From NCBI RefSeq assembly GCF_001194135.2, contig NC_068983.1, forward strand, positions 137,394,429 through 137,458,428: a stretch of 64,000 bases of DNA. Reading direction: 5' to 3'. The translations under genes and the position numbers were made by a program. The first letter of the stretch is position 1. Each line of letters starts with the position of its first letter. Shown here one piece after another: positions 1 through 64,000 of the stretch. The notes below the pieces were generated by a model that was given only the letters and a program-made list of their open reading frames with translations, had not been told where the DNA came from and did not search any database. The DNA comes from Octopus bimaculoides. Its lineage: Eukaryota.

Positions 1-2699
1 TGCATGTTAATTTCACAGAACAGCAGCATGGAAACTTGCTTGCAATTTTACATACTGAAGTAAGCAAGTCATGTAACTCATTTGGAACAATTCTAAAGCT
101 TCTACCTATGAACTATGGTTTGGGAAAAGACTATTGTTATTCATAGAACTATGGTCTTCTTAAATTGGATCTGAAGAAGAGCAATATTAATGTGCAAACT
201 TAGGAAGTTATTGTAGTTAAAAGTATCATAAAGAAAAATTTACTGAAAGCATTCATACATTTTGAAGAAAATCATTCAGTATGCAAAATTAAACCAAACA
301 AAAGGAAAGGAAACTTCATAGCAATAATCCCTGCAAACGTTCAGTATGTGACAACATTTATCCATCTATTGCTGGTCTTGTTAGCCACATGAAAGAACTA
401 TCATCTGTGACAAATCTCATTACAAACCAAAGACAAAAGACTGCTCATGTCTGCCAATCATTCAATAATGCTAGTAGACATAGGTCAAAAAACAATGTCA
501 CATGTCCTGATTATACAGTTGTAGTTAAATGAGAACGGAAAGTTTGTGATAGCTGTAGCAAACTTAATATGCTACCAGAAATAACAGCAGAATCTGGCAC
601 TTTGAGTGCCTTTAATGGAATCTTCTGTTACAAGTATTTGTGCCAGGTCTCCAGTATAAGTATACTTTTCTATTGCCCTTACCTTCCCTCTTAACTTAAA
701 AAAAAGAAAAAATATTGCATGTCATCTGCTTGGCTGTGAATTTTTTTCTCTACAGCCTAGTAACAAGCAATGGACTCAGTATTATTCCATAATTGGCATC
801 TTGAATTAATGTGTAAATGGCTGAGTGTTCCACTGACACTATCATTGATGTAATTTTCAGGCAGAATTTGTTTGATTGTGTGTCTGACAAGGTTGTGCCT
901 TCTGAATTAAAGCTTCAGTCCACCAAACTATAATACAGTTCCCATCAACCCAATTTTACTTATGAAGTATAGGTCAATCTGAAGCTTTAGAAAATGACTT
1001 TTGCCCAGGATGCCACACAGTGGGATCCAACCTTGAACCTTGTTGTTGTGAAGTGAATTTAACAATTCAGCAAGACTACATCTATATATCCACTTACATC
1101 AAAGCTGAAGAGAGTGGGTACAACCTAAATCAATATTCAAGTTGAGATGGTTGAATGGGCTAAGAATTTTTAGGAGTGTCTTAGAGTTGTAATGGATAAT
1201 TGTGTTTGTATTTTGTTTTTATTTATTGATTATTGTTTGTTTTGGTGCCCTTCTATTAATTGGAATCTAGGTTTGTCAATAAAAGTTTTGTTGTAACTTT
1301 GAGAAATTTAAGAGCAGATATTTGGTGTCATATGCTCAAGTAACTAAATAAATAAATTAGAAATTAAGTATAGTATATTTCAAGACTGGAGATAAATTAA
1401 GAAACAAGATTTAAAATATTAAATTCATTGTAATACTATTACAAATAATAATAACACTGATAATAGTATCATTACTACTATCGTTATCATTATAAGTGAC
1501 AGCATTCACAATCACATCATCATCGACAATAATAATGACCATAAAAATAATGCTTAATTGTTCCTAATTTAGGCACAAACCACCAATTTTGAGGGAAAGG
1601 ATGGTTATTCAATACCATTGATCCCAGAAGGATGAAAAGTAAAGTTGACTTGAGCAGGATTTGAACTCAGAACATAGGAGAGCTAGAAAAATACCACAAT
1701 GCATTGAACTCTAACAATATTCATCATCATAATAAAAGATACTAATAATGATGGTGATAGTAATGATAACAATAGCAGTACTAATAACTGTATCAAAGAT
1801 TGCTAAAAATTTGGTGAGGTTTCAATTTAAAACAACCCTAACACTTGACTGATATTTTACTGACTTTAAAGGTGCGCATAGCAAAGTTAATCCAAAGCAA
1901 CTTTCAAGCTCAGAACACAGGGTGTGGACAATTGTAGCACAGTAGCTTGACTGATGCTCCAATGATTCTATCACTTCACTACCCTGATGATAATAGTAAT
2001 ATTAACACAATCTATTACTTAAAAAAAAATTATTAATGTCAATGTCACCATCATTATATCCATGGAGGTGAATATTTTTGGAACAATAAGTAGCATTAGT
2101 AATCTTGATCTTAGTATTAAGAATATTTATAATAGAAGGAATCGGGTTGGAACCTGGTGCAGCTCCCTAGCTTACCAATTCTGTCAAACCATCCGACCCA
2201 TGCCAGCATGGAAAATGGATGTTGAATGATGATGATGAATAAATAGATAAAGGACTAAAGTAGTTGACAGTATAAAGATGGTGAAAGACAATAAAACCTT
2301 GTTATAAGAAATAAAAGGAATTAGCATGAAAAGGTATGCAGGAAAACTAAGATAATTGTGGGAAATAATCAGAAATGATTAAAATTGAGAACTGAATTAA
2401 ACGATAGGTATCCAGAATTCATTAGCAGTCAGGGTAGTTAATTGTTTTAAAATATCTCTACTTCTTAAGAACCTAATGCAGACATGAGGAAAAAGCTCAG
2501 AAATTTTCTTCAATAATGGTTACCTTTGCAAATAAGATCACCAAACTTTCGGCCATACAAAGGTTACAAGGTTCCTTGTTTCCAGAGTATGATTACACTC
2601 TATTCATGTATTTTCAGCTGAGTTGGAATGGTAGAGATTTGTTAAGTTCCCAGATATATGCAGTCCGTGATTGATTGTATTTACTGGGATTTCTAAAGA

Positions 2700-3540
2700 T
2701 GAATGCACATATCATTTTGTTTTAAAAGATTCAAATTCATACTGATATATGTTTTCAAGGTGGATTTTGTTTTCACATTGTGTTGGTAAACTGTGTGTGA
2801 AAGTCAACCAGGGACAAGCTGGGGTTGGAGCAGCTACATGGAATGCTAAACTTACTAGAATTGTTGTTGAGTTTAGAAATGTTAGACATGACAAGATTTT
2901 TTAGCAAAATTGTTGGTGGTTGAATAAGAGAACTTGATAATGTTTTTAAATATCTAGTAACATTTGTGTTGTGTATGAAAGTCTTCCTTGAGGAGTGTAA
3001 AGAAGCATCTATTAACTGGAGTTGGTGCTATTAAGTTGATGAGTGGGTTGTACTAATATTGGTATGTCTCCTGCATTTATTTGAGTAATGTTGGATATTA
3101 ACATTGGTAATTAATTCTCTCCTTAAAGCTATTTCTAGAAACAGCACCATTTAAGAAAAATGTAGGAGTCTAATGGAAATATTTTTTATCTCAATTACTA
3201 GTAATGTTCCTGATGTGGTTGGAATGTTTGGATATATTGAAATGATTTGTTTGGTTTAAGGTAAGGATAATATATAGAATATTGTCAGGTCTGAAGTGAC
3301 ATTGACAAAGTTAATATGTTAAATTAATTGTATGATGATTTGCCAGCCCAGATTCTCTTAAAAGAAAATATATGTTCTTTCTAAATTGGCTGGTTGCCTG
3401 TGGGTTGCTGTTATATAATCTCAAAGGCTCATCATCCCAATACAATTCACCTTTACAACTGAAGTGGTTCCTGAGGTTATGCAAAATATGTAGACTGATA
3501 ATATCACCTCTTCTGAATTGTTTACCCAACTCATATAGAT
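2700..3540 (-). mobile_element. Degraded Penelope-like retroelement fragment (RT C-terminal region)
   Basis: Interrupted minus-strand frames give pieces (NFVNVTSDLT, YPYLKPN, QYIQTFQPHQ) resembling the Penelope stretch NFLDVTLDL..YKPYRKPN..YINK.SNHPP. Recognised from memory; many stops; boundaries approximate. Confidence 0.5.
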
Positions 3541-6500
3541 GTGTGTGTGTATATATATATATGTTTAGTATTTTATATATGTATATGAATGTGTGTGTAG
3601 GTAGATAGTATCCATAGTATTGTAAGGTTAGAATTGGAAAATTGCTTGAAACTAGCTTTTTATTGAAACTTGTTTATTCCACCTGTATAAAAGAATCTTT
3701 TAAATTGTCTTTAAAAAAAATTCAAATATTGTAAATATGTACTCATTTCTAAATTATTAGATTTTTTAATTTTTGTTTTCTTTTGTTCTTTATTTAACTG
3801 CTATTTCGATAGTCATTGTGAACTTTCATATGTAATGCGGAGTCATCTGTGTTTTAGTTATCCATAAGTTTGTTGTGTAACATTATATAACAGACTGTGA
3901 TAACTATTCATATTGATAGTCAGGATGCTTCGAATTGGCATGTTCTAGTGTAAAAATTTTTGTTTTTTTTAATAGTTTTTCTTACTGCATAAAAAAAAAT
4001 TAGCATGAGATGTAATTTAATGAAACCTGTTAGACAAGATTTTTCACAGTCCCAAATTTTACACATATGCATTGCTGCTTGTTAATGTAGCACACTTGTG
4101 TGCACATAGATTGTTAGATTAGTTTATGAAACAATAGATATACAGCTTTTCTTTTTTTTCACCCCTTTCATTTGGAGTCAGATTGCCTGTACTGCAACTC
4201 TATTTACTCAATCCACTTAACTGTTGTATTAAATTGACAGATGTATGTGTATGCATGTGCTAGCTTCTTTTTCTTCTTTCTCTTGGTAATTAATAAGAAA
4301 TTTCATTTTTACCTTTATATGTTTATAACTTACCTCTATAAACTGATTTGTTTCTATTTTTCTGATCTACATTTCTGGATCATAGTCCTCACAAGCTATT
4401 AATATATATATATATAAATATATATAAAATTGATAATCAGATGTTAGCTACAAGACTCGTATATCTTTGCTTTTTTTGCATTAGATTAAGTAGACCTATA
4501 CAAGAAAATCCAAGTATATTCTGAACAAGATATTTTCTTGCTTTATGATGTCTTTATAACTTTTTTCTGGGTATTTTTTATAAATTTATTCTGGACCCCA
4601 AAATTTAACTTTTTTTCCACAAATGTGATAATTTTGTTTATAAGGTTTTAATTAGGTTTTTTTGTTGGAAGAAGGGACAGTAGCATTGTTATTTTACTTT
4701 TATTGCATTGGGTTTTTTTGTTTTAGTTTTATCTATTTATAATAATGATATAAAGCTTGGAATGATGGTTTGCAATTCTTCGTACAATGACATGGCTTAT
4801 TGATACTCTGAAATATTTTAGCAATTTTGGACTGTCATGAAATTGAGCAGGAAGCGAGAAAGACTTTTAAAAAAATGTGGTAAAAAAAAGTTTTTGCTGA
4901 AGTCAGGTCCTGAAAGATTAACAATGAACTGAGGAAAAAAAATAATTGTCCTTTAAGTATTATGACCTTAACAATCTACAGACTTTGTTTGAATCTGGTC
5001 AGTTTGCTTTTCTGAAAGGTATTCAGTTACATGTACAACTTCCAGAGCCTTTGTTTAGATTTTTTTTAATGTTTGCTTTTCTTTGTGAGAAAAGGAAAAC
5101 TTTCTTTGAGTACATAATGATTCATTAAAGAAAACTGCTTGTTAGCCAATCCTACATGTGATGCTGGTAATCATGGAGATTAAAAAAATTGCGATGTGGA
5201 GTTGGGCAGAGGTAAGTGTGTATGTGTGCATGTGTTTTCTTCAAATCTACTTCTAAAATTTACAAAATGATTCTTTACATCATTTGACAGTGATAAAAAT
5301 ACTTAATAGATTTTTTTTTCTGTATGCATGTGTCTTTTTTGGCTTTGTCTCTCATAAAAACAAAATGTGTCTGGTGTGGAGACTGCCTACTTCACAATAA
5401 TTACACAAGCGTCATATATTATGACACCGTTTTTGTTATTATATCATGTTGCTAAATCTCATTTTCTTTTTGTATTCTTTACACTGTTTTTCTTCTTTAC
5501 ATCATTAAATACGTTAATATTTGGTTAAAACTTTTTGCTCTTTGTGTCTTTCACCTTCCATTTTGTTTGTAGTTTGATTTAACCATCCCATTACCAACAA
5601 ATTTTTAACATTGGCATTTTAAGTGCCTCTGCTCCTGTCAAAGCTAGTGAAATTTATAAACTACCACCACTAGACCAGATGTTTCCAACTACTTTATCCT
5701 AGTAAATGTGATGTTATAGTCCACAGGTATGTCATGAGTTTTTGAGACAAGTTGGAGAATGCCTAGTTATTTAGAAAACGTGTTTCAACACAACAATGAG
5801 ACATGTATGTTCCATTGTGTCAAAAAGTACTGTGCTCACTTATCTCTGTTTTAATACTTGTTATTTAGAAAATATAATTTATATGCTGTTGGTGTGCCAT
5901 AATGCTTTCAATACCATATTCAGTATCCCATGTATCAAATAAAAGTTGAAAATCATTTCTCTAGACAATGAACAGGACTGGTGGATCATATGTCAGTATT
6001 CTTGGCTGCAGAATATCAAATGTGGTCCATCCAACTTCAAAAACAATTGTAGAAAGATGAAATATTGGAGAAGAAATGTCTTTGTTAAATATGCATAGTT
6101 CCTTGTCATTGTGTATCATCCCCTACATCTATCTCATACTCCAAGCATTTTTGTTCATGACATTTTGTTTTTCTTACTTTTCTTCCAATATTTCCTGTTA
6201 CTTATTTCTGTACCAGGTAATAGTTAAACATTGAAGTGTATCAAAATATGCATCATATAGAGTTTAGTATCAGCTTATATGGAGATTTAAGGTTTCTTTG
6301 CCTCAGATTACTAAGCTATTAGAGTACTTTTTCAAACAATATTCTTATGTTTATATTGCAAAGATGAATTGTCACACATTTCTAGATTTTCTCTTAACCC
6401 TTCAGCTAACCATTTCCTGCCCAAGTATTCTGTTTTATGTCCAAACAAGTCAAATGTGGCCTCTCACACTTACCTTACAATAATGTCATTCTAAAAGTAA

Positions 6501-7774
6501 ACAATCATGTCGTTGAAATTGCAAAGCTGCAATATAATGCATGATTTATTCAAAACAGTGTTAATAAATAAGCTTTATATTTAACAGAGTAATCTGAATG
6601 CTAAAGAGTTAATGACTAAACTTAGTTTCTCACATTCTTATTACTCCCTATCTTCAACTGTTGTAGTTAGCTTAGGACAGGATTACTAATTATCATCATT
6701 AACATGTGTTCCATGCTGGCATAGGTTAGATGGTTTGACAGGTTCAAGGACTGCATTATGCGCCACTGTCTGCTTTGGAATGCTTTCTACAACTAGATGC
6801 ACTTCTCATAAAATAAAAAGCATGATGTGAGTCAAAATGAATCACCAGCTGTAGAGAGGTGACAATTCACTCTCAACATGCTGTCAATGGAATTCTAGCT
6901 GTGTTTGCATTGTATTTCTTGGCATTTAGGAATTAGTAATCAACATTGTTCCCTTCAGTTAAGTGGAACTGCAACCTCACTGTAAAAGGAACAGAAGAAA
7001 TGAAAATTGTGAAGTAATTCCTGTAAGCAAGTAACCTTAGACTACAGTTTCACATAAGAGCCGCTTTTCTTTTAAACATAACTTTATCCCTCCTATTTTG
7101 ACTTGCATGACTAGGTTTCTTTTCCAAGATTCCATAAGTAGTTGTCCTTTCCATTTCCTCTGAGTCAGTAAAGATATTGTACAGAAATTACCATAACATT
7201 AAATTTTTTTTAAAATGACAAAGTGCAAAATACAGCATAGCAATCATGAATATCACCATTTTAATTTTCCTTATTTCATACCAGCATGTGTCAATTAGGT
7301 CTGAAGTACAGCGTATTTCTACATCATTATCTCTGTTGTGTCTTTTCTTCTGAGAAACTCAACATCTTGAGCTCTATGCTCACTATTTTTCGCATATCTT
7401 CCCCAAACTTTTACTTTCATAGGTACTCTCTATAATTGACAACAGGGAACATTTTCACCCAACATTTGTAGTCCATTTGTATTACCAAGACATTGTTTCC
7501 CCACATATATAATGTTAAACTGCTTAATATACTGGTGCATTTTATGCAGCTTCTCGTTACCCATTCAACAAATCCTGCCTCATTCCTCACCCACCTCCAC
7601 AAATCTTTGTTAGTATCTTACCAGTTAGAATCACACTTCTCAGATATACTTTGTATTGAATTTTTTTTTTCCACGAAGAGAGAAACTTGGTTGGCGACAG
7701 AACATTGAATTTCTCTAACTCTTACCTGTATCATACAATTATGCTTTCACTATTTCTACCTTCAGTACTGTTGG

Positions 7775-8039
7775 CAGTGACAGACTAAGTCTAAAAATAT
7801 TGGTTGCCAGGGGACTAAGGGGGCCCACCTGCAACTATAATGCTATCATTTAATTTTTTTCTGTTAAAAGTATTCTTTTCAACTGTCTACAAACACAGGG
7901 AGGCTGAAATAATTAATGCATTCTTCCGGGAGTGAATAAAAAAATTCTGAAACTTGAGGGGATGGGCCCCCATATATTCTAATGGCACAGGGGCCAACTT
8001 GCCATCGGGAAAGCTGGCAACCTGGCCTGTCCGCCACTG
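7775..8039. mobile_element. Non-autonomous hAT-type element (MITE) with 8-bp target-site duplication
   Basis: ACTGTTGG at 7767-7774 and again at 8040-8047. Termini are CAGTGACAGAC and GTCCGCCACTG, an imperfect TIR consistent with CpG decay. Confidence 0.8.
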
Positions 8040-8928
8040 ACTGTTGGATAATATGAGTAGCAAAAACTATCAACTATGTCTACTGAGCTCTGTGAGAAGT
8101 TCATGACTTCATTTCACATATACTTGTTTATATCTGAAATCCTGCCAGAGATATCACTGCATTTTTTTTTTTTTTTGTTATGTACCTACTACTTGCACAG
8201 CATCTAGCAGTTCACTTGCAATAGACTGGCATCATGTCCATGTCGGGAACCTATATGCCAATGAAATTGGGAAAGCAGCCCTTATGAGTCAGGCATGGCT
8301 CAAGAAAGAACAAACAAAAAAAGCAACTGCTTGCACAGAGTTTATAGTTTTGAGGTCCTAACTATATTTTTACATATCAAGCAAAGTCACCTTCATAGAT
8401 GTCTCTGAGATTGTATATTTCCCATTTGAAACAAGTATTTTGGTTGTTGTTATGTTATTTTTAGACCTTCAGACTCTAAACTATTCTTACAGCTTTGAAA
8501 TGATTTTCATGAATTCTTTGACATTTTCCTCATAAGAATTGAATCAGCACCATAGAAATGTTTTCAGGGTTAACCAATCCTAAACTTTTCTGTTAGCATT
8601 TCAAAAACTGTAACAATGTGCAATTAATTCTTCATTGAACCTGAACTCTGGTCAGAGTTTTTCTGATGTTAACTTCGTATGTGGAGGATACACAAAGTAT
8701 ATGTGAGCCAAGCAATATTTCTTGCATTAAAGTCTGAGATGTGCACAAAGACACTGTATAGAAAACCCATCATTGATTAGTAGATATTGATATAATGGAT
8801 ATGGTACATGATTCCAGTTTAATCAGCAACATACTTTCACAAAATATGATGGTGCAAGATGTACTGCAATTGTTTCACCACAGATAAGCATTCATCAAGC
8901 TGTGTTCAGTGACATTCCAACCTTGACC

Positions 8929-8935
<7 letters not shown>

Positions 8936-8982
<47 letters not shown>
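8936..8982. repeat. (TA)n microsatellite
   Basis: Direct reading. Confidence 0.95.
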
Positions 8983-8984
<2 letters not shown>

Positions 8985-11064
8985 AATACATTATCCTATG
9001 TGTCCCATTTTTTCAAGATGGTAGAGGAAGTTTTGTTGTTAGTTGAGTGACCATTCAGGATTTCAGTGCCCTGACATCTAAGCTGTCTGTAAAAAGCTGG
9101 TCATATTGGATCTATTGTAGTAGTAGTAGTAGTCAATACATTTGACCTAACTTTCCATTGGTGGTTATTTAATAATTTGGAGATGGTGATAATTGTTGAA
9201 GCAATGAACAACTGATTCTTTTGTTCCCTCCTTTCTTGATTTAGTGCTACCACAAACTCACCAATCTGAGAGCTGTACCTGGTTGTTAAAATGTGGCATT
9301 TTTACCAATCAATAAAGCTAGTCTTGTGATTCATCATTGGGTCAACATAGTTTCAGTCTTCTGAATAATTTTGACCAGTTACCACTTCAGTTATTTTCAT
9401 CAAAGTTAAAACTGCTTTACAAAGAAAGTATCTGCTCAAAACATCTATTTTTGGATTAATTTGAAAAAATTCCAGTTTCCAAATGTTTGTTATATTTTCA
9501 TGAAAGATTTTTGACAAATATATGACTTTTTAAAGGTAGTCTCTGATTAAACTGCTTGCAGTTTAAAAAAAAAAATTCTAAATTCAAAAAATAGGAGAAG
9601 CAATTGATTTTCATCTTGACACTGTTTTTATCTTTGTCATCTTTTTCTTTTTACCTCACTGCCAAGCACCAGCTCCACTGATTTGCCTTTTGACTACTAC
9701 CAGGATCAATAATTCTCTGTTAAAATATTCCACCTTGTATTTTTACATCTAGTTATCTTTTTCTGTCTTTCTCTCTCCCTTTTCTCTTACCTACCTGACT
9801 TCAGTTACTTTCAGCTGATATAAATATAGATAGCTGGGTCTGGATCCATACAAGTGTACTTCAATGAGAACATAAGTATATGGTTAGTTTCTTTGTAAGT
9901 GTGGTTACTGTCATGATTACAGTTATATTGTTGCAAGTTCTTATATGCATTTTTTACTGTTTGATTACTTTGTTGCTTATTGTTTTCTTCAATGACTCTG
10001 CCAGTATCACTACTACTACTTCAACTGTTAGTCGTTTTATATAATATGCCTAATATTAAGTATAGTTTCACTTAGCCAAAATTTTTGAGTATTTTGATTA
10101 AGCAGTGTTGCTTGATTGAGCATATTGTCTGATAAATTAATATTGAATGTTGCTAATAACAGATTACATATTGTTACTACCCATCATTGTCTGGACTAGA
10201 CAAACTTCACATGATATACAGATTTACTGTCAATCTCCTTATCTGTTTCAGTTACTCATTGCTTCCAATCATATACTTAATACTTCAAGAACTATACTGC
10301 TTGAAATTCTTCCCTTATGTTTCCCTCCAACCTTGAGCTTACATTAATTCTAATTGGACAACTGCTTGCAATACATTCTACTCAACTAAGACCTTTATAA
10401 TTTCACTGAAGATCTCTCCTGGTAAAAGTACATAGCTAGTACTACATCCTAACAACTGGCTCTTTTCAGAGCCAGAAGGTCCTTCATTTCCTGATAATTA
10501 TTGACATTCTAGCCCCACACTAATCACTACACTCAGATGAGGCTCACAAAGGAGCAATGCTCTCTCACATCTTGAATGGAATTGTTGTTGCACACACAGG
10601 CATCCTAGACTGAGTGGCATGAAGTTACGTACAGATGCACTCCGGCCTCTGGTCCACAGGGTCTTCTCAGAGCTGGCTAGGCTCTTGACACCTTCAGCCC
10701 AGTATTCCTGACCCACTTATCCTCTTCTCATCACTCTTGTTGTGTCCAACCTTCTAACCCCACACTAACCACTATACTTAATCATTCTTGCCCAACACAT
10801 TGACCTTTTAGAATTTCCTCCTTACCCATGTTTCCCACAAGTGTTATTTTGCAAAGTTTCAAGAGGAATGTCAATGGCATTTATCTCATATGTCTAGGTG
10901 GGCTTGTCAAAGCTATGGGTATTGCTCCTTCCCCTAGATCCAGTAATGAACATTGTTGTTCCTTAGATGAATAAATAATAAAAGCATGGGATCTACTTGC
11001 TTGTCTGAGATTGCTTGCTTTAGACCATTTATTTCTACTGATATTCTTTATGGGTCAATTCACT

Positions 11065-11275
11065 TTAAACCTTTAGCATTTAACCTGGCCATATCCGACC
11101 AAAATATTCTGTTCAAACTGGATAGATTGGATTTCTCACACCAACAATATCATTCTAAAAAATTATCAGTTACCTCTTCAGAATCTCAAAGCTACAAGAT
11201 AATGCATGATTAATTCAAAACAATGTGAATAAATAAGCATTACTTTTGACAAAAATATGTATGCTAAAGAGTTAA
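11065..11275. mobile_element. TTAA-flanked piggyBac-like MITE
   Basis: TTAA-ACCTTTAGCAT ... ATGCTAAAGAG-TTAA termini. Related copies at about 6480-6615 (partial), 46961-48401 (interrupted) and about 60594-60822 (reverse). Confidence 0.65.
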
Positions 11276-14200
11276 ACAGTGACACGCTATTGGTCTTGAA
11301 ATATATTAACTCTTCAGCTCGTATTTTATTCATTAGATCACTATAAATCCTTTCTTCCATTAACTTTTCTCATGTTTGTATTTTGATGCCACTACCTTCA
11401 AAGTAGTGGCATTAAAGGTAGTGGCTTTTCTCTTTGCACTTGCTTGTGTTACATACCTTTTAGCTATTTTACAGAAAATTAAATTTTCAGTAATTTTTCT
11501 TCCATCTTCCAATGAAATACAAAAGGAAAAGATTTTCTTTCAGGTAGGCAGGAGCTTTAAATCTGATTATGGATGGCAACAAATTTTGAAATTGTGGGTT
11601 TATGGTTTATGCATTACATAGTTTAATAAAACAAGTGCTTGATTTGCTAAAAAGTGAGGAAATGACTGAAGAATGTTTAATTCATTACTGACCCATGTTT
11701 GAAACTGGTCTACTCAAAATACGATTTTATATTGAAATATTAACTATGGCATACTGTGGATGCATAAGTAGACTGCATTGAACATTAATTTGTACAATAT
11801 TTTCATTTTTAAAATTACTTCACTAAATTACAGCAAAATGTTAATACCATATTTGTGTACAATATGCACTCATCTAATACATACATCTACATATGGAAAT
11901 GAAATTCTAGAAAAAACATCTCTCATATATAACATTCACTAACTAAGTATTTATGGAATAAGAGTATTTAGGCAAATTTATTATAATTGCAATATAAGAA
12001 TACATTGAAAAGTTCTTAAATGAAACAAAGCAAAATAAAGTGACCTTTGAACTATAGCCTTTTTATAACAACAAGGCTATAAAAAATGCACTTGTTAAGT
12101 CAACATTGTGCAAAATGTTGGTCTTTTCTAGAAAATTAACTTTTGATAATGACAGTATGCTTACATTTATGCACGTTCATAATCTTCAGTTTGTATAGTG
12201 GAATAATCATGACCATGTTGTCAGAAGAGAAAAGATTTTAAAATTCACACTCAAAGGATTAATACTTTTTCTATTATGCATTTTTCATTTTATTTTGTTG
12301 TTTTGTTTTTTGTTTTGTTTTGAACCAGACATTCAGGATCTTAATAAAGTCAAATACAGCATTTTGAAATTTCAGAGTACAAAATCATGTAATCTAAACC
12401 ACTCCATCTAGTATTTTGAATGTAATTTTGTGGGATATAAATTATTTTGATAACTATGTAGATAGCATCTGATAAAAATGAGTGTTTTATTGCTACCTAT
12501 TTTATTTCCTGATTACTTTCATATCAAGAACCAGGAACAAAATTTTACTGTGCTTAGTTGGATATTGATCAATATGATCTCTAAACTGGGTATACTTATG
12601 CAAAATATTTCACCATCATCATCATCGTTTAACGTCCACTTTCCATGCTGGCATGGGTTGGACGATTTGACTGAGGACTGGTGAAACCGGATGGCAACAC
12701 CAGGCTCCAATCTAAACTTTTAATATTCAATATATATTCACATAAAAACACCAGTAGATAATTTGCATGCACTTTGTGTTTATAATAAAAGGCTTTGATC
12801 TTTTGACCATATGTAAATCATTTGTTGCTTTTTGTGAATACTATTTGCATCATAGCTGCATTTAAATAATAGGCACATCTAGCTAAAATAATCCTAACTT
12901 TTGTCAATACAGTGTTAGAAAGTTCTGAGTAGCTTACAAATATTTCCCCAATTTCTCATATGGGAAGACAGTTTATGTTCTGGCATTTTCTTGAGTGTAT
13001 CTTTTTGTTTCCACTAGTGCCTCATTTTTTTGGCACACAAAAGTGTCACAGCTATACGGTTTCCATCCATGCTTTGCAGTATATTCAACTATATGCAGTT
13101 TAAACCCAGCCACATAACTTGATCTTTTGTCTTTATCCCTGTGGATTAGTTCTAGTCAGTTTTTCTTATTAAGGTATACAATGAAATTTTTTCAAAACTT
13201 CTGCCACCAAATCTGTGTCTATGCAGGAAAAATATTTTAACAGATTATAAACAGTATCAGCACAGATGCCTTTGTTTTGTAGCAAAATTAAATTTTCCAT
13301 AAACATATGCATTTATTTCTGTATGTTGCACCATCATCAACATGAATTTGTTAATTCCAATATTCATACAGACTATGTAGTGACGTGCTCAATGTGTGAT
13401 TGGGTGTGGTGATATTAGTTTATGCTGTGAATTTCAACCCCCAGAGCAAGGTACCAGAGATAAGTTGCAGGCAGTTTTCCATGCTCTTTATTTAAGTAAG
13501 AAATTGTGACTTACGAGCATGTGTGGTATGTTCACTGTCTTATTGTTGTGATTTAGACTCCTACATATCAATTAGTTGGAAAATATATATAACATGTATC
13601 CAGTCCTGCTGTTGGAATATGGTGACACTCATTGTGTCAGAGGAGGAAATGGGTAACATTTAGTTCTTGTGCATAGTGCACATTTGCAAATCTTCAGACT
13701 AAAATTTATGAACAAGTCCATATTGTACAAGATCAGATTTGTTAACTGGATTTGAAATTATCTGTACCTCTCACTTGGTGGATTAAGGCATTAAAAATTA
13801 CCTGGCCATGGTGTAATGTATTCCCAATGACAAAATATAATTTACTCATACACTGGTTGGTTATGTATTTGAGTGGAGACAGCTGGGTAAATCATTAAGA
13901 GTGAAAAGTTACAAATTTTCATTATCCATGTGTCCATTATTCTAACAAGTGTTTCACTTGATAATTTAAATATATTTCTTTAATCTCTAATTTGGGAATT
14001 TATCTCAACACTGTTGATTGCCCAACATGTTAGTTCCTCTGTTAATTTAGTAGAGTTTATTTTTCTGTTTTTACTCATTCAGTGTAGCATGAGTTTTTAA
14101 ATAAATATTTTATTTCATTCTTACAAATTCTATTATATCACACCACCTTTGAAATATCACAGAAAAGAAAAGGAGGGGAATGCATTTTCGCAAAAGAAAG

Positions 14201-16049
14201 TAAGTGTTTAAGAACAAACAACTTTGGTCAGTATCCATTCTACTAGTACTCAGGATTTTAACCCAGCTTTGCTGGATAGAAAATACATGTCATGCAATAA
14301 TGAGCTACACTGCATCTTCGTGGTTGTGGAAATTTTAAGTATAACAGACAAAAGTCACAACTCAATTCAACTTGGCCTAGCAGCAACACTTGATGCAAAG
14401 AGATTTTTTTTTTATCATTGATATATAAAAGGTTATAGAGTACTGCATACTGAATGCCAACCAGTACTTGGTTTCATCACTGTGCTGAGATCAGCTTTGT
14501 CTTTACTCTTGTGGCTTTGATAAAATAGAGTATCAGTTCAACCAACTATATACATCCCCCCTTTGTGCCAATATTGGAATACATAAATTCATTTTGTTGC
14601 TGAAAGGATTAAAATTTGCAGTTTAAATGGGGGAGTTTAATGCACGCACGCATTCACACACGTACACACACTCTCACTCTCTCATACATAATGTAGATCT
14701 GTTCTTAGTAATTGATTTATTTCATCGATCAGCTTTTCATAACTGAATGGCTTTTGTGTATCACCTTCACCCAGCCTAGATTATGTTAATGCACGGCGGA
14801 AGAATCTTTTTTTCTTCCTCCTCCCCATCTATTTGAAATCTCTCAGTTCACCCACGAATCTATAGACTGGAATTTATAGATTGAGGTAGGAGGGGGAGTA
14901 AGTTTGTTGACATTTTCTTGCTTATGGGGAAAACACGATTTATTATCATTATTAAATATAAGGCTTAATAATGCCTACGAAATAACACTTGCTATCCATT
15001 ACTGTATATTTTCCTCTTGTAAAATAATTTTTTAGATATATATGCTTGGTTTCCGTTTAGTCCACGATGATTCTGCTGACAAAAATCAGCTATAAATAAA
15101 TAAATGAAATAAAACATCACCCCACTTTTTTTTTTCATATCTTTTTTCAAATTTAATTTTATATTTAAAGTATCTTCTGGTATTTCTGAACGTTAGCTAT
15201 TTCTCTATTCAATTCGTTCTATTCTCTGCTCGTTTATTCACTCACCCACTTATATATTTTATCCACAAAGCCAGAGTGCACACACACACACACACACACA
15301 ATTTATGCTGCTCTGTCTGCTCCCTTATACTAAGGCAGAAAGCATCCACTCACCCATTTAGTTACAGCAACTGTGAACAGAACTGGCTGACTACTGCTGA
15401 CTAAGTTCACCCCGAGCGACTAAGGCTGACTACGAATATTTAGTAGTCTCTCCCTTAACTGCATATCACCCTTCTATTTCTAAAAGAAATATACATTTCT
15501 CCATACAAAATAATAATAACTAAGAATTTCCAATCACTTTCAAGTGTGTGTTTTCATGTTATTGGTGGCCGTGAATACAGCCAGAGAAAGGCTTGCCTAC
15601 ATTGTTACTGTATTCAAAGAAAAATCACCCACGGCAAGCTAGCTTAGCTATATATATATATAAATTATTCATTCTGTTTTCTTCTGTTGCTAATCTAAGC
15701 GTCTACAAACAGTATTAACTACGTTTTACCTTTCTTGTTTTGTTTTTGTTAGGTTTGTTAGTATAGAGGAAAATTCCTTTTTTTTTTTTTTTCAAAAATA
15801 ATATTAATCGTATGTTTTATACACACATTTCCCTTTTTATATTTGCTGCTGTCGTTCCAGGGTAATAATGTTGCTATTACTCACCCATTTATAAAAAGGA
15901 ATATGATTGTAAACACTATCTTCCTCGTTCGTTTCTCCTCTTTCTCCTTCAACTAAATAATTAAAACGATATGTTTTAGAATTTTTTAATTGAATTCAAT
16001 ACTTACATCTGCTATTTAACAATCTCGTCCGGTTCTGAAGCGGTTCACA

Positions 16050-16409
16050 ATGCCCCAATGTAAGGCATTCGGTTGTTCAAGTCATGATGGCCGACTCCCT
16101 CGTCATATCAGGCTGCACTGCTTCCCCAAAGATCGGGGAATGTGTCGGATATGGGCCCAGAACATGGGCGTTAGTTCCAGCCAGATAGAGAACTTCCTCG
16201 ACATGGCCTGTTCGGATAACCAGAGCATACGGCGCCGATTTCGAATCTGCACTCTGCATTTTGAACCTCATTGTTTCGAACAGAACTTCCAGTTTATGCA
16301 GAACCCACGTATCTTACTGAAGCCGAGTGCCATACCAACAATATTCCAGACGAACAATGTCCCCACACCAAAATGGTATACCAAACTGAAACTAAACAGC
16401 CAAACTGAC
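16050..16409 (+). CDS. Variable exon V1: complete THAP zinc-finger domain (120 codons, phase-0 donor)
   Basis: MPQCKAFGC..HCFPKD..W..RICTLHFE..LKPSAIPTIF shows the THAP C-x4-C, FP, W, C-x2-HF and AVPTIF-like box. Donor GAC|GTAAGG at 16409/16410; 360 nt from ATG. Confidence 0.85.
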
Positions 16410-17732
16410 GTAAGGAAATCTTTTATTTTTTGTGAACCTTTTAAATATTGCTATTTTCTTTTACACACACACACATTCTTTTTGAATCATTTAAAAGGCA
16501 AACACTATTAACTCTGTTGCATCCCCTCTATACGATGGGTTAGAAACTCATATTGCTGTTGCTAGTAACAATAGTATAATTAAGATAACTACTTTTCAAG
16601 TTAATAATGTCAGTTTTGATGCAAACAATAGCACTTGAAATATATTATCGCAGTAATCAACTTTTAGCCTTTCATCTCTTTTGGGGTCGATAAAATTAGT
16701 GCCATTTACTGGGTCATAAAAGGAACCGCCAAGAATAATAGCAGATATTGTGTTGTTAATTTGTGATAAAGTAGAGGAGTGGGTGACTGAATAAAGGAAC
16801 GGGGAGAAATTGATTGAGAAAGGAAAATAGCTAACATACCAGCATCAGTTACTTTAAATCTCAATTTCGTCTTTCCACATCTAGAGCTTTGGTGGCCTTC
16901 TACCAGAGTTAAACATTATTAAAAGCGTTACACGTGCCATTGTTTCACTACAATTAAGTCCAGGAGAATTTAGAACAACCATTGGAAGCACTAAAGTCTT
17001 TTGTTTACACAACGTTTTTGGTTTAAACGTAAGTCGGGAGGGGTATCTTAAAGTTATGTAATTTGATGATAACCAAGATCTGAAACGACAAATTTTTTTT
17101 TTCTATATTCTATCAACTTAATTGTAATCTACACCCTCGAAAACCTACCTTTTGTAAAAGTTTTATCGAAAGACGCATTTTTTAGAGAGAGACGTTGTAG
17201 TTGGTTGAATTAACTCAGTACATAAGAGCTATGTTTATTTACATTATCATATAGCAGGAAGTCGACCGTCATTTTATAAAGTTTGGAAATTACACATTAT
17301 TAAAGTGTTCATGTTCTTATTTTTACACATAATATTGTTTCATTTTGTTGTGCTCCATTGCTGTTAGCATAACACAAACTTGTTTCGTTGTATTAAATAT
17401 TTTAATTATCTCTTCAATTTCCTTCCATAATTAAGGCTAGTAAAGGTGTAAAACTTATAATAATATAGATATCTAAATAATGATTATAATAGCCATCAAT
17501 TTATGGGATATGCTGCTAATAAAGAACACCATTAATAACTCCCATTTGAAATTATTTTTGTGTAAGTATACAATATATTTAAAAAATATTTTCTTTATTT
17601 TATCATTATTTAAGATTTTATCTGTAGTTGACAATCTATATATTTTCAAAGAATGTTTGAGCTTTACTTGTAACTTTCAAACGCGTGTACTTGTTTTAAT
17701 AGGAGGGACAAGGTGATGAAATTTGATCTTCA

Positions 17733-18012
17733 GTTGTTGAGCCTCATGCAGGCTTATGGCAAGTGACCGAGACTTCTGGCGATTTGCTGTACTTGAGAAG
17801 ATACGTCAAGCTAATTGAATTATGGCCAGTGCCGGTGACATGTAAAAGACACCTAGTACACTCTGTAAAGTAGTTGGTATTAGGAAGGACATCCAGCCGG
17901 AGAAACCAAGCCAAAACAGACAACTGGGGCCTGGTGCAGCTCCATGGTTTACCTGTACCAGTCAAAGCGTCTAACCCATGCTAGCATGGAAAATGGACGT
18001 TAAATGATGATA
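17733..18012 (+). mobile_element. RTE-type LINE 3' end
   Basis: Decayed ORF end (..SDRDFWRFAVLEK..) followed by the tail CCCATGCTAGCATGGAAAATGGACGTTAAATGATGAT, which recurs in the window (about 2190, 12620, 22450, 49090, 62510). Confidence 0.7.
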
Positions 18013-18990
18013 GGAAGCATCATCAATAGATGAGTTTTGCTAAACATATCAAAGCTTGCGAAGCTTAATGTTTGTCTTAGTTATTTTATATTTTAACTCT
18101 CCTTCTCTCATATACGTTCTTCTAGATTTCAACAAATGTCTCTCAGTTTTCCAATTAATGGAACTACCTACTCATTAACTTGTACCATAAATTTAGACTT
18201 GAGGAAAAATCAACATGCACTGTGAGATAGAACTGGAACCTTAAAACAGAAATACAGTCTGTTTGCTGGCCTCCACATGGTTTCCACATTATCCAATTTC
18301 ATTCACAAGGCTTCAGTCAATCTTAGACTGTTACATGATATTTGCCTGCCATGAAGTTGGAACAAACCTAAAACCACATAATTGCAAAGCAAACTTCTTA
18401 GCCACATGTCCAATGTGCTTGATATACAAAGAAATGCACTCGGACTTTGTGCAGATGCATATAGAAATAGGTATCATATAGCATGCATTTCTTTAATATA
18501 ACTGGGAAGAGGGACTAGCTATACAAAGCTTAGAACTTCAAATGGCAAACTTCCTACATATACATCCAGTGTCCAACTTTCTCTTTTATGTGTATGTAAT
18601 TACATGGATCACATTTACCTTTATGAGGATTTTCATATATACATGAGTGGACAAATGAAAGAAAAAGGCATTCGAAATCTGGCTTGTTCAGGCTTCAGGT
18701 AACTAATACTGAATAAGATGGGTTTCTGTTAACAGGCCTACAAAACTTTAATTCACATGGAGCCAAATCAAAGTGTTTTAAATAGTAACACACACACACA
18801 CACACACTCACATATCATATTTATTATACATATGGGAGAAAAGACGCGTGTGTATTAATCAGAGGTATACTAAGCAGCAATGATTGAAATATAGTTGTGT
18901 ATAATTATATTTAACATGTTTATGTACACTCAAAAGTGGAAAGATTTCCACTGCAAAGACTGTCTCTGGAGAGAAATTCTTATAGATTCT

Positions 18991-19174
18991 ATGGATGGGG
19001 GGCACTACTGGGCTAACGAAAATTTCTCCCCAAAAAGATTTTGCAACTGAGGTCTTTCAAATTTTGGGTGTAACACTATATTAAATATATTTGTACACAC
19101 TTGTGTGTGTAGACTTTTGCTGCAAAAACTTTTAGGAGAGAAATTCTTAACCTAGTAGTGCCCTCCCCCAATCC

Positions 19175-19176
<2 letters not shown>
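18991..19176. mobile_element. MITE with degenerate ~55-bp terminal inverted repeats
   Basis: ATGGATGGGGGGCACTACTGGGCTAACGAAAATTTCTCC.. pairs imperfectly with ..GGAGAGAAATTCTTAACCTAGTAGTGCCCTCCCCCAATCCAT. Confidence 0.6.
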
Positions 19177-19221
<45 letters not shown>

Positions 19222-21165
19222 TACGTACATACATAATGGTTGTCCACCCGGAAGAGGATCATAACTATCACTGTGAAGTAGTGTCAGCAATGCCTGTGGA
19301 AGAGTTTTAAGTTGAGTACTGCAGCTTATACAGCACCACGACTCTCACTAGCAATACCAAGAAGCCTAGAGACAAAGTGTAAGATATATGGCTCAGAGCA
19401 GCAGGTTTTATGTACAAGTTAGCCTTCTAGAGAGATGCCTTAACATGGACCAGGAATCCCTCATTCCCAGTGGGCTTACTGCGCCCTCGGACACCAACCA
19501 GCTTATATATATATAGACACACATTATGCACTTGCACTCGTGCATGAGTTTGTGTGAAGAGTGTTTGGCTCACGATCATAAGTTCATAGCTTCAATTCCT
19601 GGACTAGGAAACATCATGTCCTTAAGCAAAGCATATCAGTTCACATTGCTCCAGTTTACTCGGCTAAAAATGAGTGGCAGCCCTCTCTTCCTCCAGTCGT
19701 TTTTCTGTTGGGTTCAAAGGTGAGAAGGCCCTTGGGTGTCTCCGTCAGCTCACATTAGGGTTAGTACCGAGAACAAAAAAAAAAAAAAAAACGCCTGGTA
19801 CAAACTATCAGATCATACTCGCTTGCGAATGACGGCTATTTTTATATGTACATTTGTAGAGATGTACATGAATATATATATATATATACACACGCACATA
19901 CATATATATATATACACACACACACACTTATGTGAACGTAAATTGTTATAGGGATGCTGATATTTATTTTTTTAATCTAATCATTTTCTTAATGAAAAAA
20001 TAAACAGCTTCAAGCCTGTGGCAATAAATAACCTTTTCCCATTTAATGATAGCAGCAGTCACTATCAAATGTTTATATAGCTGTTGTAAATACTCGCTTC
20101 GGTTTTGTGGTAAATAATGACTATGTAGATGTTTACTTGGTAGGAAGGACTATTTCAGTTGGTAGACAACATAGAACTTGCTGCTTTCTACGTCAGCAGT
20201 TTGTGTAGTATACGTTATGTACATTAGGGGTACTACTTATGTTCAGGCCTGTTATCGCGAACGGCTTTCAGTTGCAATCTGATGTCAGCGACCTCGTATT
20301 ATTAATCAACGTAGCTATTCTTGATGCCATTTCTCTTGTTTCGTCCTGTGGTTCTGTTTCTCTGTTTTGGAGTACATCTTGTTGGCCTCTTCTATTTTCT
20401 AAGCCTGCTGTGGAATGTTTCAGCCGATGCACTCATTCTCGTGGCGTATTGTTTCGCTCTCTGCCAACTTCGTTCGTCACCCACTGTGTAATAATAACTT
20501 GTGTTATCGGACTACAGTATATCACACATCTCTGTCTGCCTTATCACTCCAGTTAAAAACTTACACAACTGAACAATCTCTAGTCTACTTACACGTGTTT
20601 ATAATCCTTTCTGTTTTATGTTTATGTTCATTTTATATCTCTTTATTGAGTGTACATAAGATAAATATCTATTGTCTTCTTACGTGATTTAATTGAATGT
20701 CACCAACAACGTACTACTACTGCTACTATTTCGATCGAGAATTATACAGTAGTCTTGTTATCACATGAATAACAACTTTAGATATCTTAGCGCCAGTCAC
20801 TACTTTGCTCAGTTCGATGCTCGTAACAATTTTAATACTGTTATTGACTGCATTTAATCATCTAACGCTGTTGTTGCATTCACAACTCCTTTTAAAATTA
20901 TGCAGATATCAGCTGTTATATAATTTAAACGCCACGTTTCTTTTCCTTGAAAGAGATTGTCTCATTTGCTTTATGTATAAAGTTATGCATTTTAAATTAA
21001 AATATTGAGCTTCGATTCCTGAATCAATCACCCATGTACTTTTGTGTTCAAATGCATCGTAAGGAATAATATACATATGAAGGGATTGAATTTTTTAAAG
21101 TTATATAACTTTAGTGTTACTGTTTTTTTCAATTGTTCAGCATTTTACTTGATTTATATACTATA

Positions 21166-22260
21166 ATGGCAACTCAAGAGTCACAGAATGAGAGTTCCGC
21201 CGCCAATATTGAGGCCCATTCTACAAAGCGTGCCGAAGTCAGTGCCTGCGAGAAATTTGGTGAATATATTTTTTCTAAAGGAGAAAAATTACGACTCCAT
21301 CAGTTGTTGTTGCAAATTGCTCGTGGTGATATGGAAGCCAAGCATCGCTTGAAAAATTATCTTTGTAGTTTTTTCCCTGATTTACGTAAAGATGACGGTA
21401 CTTGGTATAAACACGCCGGTCTACGAGGTATTCGTTATGGCCTTTATCGCTTCATACTTAAGAGGGGCATCGATATATTAAATGACCCTTATTTCCTAGA
21501 GGCTAACAGAGTGTGGCAGAAGCATTCTTATAGTCTACAACAAACATTCTCAGCTGTCGGGAATGCCAAATCCGCAATAACTCTTGCTGATTTACAAAAA
21601 GCCTACAGCTGGTGTAACAGTGATCTGAATAATCCAAACAAGCTCCAGAAACGTGTCTTTATGGACATCGTCTTGTTTTTTGGTCGTAACGGCTATAAAT
21701 GCCTCTCACAATTAACGAAACTTCATTTTCGCGTTAACAAGGATCAGAAGTTTGGTTTGCAATCTATAATCCTCACTGATGGTATTGTCAACACTGGCGA
21801 AAAGACTCCGACCGAATTAAGTAACACGAGTTGTAGGATGATACATGAAGTTCCAAATGAAGCATTGTGTCCTGTTAAAATTTTTGTAAGCTACTTATCA
21901 AGATTGCACCCACAAAGTGATAAGTTCTTTTGTCAACCCCGCTTTGGAGATGTGACAAATTCGCCTACCTGGTACACATTGCAACCACATGGCGGCAAGA
22001 GCATAGCTAACTTTATGAGAGAAATATCATCCAAAGCACACCTCTCACATTCATACACCAACCAATGTCTTCGTGCCACACTCAGCAGTCTCATTGTCTC
22101 AGATAAATTAGATCTGAAGAGCATACAGAAAGTAATCACTTACCAGTTACCTGGGCCAAAGTTGGACAGTGTCTCTTCTGAGAAGCCACCAATTGATGCC
22201 AAGCAGCACCATTTCAAAAGATTGATTTCAGCTGATTCTTCACTTTCATGGATATTTGAG
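21166..22260 (+). CDS. Variable exon V2: Crypton tyrosine-recombinase-derived (DUF3504-like) domain, probably catalytically dead (365 codons, phase-0 donor)
   Basis: Intact ORF with RKDDGTWY, NPNKLQKRVF, CPVKIFVSYLSRLHP, WY..PHGGKSIANFM and YTNQCLRAT motifs of the Crypton/KCTD1/ZMYM/QRICH1-type domain. Acceptor TTTTTTTCAATTGTTCAG| at 21140/21141; donor GAG|GTTAGT at 22260/22261. Confidence 0.85.
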
Positions 22261-22447
22261 GTTAGTCGAATTTTCTCTTTCACATCAATAAAGATTTATG
22301 TTCAGATTAAGGCATACTGGGAGTTTTGAACAGATTTTTAAGCAATGTATATGATTCATTGACTTAAAAAAAAAAAAAATTTTATCATGTTTGCACAACA
22401 GATACTTTTCAAAATCTCTCTCATTACACTGGTACATGTTTTAATTA

Positions 22448-23381
22448 CATCATCATCATCGTTTAACGTCCGCTTTCCATGCTAGCATGGGTTGGACGAT
22501 TTGACTGAGGACTGGTGAAACCGGATGGCAACACCAGGCTCCAGTCTGATTTGGCAGAGTTTCTACAGCTGGATGCCCTTCCTAACGCCAACCACTCAGA
22601 GAGTGTAGTGGGTGCTTTTACGTGTCACCCGCACGAAAACGGCCACGCTCGAAATGGTGTCTTTTATGTGCCNNNNNNNNNNNNNNNNNNNNNNNNNNNN
22701 NNNNNNNNNNNNNNNNNNNNNNNNNNNNNNNNNNNNNNNNNNNNNNNNNNNNNNNNNNNNNNNNNNNNNNNNNNNNNNNNNNNNNNNNNNNNNNNNNNNN
22801 NNNNNNNNNNNNNNNNNNNNNNNNNNNNNNNNNNNNNNNNNNNNNNNNNNNNNNNNNNNNNNNNNNNNNNNNNNNNNNNNNNNNNNNNNNNNNNNNNNNN
22901 NNNNNNNNNNNNNNNNNNNNNNNNNNNNNNNNNNNNNNNNNNNNNNNNNNNNNNNNNNNNNNNNNNNNNNNNNNNNNNNNNNNNNNNNNNNNNNNNNNNN
23001 NNNNNNNNNNNNNNNNNNNNNNNNNNNNNNNNNNNNNNNNNNNNNNNNNNNNNNNNNNNNNNNNNNNNNNCTTACACTCTGACGGGTATTCACATTGACA
23101 TTACACATCCAACGGAGCATACTGGCTTCATTCCTTGCGAGCTTACGTATGTCCTCAGCAGTTACAGCCCATGTTTCACTGCCATGTAGCATGGTTGTTC
23201 GTACGCATGCGTCATACAGTCTGCCTTTTACTCTGAGTGAGAGTCCCTTTGTCGCCAGCAGGGGTAAGAGCTCTCTAAACTTTGCCCAGGCTATTCTTAT
23301 TCTAGCAGCTACACTTTCAGCGCACCCACCCCCACTACTAACTTGGTCGCCCAGATAGCGGAAGCTATCGACTACCTCTAG
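22448..23381 (-). mobile_element. 5'-truncated, young RTE-type LINE (contains an N gap)
   Basis: Minus frame EVVDSFRYLGDQVSSGGGCAESVAARIRIAWAKFRELLPLLATKGLSLRVKGRLYDACVRTTMLHGSETWA.. is typical of the RTE RT C-terminus. (CAT)n tail at 22448; CpGs retained. Confidence 0.9.
22673..23070. other. Assembly gap (N run)
   Basis: Direct reading. Confidence 1.
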
Positions 23382-24516
23382 TTTTTATTAGGTTGCAGTA
23401 TTCTGCAGCCTGTAGTTTTGTATTGCTCACTGGTGTTGAATTTATCCATCCAGAGTTACTGAAATGTGCATCAGTAAATCTTCTGCATCAATTGATTAAT
23501 CTACATGACTCAGTTTGAAAATTGCCAAATGACTAATATTGATAATATATATATATCTAAACAATTTAACAGGTGATATGCTTGATTGGAGGAATACTAT
23601 TCATTGATTACAGTGAAATATAAACCTTATATCACATTTAAGACACATTCAATTGAGCCTACTTTGAAACATATTTTCTTTATTTTGTTAAGCAGGAAGG
23701 ATAGTTCTCATGACCTTTATAGGCCCTTCCAGACTAGTAAAACTGATTCCATTGACATTCTGTTTAAACTATGACAAGTCAATGACTGCAGTAAAGTCCA
23801 GGTCGCAATGTATACCCCTCATTGAAGGTATTGTTGCTAGTGTCAACAACACCTTTTGGAGAGTATTTGGGGGTGGGAGTGCAGTGTTCTGTTATTGATT
23901 AGTGCAGAGCCTAGACTATGGAGGAGAGTTACAATATGAGTGATGAAAGGAGGTGAGATAAATAAGTCAACAGTACTTGTGTTTTGGCTTGAGACCAGCC
24001 AGCTTTGAAGTGCAGAGACTATTGTTGTCACAGCAGAAAAGGCAGAAAGAAAACAGCACTTTTTTGACAGCCAAAGGCTCTGAGTGTGCTTGTGAGTATC
24101 CTGATTACAGTGTTTTCAACATTGCATACCACTACATACTCTGCAATTTTTGAAACCAATGAAATAAAATAACTTGAAAATAGGTGATGGTTGGCAACAG
24201 GAAAGGCATACGGTTTTCTCTACCTTACACTAATTCCATTGCAATTTTCACTCTCCCTACTTCTCTTATTTTTTTAACTCCACTTTACCTCTAGAGAATC
24301 TTGGATTCCAGTTTTCTATTTTTTCTTCCCTGTATTATTCTGAGTTACAAAATTTGGTAGATTCATTGAAAGTTTGTATGTGTTGCCTTGCTTTGGATTG
24401 TCAAATCTTTGATGGAGTTGCGACATACCATGTCTTCAGTATTTTTAAACTGCGTTTAGAATTGGGGTTGAATGTTTTGAACATTACGCAGTACAATGTA
24501 TTCTTCTAAATGCTTG

Positions 24517-24550
<34 letters not shown>

Positions 24551-26557
24551 CTCATTGGTGTAATTATAGTTTAGTATCCATTCCCACCCCAGATTTTGTT
24601 TCTTAGTAACTTTTGTAATTCTACAAATTTTGCTTGTGCCAAGGAATCAGCCAATTTATATTCTCTCTTTGGATGGCTTAATTTCTTAGATATTACCTTT
24701 TCTTAAACATTAAAAAGATATACTATGGCATAAAAAGTTTATTTATTGTCATCTGTGAGTTTCTTTACGGTTTCAAATCTACCATGTTACATTTAAAATA
24801 ACTTCTGTTGTCTCAAATTTTAAAAAAATTTTGAATTGGTACATGTCGGATGATCAAATGTACTTCAGCTCTGATCATCTCCTCTTTTTAATGGCTATCT
24901 TGAACTACATTATCTAAAGCAGTAGTTATTAGACTTTTGTACCTCAGTGCTTCCTTCCAGGAAATGGTTTTCATAGGTTCTAACTCCACTTTGTCTTTAA
25001 AAAATAATAATAATAAAAATTTTAAAAAAAGATGCAAACAGATACTAATTTTGCAGGTAATTTATTATACCTATTATTGTAGCCTGTTCAGCATATGCTT
25101 TTTAGATGTTTGCTTGGGTATTGCCCCCTATGTTAAATTTTTATGGAAATTAGTATAGAAGACAAGGACCTATATAATGAAATTATACTGGACCTTGGCA
25201 CATCATCAGTTGTTTCTACTTGCTGATATGTATGCCTTAAAATTTTAACTTTTAAAAGTTTTTTTTTTTTTTGATGTGTTTCAAATACGACTACCTGGTT
25301 TATATTTTATTTATGAGAAAAATTATTATGCCCACTTCCCACATTTGCTGTGCTTTGTGAGCTCACAATGTCTGTGAGTGGTCATTGTATCCCTGGTTAA
25401 AAGCTACTTATCTGGGACGACAGAGTATACTTAACATTGAGTGACCACCTAACAATTATTTTTTAAACACCCCCCTTCAGTATTTAAACATAAAATAGTA
25501 TAAAAATAGTAGACAGTAACTCCCTTGAAAGGTTTTGTCTACTAAGACAAAATATTTCATGTGTTGTGATAGTGTAGTGCATCTTAAGAAATATTCTTAT
25601 TGTTACTAACCGGTCATATTTATGCTAACATTAAGCAATTTTAAGTCCATAAACTGGACCCCCTGTTTGGCAATATCAAATATATGACTATTCTTCGTAC
25701 TTTTTTTTTCTAAATTATCACGCATCCATACTTCAGTTCTGGTTTGTAATTGGCGTGTACAGTGAAAGTAGAGTCAAACGGTACCGTCTTTTCTGATTCG
25801 GTAGGTAGAGTGACATTTTTTATCTGGCAATTGTCACCAGTGATGGTGGGGGTTCTATCCAGGATACAATCCCTTCCTGGTGGGTGGTTGGCTAGGCTGA
25901 AGATGTATTATTATTTTGACATCATATACTTTCAGGGTCCCTCAAATAAGTTGTACCATTACAAGAAATCTTTATTATTCTTGGGATGATTAAAGTATTG
26001 GGCCAGAATCGGAAATGATTGTTACCATTGAACAACCCATATAAAGAGGTTGTAAATGTACCAGGTGGCCCCAACTTCTAAAATATTTTGATAACTTAAT
26101 TCAGCTTGTGCTTATATTTGCATTAAGTGTGTTCAATAATCTAGTTTTGAAGGATGACGAATTTCAACAATATGTTATAGATACTTTATATCGGTTTCTG
26201 TGGAATTTGATTTCAAACAAACGCGATGTTGCCCGATGCAATTTTATACCTGAGTGTACTCGTAGTGTATTTGACAGCTTACGATCTGTTGCTGTTATGG
26301 TTTATTTCCCTTGCTACATTTCAGCTGTAGGGCAGCATAAGCCAATCAGCAGTGAGTGTTTGCGTCATATGATAGTGTCTGTGCTGCTAACTCAGACAAA
26401 CATTGAATTGTACGTCTGTCAGCCCCCCTCCCCTATTTGTATTTCTTTATGAAATCTTTTACCGTAAACATCCTCGAATTATAAGAAAACAAAAGAAACG
26501 TTGTCTGACTGTAAAAAATATTGATTTACTTTTCCACTTTGTTATCTATGCAATACG

Positions 26558-26758
26558 ATGGTTAAACGGTGTTGTTATGGTACATGTAACACTGACAATA
26601 GATTTCCCGAGAGGTTGGCGGGCGGTGTTCAGTTCATACCTTTTCCGAAGCCCAAACAAAACCTAGAGAAATGTCTACGATGGATTCTGTGCTGTGGTAG
26701 ACCTTCCTATCAATTCAACGTTAATCGCATCAGCAGAGCAACATATATTTGTACCAAG
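26558..26758 (+). CDS. Variable exon V3: N-terminal part of a split THAP domain (67 codons, ends ..YICTK, phase 0)
   Basis: MVKRCCYGTCNTD..FIPFPKPK..CLRW..CGRP..YICTK. Donor AAG|GTATAA at 26758/26759; the final His ligand is missing from this exon. Confidence 0.9.
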
Positions 26759-27478
26759 GTATAATTTTATCATTTTTACGAACTGTAGTTTCTCGGGTTT
26801 ATTTTAAATGTTTGCCTTTATCCTAATTTGAAAACTGATGTCTCTAGCAAGTCGAGATCTGTTTGTGTGCCTATGTAGTATTTGAGTGAGAACGAGAACT
26901 TACACACACACACACACACACAGTTCAAATTAGGTATTATATTACTTATCAAAACATGCAAAATTTTACATTATTCAAAGTGAATGTTTGTTCATGCGAT
27001 ATTATACATCTTACATTACTGCACACGGGCTTTACTTTAAAAGCAGTAAATACGAGTTTTTACTTTATTTCCTTTTTAATTTCAAAGTAATACCATGAAT
27101 ATTCATCTCTTGTTATCAATATCAAATCTATAGTCGATTATCTTAGTTTGATGTCTACCTTCATTTTTGTTTATCATAAAAATTCAGGAGCAGCTCATGA
27201 TTATTCATTTTAATTTTTAAAAATAGGTAAAGAAGTCAATATATTTGCTTCCCATGTGTTCTTGATATTCGTTATTATTAGAGCCTAAGGTTGACAGCGA
27301 GAACTTTTGTTGGCTTTTGTAATAGATATCAATCAGAATGTATTGACTATATCCTGCTTAACCATCTTCACTAGTTCAGTAGACAAGCCTTAATAGAAAT
27401 AGCATTTTTGTTGGTATCAACAAAAGCTTCATTGGTTTTAATGAAGTAGGTAAATTATCCTAATCCGTTTTAACATCC

Positions 27479-27540
<62 letters not shown>
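27479..27540. repeat. (TA)n microsatellite
   Basis: Direct reading. Confidence 0.95.
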
Positions 27541-27543
<3 letters not shown>

Positions 27544-30307
27544 ATAGATTGGAGAACACTGCACAAGGCTCATTCATCAACTTTATCAGATTCAGTTTGA
27601 TCTCCTTACATAAAGACTTTCTTGAATACCAAACTCCAATCAAATTATACACTTTTACAACTAGTTTCATGTTGCGATTATAATGAAATATATACAACCC
27701 CTCTTTCTTTTGAACTGGTTAGAGTGTCCTTTCCATTCAACTGTTTTGCCTAGCAAATTTTTATATTCAATCTTGAACATCATAAAGTGATAGGCTCGTA
27801 ACAAATCTAGTCTATGGCCCATTAATTTTCTTACAGCATTCTTAAAAATCTGTGAATATCGCAACAGTCTTAAAGGAAAATGTACTTTTCCTCACTGATA
27901 TATATCTGAAGATTGGGGGTGGGGTTCTAAATTAACTTGTGTATGTAGACTTGATAATTTGCAGTTATTCTTCCACAGAAAACAGGTTTCCATATGCCTG
28001 TTGCATTTAGTAATGTTCCTGGCTTTTTAAACTTTAGCACTGTTTGTAATCCTGTACCGTAATCACTTTACTTCTGAGTGCCTAGACACAAATTATGTAT
28101 TCCTGCTAGTTTGCAGAATATCTGAATGTAAACAAGTTCTAAGTGAAATAACTGCATAAGCAAGCTTATTTTTATATTTCCGGTTGTATTCATTTCACTT
28201 GACTTACAGTTTTGGGTTTTGAATTGCATAACTTGTGTAGAAAAATATATATTAATTCATTGTAATTTGTTATTTTGTAAATACAGCATGTTCCGAATGC
28301 TTCGAGTGTGTAAAAAAAAATATTCTCAAATGATGAGTATTTAGTGGAATCCATGAAGTTTTACATTTATGATTTAACTCACCTAAACATTTTAATGAAT
28401 CATGGAAGCTAATTATTATTTTTCTGCAAATTCCCACATCAACGGTGTTAACGCAGTCAATTGGCTATCATGTATTATGGGTTGACTGGTGTTATCAGGA
28501 GAGACGGAAAGTTTTTGAATTTCTAACCCTTGACTCTAATGATGATATATATATATATATTCAAAATTCTTTTTCAGTACTCCTTCCTTTACCATATGCT
28601 CATTGTTTTCCTCCGTCACATTCATGTAATCTTATCTTCTTGATCATCTCATTATTCTATTTACCCCTCAGTCACGTTTGTTTTGAAAGAACGAAAACAA
28701 CGTTGAATAGAGAGGACACTTTAATCATGCAAAGACAAGGTGACTTCTTTCACTGACAAATATGAGCAGACGACATTGGATGGAAAGAACCCTTTGGTCC
28801 TGTCAAGGACATCACAATCTCTCTTCTGCTGTGAGTACAAGATGCCCTCAAGCAAGTTTGTAAATGTGATGTGGATGGTGTTAACAAGAACATCCAGCAG
28901 CAGAGACCATATCCATGTCAAAAGTGTGATGATGTTCACCAACTCGTGTAGTGGTAACAACAAATAAGAACTGTCTCAGACAGTATAAATTATGATTATG
29001 GTTCTCTTTGAAATTTGGGTGCAAATATTCTATGAACAGTCGGTAAACTTTTAACGTATAGAGGTGACATCTGTTTGAATATTTAATGGTAGTTTATGCG
29101 TTTCTGCATTAAAGGTTTTGGGGGAAATAATAATTTGCATTCGCTCCCACAAAGTTTGGTAAAAGAAATCGTATGTAGGTGAATGGTGCAGTTCAATGTT
29201 AACTGCTTGAAAAATTGAGTTGATAACCACGTTTTAATATTCGTAAATTTTAGAGAAATTTCCGTGAATTTTTAATGAGGGGTGGTGGGGTTACTCTCTG
29301 AACTTAAATCTGAATCTTGACATTTGTTCAGCATATGTTTATGAGTTGGGTTGAATTGAGCTCGGTTTGTACATATATTGACTATACATGCAGAAGACTA
29401 TGAACCTAATTCTCTTGATTGCAAAATCATTAGTGTCGTACTGAAGAGTATTTAGCTACGTTCTAAGTTAAAATCTGGGGGTCGACAAAAAAAATTAACA
29501 GTCAAGTACTAAGATCCATTTATATTCCTATAATACATTCTTAGATGTGAATAAAATTATAAAAGACATTCTACTCTTCCTTCGAAACGAAAAATGAATT
29601 TCTTTTGTGGTGAATTTATTGTTATTGTTGAAGTATGTCAAATAGTGGGTTAAGAAATTGAAATATGATATCGAAATTGGATTTAAGTTGTTTTCTATTT
29701 ATATATCTCTGTCCCTCCGTGTCGTTTATTCGTTTCTCTCTATCTTTTCCGCTGTTCCTTAGCAACACGCTCTTCCTATTGCTGCAAATACAAGTTATGT
29801 GCCATATATGACCCAATGAATCATAATCACCGACTCAACACTGGGTCGCAATTGTTAAGCTGTTAAACTACTATCTCTCTCTCTCTCGCTCGCTCGCTCA
29901 CTCTCTGGTTTTTATTCATTCACTGTTCTGCTTTTCAGTGACCATATGTCTTTGATGCTTTAAATGAATTTTCTTAAACACTTCAAAATTTTAAAATGGT
30001 AATTATCCTAATCCAGTGAACCTAGACGGACACACATCTACTATATAGGCTCGTATGTATTTCTGAATAGGCGCGTGCATCACCTATTTCATAGACGCCT
30101 TAAGTTACCTTACATTTCCATTTATTCCGTAGAATCACCGCGTTTCACTGTTGAATTTCAGCATAATACTCGTTTGTCAATACGAGACAGTAAAAAATAT
30201 AACCTGATCTTTTTAAATTTACCCTCACTCAATGTTACGGAGCTATTCAAATTCTTATACATACTCTCCAAAATAAACATTTAAAATTTTTGCTTTTGAA
30301 TTAACAC

Positions 30308-30658
30308 ATGCCACATTGTATAGCATTTGGTTGCACCAGCCACGACGGTCGATTACCTCGTCATATTCGGTTGCATTGTTTTCCGAAGGACCGAGAAAAA
30401 TGTCGGATCTGGGCCCAGAACGTGGGTATTGACTCTGGCCAGTTGGAGAATTTTCTTGATATGACATGTTCAAACATTGCAAAAATACGGTGCAAGATTC
30501 GAATCTGTACGCGCCATTTCGAAAGTCGGTATTTAGAGATCGGCTACCGCTGCAAATTACCACGAATGAAATTGAAACCTGGTGCAATACCCACTCTTTT
30601 TCATAGTAAAGGATCTTTACCACAAAAACAGACTACTGAGGATGACAAACGGATTACT
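30308..30658 (+). CDS. Variable exon V4: complete THAP domain, paralog of V1 (117 codons, phase-0 donor)
   Basis: MPHCIAFGCTSHDGRLPRHIRLHCFPKDR..RICTRHFE..LKPGAIPTLF. Donor ACT|GTAAGG at 30658/30659. Confidence 0.85.
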
Positions 30659-30744
30659 GTAAGGCTTACCTTTACGATTGTTCATTATTATTATTAATTT
30701 TGTTGGTTATATTCACAGTATTATCTTATTCTTTTTCTTGTTTC

Positions 30745-31050
30745 AGTCTTTGAACTGCGACCATGCTGTAGCACCGTCTTGGCGGGTCAGTCGAACAAAT
30801 CGACTTCAGTGCTTTTTTTAAAATTAGATACTTATTCTCTCGGGTCTCTTTTGCCGGACCGATAAGTTGTCAAGCGGTGGGAGTCTGTTCAATATGTAAA
30901 TGCACACTATACACATAAGACGAGTTTTCACAATTTCTGCCTATTAAATTAATTCACAAGGCATTAACATTGGTCGACCTGGTGTTGTGGAAGACACTCA
31001 CCTAAGGTGTCGTGCAGTGGGATTGAACCTGAAGCCACGTGGTTGCGAAT
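30745..31050 (-). mobile_element. tRNA-derived SINE copy (degenerate)
   Basis: Shares GTTTCAGTC..GACCATGCTG..GCAGTGGGATTGAACC blocks with the copies at 32953 and 55149. Confidence 0.6.
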
Positions 31051-31833
31051 CGAAAGCTTCGTCGATAAATTAACTGCTATATAAATTGCTGGATTTTATC
31101 CAATCGATCACGCCTTTATTTAAAATGTGTGAGTAACTTATGGGAAATATATTATACACGTTGTTACTGTTATATTCTCATATTAATACAGCAGAAACAG
31201 TGCATTTCACTTGAAAAATATCTTACTGCATTTTCTTCATTCATTCCCTAATAAGTTAAGTTTACGTACTAGAAAAACCGGTTACAATTACTGTAAAAAT
31301 TTTAGATTTCAACTAAAAGAACGCAAACCGGTAGTAAGGAAGAAAGAACAAAGCAGTTATTAAATGAAGTATGCACAACTCCCACAGTTTGTACTATGCT
31401 TGAAGGAATGTTGGTATTCCCCTCTAAAAATGTGTATGATAGCCAAGTACACCTACTGAGCATCATCTGATACTTGAGGGAGGTGGGATGCGAAATCGAT
31501 AAAAATAAGATATCAGTTTTGCACTAGTTACTTTAGTCGACTATACATACTCTCAGGGAAGTTTATTGAACTGCATGTGCCGTCAGTATAACATTAATCA
31601 TGTTACGCATATTTATTATGCTTGTGCCATTTAAGAAAATATGTAGAGTTTATGGCGTATGCATATAGCATAAAAAAAATTCCCCTTTGGGGAACAAAAA
31701 TTCCAGCTAAAATAAATGCATCACATTCTCTTTTCTTAATACACAGGAACCCGCTTATAACCATAGGTATTTACTTAGTGGGCTTCAAAACACTCCGTGT
31801 ATTTTTTTTATCTTTTGCTTATTTTCTTAAAAG

Positions 31834-31834
<1 letters not shown>

Positions 31835-31867
<33 letters not shown>
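31835..31867. repeat. (CT)n microsatellite
   Basis: Direct reading. Confidence 0.9.
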
Positions 31868-32594
31868 CACGTGTTTGTCTTGTAATCCTGTAGAATGGAG
31901 TAAGATTGCAATTCTCCAGTTTGAGGTGGGAATGTGCCCCCACCCCCAAATTGTTTATATTTCTTACAGCCACTCGCTTTCCTTTTTTTTTTTCTTTTGG
32001 TTAGAGTGTTTTTATTTTGGACTTTTTCGTTTCAGCCCACTCTTAGATTTATATTTTAGAGCTCTGACATGATACTGCAACAAAAAAATCAATATTTTAA
32101 TTTTATTCTTATTAACACCACCTTGCACCTTGGGCAGATTCCATCTGTTGCAAGCATTCAGGCCTTTTCTCTGGTTTAAGGATGCCTTCCTCTTCCCTTT
32201 TCTCTATTCACAGTGGCCCTTTGCAAGGTTATGAGCACTGGCTTTTCTCCTGACTAAAACAATTTAAAAGGGGTATACTTGTAAATGTACATATATATGA
32301 TGGCTATTAAGTACATGTATGTCTGCATGTACATACAAATATATTTGTGCCAGCATGTCTCTGTGACTAAGAAGCTGACTTCCCAATGACATGGTTTCTG
32401 GGTCAGTCACACTGTGCAATACCTTGGGCTATAATTTTCTACCTTTGGGTAAAGGAAAATACAGGAGGATCAGTTAATTATGCGGCGCTGGGTACAGGTG
32501 CCATCACGAATTTCGCTTTCGCGTGCCCCAACAGGTCTTCGCAAGCCTAGTTTAGTGTCCAATGAAGGAGATGACGTTGGCATGGGTGAATGAT

Positions 32595-32632
32595 GATATA
32601 TGTACGTTTGTATATATATATGTATGTATGTA

Positions 32633-32692
<60 letters not shown>

Positions 32693-32952
32693 CATGCATG
32701 TATGNNNNNNNNNNTATATATATGTGTGTGTGTGTGCATGCATGTATGTATGTGTGTATATATATATATATATATATCTGTGTGTGTGTGTGTATATATG
32801 TATGTATATGTATATATATATATGTGTATATGTATATATATCCCATGCTAGCATAGAAAGCAGACGTTAAACAATGATGTATATATATATATAGATATAT
32901 ATATATATATATTATGTATGTATATATATATATTATGTATGTGTATATGTAT
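32595..32952. repeat. Compound (TA)n/(TG)n/(TATG)n microsatellite with a 10-nt gap at 32705-32714
   Basis: Direct reading; accounts for the YI/HT-rich spurious ORFs. Confidence 0.95.
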
Positions 32953-33120
32953 ACTTGTTTCAGTCATTTGACTGCAGCCATGCTGGAGCACTGCCTTTAG
33001 TCGAGCAAATCTTTGGAAGCCCAGTACTTATTCTATCGGTCTCTTTTTGCCGAACCGCTAAGTTACAGGGACGTAAACATACCAGCATCAGTTGTCAAGC
33101 GATTGTGGGGGGGGGGGCAG
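32953..33120 (-). mobile_element. SINE 3' part (same family as 55149)
   Basis: TACTTGTTTCAGTCATTTGACTGCAGCCATGCTGGAGCACTGCCTTTAGTCGAGCAAATC is nearly identical to 55149-55207. Confidence 0.8.
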
Positions 33121-34313
33121 ACACACAAACGCACACACACACAAAATTTAAGTTCCTCTCCAGTGCATGGAATTGTCAATAGATGCCTTATAGTTCTTGT
33201 TTTATCTCATTGAGTTTTCAGTTCAAATCCTGCTGTAGCCTACTTAGGTGAGGGACTTAATCCAGTGCCTTGTTCATTGCCACCACCTGACACCTTGGGT
33301 AGCTTAGTAGTATTCCACCCTGTTGCAAAGCATTTAGCCAGGTCTCCAGTTTGAGGATACTTTGTATGGGTATTTATTTTGTTTCTTTACTATTAAATGA
33401 GTACAATAATTTGTGTAATGAAATAGATTCAATGAAATGTTATAAACACTTGTTGACCAAATCCTACTAAGTCCTCACCCACATGAACTTGGAGGTTTCT
33501 ACTTATTTTTTCTTAAGTCACACCATAACAGCTGTAAGCCTTTTATATCTGACCTTGCTCAGCTTATTCTAATTCTACAACCACATTCCAAAACTCCTCA
33601 CATTTGTTGCTGTGTTTAAACACGTTCTGTCCTGATATCCAGGCAATAAAATGCTTTCTTTCGGTTCGGATGTGGTCCCCCACCCCCACCGCTTTGTTGT
33701 TTAAGAAACACTTAACTGATACTTACAAACTCTTTGAAATCACCCGTAAGAAAATCCAGCATCAGAATGTATTGTTGGTTATTTAGACTAAATTTAAGCT
33801 AAGTTTGGAAATTACTTTCATTGAAGTTAAATTTTCAAAAATAATGTATTGTCTATTATATACTATTAGTCATATCTGCAATCATAAGTTCAATATTCTT
33901 GTACGTATTTTAAAATTTATATAATATACAAGGATTTCTATTATAGTCACACTGGTTTTGTTTTTGAAAAAGAAGCAGGATTTCTTTTTTTATATTTGGT
34001 GGACAGGAGGACATTGACTTCCCTGACACTAAGACATGCCATTTGTGGGTGTAAGTGTCTAAGAATTTAATTTAAACGTCAATCCTACCATACAGTCTAC
34101 AGTTGCTTAATATTATTATAAAAGCATGAACGCCACAAATACCAAATTTTCTTGACTAAATCGAGATTTATATGTTGAAATTGAAATCAAATAATTTAGT
34201 ATCACGTGTACACACACACACACACACGTGTCGTCTAAGAGACCATAGGTCAGGGAGAGGATGACTCGTATATCTGTTAGTAGTGTAGGTATATTATCCG
34301 AAATTCGGATTAC

Positions 34314-34499
34314 GTATATATTAAAAATGGGGAAGATCGGTTTATAGGATTACCACAGGTTTCCCGTCCATAAAGGGTTTAGCTATTTGGTGTATCTTCA
34401 GATAGTAAAACCTGGCGATACGCCATAAAGTTATATCCTTTATGGACGGAAGACCTGTGGTAATCCTATAAACCGATCTTCCCCATTTTTAATATATAC
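34314..34499. mobile_element. Foldback MITE-like inverted repeat (63-bp arms, 60-bp spacer)
   Basis: 34314-34376 is the reverse complement of 34437-34499 with 2 mismatches. Confidence 0.8.
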
Positions 34500-34959
34500 T
34501 GTTCTACATCTTCGAGTTCGCTTCTTCTTTCGGATTTATGTTTTTTACAAACACATACACATACGTAACAGTTGGAACTGTTTTCAGATAGAAAAACGTA
34601 AGCAATTTTAAGACAAATTGGACTGAATTCACTGCCGTTATTTTGCAAAATAGAATACGGTATACAAATGAAACCGTAATTTTTTTTCTTTCTTTATATG
34701 ATAGCCTTTTTTATATTGAGAACGCACTTCCTCGTTTACAATTGAATATACATAATTCTAATGACATGTAATTTGTTGGGAGATGTGTGTTCATTTTTTT
34801 AGCTGTTGACAACATCTATTCATATTTCGTGTAGATGGCAACGATAATATTAAATAAACCCCATTAAGAAAAGTAATTTTCCTTCTATACACTACCGTTC
34901 TTGCCTAGATACTTCTATAGACCCTCTGCTGCTTGCTTCACGCAGCCAAACTGCCTCTG

Positions 34960-35250
34960 GCAGCCAACTGCCATAAGACTGACCGTGACGTCACACAACA
35001 ACAGTGCGGATAAATTTCAGTCAAGTAGTGCAGTAGCATTTTAGCTTTTGTTTTAAATATTTTATCTTAGGACACGCGGTAAGGAAAAGTTTTGAGAATT
35101 TCAGTAAACTATAATCTGTTCTGAGGTAAAATCGTAATGATATCATAGCAAATGAATTACCTACAAGTACTTAAATTTCTAAATCGCATACTAGTCATAG
35201 CTAGCGCAAATGAAGTAGAGTGTTGATAAAAATAATTTTTGACGTCACGT
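34960..35250 (+). promoter_or_regulatory. Putative promoter and non-coding leader exon of V5
   Basis: CRE-type palindromes GTGACGTCAC (34985-34994) and TGACGTCA (35240-35247). Donor GCG|GTAAGG at 35078/35079 can pair with the acceptor at 35576/35577, one base before the V5 ATG. Confidence 0.5.
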
Positions 35251-35577
35251 AGTTTACTAATTCTCAGCATTCGCTTGACGTTTTCGTGCCTCTTACGTGA
35301 GTCTGTTTTGAGATATCCTTTATTTCCATTAGTTTCCCACTCTATGATATATATATTTATATATATATATCTTCCTACTCATACATTTGAAATATTGCTA
35401 GTGTTACTGATTGTAATTTGGCTGGGGATGAAATATATGAGGCCTGTTAGAAACCAGATTTTAAAATGTCAAACAAAACATGCATATTGCCGCACAATAA
35501 CCACACTGCTTATTATGCCAACCAACTATAACTGCTGGTATATTGCACTTGTCTTTGTACGTAACTAACTCGACAGT

Positions 35578-36735
35578 ATGGATACTTTTGCTGTTGATGG
35601 GCAACATAAGGTCGTGCCTAAAAATACAAGACGTGCCAATGAAAAAGCGGCCCGTGCTTTACGGGATTATTTAAAAGATAACAGTTTATCCACAGATTTC
35701 GAATCTTTGGACGCCAAAGAGCTGAGTGAGCTGCTGGTATTATTTTACCGAGATGTACGAAAGCGTGATGGTGATCAATATAAGGTGACCAGCTTGGAAG
35801 GCTTCCGATATGCACTTAACCGATACTTTCGGCTTCCACCGTATCTTAAAACATTTGATCTCATTAAAGATGAGATATTTGAAGAAGCTAATGCTCATTT
35901 TAAAGAAACTGTTAATGAGCTGAAAACTAGTGGTAAAGGTGAAGTAACCCATCACCCTATTATTTTGGATGAAGATTTAGAAAAGTTATATTCATCCGTT
36001 TATTTTGACATCAATACACCGTTAGGCTTACTGAATAAAGTACAATTTGAGATCCGGTTATATTTCTTCCGAAAAGGTCCCCAGAGTATGGTAGAAATGA
36101 CTAAGAAGACGTTCGAAGTCCGCGTTGATTCGCAGACCGGGTATAAGTATATGTGTAAAGCTGAAGAACAGTCCCCACGCAGTTTGAAGACCAAGACCGT
36201 ATCGGTGTGTTCTGCTTCTAACATCCAAGCAACAGGTCCGTCTGCAATTGACATTGAAGAATTAACATATATCGTTGAAAGGCCCAATGATCCAAACTGT
36301 CCTGTGAAATCATTTGAAAAATATAAGAGCAAGCTCCATCCGCTTTGCCACCGATTATGGCAAAGACCGATATCTCCTTATTCGCCCGAAGGCTCAGTCT
36401 GGTATCGAAACATTGCTGTAGGTCGAAATACTTTACAAAGGTTTATGCCTGAACTTAGTCTTGCCTGTTCACTCTCACAAAAGTACAGCAACCATTCCAT
36501 TAGAATAACTGGTTCCAACAAGACCGTTTTATCTGGGGGTTACAATTTTACTTTGCCGTATGCTAAAGATTCTCGCCTCGAGCGTAAAACCTTAGAAGGT
36601 GAATCAAATCATTCTTCAAACTCTGGTGCAACGCTTTTAGCTAGCTCAACGAATGCTCGGGTTATTGATAATTCTGGTGATGGTTCTCTGGACCTGCAGG
36701 TAACATTGATACGCAATGGCACTGAGAAGGACCAG
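35578..36735 (+). CDS. Variable exon V5: second Crypton tyrosine-recombinase-derived (DUF3504-like) domain (386 codons, phase-0 donor)
   Basis: Intact ORF with VPKNT, FYRDVRKRDGDQYKVTSL, TPLGLLNKVQF, CPVKSFEKYKSKLHP, WQRP, WY..VGRNTL and YSNHSIR. Acceptor ACAG|T-ATG. Donor CAG|GTAGGT at 36735/36736; alternative CAG|GTAACA at 36699/36700, also phase 0. Confidence 0.85.
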
Positions 36736-38324
36736 GTAGGTGACATTCTGATTAATATCTGATATCACGCTTGTTTTAAGATGTTTTTATAGTCTGTTAA
36801 GATATCTAAGATAAGAATGATCGGCTTTCACAAGTAGGAATATGAAATAGTATAAAAAGTTGGGGATCTTGATATTTTATATTTTTGAAGGCCAAAGGCT
36901 TGTTATTAATGTAGAATGCCCATCCCATTTTGTGGATATCTTAATACATTAAGCCAAACTTTGAAAGAGTGGTTTTAGCTTACATTTATCAGTAAATACA
37001 TCTAAAAAAAATAATGCCTCTGCTTCTTCCTGTAAAATGTTTCAGAAATAGGTGCATGCGTAAGAAGTGTGGTAAAAAGTTTGCTGAATTCAGTCTCACT
37101 TACGTGGCACCTTGGACAAGTGTGGCTTCTAAAGTTTCGAGCCGACCAAAGGTTTGTGAATGGATTAAGCCCATCGTGTGTGTGCGTTCACATCCTTGTA
37201 ACTTAGCTATTCGGCAAAAGTGAAAATAAATATTGGTGTCGATTCGTTCAACTAAAATTCTTCAAGGCGGATCCTCAGCATGGCCTCGGTCTAAAAGAAT
37301 TTTTTTTTTAAATTAGAAATTATTCACATCAACTTTTATTGGTGCTATTGAAGTTTAACTTAATCCCTATATATGTAGCAAAAATTTTTTTTTCGCTGCC
37401 AATGAATGAATCGTACGAAAGATTTGACACACGAACATCAACAAACATCGATCTATTACCATATTTGCCATACTTGACAACTAATACCGACGTCAGAGCG
37501 CTTCGTGGTTGCCCAGTCCCCCCTGTAATAACATGGAAATTCCCCTCAAAGTACATCGTACTGAAAGGACACTTTGGATTATATCCTAAGCTACTTCAAA
37601 GAAACAGATTGATCATGGCTACAGTGCTTGCTTGATCATTGCTGGCCTGGGTTTAAACAGCAACAATGTGTTCTGTGCCAGATGGGTCTCTTGCAGTAAC
37701 CGGAGCTGTAGGGCTGACTTGATCAAACTCTCGTTTTCCAAATATTTTGTGTTCTTCGAAAAGACGTGCTGATATAATCTTTTGTTTTTACTTTTACCTA
37801 TATTTCCCCTCCCCAACATTTTTTGTAGTCAGTCAAATTACCTGATTTAGTTTTAATCCAAATATATCTAGTTTTGTTTTTGATATAACGATCAACATGT
37901 CCACAATTAAGAATCACCAGAAAGTACGAACATAAATTTGCCAGTGTCATTTCTGTCTGTACGCCTTAACTTTAGGTGTGCACTTTCTTTGTAGTTGTTT
38001 TAACTTGGCGTTGTGTTCCGTTGGTAATCAGGTATAGGGTCGCTGGTAAGTATCACATAACCTACAACTAAACAAGTCAAACCACTTCACTTGGCTAAGC
38101 TCAAATAGAATGCAATAAGCCGCTGCCATGAAATATTCTTCGCAGTAAGCACTTTTTCTTTAGCTTGTACTTGGATCGCCTTCTGGTGCACTGAGAGAAT
38201 GCAGCCAGCCATCCCATTGCATGGAAAGGGATCGAACAAGATAGGTTAGAGAATGTTACCTTTTTTTATCTGTTGGATAGTAATGAATTATGTATTGAGT
38301 TTATTCTTTATTGCTCAATTTAAT

Positions 38325-38500
38325 GCCGCGAGCTGGCAAAATCGTTAGCACGCCAATCGAAATGCTTAGCGCAATTCGTCCGTCTTCTCGTTCTGAGTTC
38401 AAATTCCGCTGAAGTTGACTTTGCCTTTCATCCAGTTGATAAAAACAGTACCAGTTGAGCACTGGTATCGATGTGACTTACCCCCTGCCCAGAAATTACT
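38325..38500 (+). mobile_element. tRNA-derived SINE (second family)
   Basis: tRNA-like head GCGAGCTGGCAAAATCGTTAGCACGCC..CTGAGTTCAAATTCCGC, then GACTTTGCCTTTCATCC. Decayed relatives near 1600-1700, 16640-16740 and 44740-44950. Confidence 0.7.
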
Positions 38501-38659
38501 CAAGTTGGTTTTCAGCTCGGAGCAGTAGAGTGTCCATTTAAGAGTATACTTTATTGGCGCAAGTTAGAGAGGTTAACATTAACTAAATTTTCTTCAAGAT
38601 CATAACCTTTCAGCGCAAACGGCTTATTCATGTTGTGACCTCCAACAATCTGTGTCACC

Positions 38660-38772
38660 CATTTCAACCAATCAAATTCTTCGACTTATCATCACACCCC
38701 TCTTGTTCTGTCATGTCAGCCATTTTAGTCAGTCAAGCCTTTTCTGTTGCCTAGTCGGTTAAGAATAGTGTA
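38660..38772 (+). promoter_or_regulatory. Putative promoter/leader of V6
   Basis: CCAAT at 38668-38672, YY1-like CAGCCATTTT at 38717-38726, possible acceptor CTAG| at 38754/38755. Confidence 0.4.
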
Positions 38773-38979
38773 ATGGTGAAGCGTTGTGCATGGGGTTTGT
38801 GTAATACAGACGACCGTTATCCTGAACGTCTGTTCGGTGGTGTTAAATTCATACCATTTCCGAAACCGCGGAGACAACGAGACAAATGTCTTCGTTGGAT
38901 TGAACGTTGCGGTCGAATTCCCGAGCAACTGAACGTTAACATTGTTGACGGAAACAAAAACCTTTACGTCTGTTCAAAG
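38773..38979 (+). CDS. Variable exon V6: N-terminal part of a split THAP domain (69 codons, ends ..YVCSK, phase 0)
   Basis: MVKRCAWGLCNTDDRYPERLFGGVKFIPFPKP..CLRWIERCGR..YVCSK. Donor AAG|GTAAAT at 38979/38980. Confidence 0.9.
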
Positions 38980-40259
38980 GTAAATAACTCTGGCTTCTAA
39001 TTTCAGCCTCTCTTTGTAATCGTAACAACTTTAAAATCTGGATTTTCTACTTATGAATTAATTTAATTTTACTCATTAATATTCTTTATAATGTAAATTA
39101 AATATAAACGGATAAAGTTTTTATATTTAAATTTTCACTTGTGATTATAGAATAAAATTACTTGTTGAGCTTATCCTGTAAAGTTTATGCTATTGCTTGC
39201 TGAATGTTTAGGAAAAAAATACAGAAAATTATTGCTTGTTTTGTTTAAATTAGTTATACTATTTGAGGGCCACTGATTTGTGCCAAATTGAAAAAGTATT
39301 TTTAAAACCCATTTCATTTTTCAGTACTTATTTTATTTTCACTTTTCCATCATATATTAGTTCTTCCTACATTTTTGTTGCTTCATCTTTCATGTCTCTC
39401 TACAGAAAAAAAAAATCTACCTAAAAGTAAAGTCCGCTAAAAATATTGAGCACAGCGATACCTGATACTACTTGCTGAAACGTACCATCGTTGAAAAAAA
39501 AAATTACCTTAATATTTATGGTATTTAAATGTGACGTTTCCAAACAAAATTGTATCTATTTCTATAGTTAGATAAGTATCGACTAAATGTCTTTAATTGT
39601 ATCTAATGTGCATTAATCTTTGTATGGTAAATGCTGGCGTGAGAAGAGTGAAGCTGATGATATGATACAAAAATGTTTTGCCTTCTGTCATGTTCGAATG
39701 TCTTGCTGTGTGCGTGGTATGTAAAAGGGGTTGTATGGAAATAATGGTGAAAACTTGAGTTATACAAGGTAATATGCATTTACGGATGAAAACCAAAACT
39801 TGGTTCGACTGTTAATTAGTAAACTATATATTATATTATATTTATAAATGTTATTGCTATGAGGATCAAGAAGAAATTCGATTTAGGTTCTTTTTAAAAT
39901 AGGTGCCAGTTAAACTGTTATCTTAGTACTGATGTTAGAAATCATGTAAACCTAGGATGAAATACATTGCAGTATTTAAGTCATTTAACTATTTAAGTAC
40001 CATTGATGTACTGGGACCAATTTGTTTTAATGCCAAAAATTCCTATTTTAACATTTGAACCATCTAATCTCGAAGTTCATATATACTACCATTTGCATCC
40101 CAACTGTTTCCGGTGTTATCGTGTTTATATATCACATGACCACGGTACAAACAGTATTTCCGCTTTTGCCAGGAGTAAAGCATATCAGTTTTACTAGCAA
40201 ATATATAATTTTCCCTTCCTTCTTACGATTTTTTAAACATCTTTTCAGGAGTTCCAAAA

Positions 40260-40466
40260 ATGGTAACTAAGCGTTGCGCTTGGGGTACTTGTCGTAGTGA
40301 CAGTCGGTACAAACATAAACCTCACATGCTGAACGTGTTTTTTGTATCTTTTCCTAAGCCTAAGAGTTCTCTGGAGCGTTGTATACGTTGGCTTGATGCA
40401 TGTTGCAGGCCTTACTATCAGCTGAATATTAATAAAATTAAATCGCATCACTTCGTCTGCTCGAAG
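40260..40466 (+). CDS. Variable exon V7: N-terminal part of a split THAP domain (69 codons, ends ..FVCSK, phase 0)
   Basis: MVTKRCAWGTCRSDSRY..FPKPK..CIRWLDACCRP..FVCSK. Acceptor CTTTTCAG| at 40248/40249; donor AAG|GTAAGC at 40466/40467. Confidence 0.9.
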
Positions 40467-42066
40467 GTAAGCCGGAATTAATAATATACATTTGTTTATT
40501 CTTGTTTGTTATGGAAACAAAATATTCCTCTGTTCATAAGCGTGGCTCTGTTTAACCACCACCTGGTTTTTGGATGACTTTAGCGTAGTCCACTCTGTTG
40601 TAGACATTCATATCAGGTCTATGAAGAGCTTTCTCTCCTAAGCTCTAAAACTAATATTTGTAGACAATTATTTCACATGTCATTTCTGGCTTGATAATTT
40701 ACCGTCTTAGGCTATCTATCAGTCAGCAAGGGAAACAAATCGTAATTAAATTACACCCTGCTGCCTTACATAGATAATGAACTCTGTATGATCCCTTTAT
40801 TTTAAAATTAGCACCCAAATTTAATTTAAATCACATCCTTATTGATTCTCCCTACGTGAGCTGACGAAGGAGTCTTACACTGCATCGAATCTTGAATTGG
40901 TTGAAGTAGCAGTCATATTTCCTTCCTTGTTTTAGATAGCTTCGAAACAGTACTTGTATCTGTGTAGTTACTTGTGTATCTTTTTCTGTGTAGTTACTTG
41001 TGTATCTTTTTCCATCAAACATAAGCTCCGTTTTAATTAACAATTGCAATCCAGTAACGATACCTCGCAGCAGTGCCTGAGAATCCGAGCACGCTTTTGT
41101 TTTTCGTAGTGCGTTATGGGTGGAATAATAGTGATGCCAGGAATTGTTTATTGTGAGTTTTCAACTTTTAACGTCCTAAATGTGAATTACTCGGGTACTG
41201 TAAGCGTAGTGTAGTGTCTGCGTTAGGAAAGACTAGAATGTAAAATACAGTTGAGAAAATAAAGTGCACACGAAGAAACATGTATTTGGTGCCCCAAACC
41301 CTTGTAGTAAATTAGACAGTGGGGAAAAACTGGAAAAATTATTAGTGTCCTGGCTTGACGATGATGATAACGTCCCTGTTTTGCAGGCGGTCATTCTGAA
41401 CAAAGTCCTTATTTGCCTGAATATGAAGAGTCAAGATAGCACTAACATTTATGGTCAGCAAAGGGTGGTTTCATTAAGACCAGAGTAAGGGAAACAGTAT
41501 AATTGTTTCATAAGAATAAATAAATAATTATAGAACAGAAATATTGAGAATAGATTTTAGCAATTTGGAATTTCTCATTAAATCTTAATTTGGTCCTAGT
41601 GTGTGAATGATGTAGATGTGCTATTTTATAATTGCCCTTTTCTATCTTCATGTAAAAACTTTGTGGCAACGTTCTTTATTCAGAAATATACATTGGAGGT
41701 GTACAACATGCATCCCACCCCATTTTATATTTTCAACTGTCAGGTGGACGTAACTGTTTTGGGTTCGTTTTCATATCGTAGATATTTATCAAGAATAGAT
41801 CCGTAATCAATCTAAAACTAATCGTGTGAATAAAGGGCAGAACGGTGTGCGTACAAGTTATTAAAATCATATTAAATTTTTATTGCCATGGACCACAAAA
41901 ACGGTTGTAGTAGTAGTAGTAGTAGTAGTAAAATGACGTTTTCGTTTGGGAGCTGGGTAGGGCTATTAAGCTAATTTAGTTGTGAATATGTTTTGAAAGG
42001 TAAATAACCAAATGCAATAAACTTTACTGAGTGTAAATTTCCTTACTTTTTGAAACCGTTCAGTGT

Positions 42067-42099
<33 letters not shown>

Positions 42100-42380
42100 T
42101 ATCATTGTGGATTCCGAAAGTCGTCCTTATCTGACAGTTGATTTCATTACTTACATCCTTTCTTTTCTCGTTGGTTATTGTGCTCATGCGCTTCTGTTCA
42201 ACTAATAAAACCATGAAATGGTTGGCAGCTCCATCCAGAAGTCTTGCGTTTAAATTAGATAGCTGTAGTGACGATGGTATTTAGTAGCATTAGTTATGTA
42301 TGTTGTAGTGTCGGTTGTGCTCTCCCCTTGCCTCTAACTCTTGTTACTGAGCTCTCTCCCCTCCCTGCAGTCAGCTCGCC

Positions 42381-42578
42381 ATGGTGCGCCGATGTGTGTG
42401 GGGTTTGTGTAACGCCGACGAAAGGTACCCAGAACGAATAAACGGTGGATTTTTCATTCCTTTTCCTAAACCGCGTACAAAGCTAGAAAAGTGTTTGCGT
42501 TGGATTGAAGCATGCGGTCGGCCGTATTCTCAACTAAATGTATTCAAGATCGATCAGAATAAATATGTCTGTTCAAAG
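42381..42578 (+). CDS. Variable exon V8: N-terminal part of a split THAP domain (66 codons, ends ..YVCSK, phase 0)
   Basis: MVRRCVWGLCNADERYPER..FIPFPKPR..CLRWIEACGRP..YVCSK. Kozak GCTCGCCATGG; pyrimidine-rich acceptor CTCCCTGCAG| at 42370/42371; donor AAG|GTAAGG at 42578/42579. Confidence 0.9.
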
Positions 42579-43427
42579 GTAAGGATTGATAAAGCTAACT
42601 GACTTGTTTTCCGTTGTTTTCATTTCATCTCATGTCATTTCCTTTCTCAGCTATTTATGAATTTGCATCCCGTAAGTGATACTTTTTTCATTCCGCATGA
42701 TATAATTTAAAATCTAGTTTGATACTATAGAATGAAATACCGAAAAGATTTCCTTACAAAACATGCCTTATTAAAACAAATTTGTGTGTGTGTGTGACTG
42801 AGTCGAACGCGTAATGTTTTCTCACTTATCCTCTTCTTATAATTGGTTATTTACACGCCGAAAACCTTTTCACTCTATCTGTGGATATGAAATATTCTTG
42901 CGCAGTAGTCATTGTTTCTCTCTTTATACAGCATCTACATACGCACACAAAGGAGAAAAAAGACAGGAAGAGTAGCGGAATGATTTGTAACACACTTACG
43001 CTGAAAGCCATTGTAGCAGTTGGGAGGAGTGGGGGGTAATCGGCACGGTCATATAAGCATCTTAGTTGCTGCTATTGACACGACGTGAATGAATATACAC
43101 ATATGTGATAGATTTTTCACCGCTATTTTTTTTTACATATTATTGTAGTTGAATTATTTTGACTAATCTACGGTAGTATGCTGTTGCTAACTGGAAAGCT
43201 TATTTCTATAGCTGGTTGTCCCTAAATCTCAGACAAAAATAGTCCATAAATAGTCCCTATTTCTGACTGCGATATAGTTATATACGAAATCTTATTCTAT
43301 TGGGGGTTTTTTTTGTTTTCTTTCTTTTTCAAGTTAGCTACTGTTTGCTTTATTTCGATTTGTTTATGAAAGTAAATAGTTTTCGTTGAAGTGTGCCATC
43401 TATTCCCCCTCCTCCCCAAACAGACTC

Positions 43428-43432
<5 letters not shown>

Positions 43433-43500
<68 letters not shown>

Positions 43501-43508
43501 TATATATA
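43433..43508. repeat. (TG)n(TA)n microsatellite
   Basis: Direct reading. Confidence 0.9.
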
Positions 43509-45189
43509 TCGACTCTCAAAATGGCTACCGTGCCTCAACTGCATCACGAATAAGAACAAAAAGCAAATTAAACAGTTGATCTCCCTACTCAAATCTTTAA
43601 GTCCATTAAATGGTTTGTTGCTAGGGGTTCCCCCCTCGTCCCGGTTTTAATTAGGCAACCACGTACAGGCGTTTATCGTTTTCAGTAATTTAGATGTTGA
43701 GTGGAATACATAAACGATGAGTATTAGTACTGCTATATTATGATGCTATATAGAGACCGAATTGGATTTCTCTAGAAACTGATAAATTACTTGGCCTTCT
43801 CCTTAAACTATGTTTATTATTTGTTTGTTTACATCCGCATTGATACGCATGAGTTATTATCCCCAACATCGTTTTAGAAAGTACAGTTGGAATGTTATAC
43901 ATATTTTCGATGTGTGTGTGTGTGTATACACACATCTTGAAAAGGCACGAGGATTATTAGCTAGCTTTTATCTTATTGACCCAAGGCAGGATTTGAACTT
44001 GGAGCAAGGAGGTTGTAAACACTGAAAAGCTGGCGTGAAATTGGAATGTGGCGTGCATATCTTTCCCATGAGTTGTGGGCAACTAGGACTGAAAATCGTA
44101 ACTGACATTTAACATGCTCAAATATTTTTCTTATGTGATCGTAGCATCGATGTCTTGCAAATTTATTTTTAGGAAAGGGGTATCAGAAAATGTTGACATT
44201 CATGTCGCATTCTCAAGGGCATTCACCCTAGAAACTTTCTATGTCTGTTTGGAATTTAGTTGCAATGTTGATTACAAATCTAACACTTGTAACTCTACAT
44301 TATGTTTCTGGATTTGTAGCACCCTCTCTCTACTTTAACCAACTACAGCTACATTTTTTAAATTCTATTTCCCAAATTCTGTCTTTAACTTCAGAACCTT
44401 GAACTAGTAGGCATTTCTTGGTACCCTGATACTTAGTGGATATGCATACGGCAGTCTCATAGTTCCTAAAACATTGGGATACAAGGACAGGAAACCGTTT
44501 ACATTCAAGACTGGCTGATCAAATCCACGAACCAATGAGGGTGCCTTATGTCAGTCACTTCGTTAGATATACGGGCCAATTCTCCCTCAAGTAATACCAC
44601 CATCATCGTTTTAAAATGATAAATTTTCTCGATCATAGCCTAAACAATTACTGATAAATTTACATTCCAAAATAATACAAATGGTAGGTTTCTTGAGGTT
44701 TTTGTTAGTGTTAAAGAACTTAGTGGTTTTGATGACAATAACCGGTTGATAACATTCATTGTTTAAAGAATTTAAAGCAAAATTGTTAAAGCGTTGAAAG
44801 AAATGCCTTGCAGTATTTCTCCTGCTCTTTATGTTGGAAATTCAAATTTCACTTATGTCAAATTTGCCTTTCATTTTTCTGGGATCAATAGTATCAACTC
44901 AACCCCTCCTCGAAATTGCTAGTCTAAATCAAAAGAATTAAACAAAAATATGTAATTTAAGTGCACAAGGTATAGAGTTAAAATAGTCATTAAGGATATG
45001 AAGACAGGTCCATCAGAAATAGTTGTTGAGATGCTAAAAATATCTCAAATAGGACTTGCATAGTCAACCTAATAACACAGAGAGTTGTTGTACACAGTGG
45101 TTAGCATGACAGTATAATTGTCAAATGTTACACGGGCAAAGGAAATACTTTTAGAAAGAAGCAGTTAGAAGCATATCAGACTGTATGGA

Positions 45190-45920
45190 CCAAGATATGG
45201 AAGAAGTTTGGTGTCTTCATGGCGATGAGATTATGAGAAATGGTCTTCATCTGTTCTCTGAGTGCATAGAGTAAAACAGTTAAAGGAGTCATTGCCTTTA
45301 CTGGCAACAAAGAGATTCTCTTCAAGCAAAAAGTTGACTGGAGAGAATGTGAAAGCCTGAAATGAAATAAGCATCCCACATTGGAGGTGTAATATTAGTG
45401 TACATGAGAGCAATGTGGTAGAAAGAGAGAATCTGGATATAAGAATCAGGTGTAGTGTCCAAGAGAGACAACTGCATTGGTACAGACATGTATGGGTAGG
45501 TTGATTAGATGTACCCAGCAACTCAACGGGAGAAAGCTGTTGATAAAATAACACAAGTGGAGAGGGACTAGTTCACCTATGTATGCATTAAAAAAGCAGA
45601 TGTAAAAATAAAACTGTTTAATATTGTCTAAATATAACATGCAGCTATCATGTACTACTGCATGAACACTCAGAACACAACTAATTAATGTCTACATTTG
45701 TGTAATAGTTATGACTCCTATGTACTCTACTCTTTATTACTTACCCAACCCTGCTGTTTTAAATTGATACAGAGGCAAAAGAGATGTTCTAGAAAGATAA
45801 AACTACAGAAGTATTGAGCTTTTGGACCTGGTTGTTAAAGTTATAGAAAGGGCTATTGCAAAACTGATTTAGAAGAGGATTAGGCTAGTTGAGGTGTAGT
45901 TCAACTTTGTCAGGAGGAGG
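45190..45920 (+). mobile_element. Two decayed RTE-LINE RT fragments
   Basis: 45190-45560 has GAGTCATTGCCTTTACTGGCAACAAAGAGATTCTC, matching the RTE at 22448. About 45800-45920 reads NYRSIELLDLVVKVIERAIAKLI, like RTE NYRGIKLLD..KV.ERVI. Confidence 0.6.
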
Positions 45921-45975
45921 TACTTCTGCTTCTATTACTTCACTAGCACTATCTCTCCAATTTCACCCAATATGG

Positions 45976-46117
45976 NNNNNNNNNNNNNNNNNNNNNNNNN
46001 NNNNNNNNNNNNNNNNNNNNNNNNNNNNNNNNNNNNNNNNNNNNNNNNNNNNNNNNNNNNNNNNNNNNNNNNNNNNNNNNNNNNNNNNNNNNNNNNNNNN
46101 NNNNNNNNNNNNNNNNN
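45976..46117. other. Assembly gap flanked by a duplicated 319-bp segment
   Basis: 45657-45975 reads the same as 46118-46436. Confidence 0.95.
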
Positions 46118-46960
46118 ACTGCATGAACACTCAGAACACAACTAATTAATGTCTACATTTGTGTAATAGTTATGACTCCTATGTACTCTACTCTTTATTA
46201 CTTACCCAACCCTGCTGTTTTAAATTGATACAGAGGCAAAAGAGATGTTCTAGAAAGATAAAACTACAGAAGTATTGAGCTTTTGGACCTGGTTGTTAAA
46301 GTTATAGAAAGGGCTATTGCAAAACTGATTTAGAAGAGGATTAGGCTAGTTGAGGTGTAGTTCAACTTTGTCAGGAGGAGGTACTTCTGCTTCTATTACT
46401 TCACTAGCACTATCTCTCCAATTTCACCCAATATGGTAAGCAAACAAACAAGACCTCATAGGGTTGAGTGAACCCTTGTTATTGCCTTGCAGACACACAA
46501 ACCTCTCTAGTATTAGTGCCACCAAAAAATACACTCTGTAAATTAATTCTCTTACATTATTTACCTCCCTAATGACTATTATCTTACATCTGTAGATTGT
46601 TGTTACATGTAGTGAGAGATACTATACACCATGTCACTTTGTGTTGTAACAAGTGACAGAACAGTTGGTGTTAAAACACTACCCCAACATGTAGGTTTCT
46701 ATGTACACACACATATATATATCTGAGGTGCAGTCAATCTAGATGGATCAGGAAAATGCATCTTGCTCATATTTAACAAGAAAAATTACTAATAGACATG
46801 TCATGGTGTGGCAGATGCAGTAATAGTAAACTTTGCAGAACATATACATGCATAACCACGTCTGTGAGGCTAGGAAGTTCACTTCACATATGTGACTTTG
46901 TGTCCAGTTTTTCCTTAAATCTATTATGTATAATAAATATTAAAGTATACATGTGTGTGT

Positions 46961-48401
46961 TTAACTCTTTAGCATTTAAACCAGCCATATCCAACCCGAA
47001 TATTCTACCTGTTTTACGTTCAAACCAGCTAGATCTGGTTTCACACACCTACTCTACAATATCAATCTAAATACAGGGTGCGAGATGTATTTGAGGACAG
47101 TTGGTATACAATAAAACAACTATATTTCAGCATAAATAAATATGTATTTGAATAAACATTTGTGCAATTAGTCTTGATAATGATTTTTTATGCAAATTAT
47201 TCTATGAAACCACTTTCGACTTCAATGATTGCTTCAGTGCGGGATCGAAACTGCTAGCATGCTGATATTATATGGTTCTTACTCATTTCGGACATTACCT
47301 GGACAATGGCAGCCTATGAAGCTATGGTATTATGGGGATGATAATTAGTATCCTTTCAGCAGTGCTCCACGTGTAGTCCATAGGGTTCAAATCTGGCAGG
47401 TTTGGAGGCCACATATTGGGTGTCACATAATTGTAAAGATTGTCTGACAATCATTTTTGGGTGACTAGGACTTTGTGAGAAGGTGCTGAGTCTTGCATAC
47501 TTCATCAATCCAGAACTTGATAAGTTTCCAGTACCTCAATGTATCCAGCAGCATTAATTCTAAGACCCTGTGGAAAAAAAAGTGGGGAGGCATCTCATGA
47601 TCTTCACTGCTCACCACTCCTAAAACCAACACAGTTGCTGGAAATTTTGTGTGCATTACTCTGGGTACTTTAGAAGGATCTGCACATAACCACCTGTCAT
47701 TTCTTCTGTTAGACTTGATCCTGGTCAAAGTTTTTTTTCTTCATCAGAAAATTCATGAGGGTTTTTCACTTTGTTAAGAAACCATTTTGAACAGATGAGA
47801 CAGTTTTCTTGTGTCTTCGCAGACACAAATTGGCCTTTCCTCATTGCATAGGACTTGTATTGATTGTCACTATGTACCATAGTTCTTATAGTCTACTCTG
47901 ACACCTCTAATTCTTAAGCAATGGACCTCATTGATCTTCTGGGATTTTCATTGATAATATTTTGAACATGTATAAATTCCAGTGTCCTTTTAGTGTCTGA
48001 GCATTGTGAATGTTTTTTTTCTCTTTGATACAGGTGAAACAATACCATCGCATGCCTTCAATTCCAACCTAACTTTGTGTACAAATGATCTTGCAACACT
48101 TGCTAGAAAGTTGCTGATTTCTAAATCATTGTGGTTTGCATATATAGCAACTATGACTGCATGTCTTTTCATTTCTTGAGTTAGCATATCTTGAAAGGGT
48201 TATCTGGGGAAAAAAATTATACATTAAATAATTTGAAGGTGTAATGAGCTAAAAATGAAATGTCCTCAAACAACCCTAGCACCCTGTATATGCAATTATA
48301 TCTTCAAAATCTCAAAACTATGAGATAATTCATGATTGATACAAAGAAATGTAAATAAATACGCATTACATTTGACAATAATTTGGACACTAAAGGGTTA
48401 A
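46961..48401. mobile_element. piggyBac-like MITE interrupted by a mariner element
   Basis: TTAA-CTCTTTAGCAT left end and CACTAAAGGG-TTAA right end. The two halves match the intact copy at 11065-11275. Confidence 0.7.
47074..48286 (-). mobile_element. Degraded Tc1/mariner-superfamily (maT-like) transposon, ~1.2 kb
   Basis: TA-CAGGGTGCGAGATGTATTTGAGGACA left end and TGTCCTCAAACAACCCTAGCACCCTG-TA right end. Minus-strand remnants include HTKFPATVLVLGVVSSE and WPPNLPDLNPMDY, with stops and frameshifts. Confidence 0.85.
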
Positions 48402-50214
48402 ATCAGTGTATTATGATGTTTGAGGGCTTTCAGAATAACAGCATTGTAATTGGATGTAGTTTAGGGTTTCTGGAATGTAGTTTTAACTATATAATACTAA
48501 TACTTAATTCCTGACATAATACCAATAGTAGGTATGTCTCTGAGGAGTAACATGGATATTGAATCTTAATCTTGGAATCCATCTTTGAAATTAACCCACA
48601 AAACTCAGTCACAAACAACATAGCAATAAACATTTACATGTATGTTCATCTAAGTGCACTAAATATTTTTTATTATATAATACATAATGTATAGATTAGA
48701 TATAAATTGGTCCACATGGCCGATTAAGGACATACACAATATGATCATACATACACACACAACCAAGTGGTATTATGGTTTAGTCCTGTATTTACATAGC
48801 ACTTTGAGTGTCTTTGCTATAGCTCCAGACCTTGTGAATGAATTTGAATGAAAAATTGCAGGAAGCCCATAAATGTTTATGACAGTTGATATTCTATGCT
48901 TGTCACCACATGAATGAAACTGGTGTTTGTATGCCTTGTTGATATTATTGCCTGTCACTGTGCATTTGAAAACCTGAATTTTTTTTTTTTTTTTAAAAAG
49001 AGCCCTTCCTTGAAATAAGTTACAGTTTAGCAAAAAAGAAAAACATCTGGCTATGATATCCTGCCTCAAATAACACCATGTCTAACCAATGCTAGCATGG
49101 AAAACAGACCTTGAAATGAACAATACACACATGATATACATGTGTATATGTAGGTATACAAGCCTACATACATATATGAAGTCAAAAAATAAAATTAACA
49201 ATAACAAACAAGGACATGCACAAAGAATGTATTAGTTTGATGCTCAGTAAAAAGAGAGAGTTTTTGACGTTTTGGGCATAACTCTTTCATCGGAAAGGAG
49301 ACAGGGAAAGGTCCAAAGAAGGAAAAGAAATTGTCAACAGCATGTGTGTAGTTACATTCACACACAAACACACTTGCATATGATAATTGCTAGCTGCTTT
49401 CCTTCATGAGAAAATGCAAACCCCTCTACCAGCCTACTGTATTTGTCAAAAGGAAAAATTACCTATCTATCTTTATTGTTGCTAGTGAACATACGTTGTT
49501 AATGAACTTCAAGCCTTTAGCTTCTAATAATGAGATATCCCACCCTAGGTCTCACTGGCCTCCTACCCTGCTCCCTGTAGAGATTGCAGCCTAATTATGT
49601 TGGTCATTTGAATTTATTCATAACCCAACGCCATCAAATTGGTTACTATTGAAACTAAAATACCCTATCCTACAGAATAGTGGACTAATTGTCTACACTC
49701 TATCTCAAGTACAGTATCCAAGGCAGAGAGCTGATGTCACTGAATTTGTTATCCTGCAGAATGCCTACAAATTTACACCAACATCTTGTCTGCTCCATCA
49801 AGTGAACCTAACAATAAAATAACTGTTACCAGTATGAGAGCAAAACTAACCACATGGTTTAAACTGACCAATAGAATTCTATACACCTAGAAACCATTGT
49901 TTTTCAAATTCTTTCCACTCTTCTTCAAACCGATGAAGTGGGATGTCTTTGCCTATGAAACTTAAATGCAGAACTGAATCAGTTAAGTAAATATGTCATT
50001 TTTTTTGTCCAACTTTTCCATACTTGAATAGGTCAGACAGAATTCATTGAGGTTTATTTTCTGTGACTGGATGCTCTTCCTGTCATCACCTTCCTGTTTT
50101 ACAAGCAAGGTAATATTTTCCCATGGCTAGACATGTTTTCACTAATGTTTAGAAATGAATGGTACCGTTATATGATGGTGTTTCGCGATATCAAGACAGA
50201 ATGAAAACGTACAT

Positions 50215-50365
50215 ATTAACAGCCTTCTATCAGTTTCTCTGCCAGATCCACTCATAAGACACAGGACGACACGAAGCTGTAATAGAAGACACTTGCCCAA
50301 AGCACCATGCAGTGGGACTGAACCCCTAAATTATCTGGTTGGGAAGCAAACTTCTTAATCACATA
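50215..50365 (-). mobile_element. tRNA-derived SINE head
   Basis: AGAAGACACTTGCCCAA..GCAGTGGGACTGAACCC is shared with 55430-55480. Confidence 0.65.
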
Positions 50366-51109
50366 GTCATACCTAATACAAGTTTATGTATGGTGTGTGC
50401 ACTCTACTTTGCACTTTCTCCTCATTAAGCTTTCCTCATTTATCTTAATACCCATCTATCCATTGTGACTTCAAAGTTTTGGTTTCTCACCGTCATCTGA
50501 TGACAATGAGCATGCACTCTACTGGCAGCAACGTGGCTATGTCAACAAGAAGTTTGTTTCACTATCTTCTGCTACGGCCACAGTGTGATAAAATTTGGTG
50601 AACAGAAACAGGACATTAAATGGTACCAATTTTTCTTTAAGCAATGCCAACTTAAAGACAGACATACTTCACAACACACTTCTGCAGTTTCCATCTACCA
50701 TATTCACAAGGTTATCACCTAAACAGATGCATGGTTAAGTAATTGACTATGTATGTATGCATAGAAACGACTGTAAATTCATACAACACCCACCTTTCTG
50801 TTTTATGCTGTATTTTGTAGACATTCTACATGTGTAGTATGAATATTTTGAGCCAATAAGGGAACCTGTGATAAAACTAATTAGCTGATTTAATTACCGT
50901 TTTATAGTATATATTTTATAAAAAAAAAAAGTAAGCCGCCATAGTGTTGAACTTTGGAGTTCAACTTTTGTACCTGCTTTTCATCTTTCTCATATCGGTA
51001 AAATATTAATCCACGGCGTTAGATTGGCAGAATCAGAACATTAGACAAAGGTCTGCTTGCACGCACACACCCACTGACCTGGGATGGAGCACGAAAAAGT
51101 AGCCCGGAT

Positions 51110-51803
51110 TTTGTAGCGTAGTTTAAATACAAAAATAAATTTACACATGAAAAATATCCAGCTTTTCGTTTGCATGTGCCATTGTGTTATTTTGACTGAA
51201 AAATTAACCCGAGTTCCGTAGCATAGTGTAAATACAGAAATAAATTTACACAAGCAAAAAACGCACTCAGCCTTTCGTTTGCAAGTGCCATTGTGTTATT
51301 TCGACCGCTTGTAACTGCTGATCAAAGATAGCGTACGGGTCGACTGTTTGCTACGTTATCTCTCATCACATTATTTGATTGTATGGTTGCGTTGAGTAAA
51401 TATCTCTGGGGGTTTTCTGCAAAATGACGTACTCAATAGCAGAAAGGATGGAGATTGTGAGAACGGGTTCTGTTAAGCAAACGTGTTAAATTTTTTGAAG
51501 TTAAGTTTCCGGGTAAAGGCTTACCGGCAAAGAGAACGATACAAATGTTGGTTAAGAAGTGGCGCACCACGGGGTCAGTACACAATGCCCCAAAACCAAG
51601 AGACCCTACTGTTCGAACGCCAGAAGTTATTCAGGACGTTCGCCAAAGGATTACTCGAAGTCCAAACAAGTCGACACGTAAATTGGGCGCAGCAGTCTCA
51701 CATAAGCAGGAGGACATCCCAGCGGGTGTTGAAAAGTCTAAAGTTGGATCCAACTGATTTCACATGTGTATAGCAATTAAAAGTGGATGACAAGAACAAA
51801 CGA
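51110..51803 (+). pseudogene. Mariner-like transposase 5' fragment (DUF4817-like HTH) with upstream ~110-bp tandem duplication
   Basis: From ATG 51424: MTYSIAERMEIV..KKWRTTGSV..VRTPEVIQDVRQRITRSPNKSTRKL/AQQSHISRRTSQRVLKSLKL..KNKR. Stops at 51487 and 51771 plus two frameshifts. Duplicated block ..CTTTTCGTTTGCATGTGCCATTGTGTTATTT at about 51115-51200 and 51220-51305. Confidence 0.7.
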
Positions 51804-52299
51804 GTAAATTCATTTCTATATATACACTACGCTACGGAACCCAGGCTACTTTCGTGCACCCACACACTAACCTTTTTATATTTCTCCCTATTTCTGTGTA
51901 AACTGTTCTTTAAGAGAATAATGAGGAATAGGATGGAACATTTTTAGATTGTTATTGATATCGATGAAAGTAAAATGATTCCAAATTAGAATCGAAATCG
52001 AGTGCCCAGGCTCGCTTCCCCTTCTCCTTGAACTTTCAATGTTTTCTCAATAGTAGTTTGTTGCTTTGCAACATCTCGGCAAATTCTCGCGAGAATCTTT
52101 AACGTTATTATGGAAGTCTTCTCTGTGGATGACACGGTGGCGGTTGTCTGTGTTTCGTAGTTTTTAATATTTCATTTGCTTTTTTTATATATATTTAGAA
52201 GTTGTTGTTTTTTTTTTACGTATATTATTGGATTTGTGAATTAATCTAGAAGAATTCATGTCAGATACTCAGAAGAAACATTACGTTGTTTATTTAATT

Positions 52300-52330
52300 G
52301 TGATTTACAAAATGGCCGACTGTTTCAGAG
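52300..52330 (+). promoter_or_regulatory. YY1-like element in a CpG-rich region upstream of V9
   Basis: CAAAATGGCC at 52308-52317, inside a CpG-retaining stretch (about 50900-53250). Confidence 0.35.
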
Positions 52331-52818
52331 AGACACTGAAAATCGACGATTTCACGTAATGTGGGGCTTGTATTTTTATATTGTCAACATATCTATTATA
52401 TGTTCAGATCTTCTAATATAGCGAAAACTTGACAGTTTTCTGTGCGTATATTGAAGATATGATCCTCTTAAAAGACTGATTGTTAAAAAAAAGTCGTTAT
52501 TCGATCACGTCTGACGTGTCGGTAAACAAACGTCAAGGTCCTGCGGAAAAAATAAATAGTTATAGAATTTGCGTTCGTTTTCTTGTATTTATTTTTATTA
52601 GTATTCCATACTTAGGAGTCGAAGAATGCTTAGTGTAAAAATACTATTGTAAATAGTTTTTACTGCACTTCTTCGTACGAAATCGATTGCTGTATTAATA
52701 AAATTAAATGGAAAGGTAACGAATGCTATTTCTAATTATAGTATGATAAAAAGATTGAGTTGTTCGGTGTAAGTGGCTTACTGAAGAAATTTGTTGTTGG
52801 AAATTTTGGAAGTCAATT

Positions 52819-52995
52819 ATGGTTCAGTCGTATGTCCGGAAAACAGACAATGGGAAGTGGTCATCTAGCCAGATGGTTTCTGCCGTATCAGCAGTACTGT
52901 CTGGAAGTCTCAGTATTAGAAAAGCTGCTAAGAAGTTCGCAATCCCTAAAGCCACACTCGCTCGTCATTATAAAAAACCGTGTTATTCCTTCTTA
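52819..52995 (+). CDS. Variable exon V9: pipsqueak-type HTH (pogo-like transposase N-terminus; 59 codons, phase-0 donor)
   Basis: MVQSYVRKTDNGKWSSSQMVSAVSAV..LSIRKAAKKFAIPKATLARH fits HTH_psq. Donor TTA|GTAAGT at 52995/52996; no DDE domain follows. Confidence 0.75.
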
Positions 52996-55148
52996 GTAAG
53001 TAATTCTCACACGCACACACACATATGTATGTATATATATATTTCTATATATATAAAATATCGTTGTATCAAATTTGTTTATTACATACATTACGTCTTT
53101 AAAGGCTACTTAATTCTAAATTAACTTAAATTTGTTTAATTTTCTTCATTTGCAATGTATGGACTTTTTTGTTATTTTCTATGAAATATTTGAAAAATAA
53201 TTCGATGGCATGTATTACGTATCTGGTGATAGCTTACTTTAAAAAGGTCTGTCAAAAAGAAAACAGTGAAGGGGAAGGTAGATGTTATCCACATCAGAAA
53301 TCGTTATTCGAACTCTTTACTACTAAAGCATTTTTTCAAGAATTATGTTTCTTGATAAAAATTAAAATTTTTATACTTACCCAGCAATGTTGATTAGAAT
53401 GCATAAATACTTATACACACACTAGCATTGCATTAAATATTAAACTGTCCATGGATTTATTCCAAAATAAGAAGGGTTCCACTTTCTATTATCGACTGTT
53501 AGAACAGTATATGCACACAAATACATATATTTCATATGTATTTATATATTGTTGTGCATGTGTGTGTACATCTAGACATGTCTTCTGGCACATAATGACT
53601 TAGCAAGACGTTCAAACGTTAACTGAAACAATTCTAAATATATGTAGAGCTTAAAATTTATGCTTACAAAGAAAAGATTGACAGTGAGACCTGACTTTGT
53701 AGTTACACTTGTGATTAGGTTCATCAACTCTTGGAACCAATCCCCGATGAAATAAAAACACTGACAACCTGTTGTTCATCATTGATCAATCCGACCAAGC
53801 ATAACCTGGGGCTAAACAAAGAGCCCTGTGCAGTTAGTTTCTTGGCCTAACTAAATAGCAGATGTCCTTTCAAATCACACCCTACCATTTTAAGAATGTA
53901 TGAGGGACATGGGACACCCAGTCATGACTTGGGGCTAAACAAACGCATACAATCAGATTAAATGGTTTCTATTAAGGACTGGAGAAATATAAGATTTTCT
54001 AAACTCAACTCTTCCTGTTCTCAACCATTACCTGATTTAAATTCAGGCATTTTTATTTTCATTCCAATGATCTTTGAAAACACATGTCATATTGTTAACT
54101 GGGGATATAAACATCCACACTCACAACTGGCATCCCTATTGTTTCCATTTTCCAATTTCTCTTACAAGGCATTAGTTGACCTCCAGCTGTAGTACAAGAC
54201 ATTTGCCCAAGTTGCCACTTCGGATAACATGTTATGAAGTTAACTCTGTTCATATGGCCATGTGTCTATTATACAGTAATGCCTTGATATAAAAGTTACT
54301 CTTTTCCCAGAGATAGCTTGTAAAACGAAAACACATGAAGCAGAACAATAATTTCCCAGAAAAAATATTTTATCTGTAAAATTTATAATACTCATAGATA
54401 GATGGCAATAAGACAACAGTAGAATGTAAAGAATATCAAGATCATTTATAATAAAAAAATATTTTTATAATCATTTTCTGAATCAATTTCACTTACACTA
54501 GACTCATGCCACCATCACTTGCAGACACGATTGCCAATTTGCAAACACTTGTAGACGGACTTGTAGATTTCTTTTTACATAACAAGTCTAGAGTTGTTTG
54601 CTTAGAAGCTTTTTTTCACTCTCTAAATTTCTCAGTAATACACAGGAACATTTATGGTAGTAGAAATTTTTGCACTTCATTCAGAATTTGGATCTTGAGT
54701 TTGAAAAATAAAACTCGTAATGTGAGGTATTAATGTATGTTAATTGCATCCATACAGCCACATGTAATGATGAACTAAATCTACCAACATTATTATGGAT
54801 CGCTGAGTCCCCAGAAATAGCTGTTGGACTTATAATAACCCCTTTTTAATTCTCTCTGTTGTTTGTACTCTGTAAGTTGGACCTGTTGTTATAAATATAT
54901 ATTTATACTTCATCATCTGAAAGTATCCATCTTTTGCTTTCTCTTGTTTTGCATATATACATACTTCATATTTCATTCCCAAACTAATATAGTTGATATA
55001 TCCAGTTTGTTTATTCACGTGATTGCCTCTATGTGTGTGTATATGTATAAGCAGGTACGTGGACACTACATATCCAGATGCTAGGTTCTCATGCTCACCT
55101 CTCTTATTAATACAACCTTTCTTCTTGATTTTCTTTTATTCTTTCTTT

Positions 55149-55515
55149 TACTTGTTTCAGTCATTTGACTGCAGCCATGCTGGACCACCGCCTTTAGTCG
55201 AGCAAATCAACCCCAGGACTTATTCTTTGTAAGCCTGGTACTTATTGTATTGGTCTCTTTTTACCGAACCACTAAGTTACGGGGACGTAAACACACCAGC
55301 ATTGGTTGTCGAGCGATGGTGGGGGGACAATCACACATACATACATATATAATATATATATATAATGTGACGGGCTTCTTTCAGTTTCCATCTACCAAAT
55401 CCGCTCACAAGCTTTGGTCGGCCCGAAGCTATAGTAGAAGACACTTGCCCAAGGTGCCACGCAGTGGGACTGAACCCAGAACCATGTGGTTGGTAAACAA
55501 GCCACTTACCACACA
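55149..55515 (-). mobile_element. Near-full-length tRNA-derived SINE
   Basis: Reverse complement begins with the tRNA-like head ..GTGGTAAGTGGCTTG..GGGTTCAGTCCCACTGCGTGGCACCTTGGGCAAGTGTCTTCTACTATAGC. Confidence 0.85.
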
Positions 55516-56568
55516 CACAATATCTGTAAGCATTTCTTTGTAGCTGGGCTGTTTGGGTGAGAGATGTCATTATGCACTCTTAAAATAAATTAACAGAAAT
55601 TACAAAAATAAAAGGCATATAACTTACATGTTATAAATTATGCCTTCTGTATTGACAATAAATGTAGATTGCTTGGAGTATATGTTAATGTGTGTGGTAG
55701 CCATAGAACAATGAATGTGGAAAAGTTCTGATAGGGTTTGGGGGAATAATATTCTACTTCCATGAAAAGCAGAAGTGCCAATGAACTGAAAGTGAAGTAG
55801 GGCATTTAAAGAGCTGAAATATATGTAAGGGTGGTGATGTGAACAATAGATGCTGGATGAAAATGTGTTGTTTGTTAGATACTTACTTACCACAGTAAAA
55901 TGCAGTAAGAAATATGGTGCAGTTTCAAATAACACCATGTCAATAAATCTTAAAAGAGTAGGGCAATAAGTGATGGTATATAGAATCTAATGCTAATATC
56001 AACAAAAGGGCATTGTAATAATAATCCTTATTTAATTTTATTACTGTATTACTTTCACTATTTGCTTGTCTTAACTAATTAATTACCAACAGCACTAATT
56101 TATATCTGAGTGTGCTGTACACCAGGAATTAACTGCTAGTGGCACCAGTTCAGTTTTGAAATAGTAAACTTGCATTTGGAAATTTCAAAAGTTAGGGGGG
56201 GGGGTTCTGCAAAGTGACAGCCACAAATGACCTCCAGCGAAACTGATAATCAAATAACTTTATAGTTCCACAGATATTCTTTTAATTTGAAGGCAACATT
56301 GGACGTTGATTTTTCCATGATGAAATTTTAACATGAAGTTTCAGGTAATGGAAGTAGTCAACTCACAGACACATACACAAAACTTAGTTTGCAAGTAATA
56401 TGGCACAAATACCCTACATCTAGTAGTGGGTCGGTGTATATGTCAATTGACTACTTACTATTTCCATGATGCTTCATTCTAAAATTTCTTAATATATTCT
56501 GATAAATTTTTGAAACCTAACGTATTACCTTATGTTCTAATACCAAATCTTATTTTCTTCCACTCCAG

Positions 56569-56664
56569 CATTTTGTTGGTGGCAATGGACCTACACGAGA
56601 CCACCCTGATCCTCTACCTGTCAGACCAATGAATGTTCTCCATTCCTCAGCTGGTTACATAGAT
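56569..56664 (+). CDS. Shared (constant) exon C1: HFVGGNGPTRDHPDPLPVRPMNVLHSSAGYID; completes the split THAP finger
   Basis: Strong acceptor TCTTATTTTCTTCCACTCCAG| with branch-like TTCTAAT and consensus donor GAT|GTAAGT. 96 nt, phase 0-0, open frame starting His-Phe. Confidence 0.9.
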
Positions 56665-58259
56665 GTAAGTTTCTTTTTATTTAACTTCATTTGAACATTG
56701 TATGTGTGTATGCACACCCATGCAGAGTATGTACAAATAATAGTAAGAGTACAAGCAAATACTCAGCACATTTAGTCGGGAGTAAGTGTGTGGTGAGTTG
56801 ACTGCTTCCGTTATTCTGCAGTTTCATGCCAACGTTTCTTTACTTCTATGTCATCTGGTAAATTCCTCAAGGTACAAAACTTATGGGGAAAATTAAACAC
56901 TAATAAATATATGGTAGTAACATTGTGGCAATGCACATAATAATGTTTAATAAGTTACATCTTATTTCTCAACTTAAAATATTGTCCACACATCAAGAGA
57001 AGTGTAGACATTTGATGCTCTTGACAATAGTTACAGTAATTTTATATTAGGTTTGTATATAGCTTTATTAGGTTTTCCAAAGATTCTTATATATTAGTTA
57101 TATTTTCTATGGCAATTAATCATGTTTTATAGAGTCCTTATTTCTACAATTGAGTTTGTTCCATTTTCAAGCATTTTCTCTCTCCATAGCATGAGAATTT
57201 TTAGATACAAGATTGAAGATGCTTAGTTTTATACATACCCCTTAGCAGGTATGAAATTTTAAGATTAATTTCTTTGCTATTAATTGAGACATTTAATATA
57301 AAATTTTGGTGAACAATATATTCTGTTTACTTGACCTAATTTTTTACTAAAATCCTCTCAATAGCTTTGAAATCTACTATAACAACTCCATTGAAGCTGA
57401 CTTTGGTTTCTTTATATCTCCTAGTCAACTTCAGGGTGTCTTAACTTTCATGCCATGCAGAGGTGATTTCTCCAAAACTTCTTTCAATTTTCCTACTGCA
57501 CTATTTTACTCCTTATCCTATGTTTTGCAAGCATTCAAAATTGGAATTGCCGTGTTTTTTTTACTTAGCTAGAACCTTATCACCACTATCTTAACCTTCA
57601 TTTTTCCATGCTCAGTTAGGTCAGCCATAATTTGTTGAGCTAGATTTTCTATGGCTGGATGCCCTTCCAGTCACCAACCATCACTTTTTTTTTTTTTCAA
57701 AGTAAGATAGCATTTCCCCGTGATCTGATTTGTCTTGGAAGTTACACTCACAACTATCACAATGCCAAGGCTGAAAGACTAACACACACACAATGGGTTT
57801 CTTTTCAGTTTACACCTACCAAAATCCACTCATTACTTTGGTTGGCTAATAAGTAAAAGACATTTGTAACACAGCATGTGGGAAGCAGACTTTTTTTTTG
57901 GGCCTCAATCAACTAAAAAAAAAAAAGAAAATCCTGTTTGGTGTTTTTGTGACTAACTTGTCTTTTTGAACACAGTGCATATGTAATGTTCATTTAATGA
58001 AAGTTAATATATTATTCTTAAAGATTTAATATTTAAAAAGAATGCTATTTAAAGTAAACTGAAGAGTAACTTGCAAAGGGGGATACACCTTGACATTTGA
58101 CATTGAAAGCATTGCTTCTGTACATTCCCTCCCAAAGAAAGGCATTTCTTCCAACCAAGCCAACTATTGCCCCATTGCTCTCACTTAAAGCATCTATGTA
58201 ATAGACATTCGTCACCTTAAGTGTCTTGTCATTCACCTGTTGGGTCTCACTTTAAAGAA

Positions 58260-59330
58260 GTTTACCAAAATCAGTATCATTTGCTCTAGACATCAGTAAA
58301 GCCTTTGACCATGTCTGGCATGCAAGACTGTCGAAACTTCCCGCCTACAGGCTTCACTCATCTATTGGATCAGTAATTTCATATTCGATTGCACCAATAC
58401 AGCATATATTGACTGTACTTTGTCTCTCTTATTCTCAATCAACTCCAAGTTCCACATATTCTTTATATCAATGCCACACCATTCAGCCATGCCCAGATGA
58501 CATGACCCTTCATTCTTTCCTAACCTTTCATAATAACACATCATCTACATGCAACCTAGACACCACATACCAAACCTGCATTGGCTCCACTTTCAGGGCA
58601 TCCTCTAGTGAGACCATGCCAACCTTTTCTGTTTTAACAACAGAAAACTCAAGCACTATGCATATTAAAAAAACACCATTGAACTCTTGCTAATCACTCA
58701 GCTACAGCTCCTCACTGTGCCACTGTCATCTGGCAAGAGTATATCTCTGGTATGGCTAGAATCACATCCCAAAAATGAGTCCTCTTTAGGGCTAGAAAAT
58801 ATTTCATTCCTTAAAAGCTGCCAACATTCTACAAGCTCAAGTTAGGCTCACAATGGAGTACTATGTCCCCATTTGGGACAAAACAGCAACTGTGCACACT
58901 GGCGCCCTGAGCCACAGCCACAAAAGAGCTATTCAACACTAATAGGTACATTACAGCCTCTAGCACACAAGTAGACTGTCTTTCTATTGCTATTGTAATG
59001 GTCTCTGCTTCTGAGAGCCAGCTGGTCTCATACCCCACTAGTTAGGTGCTCCTGACCCACTTGTGTTTCCATCCTTGTCACTAACCATAAATCTGAATCA
59101 TTCCGTTGAACATTGGCTCTCTGGGATCCTCTCCCTGCTCACATCTTTCTTGTAAGTATTGACTTGCAACAGTTTAAACAGAACATTAACAATCAATTTC
59201 ACCAATCTCAAAAGGCCTGTGAGAGACTGAGGCTCTGCCCCATTCTCCAGACTCTGCAAGTTAGAAGAAAATTACTTTCAATTTTTGCTAGAAGGATTTT
59301 TTTTTTTTTTTGTATAAGATAATGGCAAAC
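58260..59330 (+). mobile_element. Degraded L2/CR1-group LINE (RT and 3' end)
   Basis: ALDISKAFDHVWHA, a YADD-equivalent CPDDMTLH, and RARKYF..YKLKLG..MEY..IW remnants, with many stops. Confidence 0.75.
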
Positions 59331-60934
59331 TAATACACTTTTATCCCTTGTGTGCTCAAAATACTTATTTTGAGTATTTTAAAAATTGGAGATAAGTTTG
59401 TTGTATTATGGGATTTAATTTTCATAAAACAAGCTATGAAACCTTTGTATGTCTGAGGTATTACGGTGCAAAATTAAAACATTACTACTATTCTCATATT
59501 GAGTCACAGTACCCTGCGAAATTAATAAACCTTTTCCATAACCTTTTTTGGGCTGTAACCTAGTTTCATATAAACATTTCTAATATTAGCAAGGATAACA
59601 GTCACTTAGAAGAAACATAGCAAAAATATATAATTTTGATTGAAGTTTAATCCCAAATTAGACTGATTGAGCAGACATATAATCAATGAATGACATTGAC
59701 TCATAGCCATCTTAAATTCTGTAAGGTAGTGAATATGGTTTGAAGGAAATAGGACTGCTTTTTCTAGCAAGTTAGCAATCTCTTAGATCTTGTTTCATCT
59801 CTTTGTATTTTATTAGAACTATTTTACATGTTGATTGAAAGGAATCTTTTTAACACAATCCCCTGATCTGTAGTCATATGAGAAAACTATGATGCGTGTA
59901 AAATATCTTGCAGAAAGAAAAAAAAAGGGTTAGGATCACCAACAAGATTATTGATATATCTGGCTATTTACTGAATATCTAAGTACTTTGCATGAGCATC
60001 TCAAATTACTAGCTATCAGCTGAGTCTTGGGCATTTAATTTCCTATTGAGCCATTTCATCTAACTTCTTCCATGTGCCTGCATTTTTCAGTTGTAATCAA
60101 TAGATGAAGGAACCATATCTTAGAGCCTTGTGTCAAGCTATTTATGGAGCTTGCTGTTAAATTTTGTCTTTGGGATATATAGAATTAGCATGTAGAATTG
60201 TTGGCAACAGTTTTATTCTATGAAAGTTATTACAAGATTCTAGCTTGTGCAAAAGTAAATGTTATCTTTAAGTGATTGAAGAGCTTGTTGAATCAATCAC
60301 TCTGTTAGATGTGAAGTATTTAATGTTTATTTCTGTATAAAGGATATAGTTATCTAGCAAATTTGGATGAAAATTAACTGTAGATTTTAACTATATCTGG
60401 TATTAAATTTTGTTGTCCAGAGAATTGCACTGAGAATTACCTCCCTTCAATTAGTTACATATTGACTATACTCACATTTTGAATATGAGTGATTTTTATC
60501 TGGTTATAGAGTAAAAATTAATTTCATTCATGAAGTTTATTTGTACTAGTTGGAACATAAGCTTCTATATTTGCTTTGTAACTGAATCATGTTTTAACCC
60601 ATTAGCATATGGATTACTTCTATCAAATGCAATGCTTATTTGTTTACATTGTTTTAAATTAATCATGCATTATGTCATATTGTCTACATTTTGCTGGTGT
60701 GAATACTTATTTTTAGAATGACATTGTATGGCAGGTGTGAGAGGTCAGATCTGTCAAATCTGAACATAAAACAGGATATTTGGGCCAGATAAGGCCAGGT
60801 TAGATGGCATAACTCTTTTAAATGTATATTTTTCACACAATATGTACATCTCAGAAGTCATTGTAAGTTTTCAATTTGATCTGAGGTTATTTTGTTTTGT
60901 TAATTTGACAAATAAAAGTTTGTACAAGATTATA

Positions 60935-61138
60935 CAGCGTTGGCCAAAAGTCACCTGATAGTAAGTCAAAACCATTTAATTCTAAGATTTGAATTTAATA
61001 ACAGCATCTAAATATGAAACATGAAAATTGTTCAAACTGAAGTCCTTCTTGAGTAACACATTTTTGTATTCAATACAGAATTACAGATAGTATTTCTGGA
61101 ATTTTGATTTGCTATCAGGTGACTTTTGGCCAACCTTG
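60935..61138. mobile_element. Tc1/mariner-type MITE (204 bp, TA TSD)
   Basis: TA-CAGCGTTGGCCAAAAGTCACCTGATAG left end and CTATCAGGTGACTTTTGGCCAACCTTG-TA right end. Confidence 0.85.
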
Positions 61139-61915
61139 TATATACATACAATAAGATCAAAAGATCCTCTCTGAGCCTTAGGCTCAAGGCTGATTTCCTT
61201 GATTCTAATCACCCCCTGAGCAGGACACCTGTCCGCTGCAGGATTGCTCACTTTTGCCAGTTGAATGGACTGGAGCAACATAAAAATTAAGTGTTTTGCT
61301 CATTAACACAGCACATTGCCTAGTCCAGGGTTATCTTACCATGGGTGCAACACACTAACCACTAAACCACATTCACACACACTCTGACTCTCTTCCCAGC
61401 TTGAAGTTTGAGCTACATAATTTATAGAAGCTCTCTCAGTGCTAGAATGAGTTTTCTGATTGCTCTTGTTTTCTAGTTGCTTCAGGTGAAAAGAATTCAG
61501 CTTTGCAAATTTAGTTGAGGGTCATTCTATTACTTTTGCTGAGTTGTTCCAATAGGCCAACATATTGATAACTTGCTGTGGAAAAAAAATATGAAACATT
61601 ATGTGGGAGACTTATTATATTGGTGATTTCTGAATCTGTTGAACTGTGATAGCCATTTAACATACAAAACTGGCATCCAGTTATACCATTATTCACCTTG
61701 ATTTCTGTGGCAGACATTCTGTATTGATCATGACTTGACCTGGTGATGTGTATCTAGTAAATACATTCAATTCCATTCTGCCATAATTTTTTTCATTGAC
61801 TTTTGTAAATTGAGGTGGCCCTTTTTTTATATTTAAGGTAACTGATCTTCGTGACTCATTGTGGCATTGTATTACTTACTGAAAGTGGAGGGTGTGAATG
61901 TAATTATGTGTTCTA

Positions 61916-61962
<47 letters not shown>
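61916..61962. repeat. (TG)n(TA)n microsatellite
   Basis: Direct reading. Confidence 0.9.
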
Positions 61963-61965
<3 letters not shown>

Positions 61966-62974
61966 GGAATTTCATCTTCTAGATGCTATTAAGGAATTTT
62001 CTTATCAAATACTCAAATACTCTCTTATATATGGCTACGATGCATCAATTTTTAGAATTTTTTTGATCAGACTATGTAAATTTAAAGTTTCATCATACAC
62101 TCATACATGCAGTATCCTATCTGTAATACAGTTGCATTAGATTGTGCAGCAGTTTTTTTTTTTTTTGTTACATTCAGGAATAAAAATGTGCATTTCTGGC
62201 ATATATGATATTCATGTATATACCTACAGTTACTCTTTTTCCACCTCCCTAATATCCATTTCTGATTTTTCTGTCATCATTGTCCTCTTTCCAAATTCAG
62301 ATATCTTGATTTTTGTGTTCTCAATACCCAAAGGTTTTGGTCTCTACTCTGCAATAAATTATCTCCTTTGCATTGCTTAGCAATTGTGTGGTTCTAAATA
62401 GCAATGTTCATGTAATTGGAAAAAGTATTTGGTGTTCTATTTTCCTCATCAGAGCTTTCCGTTTTACAAGAAGATGAATGTCCAGTTTGACAGTGAATCA
62501 TCATCTTCATCATCATTTAATTTCCGTTTTCCATGATGGCATGGGTTGGACAGTTTTACTCAAAACTGGTAAGCCAGGGAGCTGCACCAGGTTCCGATCT
62601 GAATTGGCAAAATTTATACAGCTAAATGCCCTTCCAAATGCCATTGTTTTGTTTTTTGTCTGAGATTCCAAGGGCTTGGCACCTTTATAATAGGAAGATC
62701 ATTTTACAACATACATTTAAATATAATGAAAGTCTTTCCAGAGATGTAACTCCACATAAAAATTCTTGAGATTAAGTTTGTGGACACATTTTATTTTAGA
62801 GCATGGAAGACAGTGATTCGGAATCACATAAACCGTTAACTTCACTTAATCATTTATTAGTTTCAACAGTCTTCATTTGATATCCAGTTGCAACACTGAA
62901 TTACAATGGAATTTTGTCAGTGACTAGGTTGCAGATGATGAGATGAAAATTTTGATACCAAATAAGTGATGAAG

Positions 62975-63130
62975 TATGTAGTTAAGAAGCTTGCTTCCCA
63001 ACCATTCAGTATTGGGTTCTGTCCCACTACTCTACACCATGGGCAAGTGTCTTCTACTTTCGCCTTGGGTCGACCAACGTCGCTTGTGGGTTTGGTAGGT
63101 GGAAACTGAAAGAAGTGCATCGTGTGTGTA
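62975..63130 (+). mobile_element. tRNA-derived SINE head (same family as 55149)
   Basis: GTTAAGAAGCTTGCTTCCCAACC..GGGTTCTGTCCCACT..GGGCAAGTGTCTTCTAC..GGAAACTGAAAGAAG. Confidence 0.75.
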
Positions 63131-63879
63131 CCATTGTCTAGACCTCACATGATGGTTGTACATAAGCATCATCGTCACCTATGAAAAACATGTCTGGCTA
63201 TGAGAACATATTTCCTTGCTTGGAAACATGAAGAATGGCGACAAGAAGGGTATTTGGCCACAGAAAAATCTACCTCAACAAATTCCCTCTGACTCATACT
63301 AACATGGCAAAGCAGACGTTAAATTATACACACATTGTTATATTATCACGGAATTGTTTGGGATTGTATAACGTTTATTTTGTGTATCATGGGGTACAAA
63401 AATAAATTTTAATGTTACCAGATATAACATATTTGATCTCTATACAATTAAACACATTTTAAAGTTGACTGAGCCAAGATGAATTACCTGTGGTACCTTT
63501 CGTTGTCAACGTGGAAGTGACATTTTATTGAGTAATGTCTCCGCAGTTATTATTGGCTAGTGTAGGTTTGAAGGACAACAGGTACAAAATTGCAACTATC
63601 AGGGAATATGGACGTTGTAGATCTTTTATTCCATAATGGATACAAAAATAACTTCATTATCTCAGCACATCCGATGTGCTGGTCTGAATAGGTTTTGTGT
63701 AATGTGATAAAGATAAGGGACTTTTTTTGTCTACTCAATATTTATAATGACGGGTTGTTAATCGTCTTACAGAGTAATTTGCCTCTGAATCAAGGCAACA
63801 ACAATAAATTCTGTAGCGATTTTAGTTGTGGTTATTTATATCAGTTTTCATTTCATCACCGCCTCTCACCTGTGTGTTC

Positions 63880-64000
63880 TACGTGAAGTTCTGTTAGTGT
63901 ATGTGCCCAAACTTCACACGTCACGTGACAGACTAGTTGCCTCATTTTGAACTAATACTGGAGCGGAGATCATATCACGTGGCTATTGCCGCCATGTCGC
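63880..64000 (+). promoter_or_regulatory. CpG-rich promoter-like region with E-boxes and a Kozak ATG at 63994
   Basis: Palindrome GTCACGTGAC at 63920-63929, CACGTG at 63976-63981, GCCGCCATG at 63988-63996; truncated by the window end. Confidence 0.5.

Follow-up and report, generated by a model that had tools for sequence, protein, structure and literature searches.

Alternative transposon-derived 5' exons and a shared BTB tail in the Octopus bimaculoides gene LOC106877732

LOC106877732 of Octopus bimaculoides is very probably a 195-kb gene that yields a large family of BTB nuclear factors through alternative 5' exons joined to a shared tail. The window analyzed here, a stretch of 64,000 nucleotides, is the middle third of this gene on the + strand and contains nine such exons, the heads V1 to V9. 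Each head exon provides its own ATG, one transposon-derived domain, and a phase-0 donor. In the mechanism that we propose, splicing would join each of the nine heads to exon C1, whose phase-0 acceptor lies at 56569, and C1 to constant exons outside the window that would code for a linker of low complexity, a canonical BTB dimerization domain, and a long disordered C-terminus. The features of the window are listed below, with a slash marking each donor junction.

16050-16409, + strand: V1, alternative 5' coding exon for a complete THAP zinc finger (C2CH and AIPTIF); phase-0 donor GAC/GTAAGG
21166-22260, + strand: V2, alternative 5' coding exon whose head is DUF3504, derived from a Crypton tyrosine recombinase; donor GAG/GTTAGT
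22673-23070, unstranded: assembly gap 1, intronic, between the V2 donor and V3; no exon interrupted
26558-26758, + strand: V3, alternative 5' coding exon, first THAP half ending ...YICTK; donor AAG/GTATAA, the weakest of the nine
30308-30658, + strand: V4, alternative 5' coding exon for a complete THAP, 62% identical in amino acids to its paralog V1; donor ACT/GTAAGG
32705-32714, unstranded: assembly gap 2, intronic, within a microsatellite between V4 and V5
35578-36735, + strand: V5, alternative 5' coding exon with a DUF3504/QRICH1-like head; donor CAG/GTAGGT
38666-38738, + strand: promoter-like element 5' of V6, in which a CCAATC box is followed after about 40 nt by GTCATG..CCATTTTAGTCAGTCAAGC
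38773-38979, + strand: V6, alternative 5' coding exon, first THAP half ending ...YVCSK; donor AAG/GTAAAT
40260-40466, + strand: V7, alternative 5' coding exon, first THAP half; donor AAG/GTAAGC, top 0.1%
42381-42578, + strand: V8, alternative 5' coding exon, first THAP half; donor AAG/GTAAGG
45657-46436, unstranded: assembly gap 3 (45976-46117) with flanking duplicates, intronic, between V8 and V9
52819-52995, + strand: V9, alternative 5' coding exon with a pogo-type HTH_psq head; donor TTA/GTAAGT
56569-56664, + strand: C1, shared 96-nt exon HFVGGNGPTRDHPDPLPVRPMNVLHSSAGYID, phase 0 to 0; acceptor in the top 0.3%

Head exons and RefSeq isoforms

The nine + strand exons of the original prediction, each running from an ATG to a GT donor, were reproduced with lengths of 360, 1095, 201, 351, 1158, 207, 207, 198, and 177 nt. 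All of these are indeed multiples of 3, which carries no weight alone because in-frame GTN codons had been chosen. The donors are backed independently, by RefSeq junctions and by their ranks when scored with a generic donor matrix against every GT site in the window. Seven of the nine fell within the top 4% of the 3765 sites and six within the top 2.2% (V1 within the top 2%), and those of V3 (0.845) and V9 (0.916) were middling. In-frame stops were found just upstream of each head exon's own ATG.

All nine V-to-C1 junctions coincide with junctions of RefSeq protein isoforms (X13, X2, X31, X16, X1, X29, X30, X32, and X33 for V1 to V9), and in these models the phase-0 exon at 56569 accepts every head. 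The RefSeq proteins are Gnomon models, and the comparison was made at the protein level, where the window exons matched at 100%. For eight heads, the predicted head, C1, and tail equal an isoform at every residue over its full length: V2 and X2 (XP_014782191; P0154), V3 and X31 (XP_014782221; exact look-up), V4 and X16 (XP_014782205; P0150), V5 and X1 (XP_014782190; P0159), V6 and X29 (XP_014782219; P0145), V7 and X30 (XP_014782220; P0141), V8 and X32 (XP_014782222; P0142), and V9 and X33 (XP_014782223; exact look-up). The exception is V1, of which only residues 31-120 are present, followed by C1 and the tail, in X13 (XP_014782202; P0149). The annotated coding sequence of X13 begins at Met31, so the first two zinc-binding Cys are missing from it, and exact look-up of the protein starting at the 16050 ATG found no entry in the protein collection. 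Either the X13 model is 5'-incomplete, or V1 is not employed as a full THAP.

The constant region is a 534-aa tail that begins beyond the window. RefSeq lists at least 36 isoforms of LOC106877732, and the same tail was present in 26 of the 26 inspected. It carries a BTB domain (PF00651, 42 bits) at residues about 192-295, for which the closest solved structures are the BTB domains of IVNS1ABP and BCL6/ZBTB. The nine heads of the window belong to a larger set of about 25 or more, with at least 16 further head types among the isoforms; FLYWCH, CENP-B_N/Tc5 (HTH_Tc5), Brinker-like (BrkDBD-like), and HTH_29-like heads lie outside the window. The whole gene has three DUF3504 heads (V2, V5, and that of X3) beside about 20 others, and its heads represent at least five unrelated folds. 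The head tiers are nested and join three different downstream exons. The prediction of one locus with swappable transposon-derived 5' heads on a common 3' tail thus agrees residue for residue with the RefSeq isoforms.

Domain searches with Pfam and tblastn returned the predicted classes of two full THAP, four half-THAP, and one HTH_psq head. On their own, V1 and V4 matched THAP (PF05485, C2CH pattern C-X2-4-C...C-X2-H; E 4.2e-14, 53.5 bits and E 1.8e-14, 54.7 bits, respectively), and V9 matched HTH_psq (PF05225) at 43.6 bits against a cut-off of 20.4. As for the two heads described as Crypton/DUF3504-like, V2 scored above the DUF3504 (PF12012) cut-off (35.5 bits versus 29.7), whereas V5 was marginally below it at 29.2 bits, with a weak QRICH1 match too; yet V5 aligns to V2 (29% amino acid identity) and is 44% identical to P0126, a DUF3504 and BTB protein. 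Of the R-H-R-Y catalytic tetrad, whose loss sets domesticated copies apart from active Cryptons, V5 retains the HxxR motif (NHSIRIT), V2 has Q at the His position (YTNQCLRAT), and no catalytic Tyr was spotted by eye in either head. The description of every head as a DNA-binding domain is too strong for V2 and V5, because DUF3504 is a domesticated Crypton tyrosine-recombinase domain for which DNA binding is not established (PMC3212892).

The junctions recur in a second annotation, that of O. sinensis LOC115209932, whose isoforms X1 and X2 have the same V5/C1 and V2/C1 junctions; V2 is identical to its ortholog in X2 at 353 of 365 residues and V5 to that in X1 at 374 of 386. V9 is identical at 59 of 59 residues in O. 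vulgaris, and the gene spans 153 kb in Argonauta against 195 kb in O. bimaculoides, although the O. vulgaris and Argonauta entries resemble annotation transfers and are not independent. No spliced transcript contig of this exact locus was found in the contig collection searched. The gene models have been public in RefSeq since at least the 2015-era XP accessions. The original prediction knew of no description of the arrangement, and full-text literature searches likewise found no paper on the locus; the isoforms, however, were already in RefSeq, and octopus THAP and CENPB proteins with BTB have been remarked on, their single locus unrecognized (PMC10027918).

The three assembly gaps are intronic. 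A small exon could lie hidden in gap 1. On either side of gap 3 stands a 319-bp direct copy, the two being 100% identical (45657-45975 and 46118-46436), and, judging from this identity, the duplicate is probably an assembly artefact, an unmerged contig overlap. Since the splice sites set the frame, the reading frame from each head to C1 is independent of gap length.

Upstream sequences and the choice of head

The promoter-like element upstream of V6 is kept in the ortholog of another cephalopod (L001) despite unalignable flanks, and its CCAATC-GTCATG part is also present 5' of a Pinctada homolog. This conservation is consistent with a promoter. Neither a V6-type element nor any element common to the heads was found 5' of the other eight. 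We infer that the head is chosen mainly through alternative promoters.

Acceptor-like sites were detected 25, 11, and 10 nt before the ATGs of V2, V7, and V8, respectively, that of V8 ranking in the top 0.1%. These heads are therefore perhaps not true first exons, and the strong site of V8 suggests a non-coding leader exon. It is possible, though rather unlikely, that the heads lie inside the transcript as mutually exclusive exons, downstream of a non-coding leader or several, and that splicing or a small number of shared promoters makes the choice; the protein products would be unchanged, and the choice mechanism would differ from the one-promoter-per-head scheme of Pcdh and UGT1A. Consistent with such leaders are the three acceptor-like sites, the absence of a common promoter element upstream of the heads, and further features from other parts of the gene: several isoforms begin with a short leader exon, MKNVINEDDFLLNKNK; a THAP exon is spliced to a psq exon in X4 and X7; and X35 and X36 have no head. 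By contrast, V1, V3, V4, V5, and V9 have no acceptor-like site in the 80 nt 5' of the ATG, and V6 has the conserved CCAAT-box element, and the ortholog does not share the apparent AG of this element. Moreover, the distances at V2, V7, and V8 are not multiples of 3, so a phase-0 coding donor upstream would break the frame and only a non-coding leader fits. Variable-to-variable splicing, which had been named as an observation against the shared-tail arrangement, is thus present in X4 and X7, yet both isoforms end in the shared exons.

Exon C1 and the transposon ancestry of the heads

C1 comprises 32 codons and is the sole second-half-THAP exon within the window, against four first halves. V3 is a paralog of V6, V7, and V8 (44-60% amino acid identity by tblastn). 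Alone, V6 and V8 match only positions 1-56 of the Pfam THAP profile, and V3 and V7 were assigned to the same half-THAP family by tblastn. The four heads by themselves gave a THAP score below the cut-off of 23.9 bits or no match; joined to C1 they reached 30-32 bits (V3, 31.2 bits). C1 is thus predicted to supply the His that completes the C2CH zinc site of V3, V6, V7, and V8. For the other heads C1 is a linker, but for these four it is not a neutral tail, since it would complete their zinc module. Its sequence is 100% identical across all inspected isoforms that carry it. It serves the heads upstream of it, whereas a further head tier is spliced straight to the following exon (AGPSNQVF...). 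Shared as proposed, the exon at 56569 is a semi-constant linker and not the true constant region.

The half-THAP family corresponds to the N-terminus of transposases with the architecture THAP, HTH_Tnp_4, and DDE_Tnp_4. C1 aligns to residues about 66-96 of THAP-DDE_Tnp_4 transposases, and the position of the CSK/HF intron is also present in Pinctada. C1 is exon 2 of the ancestral THAP-DDE_Tnp_4 transposase gene. With tblastn queries comprising four THAP-DDE_Tnp_4 transposases at full length and one Tigger-like protein, no transposase catalytic sequence was found in the window; matches were limited to residues 1 to about 96, that is, to the V exons and C1, and the original statement that no catalytic domain is present stands. 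Self-blastn of the window revealed no repeats of 80 bp or longer bracketing any head. We propose that a THAP-DDE_Tnp_4 (PIF/Harbinger-like) transposase gene was captured 5' of a BTB gene, and that C1 would be the fossil of its exon 2; the four half-THAP heads would be tandem duplicates of its exon 1, and the remaining heads would reuse C1 merely as a linker.

Between V6 and its L001 ortholog, identity is 93% at the amino acid and 79% at the nucleotide level, and 38 of the 44 differences are at third codon positions (dN 0.048, dS saturated). As read from these substitutions, the comparison shows purifying selection on V6. The alignment ends at the ATG and 11 nt beyond the donor, with the flanks otherwise unalignable.

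Decayed transposon pieces are present in the introns.

It is very improbable that each of the nine ORFs is a separate gene of transposon origin or a decaying transposon fragment within a long intron, with the RefSeq head-tail isoforms as prediction artefacts. Each ORF does continue 1-42 codons beyond its donor before a stop and could stand alone, earlier JGI/UniProt models treated some in this way (P0086 and P0155), and the intronic transposon remnants fit such a picture. However, the four half-THAPs lack the zinc-binding His unless joined to the single C1, and the conservation of V6 ends at its donor. The head paralogs are only 29-68% identical in amino acids yet all intact, with unalignable flanks. 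Furthermore, the same junctions appear in two separate RefSeq annotations, and uninterrupted head and BTB ORFs occur in Logan contigs of 1.8-4.6 kb from other cephalopods.

At mod(mdg4), the clue to trans-splicing is the presence of exons on the opposite strand. Trans-splicing of heads and tail from separately transcribed RNAs, the process known from mod(mdg4) and lola in Drosophila, is the least probable reading for octopus, despite the great length of the gene and the analogous protein logic of a constant BTB part with many alternative DNA-binding parts (PMC11426971), since no opposite-strand exons were seen and the heads and C1 are collinear on one strand, for which ordinary cis-splicing is enough.

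Comparison with known loci and implications

The design combines a gene layout of the Pcdh/UGT1A type with a protein logic of the lola/mod(mdg4) type. Like Pcdh and UGT1A, the octopus gene has tandem alternative 5' coding exons on the same strand that bring an ATG and a donor each and share the downstream exons. Unlike the octopus heads, which have unrelated folds, the variable exons of Pcdh and UGT1A are paralogs of one fold. Those exons each have a promoter, and the Pcdh promoters share a conserved element, whereas no shared element was found at the octopus heads; some of these have acceptor-like sites, and their nested tiers join three different downstream exons.

The TTK-type BTB loci lola and mod(mdg4) consist of a constant BTB part and 20-30 or more alternative parts, mostly DNA-binding (PMC11426971). 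The octopus gene resembles them in having one locus with a constant BTB and many alternative DNA-binding parts, FLYWCH being among both, and in isoforms that would be combinable via BTB oligomerization (PMC11426971). In the fly loci, however, BTB is N-terminal and the variable exons are 3'-terminal, whereas the octopus heads are 5' with an ATG and BTB lies in the constant 3' part. The FxLRWN TTK motif is absent from the octopus tail (...RIFVVADHQRCVMSNLASLWKSGKLCDAG..., tail sequence read directly), and no TTK motif was found in Mollusca (PMC11426971). The octopus heads are drawn from at least five unrelated folds, and nothing in the gene demands the trans-splicing of the fly loci.

A single-head precedent for the V2, V5, and X3 arrangement is isoform b of KCTD1, in which a Crypton DUF3504 exon inserted 5' of a BTB gene gave an N-terminal DUF3504 and a C-terminal BTB (PMC3212892); KIAA1958, with two alternative DUF3504 exons, is also similar. 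KCTD1 differs in having one captured head and a T1-type KCTD BTB, against many heads and a different BTB in octopus, and we found no sign of orthology between the two genes. Transposase capture by alternative splicing makes host-transposase fusion genes (Cosby et al., bioRxiv 10.1101/2020.05.07.082677), in which the transposon's splice sites join DNA-binding domains to host exons; likewise, the intron between the half-THAPs and C1 was kept in octopus. Those fusions are single captures in tetrapods, whereas in this mollusc a single locus would have captured and duplicated heads serially, always on the 5' side.

The heads presumably confer different DNA or chromatin targeting and would be combined by BTB-mediated homo- and heterodimerization. 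We lean slightly toward the view that cephalopod BTB loci, of which LOC106877732 is the largest, evolved independently of insects as a mirror image of lola and mod(mdg4), by serially capturing and duplicating transposase heads. If so, one gene would give rise to about 30 different sequence-targeting factors, combinable by BTB dimerization, and part of the reported octopus "expansion" of THAP, CENPB, and psq would consist of isoforms of a few such loci, a caution for counts of octopus transcription-factor "genes" drawn from protein lists. The locus would be a natural experiment in transcription-factor diversity, in which the fly solution was reached from the opposite gene end with transposon-derived heads. 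It would also preserve the successive stages of transposase capture: a transposase exon pair was retained together with the intron, exons were duplicated, and unrelated domains that had been captured came to use the same acceptor. For cephalopod neurobiology, it may, by analogy, be a candidate Pcdh-like source of cell-specific diversity.

Head exons and their junctions with the common exon

The original prediction placed nine alternative head exons (V1 to V9) upstream of one shared acceptor exon (C1). All nine were present where predicted as + strand ORF exons, with an ATG start and an in-frame GT end in 9/9. The ATG-to-donor lengths were also multiples of three in 9/9, because in-frame GTN codons had been chosen. 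An in-frame stop was located 1-20 codons 5' of every head ATG, and the head ORFs read 1-42 codons beyond the donor before a stop. When the 3765 GT sites in the window were scored by a generic donor matrix, seven head donors ranked in the top 4% and six in the top 2.2%; the weaker donors by this matrix were those of V3 (0.845) and V9 (0.916).

Common exon
56569-56664, + strand: C1, reads HFVGGNGPTRDHPDPLPVRPMNVLHSSAGYID; acceptor in the top 0.3%

Pfam analysis confirmed a full THAP domain in V1 and V4, DUF3504 in V2, and HTH_psq in V9. V5, predicted as another Crypton-type head, also matched DUF3504, although the score was marginally under the cut-off. The matches of V6 and V8 covered only positions 1-56 of the 87 in the THAP profile, and V3 and V7 grouped with these two at 41-68% amino acid identity (tblastn). 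By tblastn, amino acid identity was 62% for V1 versus V4 and 29% for V2 versus V5. DNA alignment between paralogous heads was confined to the exons and never included the flanks, which indicates at the sequence level that the heads are old duplicates, all still intact.

C1 was 100% identical to a stretch common to the RefSeq isoforms of LOC106877732, the O. bimaculoides gene around the window. For each head, the head, C1, and the tail were assembled and compared with RefSeq proteins.

Table. RefSeq protein isoforms of LOC106877732 corresponding to each head joined to C1
V1, isoform X13, XP_014782202: joins C1; CDS begins at Met31
V2, isoform X2, XP_014782191: exact full-length match
V3, isoform X31, XP_014782221: exact look-up
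V4, isoform X16, XP_014782205: exact full-length match
V5, isoform X1, XP_014782190: exact full-length match
V6, isoform X29, XP_014782219: exact full-length match
V7, isoform X30, XP_014782220: exact full-length match
V8, isoform X32, XP_014782222: exact full-length match
V9, isoform X33, XP_014782223: exact look-up

The junctions in RefSeq protein models thus reproduced the proposed acceptance of all nine heads by the phase-0 exon at 56569. X13 lacks the first two zinc-binding Cys of the V1 THAP finger, and the ORF from 16050 is intact (window 16050-16139); X13 is probably a 5'-incomplete model. In O. sinensis, the V5|C1 and V2|C1 junctions recurred in isoforms X1 and X2 of the counterpart LOC115209932, and the heads were 97% identical. 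NCBI Gnomon, to our knowledge, requires supporting transcript alignments before it reports an alternative isoform. No match was found when isoforms P0083, P0087, and P0145 were looked up in the contig index.

All three N runs were intronic (V2-V3, V4-V5, and V8-V9) and the exons uninterrupted; the frame over the V-to-C1 junctions is fixed by the splice phases, independent of gap length. A small exon could be hidden in a gap. The 142-N gap at 45976-46117 was flanked by 319-bp direct copies with 100% identity (45657-45975 and 46118-46436); it is probably an unmerged contig overlap, so that assembly may account for both the gap and one of the copies. The 10 Ns at 32705-32714 were inside a microsatellite. 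Microsatellites of the TA/CA type, translating as YIYIYI or HTHTHT runs, were plentiful (32470-32870, 8812-9047, 43350-43592, 61855-61989, and many others). Four families of interspersed repeats of about 90-215 bp, SINE-like and unclassified, were present in both orientations at 70-97% identity.

Interspersed repeats
Family 1: 2149-2238, 12610-12716, 17829-18011, 22448-22634, 62498-62643
Family 2: 6419-6612, 11077-11276, 60593-60806
Family 3: 32952-33112, 55149-55326
Family 4: 50224-50357, 55375-55508, 62983-63115

Decayed ORF fragments resembling Tc1/mariner transposase and LINE reverse transcriptase were observed at 47465-48187 (-), 51483-51773 (+), 58256-58690 (+), and 23071-23192 (-). The putative intronic transposon remnants gave only weak Pfam matches (HTH_32, E 0.003; RVT_1, E 0.058).

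Completion of the THAP finger and the 5' ends of the heads

The half-THAP exons V3, V6, V7, and V8 end in C-S/T-K, and C1 opens with His-Phe, completing the C-X2-H of the THAP finger. Without C1, these four exons gave a THAP score below the cut-off of 23.9 bits or no match (Pfam); once joined to C1, each scored 30-32 bits. No further C1-like exon was found after any half-THAP head, and C1 was the sole such exon in the window. Sequences homologous to the half-THAP head joined to C1 were detected in bivalves, gastropods, fish, hemichordates, amphioxus, and Lingula; those of greater length, ~500 aa, were THAP + HTH_Tnp_4 + DDE_Tnp_4 (PIF/Harbinger-like) transposases. The CSK|HF intron position was also present in Pinctada. 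The window matched the THAP-DDE_Tnp_4 transposases from residue 1 to no further than about residue 96 and therefore holds no catalytic part, consistent with the original prediction. The Pinctada imbricata sequence (L009) also contained a gene for a Mutator-type transposase (PF20700, 429 aa; 2560-5913), 4 kb 5' of the two-exon THAP gene with the CSK|HF intron and in the same orientation.

V6 was compared with its ortholog in genomic sequence of another cephalopod (L001). Identity was 93% at the protein level and 79% at the DNA level, and 38 of the 44 differences were at third codon positions (dN 0.048, dS saturated). The alignment started at the ATG and stopped 11 nt past the donor. Eight 1.45-kb Logan contigs with a V6 ortholog were ruled out as transcripts because they were homopolymer-bounded and read through the donor, and are thus genomic.

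A CCAATC box was found 5' of V6, followed about 40 nt on by GTCATG..CCATTTTAGT; this element was kept in the L001 species and partly in Pinctada. A Pcdh-like promoter element common to all heads was not found upstream of them, the motif being at V6 only. Strong acceptor-like sites were located 10, 11, and 25 nt 5' of the ATG in V8 (top 0.1% of AG sites), V7, and V2, respectively, and none shortly before the ATG of the other heads.

Acceptor-like regions
42356-42380: V8
40234-40259: V7
21126-21165: V2

The conserved element upstream of V6 and the acceptor-like sites at V8, V7, and V2 therefore suggest a mixed reading, in which V6 would be an ancestral first exon served by a promoter of its own and some other heads may lie behind non-coding leader exons.

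The whole gene, its tiers and its paralogs

Searching with the sequence 3' of C1, followed by cluster listings, gave at least 36 isoforms of LOC106877732. The same 534-aa tail was present in all 26 isoforms seen, of at least 36, in agreement with the proposed shared tail under interchangeable heads. The tail contained a canonical BTB domain (42 bits), with IVNS1ABP and BCL6/ZBTB BTBs as the nearest solved structures; an FxLRWN motif was not found in it. All tail matches at E <= 1e-5 bearing an organism name were from cephalopods. The gene spans 195 kb in O. bimaculoides, of which the window is about one third, and 153 kb in Argonauta hians.

The heads fell into three tiers. Tier A heads, beyond the window (THAP, FLYWCH, CENP-B_N+HTH_Tc5, and Brinker-like HTH), are joined to C1 by way of small 'mid' exons, one or two in number. 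Tier B comprises the nine window heads, spliced straight to C1 in the protein models. Tier C heads (a third DUF3504, CENP-B_N+Tc5, THAP, HTH_29-like, and one without a Pfam match) bypass C1 and are joined directly to the first constant exon. Thus, the exon at 56569 serves as the predicted common exon for tiers A and B but not for tier C. Neither the mid exons LKTQNQINEEYDV / GDTQNVQISKQTHRFST, which precede C1 in X4-X11 and others, nor the first constant exon (AGPSNQVF...) was found in the window, and both are therefore outside it. In X4 and X7, a THAP exon was joined to a psq exon, so that head-to-head splicing occurs; the original prediction had counted such splicing against itself where no downstream exon was shared, and the tail was common to the isoforms seen. 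X35 and X36 were headless.

The gene that follows, 9.7 kb downstream and in the same orientation (assembly GCA_001194135.2), is a CENP-B_N/HTH_Tc5+BTB paralog, and LOC106877732 itself contains, 5.8 kb in and near its 5' end, a nested HTH_Tnp_4+DDE_Tnp_4 fragment of 177 aa. Several further paralogous BTB genes were found in octopus, some with their own alternative heads (e.g., LOC106872008 X1-X3 and LOC115209617 X1-X3). More BTB paralogs are LOC106877737, -741, -743, -744, and -745 (-738 from an older record), judged near neighbours from LOC numbers only. In a cuttlefish ortholog and Logan contigs of other cephalopods (1.8-4.6 kb), head and BTB formed one uninterrupted ORF. The 3' end of Logan contig L016, with the HTH+BTB ORF P0118, is an Illumina adapter (AGATCGGAAGAGC...), and the last few P0118 residues are therefore artefactual.

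Relation to known systems and proposed history

The layout of the octopus gene resembles a Pcdh/UGT1A-type cluster, but its heads are not paralogs of a single fold. Its protein logic is similar to that of lola/mod(mdg4) in reverse (PMC11426971), but the octopus BTB is neither N-terminal nor TTK-type. The locus lacks defining features of both types.

We propose that a THAP-DDE_Tnp_4 transposon would have inserted upstream of a BTB gene, and that exon 1 of this transposon, with the beginning of exon 2 (C1), would have come to be spliced onto the BTB exons. Duplication of exon 1 may then have produced V3, V6, V7, and V8, and further exons of transposon origin (full THAP, Crypton DUF3504, and pogo psq) may have gained donors using the C1 acceptor. 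A documented single-step precedent is KCTD1 isoform b, whose N-terminal DUF3504 stems from a Crypton insertion 5' of a BTB gene (PMC3212892), and splicing-based transposase capture is documented in vertebrates (bioRxiv 10.1101/2020.05.07.082677).

The nearest paper (PMC10027918) reports BTB in THAP and CENPB proteins of octopus and regards it as part of the transposon; isoforms are nowhere mentioned in it. The original claim that no description was known held for the full-text literature searched, to which most subscription journals do not belong and in which neither locus nor design appeared; however, the isoforms are public in RefSeq. The locus is already annotated in RefSeq and apparently undescribed in the literature. 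With the corrections made here, the RefSeq protein models support one locus for a family of putative factors with interchangeable transposon-derived heads on a common tail.

Follow-up and report, generated by a model that had tools for sequence, protein, structure and literature searches.

Drosophila lola joins a common BTB domain to ∼20 variable zinc-finger exons, and tandem alternative first coding exons, each with its own donor and all sharing one constant-exon acceptor, are found in the clustered protocadherins and UGT1A, where any variable exons in between are spliced out with the intron. Drosophila mod(mdg4) likewise combines a common BTB with more than 30 variable zinc-finger exons (PMC13490949, PMC6237743). 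In transposase-capture fusion genes the DNA-binding domain of a transposase is joined to host domains via transposon splice sites (bioRxiv 10.1101/2020.05.07.082677), while the published content of the transposon ISL2EU is a THAP+HTH+DDE transposase plus a YqaJ gene (PMC4482050). The Octopus bimaculoides gene LOC106877732 is like each of these in part. It spans ∼195 kb, includes as its central part the 64-kb stretch of DNA analysed here (the window), and has many alternative first exons, each with a different transposon-derived DNA-binding domain, that lead into one BTB/POZ-containing common body in at least 36 isoforms (RefSeq predicted models).

With mod(mdg4) and lola the locus shares one BTB body and dozens of alternative DNA-binding modules, and by domain content it appears to be a gene of that type. 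The BTB domain of the constant part (Pfam, 42 bits) is present in every isoform examined and matches BTB structures in the PDB down to an E-value of 1.3e-10, the best being IVNS1ABP and ZBTB/BCL6-type domains. The arrangement is reversed, however: the heads are encoded on the 5′ side and form the N-terminus, with the BTB domain ∼190 residues downstream of the shared exon C1, whereas in the Drosophila genes an N-terminal BTB of the TTK type precedes 3′ variable exons. The heads also differ from those of mod(mdg4) and lola in being heterogeneous and transposon-derived (Pfam THAP, HTH_psq, CENP-B_N with HTH_Tnp_Tc5, BrkDBD, HTH_29 and DUF3504), and there is no sign of the trans-splicing known from mod(mdg4), all exons of the window being collinear and on a single strand. 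At the level of predicted models the gene has the form of a variable-first-exon cluster, several alternative first coding exons sharing one acceptor, with exact predicted isoforms for V2 to V8 and the same join also shown for V1 and V9. Unlike protocadherins and UGT1A, the variable exons are not one paralogous family but at least five unrelated DNA-binding kinds, and for four of them a fold is split across the variable/constant junction. We found no paper on LOC106877732, the isoforms of which are already annotated in RefSeq, and no comparable cephalopod case in the papers searched.

The four alternative first coding exons concerned, all on the + strand, are V3 (26558-26758; THAP residues 1-67, ..YICTK, donor GTATAA, phase 0), V6 (38773-38979; residues 1-69, ..YVCSK, donor GTAAAT), V7 (40260-40466; residues 1-69, ..FVCSK, donor GTAAGC) and V8 (42381-42578; residues 1-66, ..YVCSK, donor GTAAGG). 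Each begins with ATG, ends in phase 0 and carries three of the finger's four putative zinc ligands (in V3, Cys5/6, Cys10 and Cys65), and the original observation that all four end in C(S/T)K followed by GT at an equivalent position is correct. They match one another with tblastn E-values of 1e-17 to 1e-29 and 43-68% amino-acid identity, V7 being the most divergent; because they are true paralogues, the common C(S/T)K ending is due to descent and not to chance. The remaining ligand comes from C1 (56569-56664, + strand). This shared internal exon is 96 nt long, begins and ends in phase 0, and encodes HFVGGNGPTRDHPDPLPVRPMNVLHSSAGYID. As had been claimed, C1 starts with CAT TTT GTT GGT GGC AAT GGA CCT, here directly after ttattttcttccactccag, and lies 14-30 kb from the split exons (13,990 nt from V8 and 29,810 nt from V3). 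It ends in GAT before the donor GTAAGT, and gives V3, V6, V7 and V8 the His and Phe of the C2CH site as well as a PDP box. Its residues are identical to residues 193-224 of XP_014782195.1 (32/32), and 31 of 32 are identical in Argonauta hians GAB1599653.1 and O. vulgaris CAI9720178.1. The names of the O. vulgaris and Argonauta entries were apparently assigned by homology.

Test proteins consisting of a V exon, C1 and the constant part of XP_014782195.1 were compared full-length with the RefSeq isoforms, whose XP_ records are predicted models. In agreement with the shared-exon model first proposed, those built with V3, V6, V7 and V8 are exact full-length matches to XP_014782221.1 (X31), XP_014782219.1 (X29), XP_014782220.1 (X30) and XP_014782222.1 (X32), respectively. 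Exact full-length matches were likewise obtained with V2 (21166-22260, + strand; DUF3504 first exon, Pfam 35.5 bits, donor GAG/GTTAGT; XP_014782191.1, X2), V4 (30308-30658, + strand; complete THAP, Pfam 53.5 bits, donor ACT/GTAAGG; XP_014782205.1, X16) and V5 (35578-36735, + strand; DUF3504/QRICH1-like by Pfam, donor CAG/GTAGGT; XP_014782190.1, X1), and the joining method is therefore validated. A search with C1 retrieved XP_014782195.1 and an Argonauta homologue, while searches with V+C1 queries retrieved no spliced V-C1 contig. The V-C1 joins are not new as such, since RefSeq has them as predicted isoforms. It is very likely that the donors of V3, V6, V7 and V8 splice to C1, completing a C2CH THAP finger in BTB-bodied isoforms of LOC106877732.

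While C1 joins all four split exons, the shared-exon model needs amending in that C1 is not reserved for them. In predicted isoforms, 14 or more unrelated first exons that each encode a complete DNA-binding domain (complete THAP, DUF3504, HTH_psq, CENP-B and Brinker) also splice to it, directly or via a mini-exon, and there it is a linker only; isoforms X18 and X28 skip it altogether. V1 (16050-16409, + strand), a complete THAP of another subfamily (Pfam THAP 53.6 bits, donor GAC/GTAAGG), is joined to C1 as linker in predicted isoform X13 (XP_014782202.1), which uses 16140-16409. V9 (52819-52995, + strand), an HTH_psq first exon (Pfam 42.2 bits, donor TTA/GTAAGT) that splices to C1, forms the start of O. 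vulgaris CAI9720178.1, a protein that continues ..CYSFL and then HFVGG. A single 96-nt exon would thus be read in two ways, as a structural part of the THAP finger for four heads and as a linker for at least 14.

The classical THAP signature is C-X2-4-C-X35-53-C-X2-H. In the octopus exons the C2CH signature is complete only after splicing, as C5-x4-C10-x56-C67-x2-H70 in V6+C1, and the Cys2-Cys3 spacer (x53 in V8+C1, x54 in V3+C1, 53-56 overall) reaches or slightly exceeds the upper classical limit. The expected dependence of the finger on C1 is borne out by the Pfam THAP profile (PF05485, gathering threshold 23.9 bits): without C1 all four fall below threshold (V3 none, V6 21.5, V7 none, V8 19.5 bits), and with C1 all rise above it (31.2, 32.0, 31.8 and 30.1 bits, respectively). 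The match spans profile positions 1-58 of 87, and the C-terminal box, which is PDP (P82, D83, P84) rather than AVPTIF, is not recognised as an AVPTIF box. The PDP box is near-invariant in the family, as are the FPKP prolines, Trp42 and His70-Phe71 among 92 family members, and it may be equivalent to the AVPTIF box. AlphaFold2 gives V6+C1 a pLDDT of 86.9 and a pTM of 0.75, with residues 1-89 confident, against 74.7 and 0.52 for V6 without C1, the five models of which are unstable (47-75), in a comparison confounded by alignment depth (92 versus 21 sequences). Foldseek with the V6+C1 model returned three THAP domains (2jm3, 2d8r and 2jtg) as the only PDB matches, with weak E-values of 0.26-1.2 and TM-scores of 0.38-0.48. 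Like the cellular THAPs (human THAP1 and THAP2, C. elegans CtBP THAP), the split octopus THAPs have the C2CH zinc signature, HF after the third Cys and, as predicted, probably the β-α-β fold class, and differ in the PDPLP box, which replaces AVPTIF and is outside the Pfam match, and in the longer Cys2-Cys3 spacer. The assembled V+C1 domain would be expected to bind zinc and DNA.

All four split exons have orthologues in relatives. That of V3 (L014:9758-9958) has 89.6% amino-acid and 78% nucleotide identity (pN 0.063, pS 0.79), those of V6 in contigs L014, L016 and L001 have 92.8% and 79-84% (pN 0.04-0.05, pS 0.59-0.79), and that of V7 (L016:2629-2835), 1.49 kb after the V6 orthologue, has 82.6% and 77%. 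The orthologue of V8 (L015:1222-1419) is identical in 66 of 66 amino acids and 86% of nucleotides, with 28 synonymous and no non-synonymous differences, and across the V-exon orthologues pN of 0-0.063 compares with pS of 0.59-0.79. V3 and V6 lie on one contig (L014), V6 and V7 on another (L016), and an overlap of L021 and L015 bridges V7 to V8; the exons are under strong purifying selection, and their order is conserved. Cross-species similarity is limited to exons, donors (the first 11 intron bases after V6 are conserved) and short blocks upstream of V3, V6, V7 and V8. Weak similarity reaches ∼230 nt upstream of V3. The block upstream of V6 (38662-38748, + strand), the sole non-coding block alignable with three relatives (E-values of 2e-4 to 6e-6), has the core CCATTTTAGTCAGTCAAGC at 38720-38738, a motif unique in the window, with a CCAAT box nearby, and is a candidate promoter or 5′UTR of the V6 first exon. 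The short conserved upstream blocks may mark a promoter of its own before each V exon.

The closest relatives of the split exons are transposon-encoded. In Pinctada, Haliotis, Saccostrea, Tegillarca and one ENA contig a THAP gene has a first exon ending in CxK and a second exon that starts with HF 0.25-1.8 kb further on. Beyond it come a YqaJ gene (− strand) and a DDE_Tnp_4 transposase (+ strand) in four of the five loci, the Saccostrea contig ending just after the THAP gene, and the gene set agrees with the published content of ISL2EU (PMC4482050, PMC9179366). The octopus exons have the same phase-0 intron between C-x-K and H-F; similarity extends over both exons of the pair, that of exon 1 ranging from ∼45% to 78% (V6 against the Tegillarca element copy), and C1 fits the exon-2 consensus HFVGGxGPTxxxPDPIPA of the family. 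Judged by sequence, C1 is a homologue of exon 2 of the ISL2EU THAP gene, and the comparison shows the K/H-F split to be the ancestral intron of that gene, in which exon 2 is private, inherited and not an invention of this locus. The octopus locus differs from ISL2EU in that it has four copies of exon 1 and a single exon 2, which lies 14-30 kb away and splices on into a BTB-domain host protein.

If each split exon retained a private His-encoding exon of this kind, it could have been missed through being hidden in a gap, too diverged or begun by something other than HF. The exhaustive site scan upheld the earlier claim that no better HF-initiating open exon lies between the split exons and C1: of 14 AG/CAYTTY sites in the window only that at 56569 opens a frame longer than 25 codons, and of 82 AG/CAY sites downstream of V3 only the same one has the family motif HF..PDP. 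No second copy of C1 was found in the window by tblastn with C1, and no private His exon appears as a conserved block in the relatives' contigs L014, L016, L015 and L001, whose collinear conserved blocks are V exons and nothing else. Two gaps do lie in the V-to-C1 interval, yet both are unmerged overlaps. That at 45976-46117 sits between two copies of one 319-nt sequence that agree without a mismatch (45657-45975 and 46118-46436), so the sequence is continuous, while the 10-N gap at 32705-32714, in a TG/TA microsatellite and intronic for the V3 isoform only, has a 34-nt exact flank overlap that is weaker evidence because the sequence is of low complexity; being intronic in every isoform concerned, the gaps raise no question of reading frame. 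The V6-V7 and V7-V8 intervals have neither gap nor candidate, and the one other acceptor with an equally good polypyrimidine tract (42932, HLHTHTKEKK..) opens, just 3′ of a CA/TG repeat, a frame that lacks conservation in L015, a contig extending 3 kb past V8. We regard missed private exons as extremely improbable. Just as improbable is translation of the V exons unspliced, as proteins of ∼70-75 residues acting without the fourth ligand: an older single-exon 73-residue UniRef model (P0066) reads V7 through its donor, and many family ORFs in databases read through as CSKV.., but these are calls on unspliced genomic contigs, orthologues share the donor but not the sequence after the Lys, and the V exon alone is below the THAP threshold with a less stable predicted fold.

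We consider it very improbable that V3, V6, V7 and V8 are 5′ remnants of decaying ISL2EU copies, with RefSeq isoforms over-predicted by chaining orphan exons to the next acceptor. The split-THAP family is indeed encoded by transposons and occurs in great numbers in molluscs, fish, cnidarians and other groups, exon 2 is private in autonomous ISL2EU copies, and the gene interval in GCA_001194135.2 also contains a small DDE_Tnp_4 gene. The window itself, however, has no YqaJ or transposase remnant (tblastn with both L013 proteins, E > 1), and the same queries recover both genes in L009, L010 and L012. The four exons share one orientation, all upstream of the only exon-2 homologue; ATG, frame and donor are intact in every copy, and dN/dS is ≤ ∼0.04 where estimable. 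The V3-V6 and V6-V7-V8 order is the same in species whose non-coding DNA no longer aligns, and this conservation argues against recent insertion. It is also possible, if unlikely, that the V+C1 isoforms are made but that their THAP-like module does not function in zinc-dependent DNA binding and could instead be a decoy or a protein-interaction head competing only via the BTB body. The partial match to the Pfam profile (58 of 87 positions), the weak Foldseek E-values and the Cys2-Cys3 spacing of 53-56 residues point in that direction, against which stand the retention of all four ligands and of the near-invariant residues, the confidently predicted fold through residue 89, and very strong amino-acid conservation, complete in V8 while synonymous sites are near saturation.

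In the favoured reading, in which the four donors splice to C1, V3, V6, V7 and V8 are old tandem paralogues that go back to the first exon of an ISL2EU (PHIS/Harbinger-like) THAP gene, each probably with its own promoter, and C1 is the only homologue of its second exon to have survived. Joining the phase-0 V donor (C-S/T-K before GT) to the phase-0 acceptor of C1 (AG before CAT TTT) would recreate C-x2-H-F and add the PDP box, and the complete C2CH finger of these heads would exist only in spliced mRNA. V donors would pair with C1 because the V exons downstream of them are first exons without acceptors, probably the same pairing logic as in the protocadherin and UGT1A clusters. The gene may have originated when a captured transposon THAP exon 2 was spliced into a BTB gene, other first exons later adopting its acceptor.

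A wider reading, for which we see the case as evenly balanced, sees in LOC106877732 a cephalopod hub, built up by serial transposase capture, at which DNA-binding domains are swapped. Its founding event would be the splicing of an ISL2EU THAP exon-2 donor into a BTB gene, C1 then becoming the universal acceptor for at least two dozen later heads, with only the four descendants of the founder's exon 1 using C1 within their fold, and the whole would be a convergent mirror image of mod(mdg4)/lola outside arthropods. Heads recruited later would include other THAPs, pogo CENP-B/psq, Crypton-like DUF3504, Brinker-like domains and, possibly in a relative, FLYWCH. Compared with the described transposase-capture fusions, capture here was apparently serial, with many unrelated transposon domains at one locus, and the captured second exon is now the common acceptor exon. 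The locus may offer a concrete, testable cephalopod case of repeated transposase capture and a non-arthropod counterpart to mod(mdg4) and lola.

Introns inside zinc-finger domains are common, but in LOC106877732 the intron falls at the boundary between the variable and constant parts of a gene with many isoforms. The dual use of C1 probably records how the gene was built, a two-exon transposon THAP having been captured and its exon 2 turned into a docking exon for later heads. The 73-residue UniRef ‘protein’ is best reread as an unspliced first exon, and the orphan CSKV.. ORFs of the split-THAP family in many genomes as exon 1 of a split domain.

The four split-THAP alternative first coding exons, each carrying three of the zinc ligands, lie on the plus strand exactly where the original prediction placed them and end in C(S/T)K at a GT, with the donor boundary after the lysine: V3 (26558–26758, ..YICTK/GTATAA), V6 (38773–38979, ..YVCSK/GTAAAT), V7 (40260–40466, ..FVCSK/GTAAGC) and V8 (42381–42578, ..YVCSK/GTAAGG). 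All four start with an ATG and end in phase 0, and their mutual similarity (tblastn E 1e-17 to 1e-29, 43–68% amino-acid identity) shows that they are paralogues, so the shared C(S/T)K ending is inherited. The shared exon C1 (56569–56664, plus strand), which supplies the His-Phe of the finger, follows a strong polypyrimidine tract with its AG, starts CAT TTT GTT GGT GGC AAT GGA CCT, ends GAT/GTAAGT and is in phase 0 on both sides. Acceptor-like sequences precede the ATGs of V7 (window 40229–40259, plus strand, ..tcttttcag) and V8 (42350–42380, plus strand, ..ccctccctgcag) by 10–11 nt. They could be fortuitous, mark an intron in the 5'UTR or offer a way of chaining exons; the one before V7 would keep the frame of the V6 donor. 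P0066, a 73-residue UniRef protein, is V7 translated past its donor (40260–40481, plus strand; ..CSK+VSRN), an older gene model having treated this true first exon as a single-exon gene.

Against the Pfam THAP profile (threshold 23.9 bits), V3 and V7 alone gave no match and V6 and V8 gave 21.5 and 19.5 bits, while V3, V6, V7 and V8 joined to C1 gave 31.2, 32.0, 31.8 and 30.1 bits, respectively; this comparison, proposed with the original prediction, thus places all four exons below the threshold alone and above it with C1. The Pfam match ends at position 58 of 87 in the profile, and recognition of an AVPTIF box is absent from it; we infer that the near-invariant P-D-P box of the family plays this role. 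An AlphaFold2 model of V6+C1, with an input alignment of 92 family members, has a mean pLDDT of 86.9 and a pTM of 0.75, with residues 1–89 confident, including HFVGGNGPTRDHPDPLPVRP of C1. Its only three matches in the PDB are all THAP domains (2jm3, 2d8r and 2jtg), with weak E values (0.26–1.2). The V6 read-through product lacking C1 reaches a pLDDT of 74.7 (five models, 47–75) and a pTM of 0.52, a difference that is indicative only, as the alignment holds 21 sequences versus 92. Profile scores and models support V+C1 as a THAP finger completed by splicing, with putative zinc and DNA binding.

An exhaustive HMMER search with C1 led to two long proteins, XP_014782195.1 (“uncharacterized protein LOC106877732 isoform X5”, Octopus bimaculoides, 758 residues), whose C1 segment is identical to the window at 32/32 residues, and GAB1599653.1 of Argonauta hians, identical at 31/32 at the protein level; the names of the O. 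vulgaris and Argonauta proteins were apparently assigned by homology. No homologous protein candidate was found with a 41-residue read-through C1 query. In both proteins C1 is internal, preceded by a variable N-terminal DNA-binding domain and followed by a long constant part, in which a BTB/POZ domain scores 42 bits in Pfam and has BTB matches in the PDB with E values as low as 1.3e-10. The V-C1 junctions were examined by building each V exon, C1 and the constant part (from XP_014782195.1) as one protein and looking it up by exact sequence. All four split-exon products are present in RefSeq as exactly matching predicted models, that of V3 as XP_014782221.1 (X31), V6 as XP_014782219.1 (X29), V7 as XP_014782220.1 (X30) and V8 as XP_014782222.1 (X32), in agreement with the shared-exon model. 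These RefSeq isoforms did not show in homology searches with V+C1 queries, probably because they belong to a cluster of 32 members at 90% identity that is represented by X18, an isoform with a different head.

A private second exon encoding the His was also sought for the split exons; in the window only 56569 fits, whether judged by AG/CAYTTY sites, AG/CAY sites with an open frame, the family motif in six frames, or tblastn with C1 and the second exons of homologues. The exhaustive scan of the whole window for AG/CAYTTY returned 14 sites, 56569 alone being open for more than 25 codons, which upholds the earlier claim that there is no better HF-initiating exon, and among 82 AG/CAY sites 3' of V3 it is again the only one with the family motif. 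A second copy of C1 was not found in the window by tblastn, and 42932 was rejected as a private exon, lying just 3' of a CA/TG repeat and lacking conservation. Nor do the contigs of relatives contain a collinear conserved block besides the V exons and their flanking blocks, i.e. no conserved private second exon. Two assembly gaps, at 45976–46117 (142 N) and 32705–32714 (10 N), are intronic in every isoform concerned, and the reading frame across them is therefore irrelevant. The former lies between two exact copies of a 319-nt segment (45657–45975 and 46118–46436, 0 mismatches), the contig to its right opening with the sequence that closes the left contig, and appears to be an unmerged overlap with continuous sequence; at the latter, within a TG/TA microsatellite, the evidence from a 34-nt exact flank overlap is weaker because the sequence is of low complexity. 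The chromosome-level assembly carries the gene on a single 168-Mb record, with isoforms joining these exons. A third gap (398 N, window 22673–23070), about 400 nt past the donor of first exon V2, has flanks that do not overlap, unlike the other two.

LOC106877732 extends over about 195 kb, with at least 36 isoforms annotated, and the first exons of those examined encode several kinds of THAP, CENP-B_N with HTH_Tnp_Tc5, HTH_psq, Brinker-type HTH, winged HTH and DUF3504 domains. V1–V9 splice directly to C1, the upstream group of first exons reaches C1 and the constant part via a common mini-exon (..DTQNVQISKQTHRFST) located outside the window, and C1 is skipped by two isoforms or more (X18 and X28 among them), whose heads join the next constant exon, AGPSNQ... 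No constant exon 3' of C1 was found in the window, either in the frames of 56.7–64 kb or by tblastn with the XP_014782195.1 tail, and these exons therefore lie past it. Built with C1 and the constant part, V4 (30308–30658, plus strand, complete THAP), V2 (21166–22260, plus strand, DUF3504, phase 0) and V5 (35578–36735, plus strand, DUF3504, phase 0), all with donors predicted from sequence, match X16, X2 and X1 exactly. The V2 and V5 ORFs are DUF3504/QRICH1-like and resemble stand-alone intronless genes, but are actually first exons of X2 and X1, isoforms with O. sinensis counterparts XP_029634399.1 and XP_036357306.1. V1 (16050–16409, plus strand), a THAP first exon, also joins C1; the full V1 from 16050 with C1 and the constant part is absent from the protein collection. 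Isoform X13 (XP_014782202.1) begins at an internal Met (16140), the ORF having its ATG at 16050, so that it lacks the first Cys pair of an otherwise complete V1 THAP, and its start may be a mis-annotation or an internal transcription start site. The ninth first exon, V9 (52819–52995, plus strand, HTH_psq), joins C1 from a phase-0 donor (TTA/GTAAGT). O. vulgaris CAI9720178.1 has an N-terminus identical to V9 and then runs directly into C1. Heads other than V3, V6, V7 and V8 have a complete DNA-binding domain before the junction, and for all of them C1 is a mere linker. Alternative promoters would be the simplest account of how a head is chosen: as in the protocadherin and UGT1A clusters, the donor nearest the cap would pair with the first acceptor.

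Contigs with orthologues of the split exons come from at least two other species and probably a third. V3 and V6 orthologues lie 8 kb apart on L014, those of V6 and V7 1.5 kb apart on L016, those of V7 and V8 are linked via an L021/L015 overlap, and a V6 orthologue is on L001. Outside the coding exon, similarity to the window is limited to 3–11 nt at the donor and to short blocks further upstream. Differences per site between orthologues are 0–0.063 (non-synonymous) versus 0.59–0.79 (synonymous), and the 66 codons of V8 differ from its orthologue by 28 synonymous and 0 non-synonymous changes, a pattern indicating selection on the split V exons as exons of the host. The 19-nt motif CCATTTTAGTCAGTCAAGC (38720–38738), which lies upstream of V6, is kept in three relatives and would fit a promoter or 5'UTR of V6 itself; it occurs once in the window, and a promoter motif shared by all V exons was rejected. 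Between the V7 and V8 orthologues, L021 contains an 84-residue FLYWCH ORF (2728–2943) with a phase-0 GAA/GTAAGT donor, which has no counterpart in the window and may be an additional first exon specific to that lineage; the variable exons of mod(mdg4) encode this domain.

Homologues of the split-THAP exons are very abundant in molluscs, fish, cnidarians, annelids, echinoderms and others, and many database ORFs of the family run “CSKV..”, i.e. past the same donor. Five loci in other species have a first exon ending C-x-K and a private second exon beginning HF..PDP; the spacing is about 0.25 kb for both Haliotis and Saccostrea, 0.45 kb for Tegillarca, 1.3 kb for Pinctada and 1.8 kb for an ENA contig. 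After the exon pair, four of the five loci have a YqaJ exonuclease gene, encoded on the opposite strand, and a DDE_Tnp_4 transposase; the contig from Saccostrea stops just past the THAP gene. YqaJ and DDE_Tnp_4 together with THAP constitute the gene content of ISL2EU, of the PHIS/Harbinger-like superfamily (PMC4482050, PMC9179366), and with the structure of the five loci this makes the K-H intron ancestral to the transposon THAP gene. The finger assembled only by splicing, put forward in the original prediction, is thus true here but also of the whole transposon family, and is not peculiar to this locus. Neither ISL2EU transposase nor YqaJ left any trace in the window by tblastn with both proteins, so a transposon body was rejected and the locus is not an ISL2EU member as mobile DNA; it derives from ISL2EU elements. 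The most economical history would be that a BTB gene captured an ISL2EU THAP gene via the exon-2 donor, that exon 1 of the captured gene was duplicated in tandem, and that further transposon-derived first exons were recruited later to the same acceptor. Compared with the transposase capture already described (bioRxiv 10.1101/2020.05.07.082677), capture would here have been applied serially.

Drosophila mod(mdg4) and lola each join a single BTB to dozens of exons for DNA binding (PMC13490949, PMC6237743). The predicted isoforms of LOC106877732 likewise pair one BTB with many DNA-binding exons, but with reversed polarity, heterogeneous heads and nothing suggestive of trans-splicing. The splice pattern itself is not new, since RefSeq already lists the isoforms publicly as predicted models; our literature search found no paper on LOC106877732, LOC115209932, THAP with alternative first exons or octopus BTB/THAP isoforms, and what is new is the interpretation of C1 as a relic of transposon exon 2 with a dual use, and the overall view of the locus. 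The intron 3' of C1 contains a degenerate fragment resembling a non-LTR retrotransposon reverse transcriptase (..LDISKAFDHVWHARLSKL.., window 58256–59150, plus strand), with no Pfam match. In GCA_001194135.2, outside the window, the 195-kb gene has a small HTH_Tnp_4/DDE_Tnp_4 gene nested within it close to its 5' end, and the next gene 3' of LOC106877732 also encodes CENP-B_N, HTH_Tnp_Tc5 and BTB, in 646 residues.
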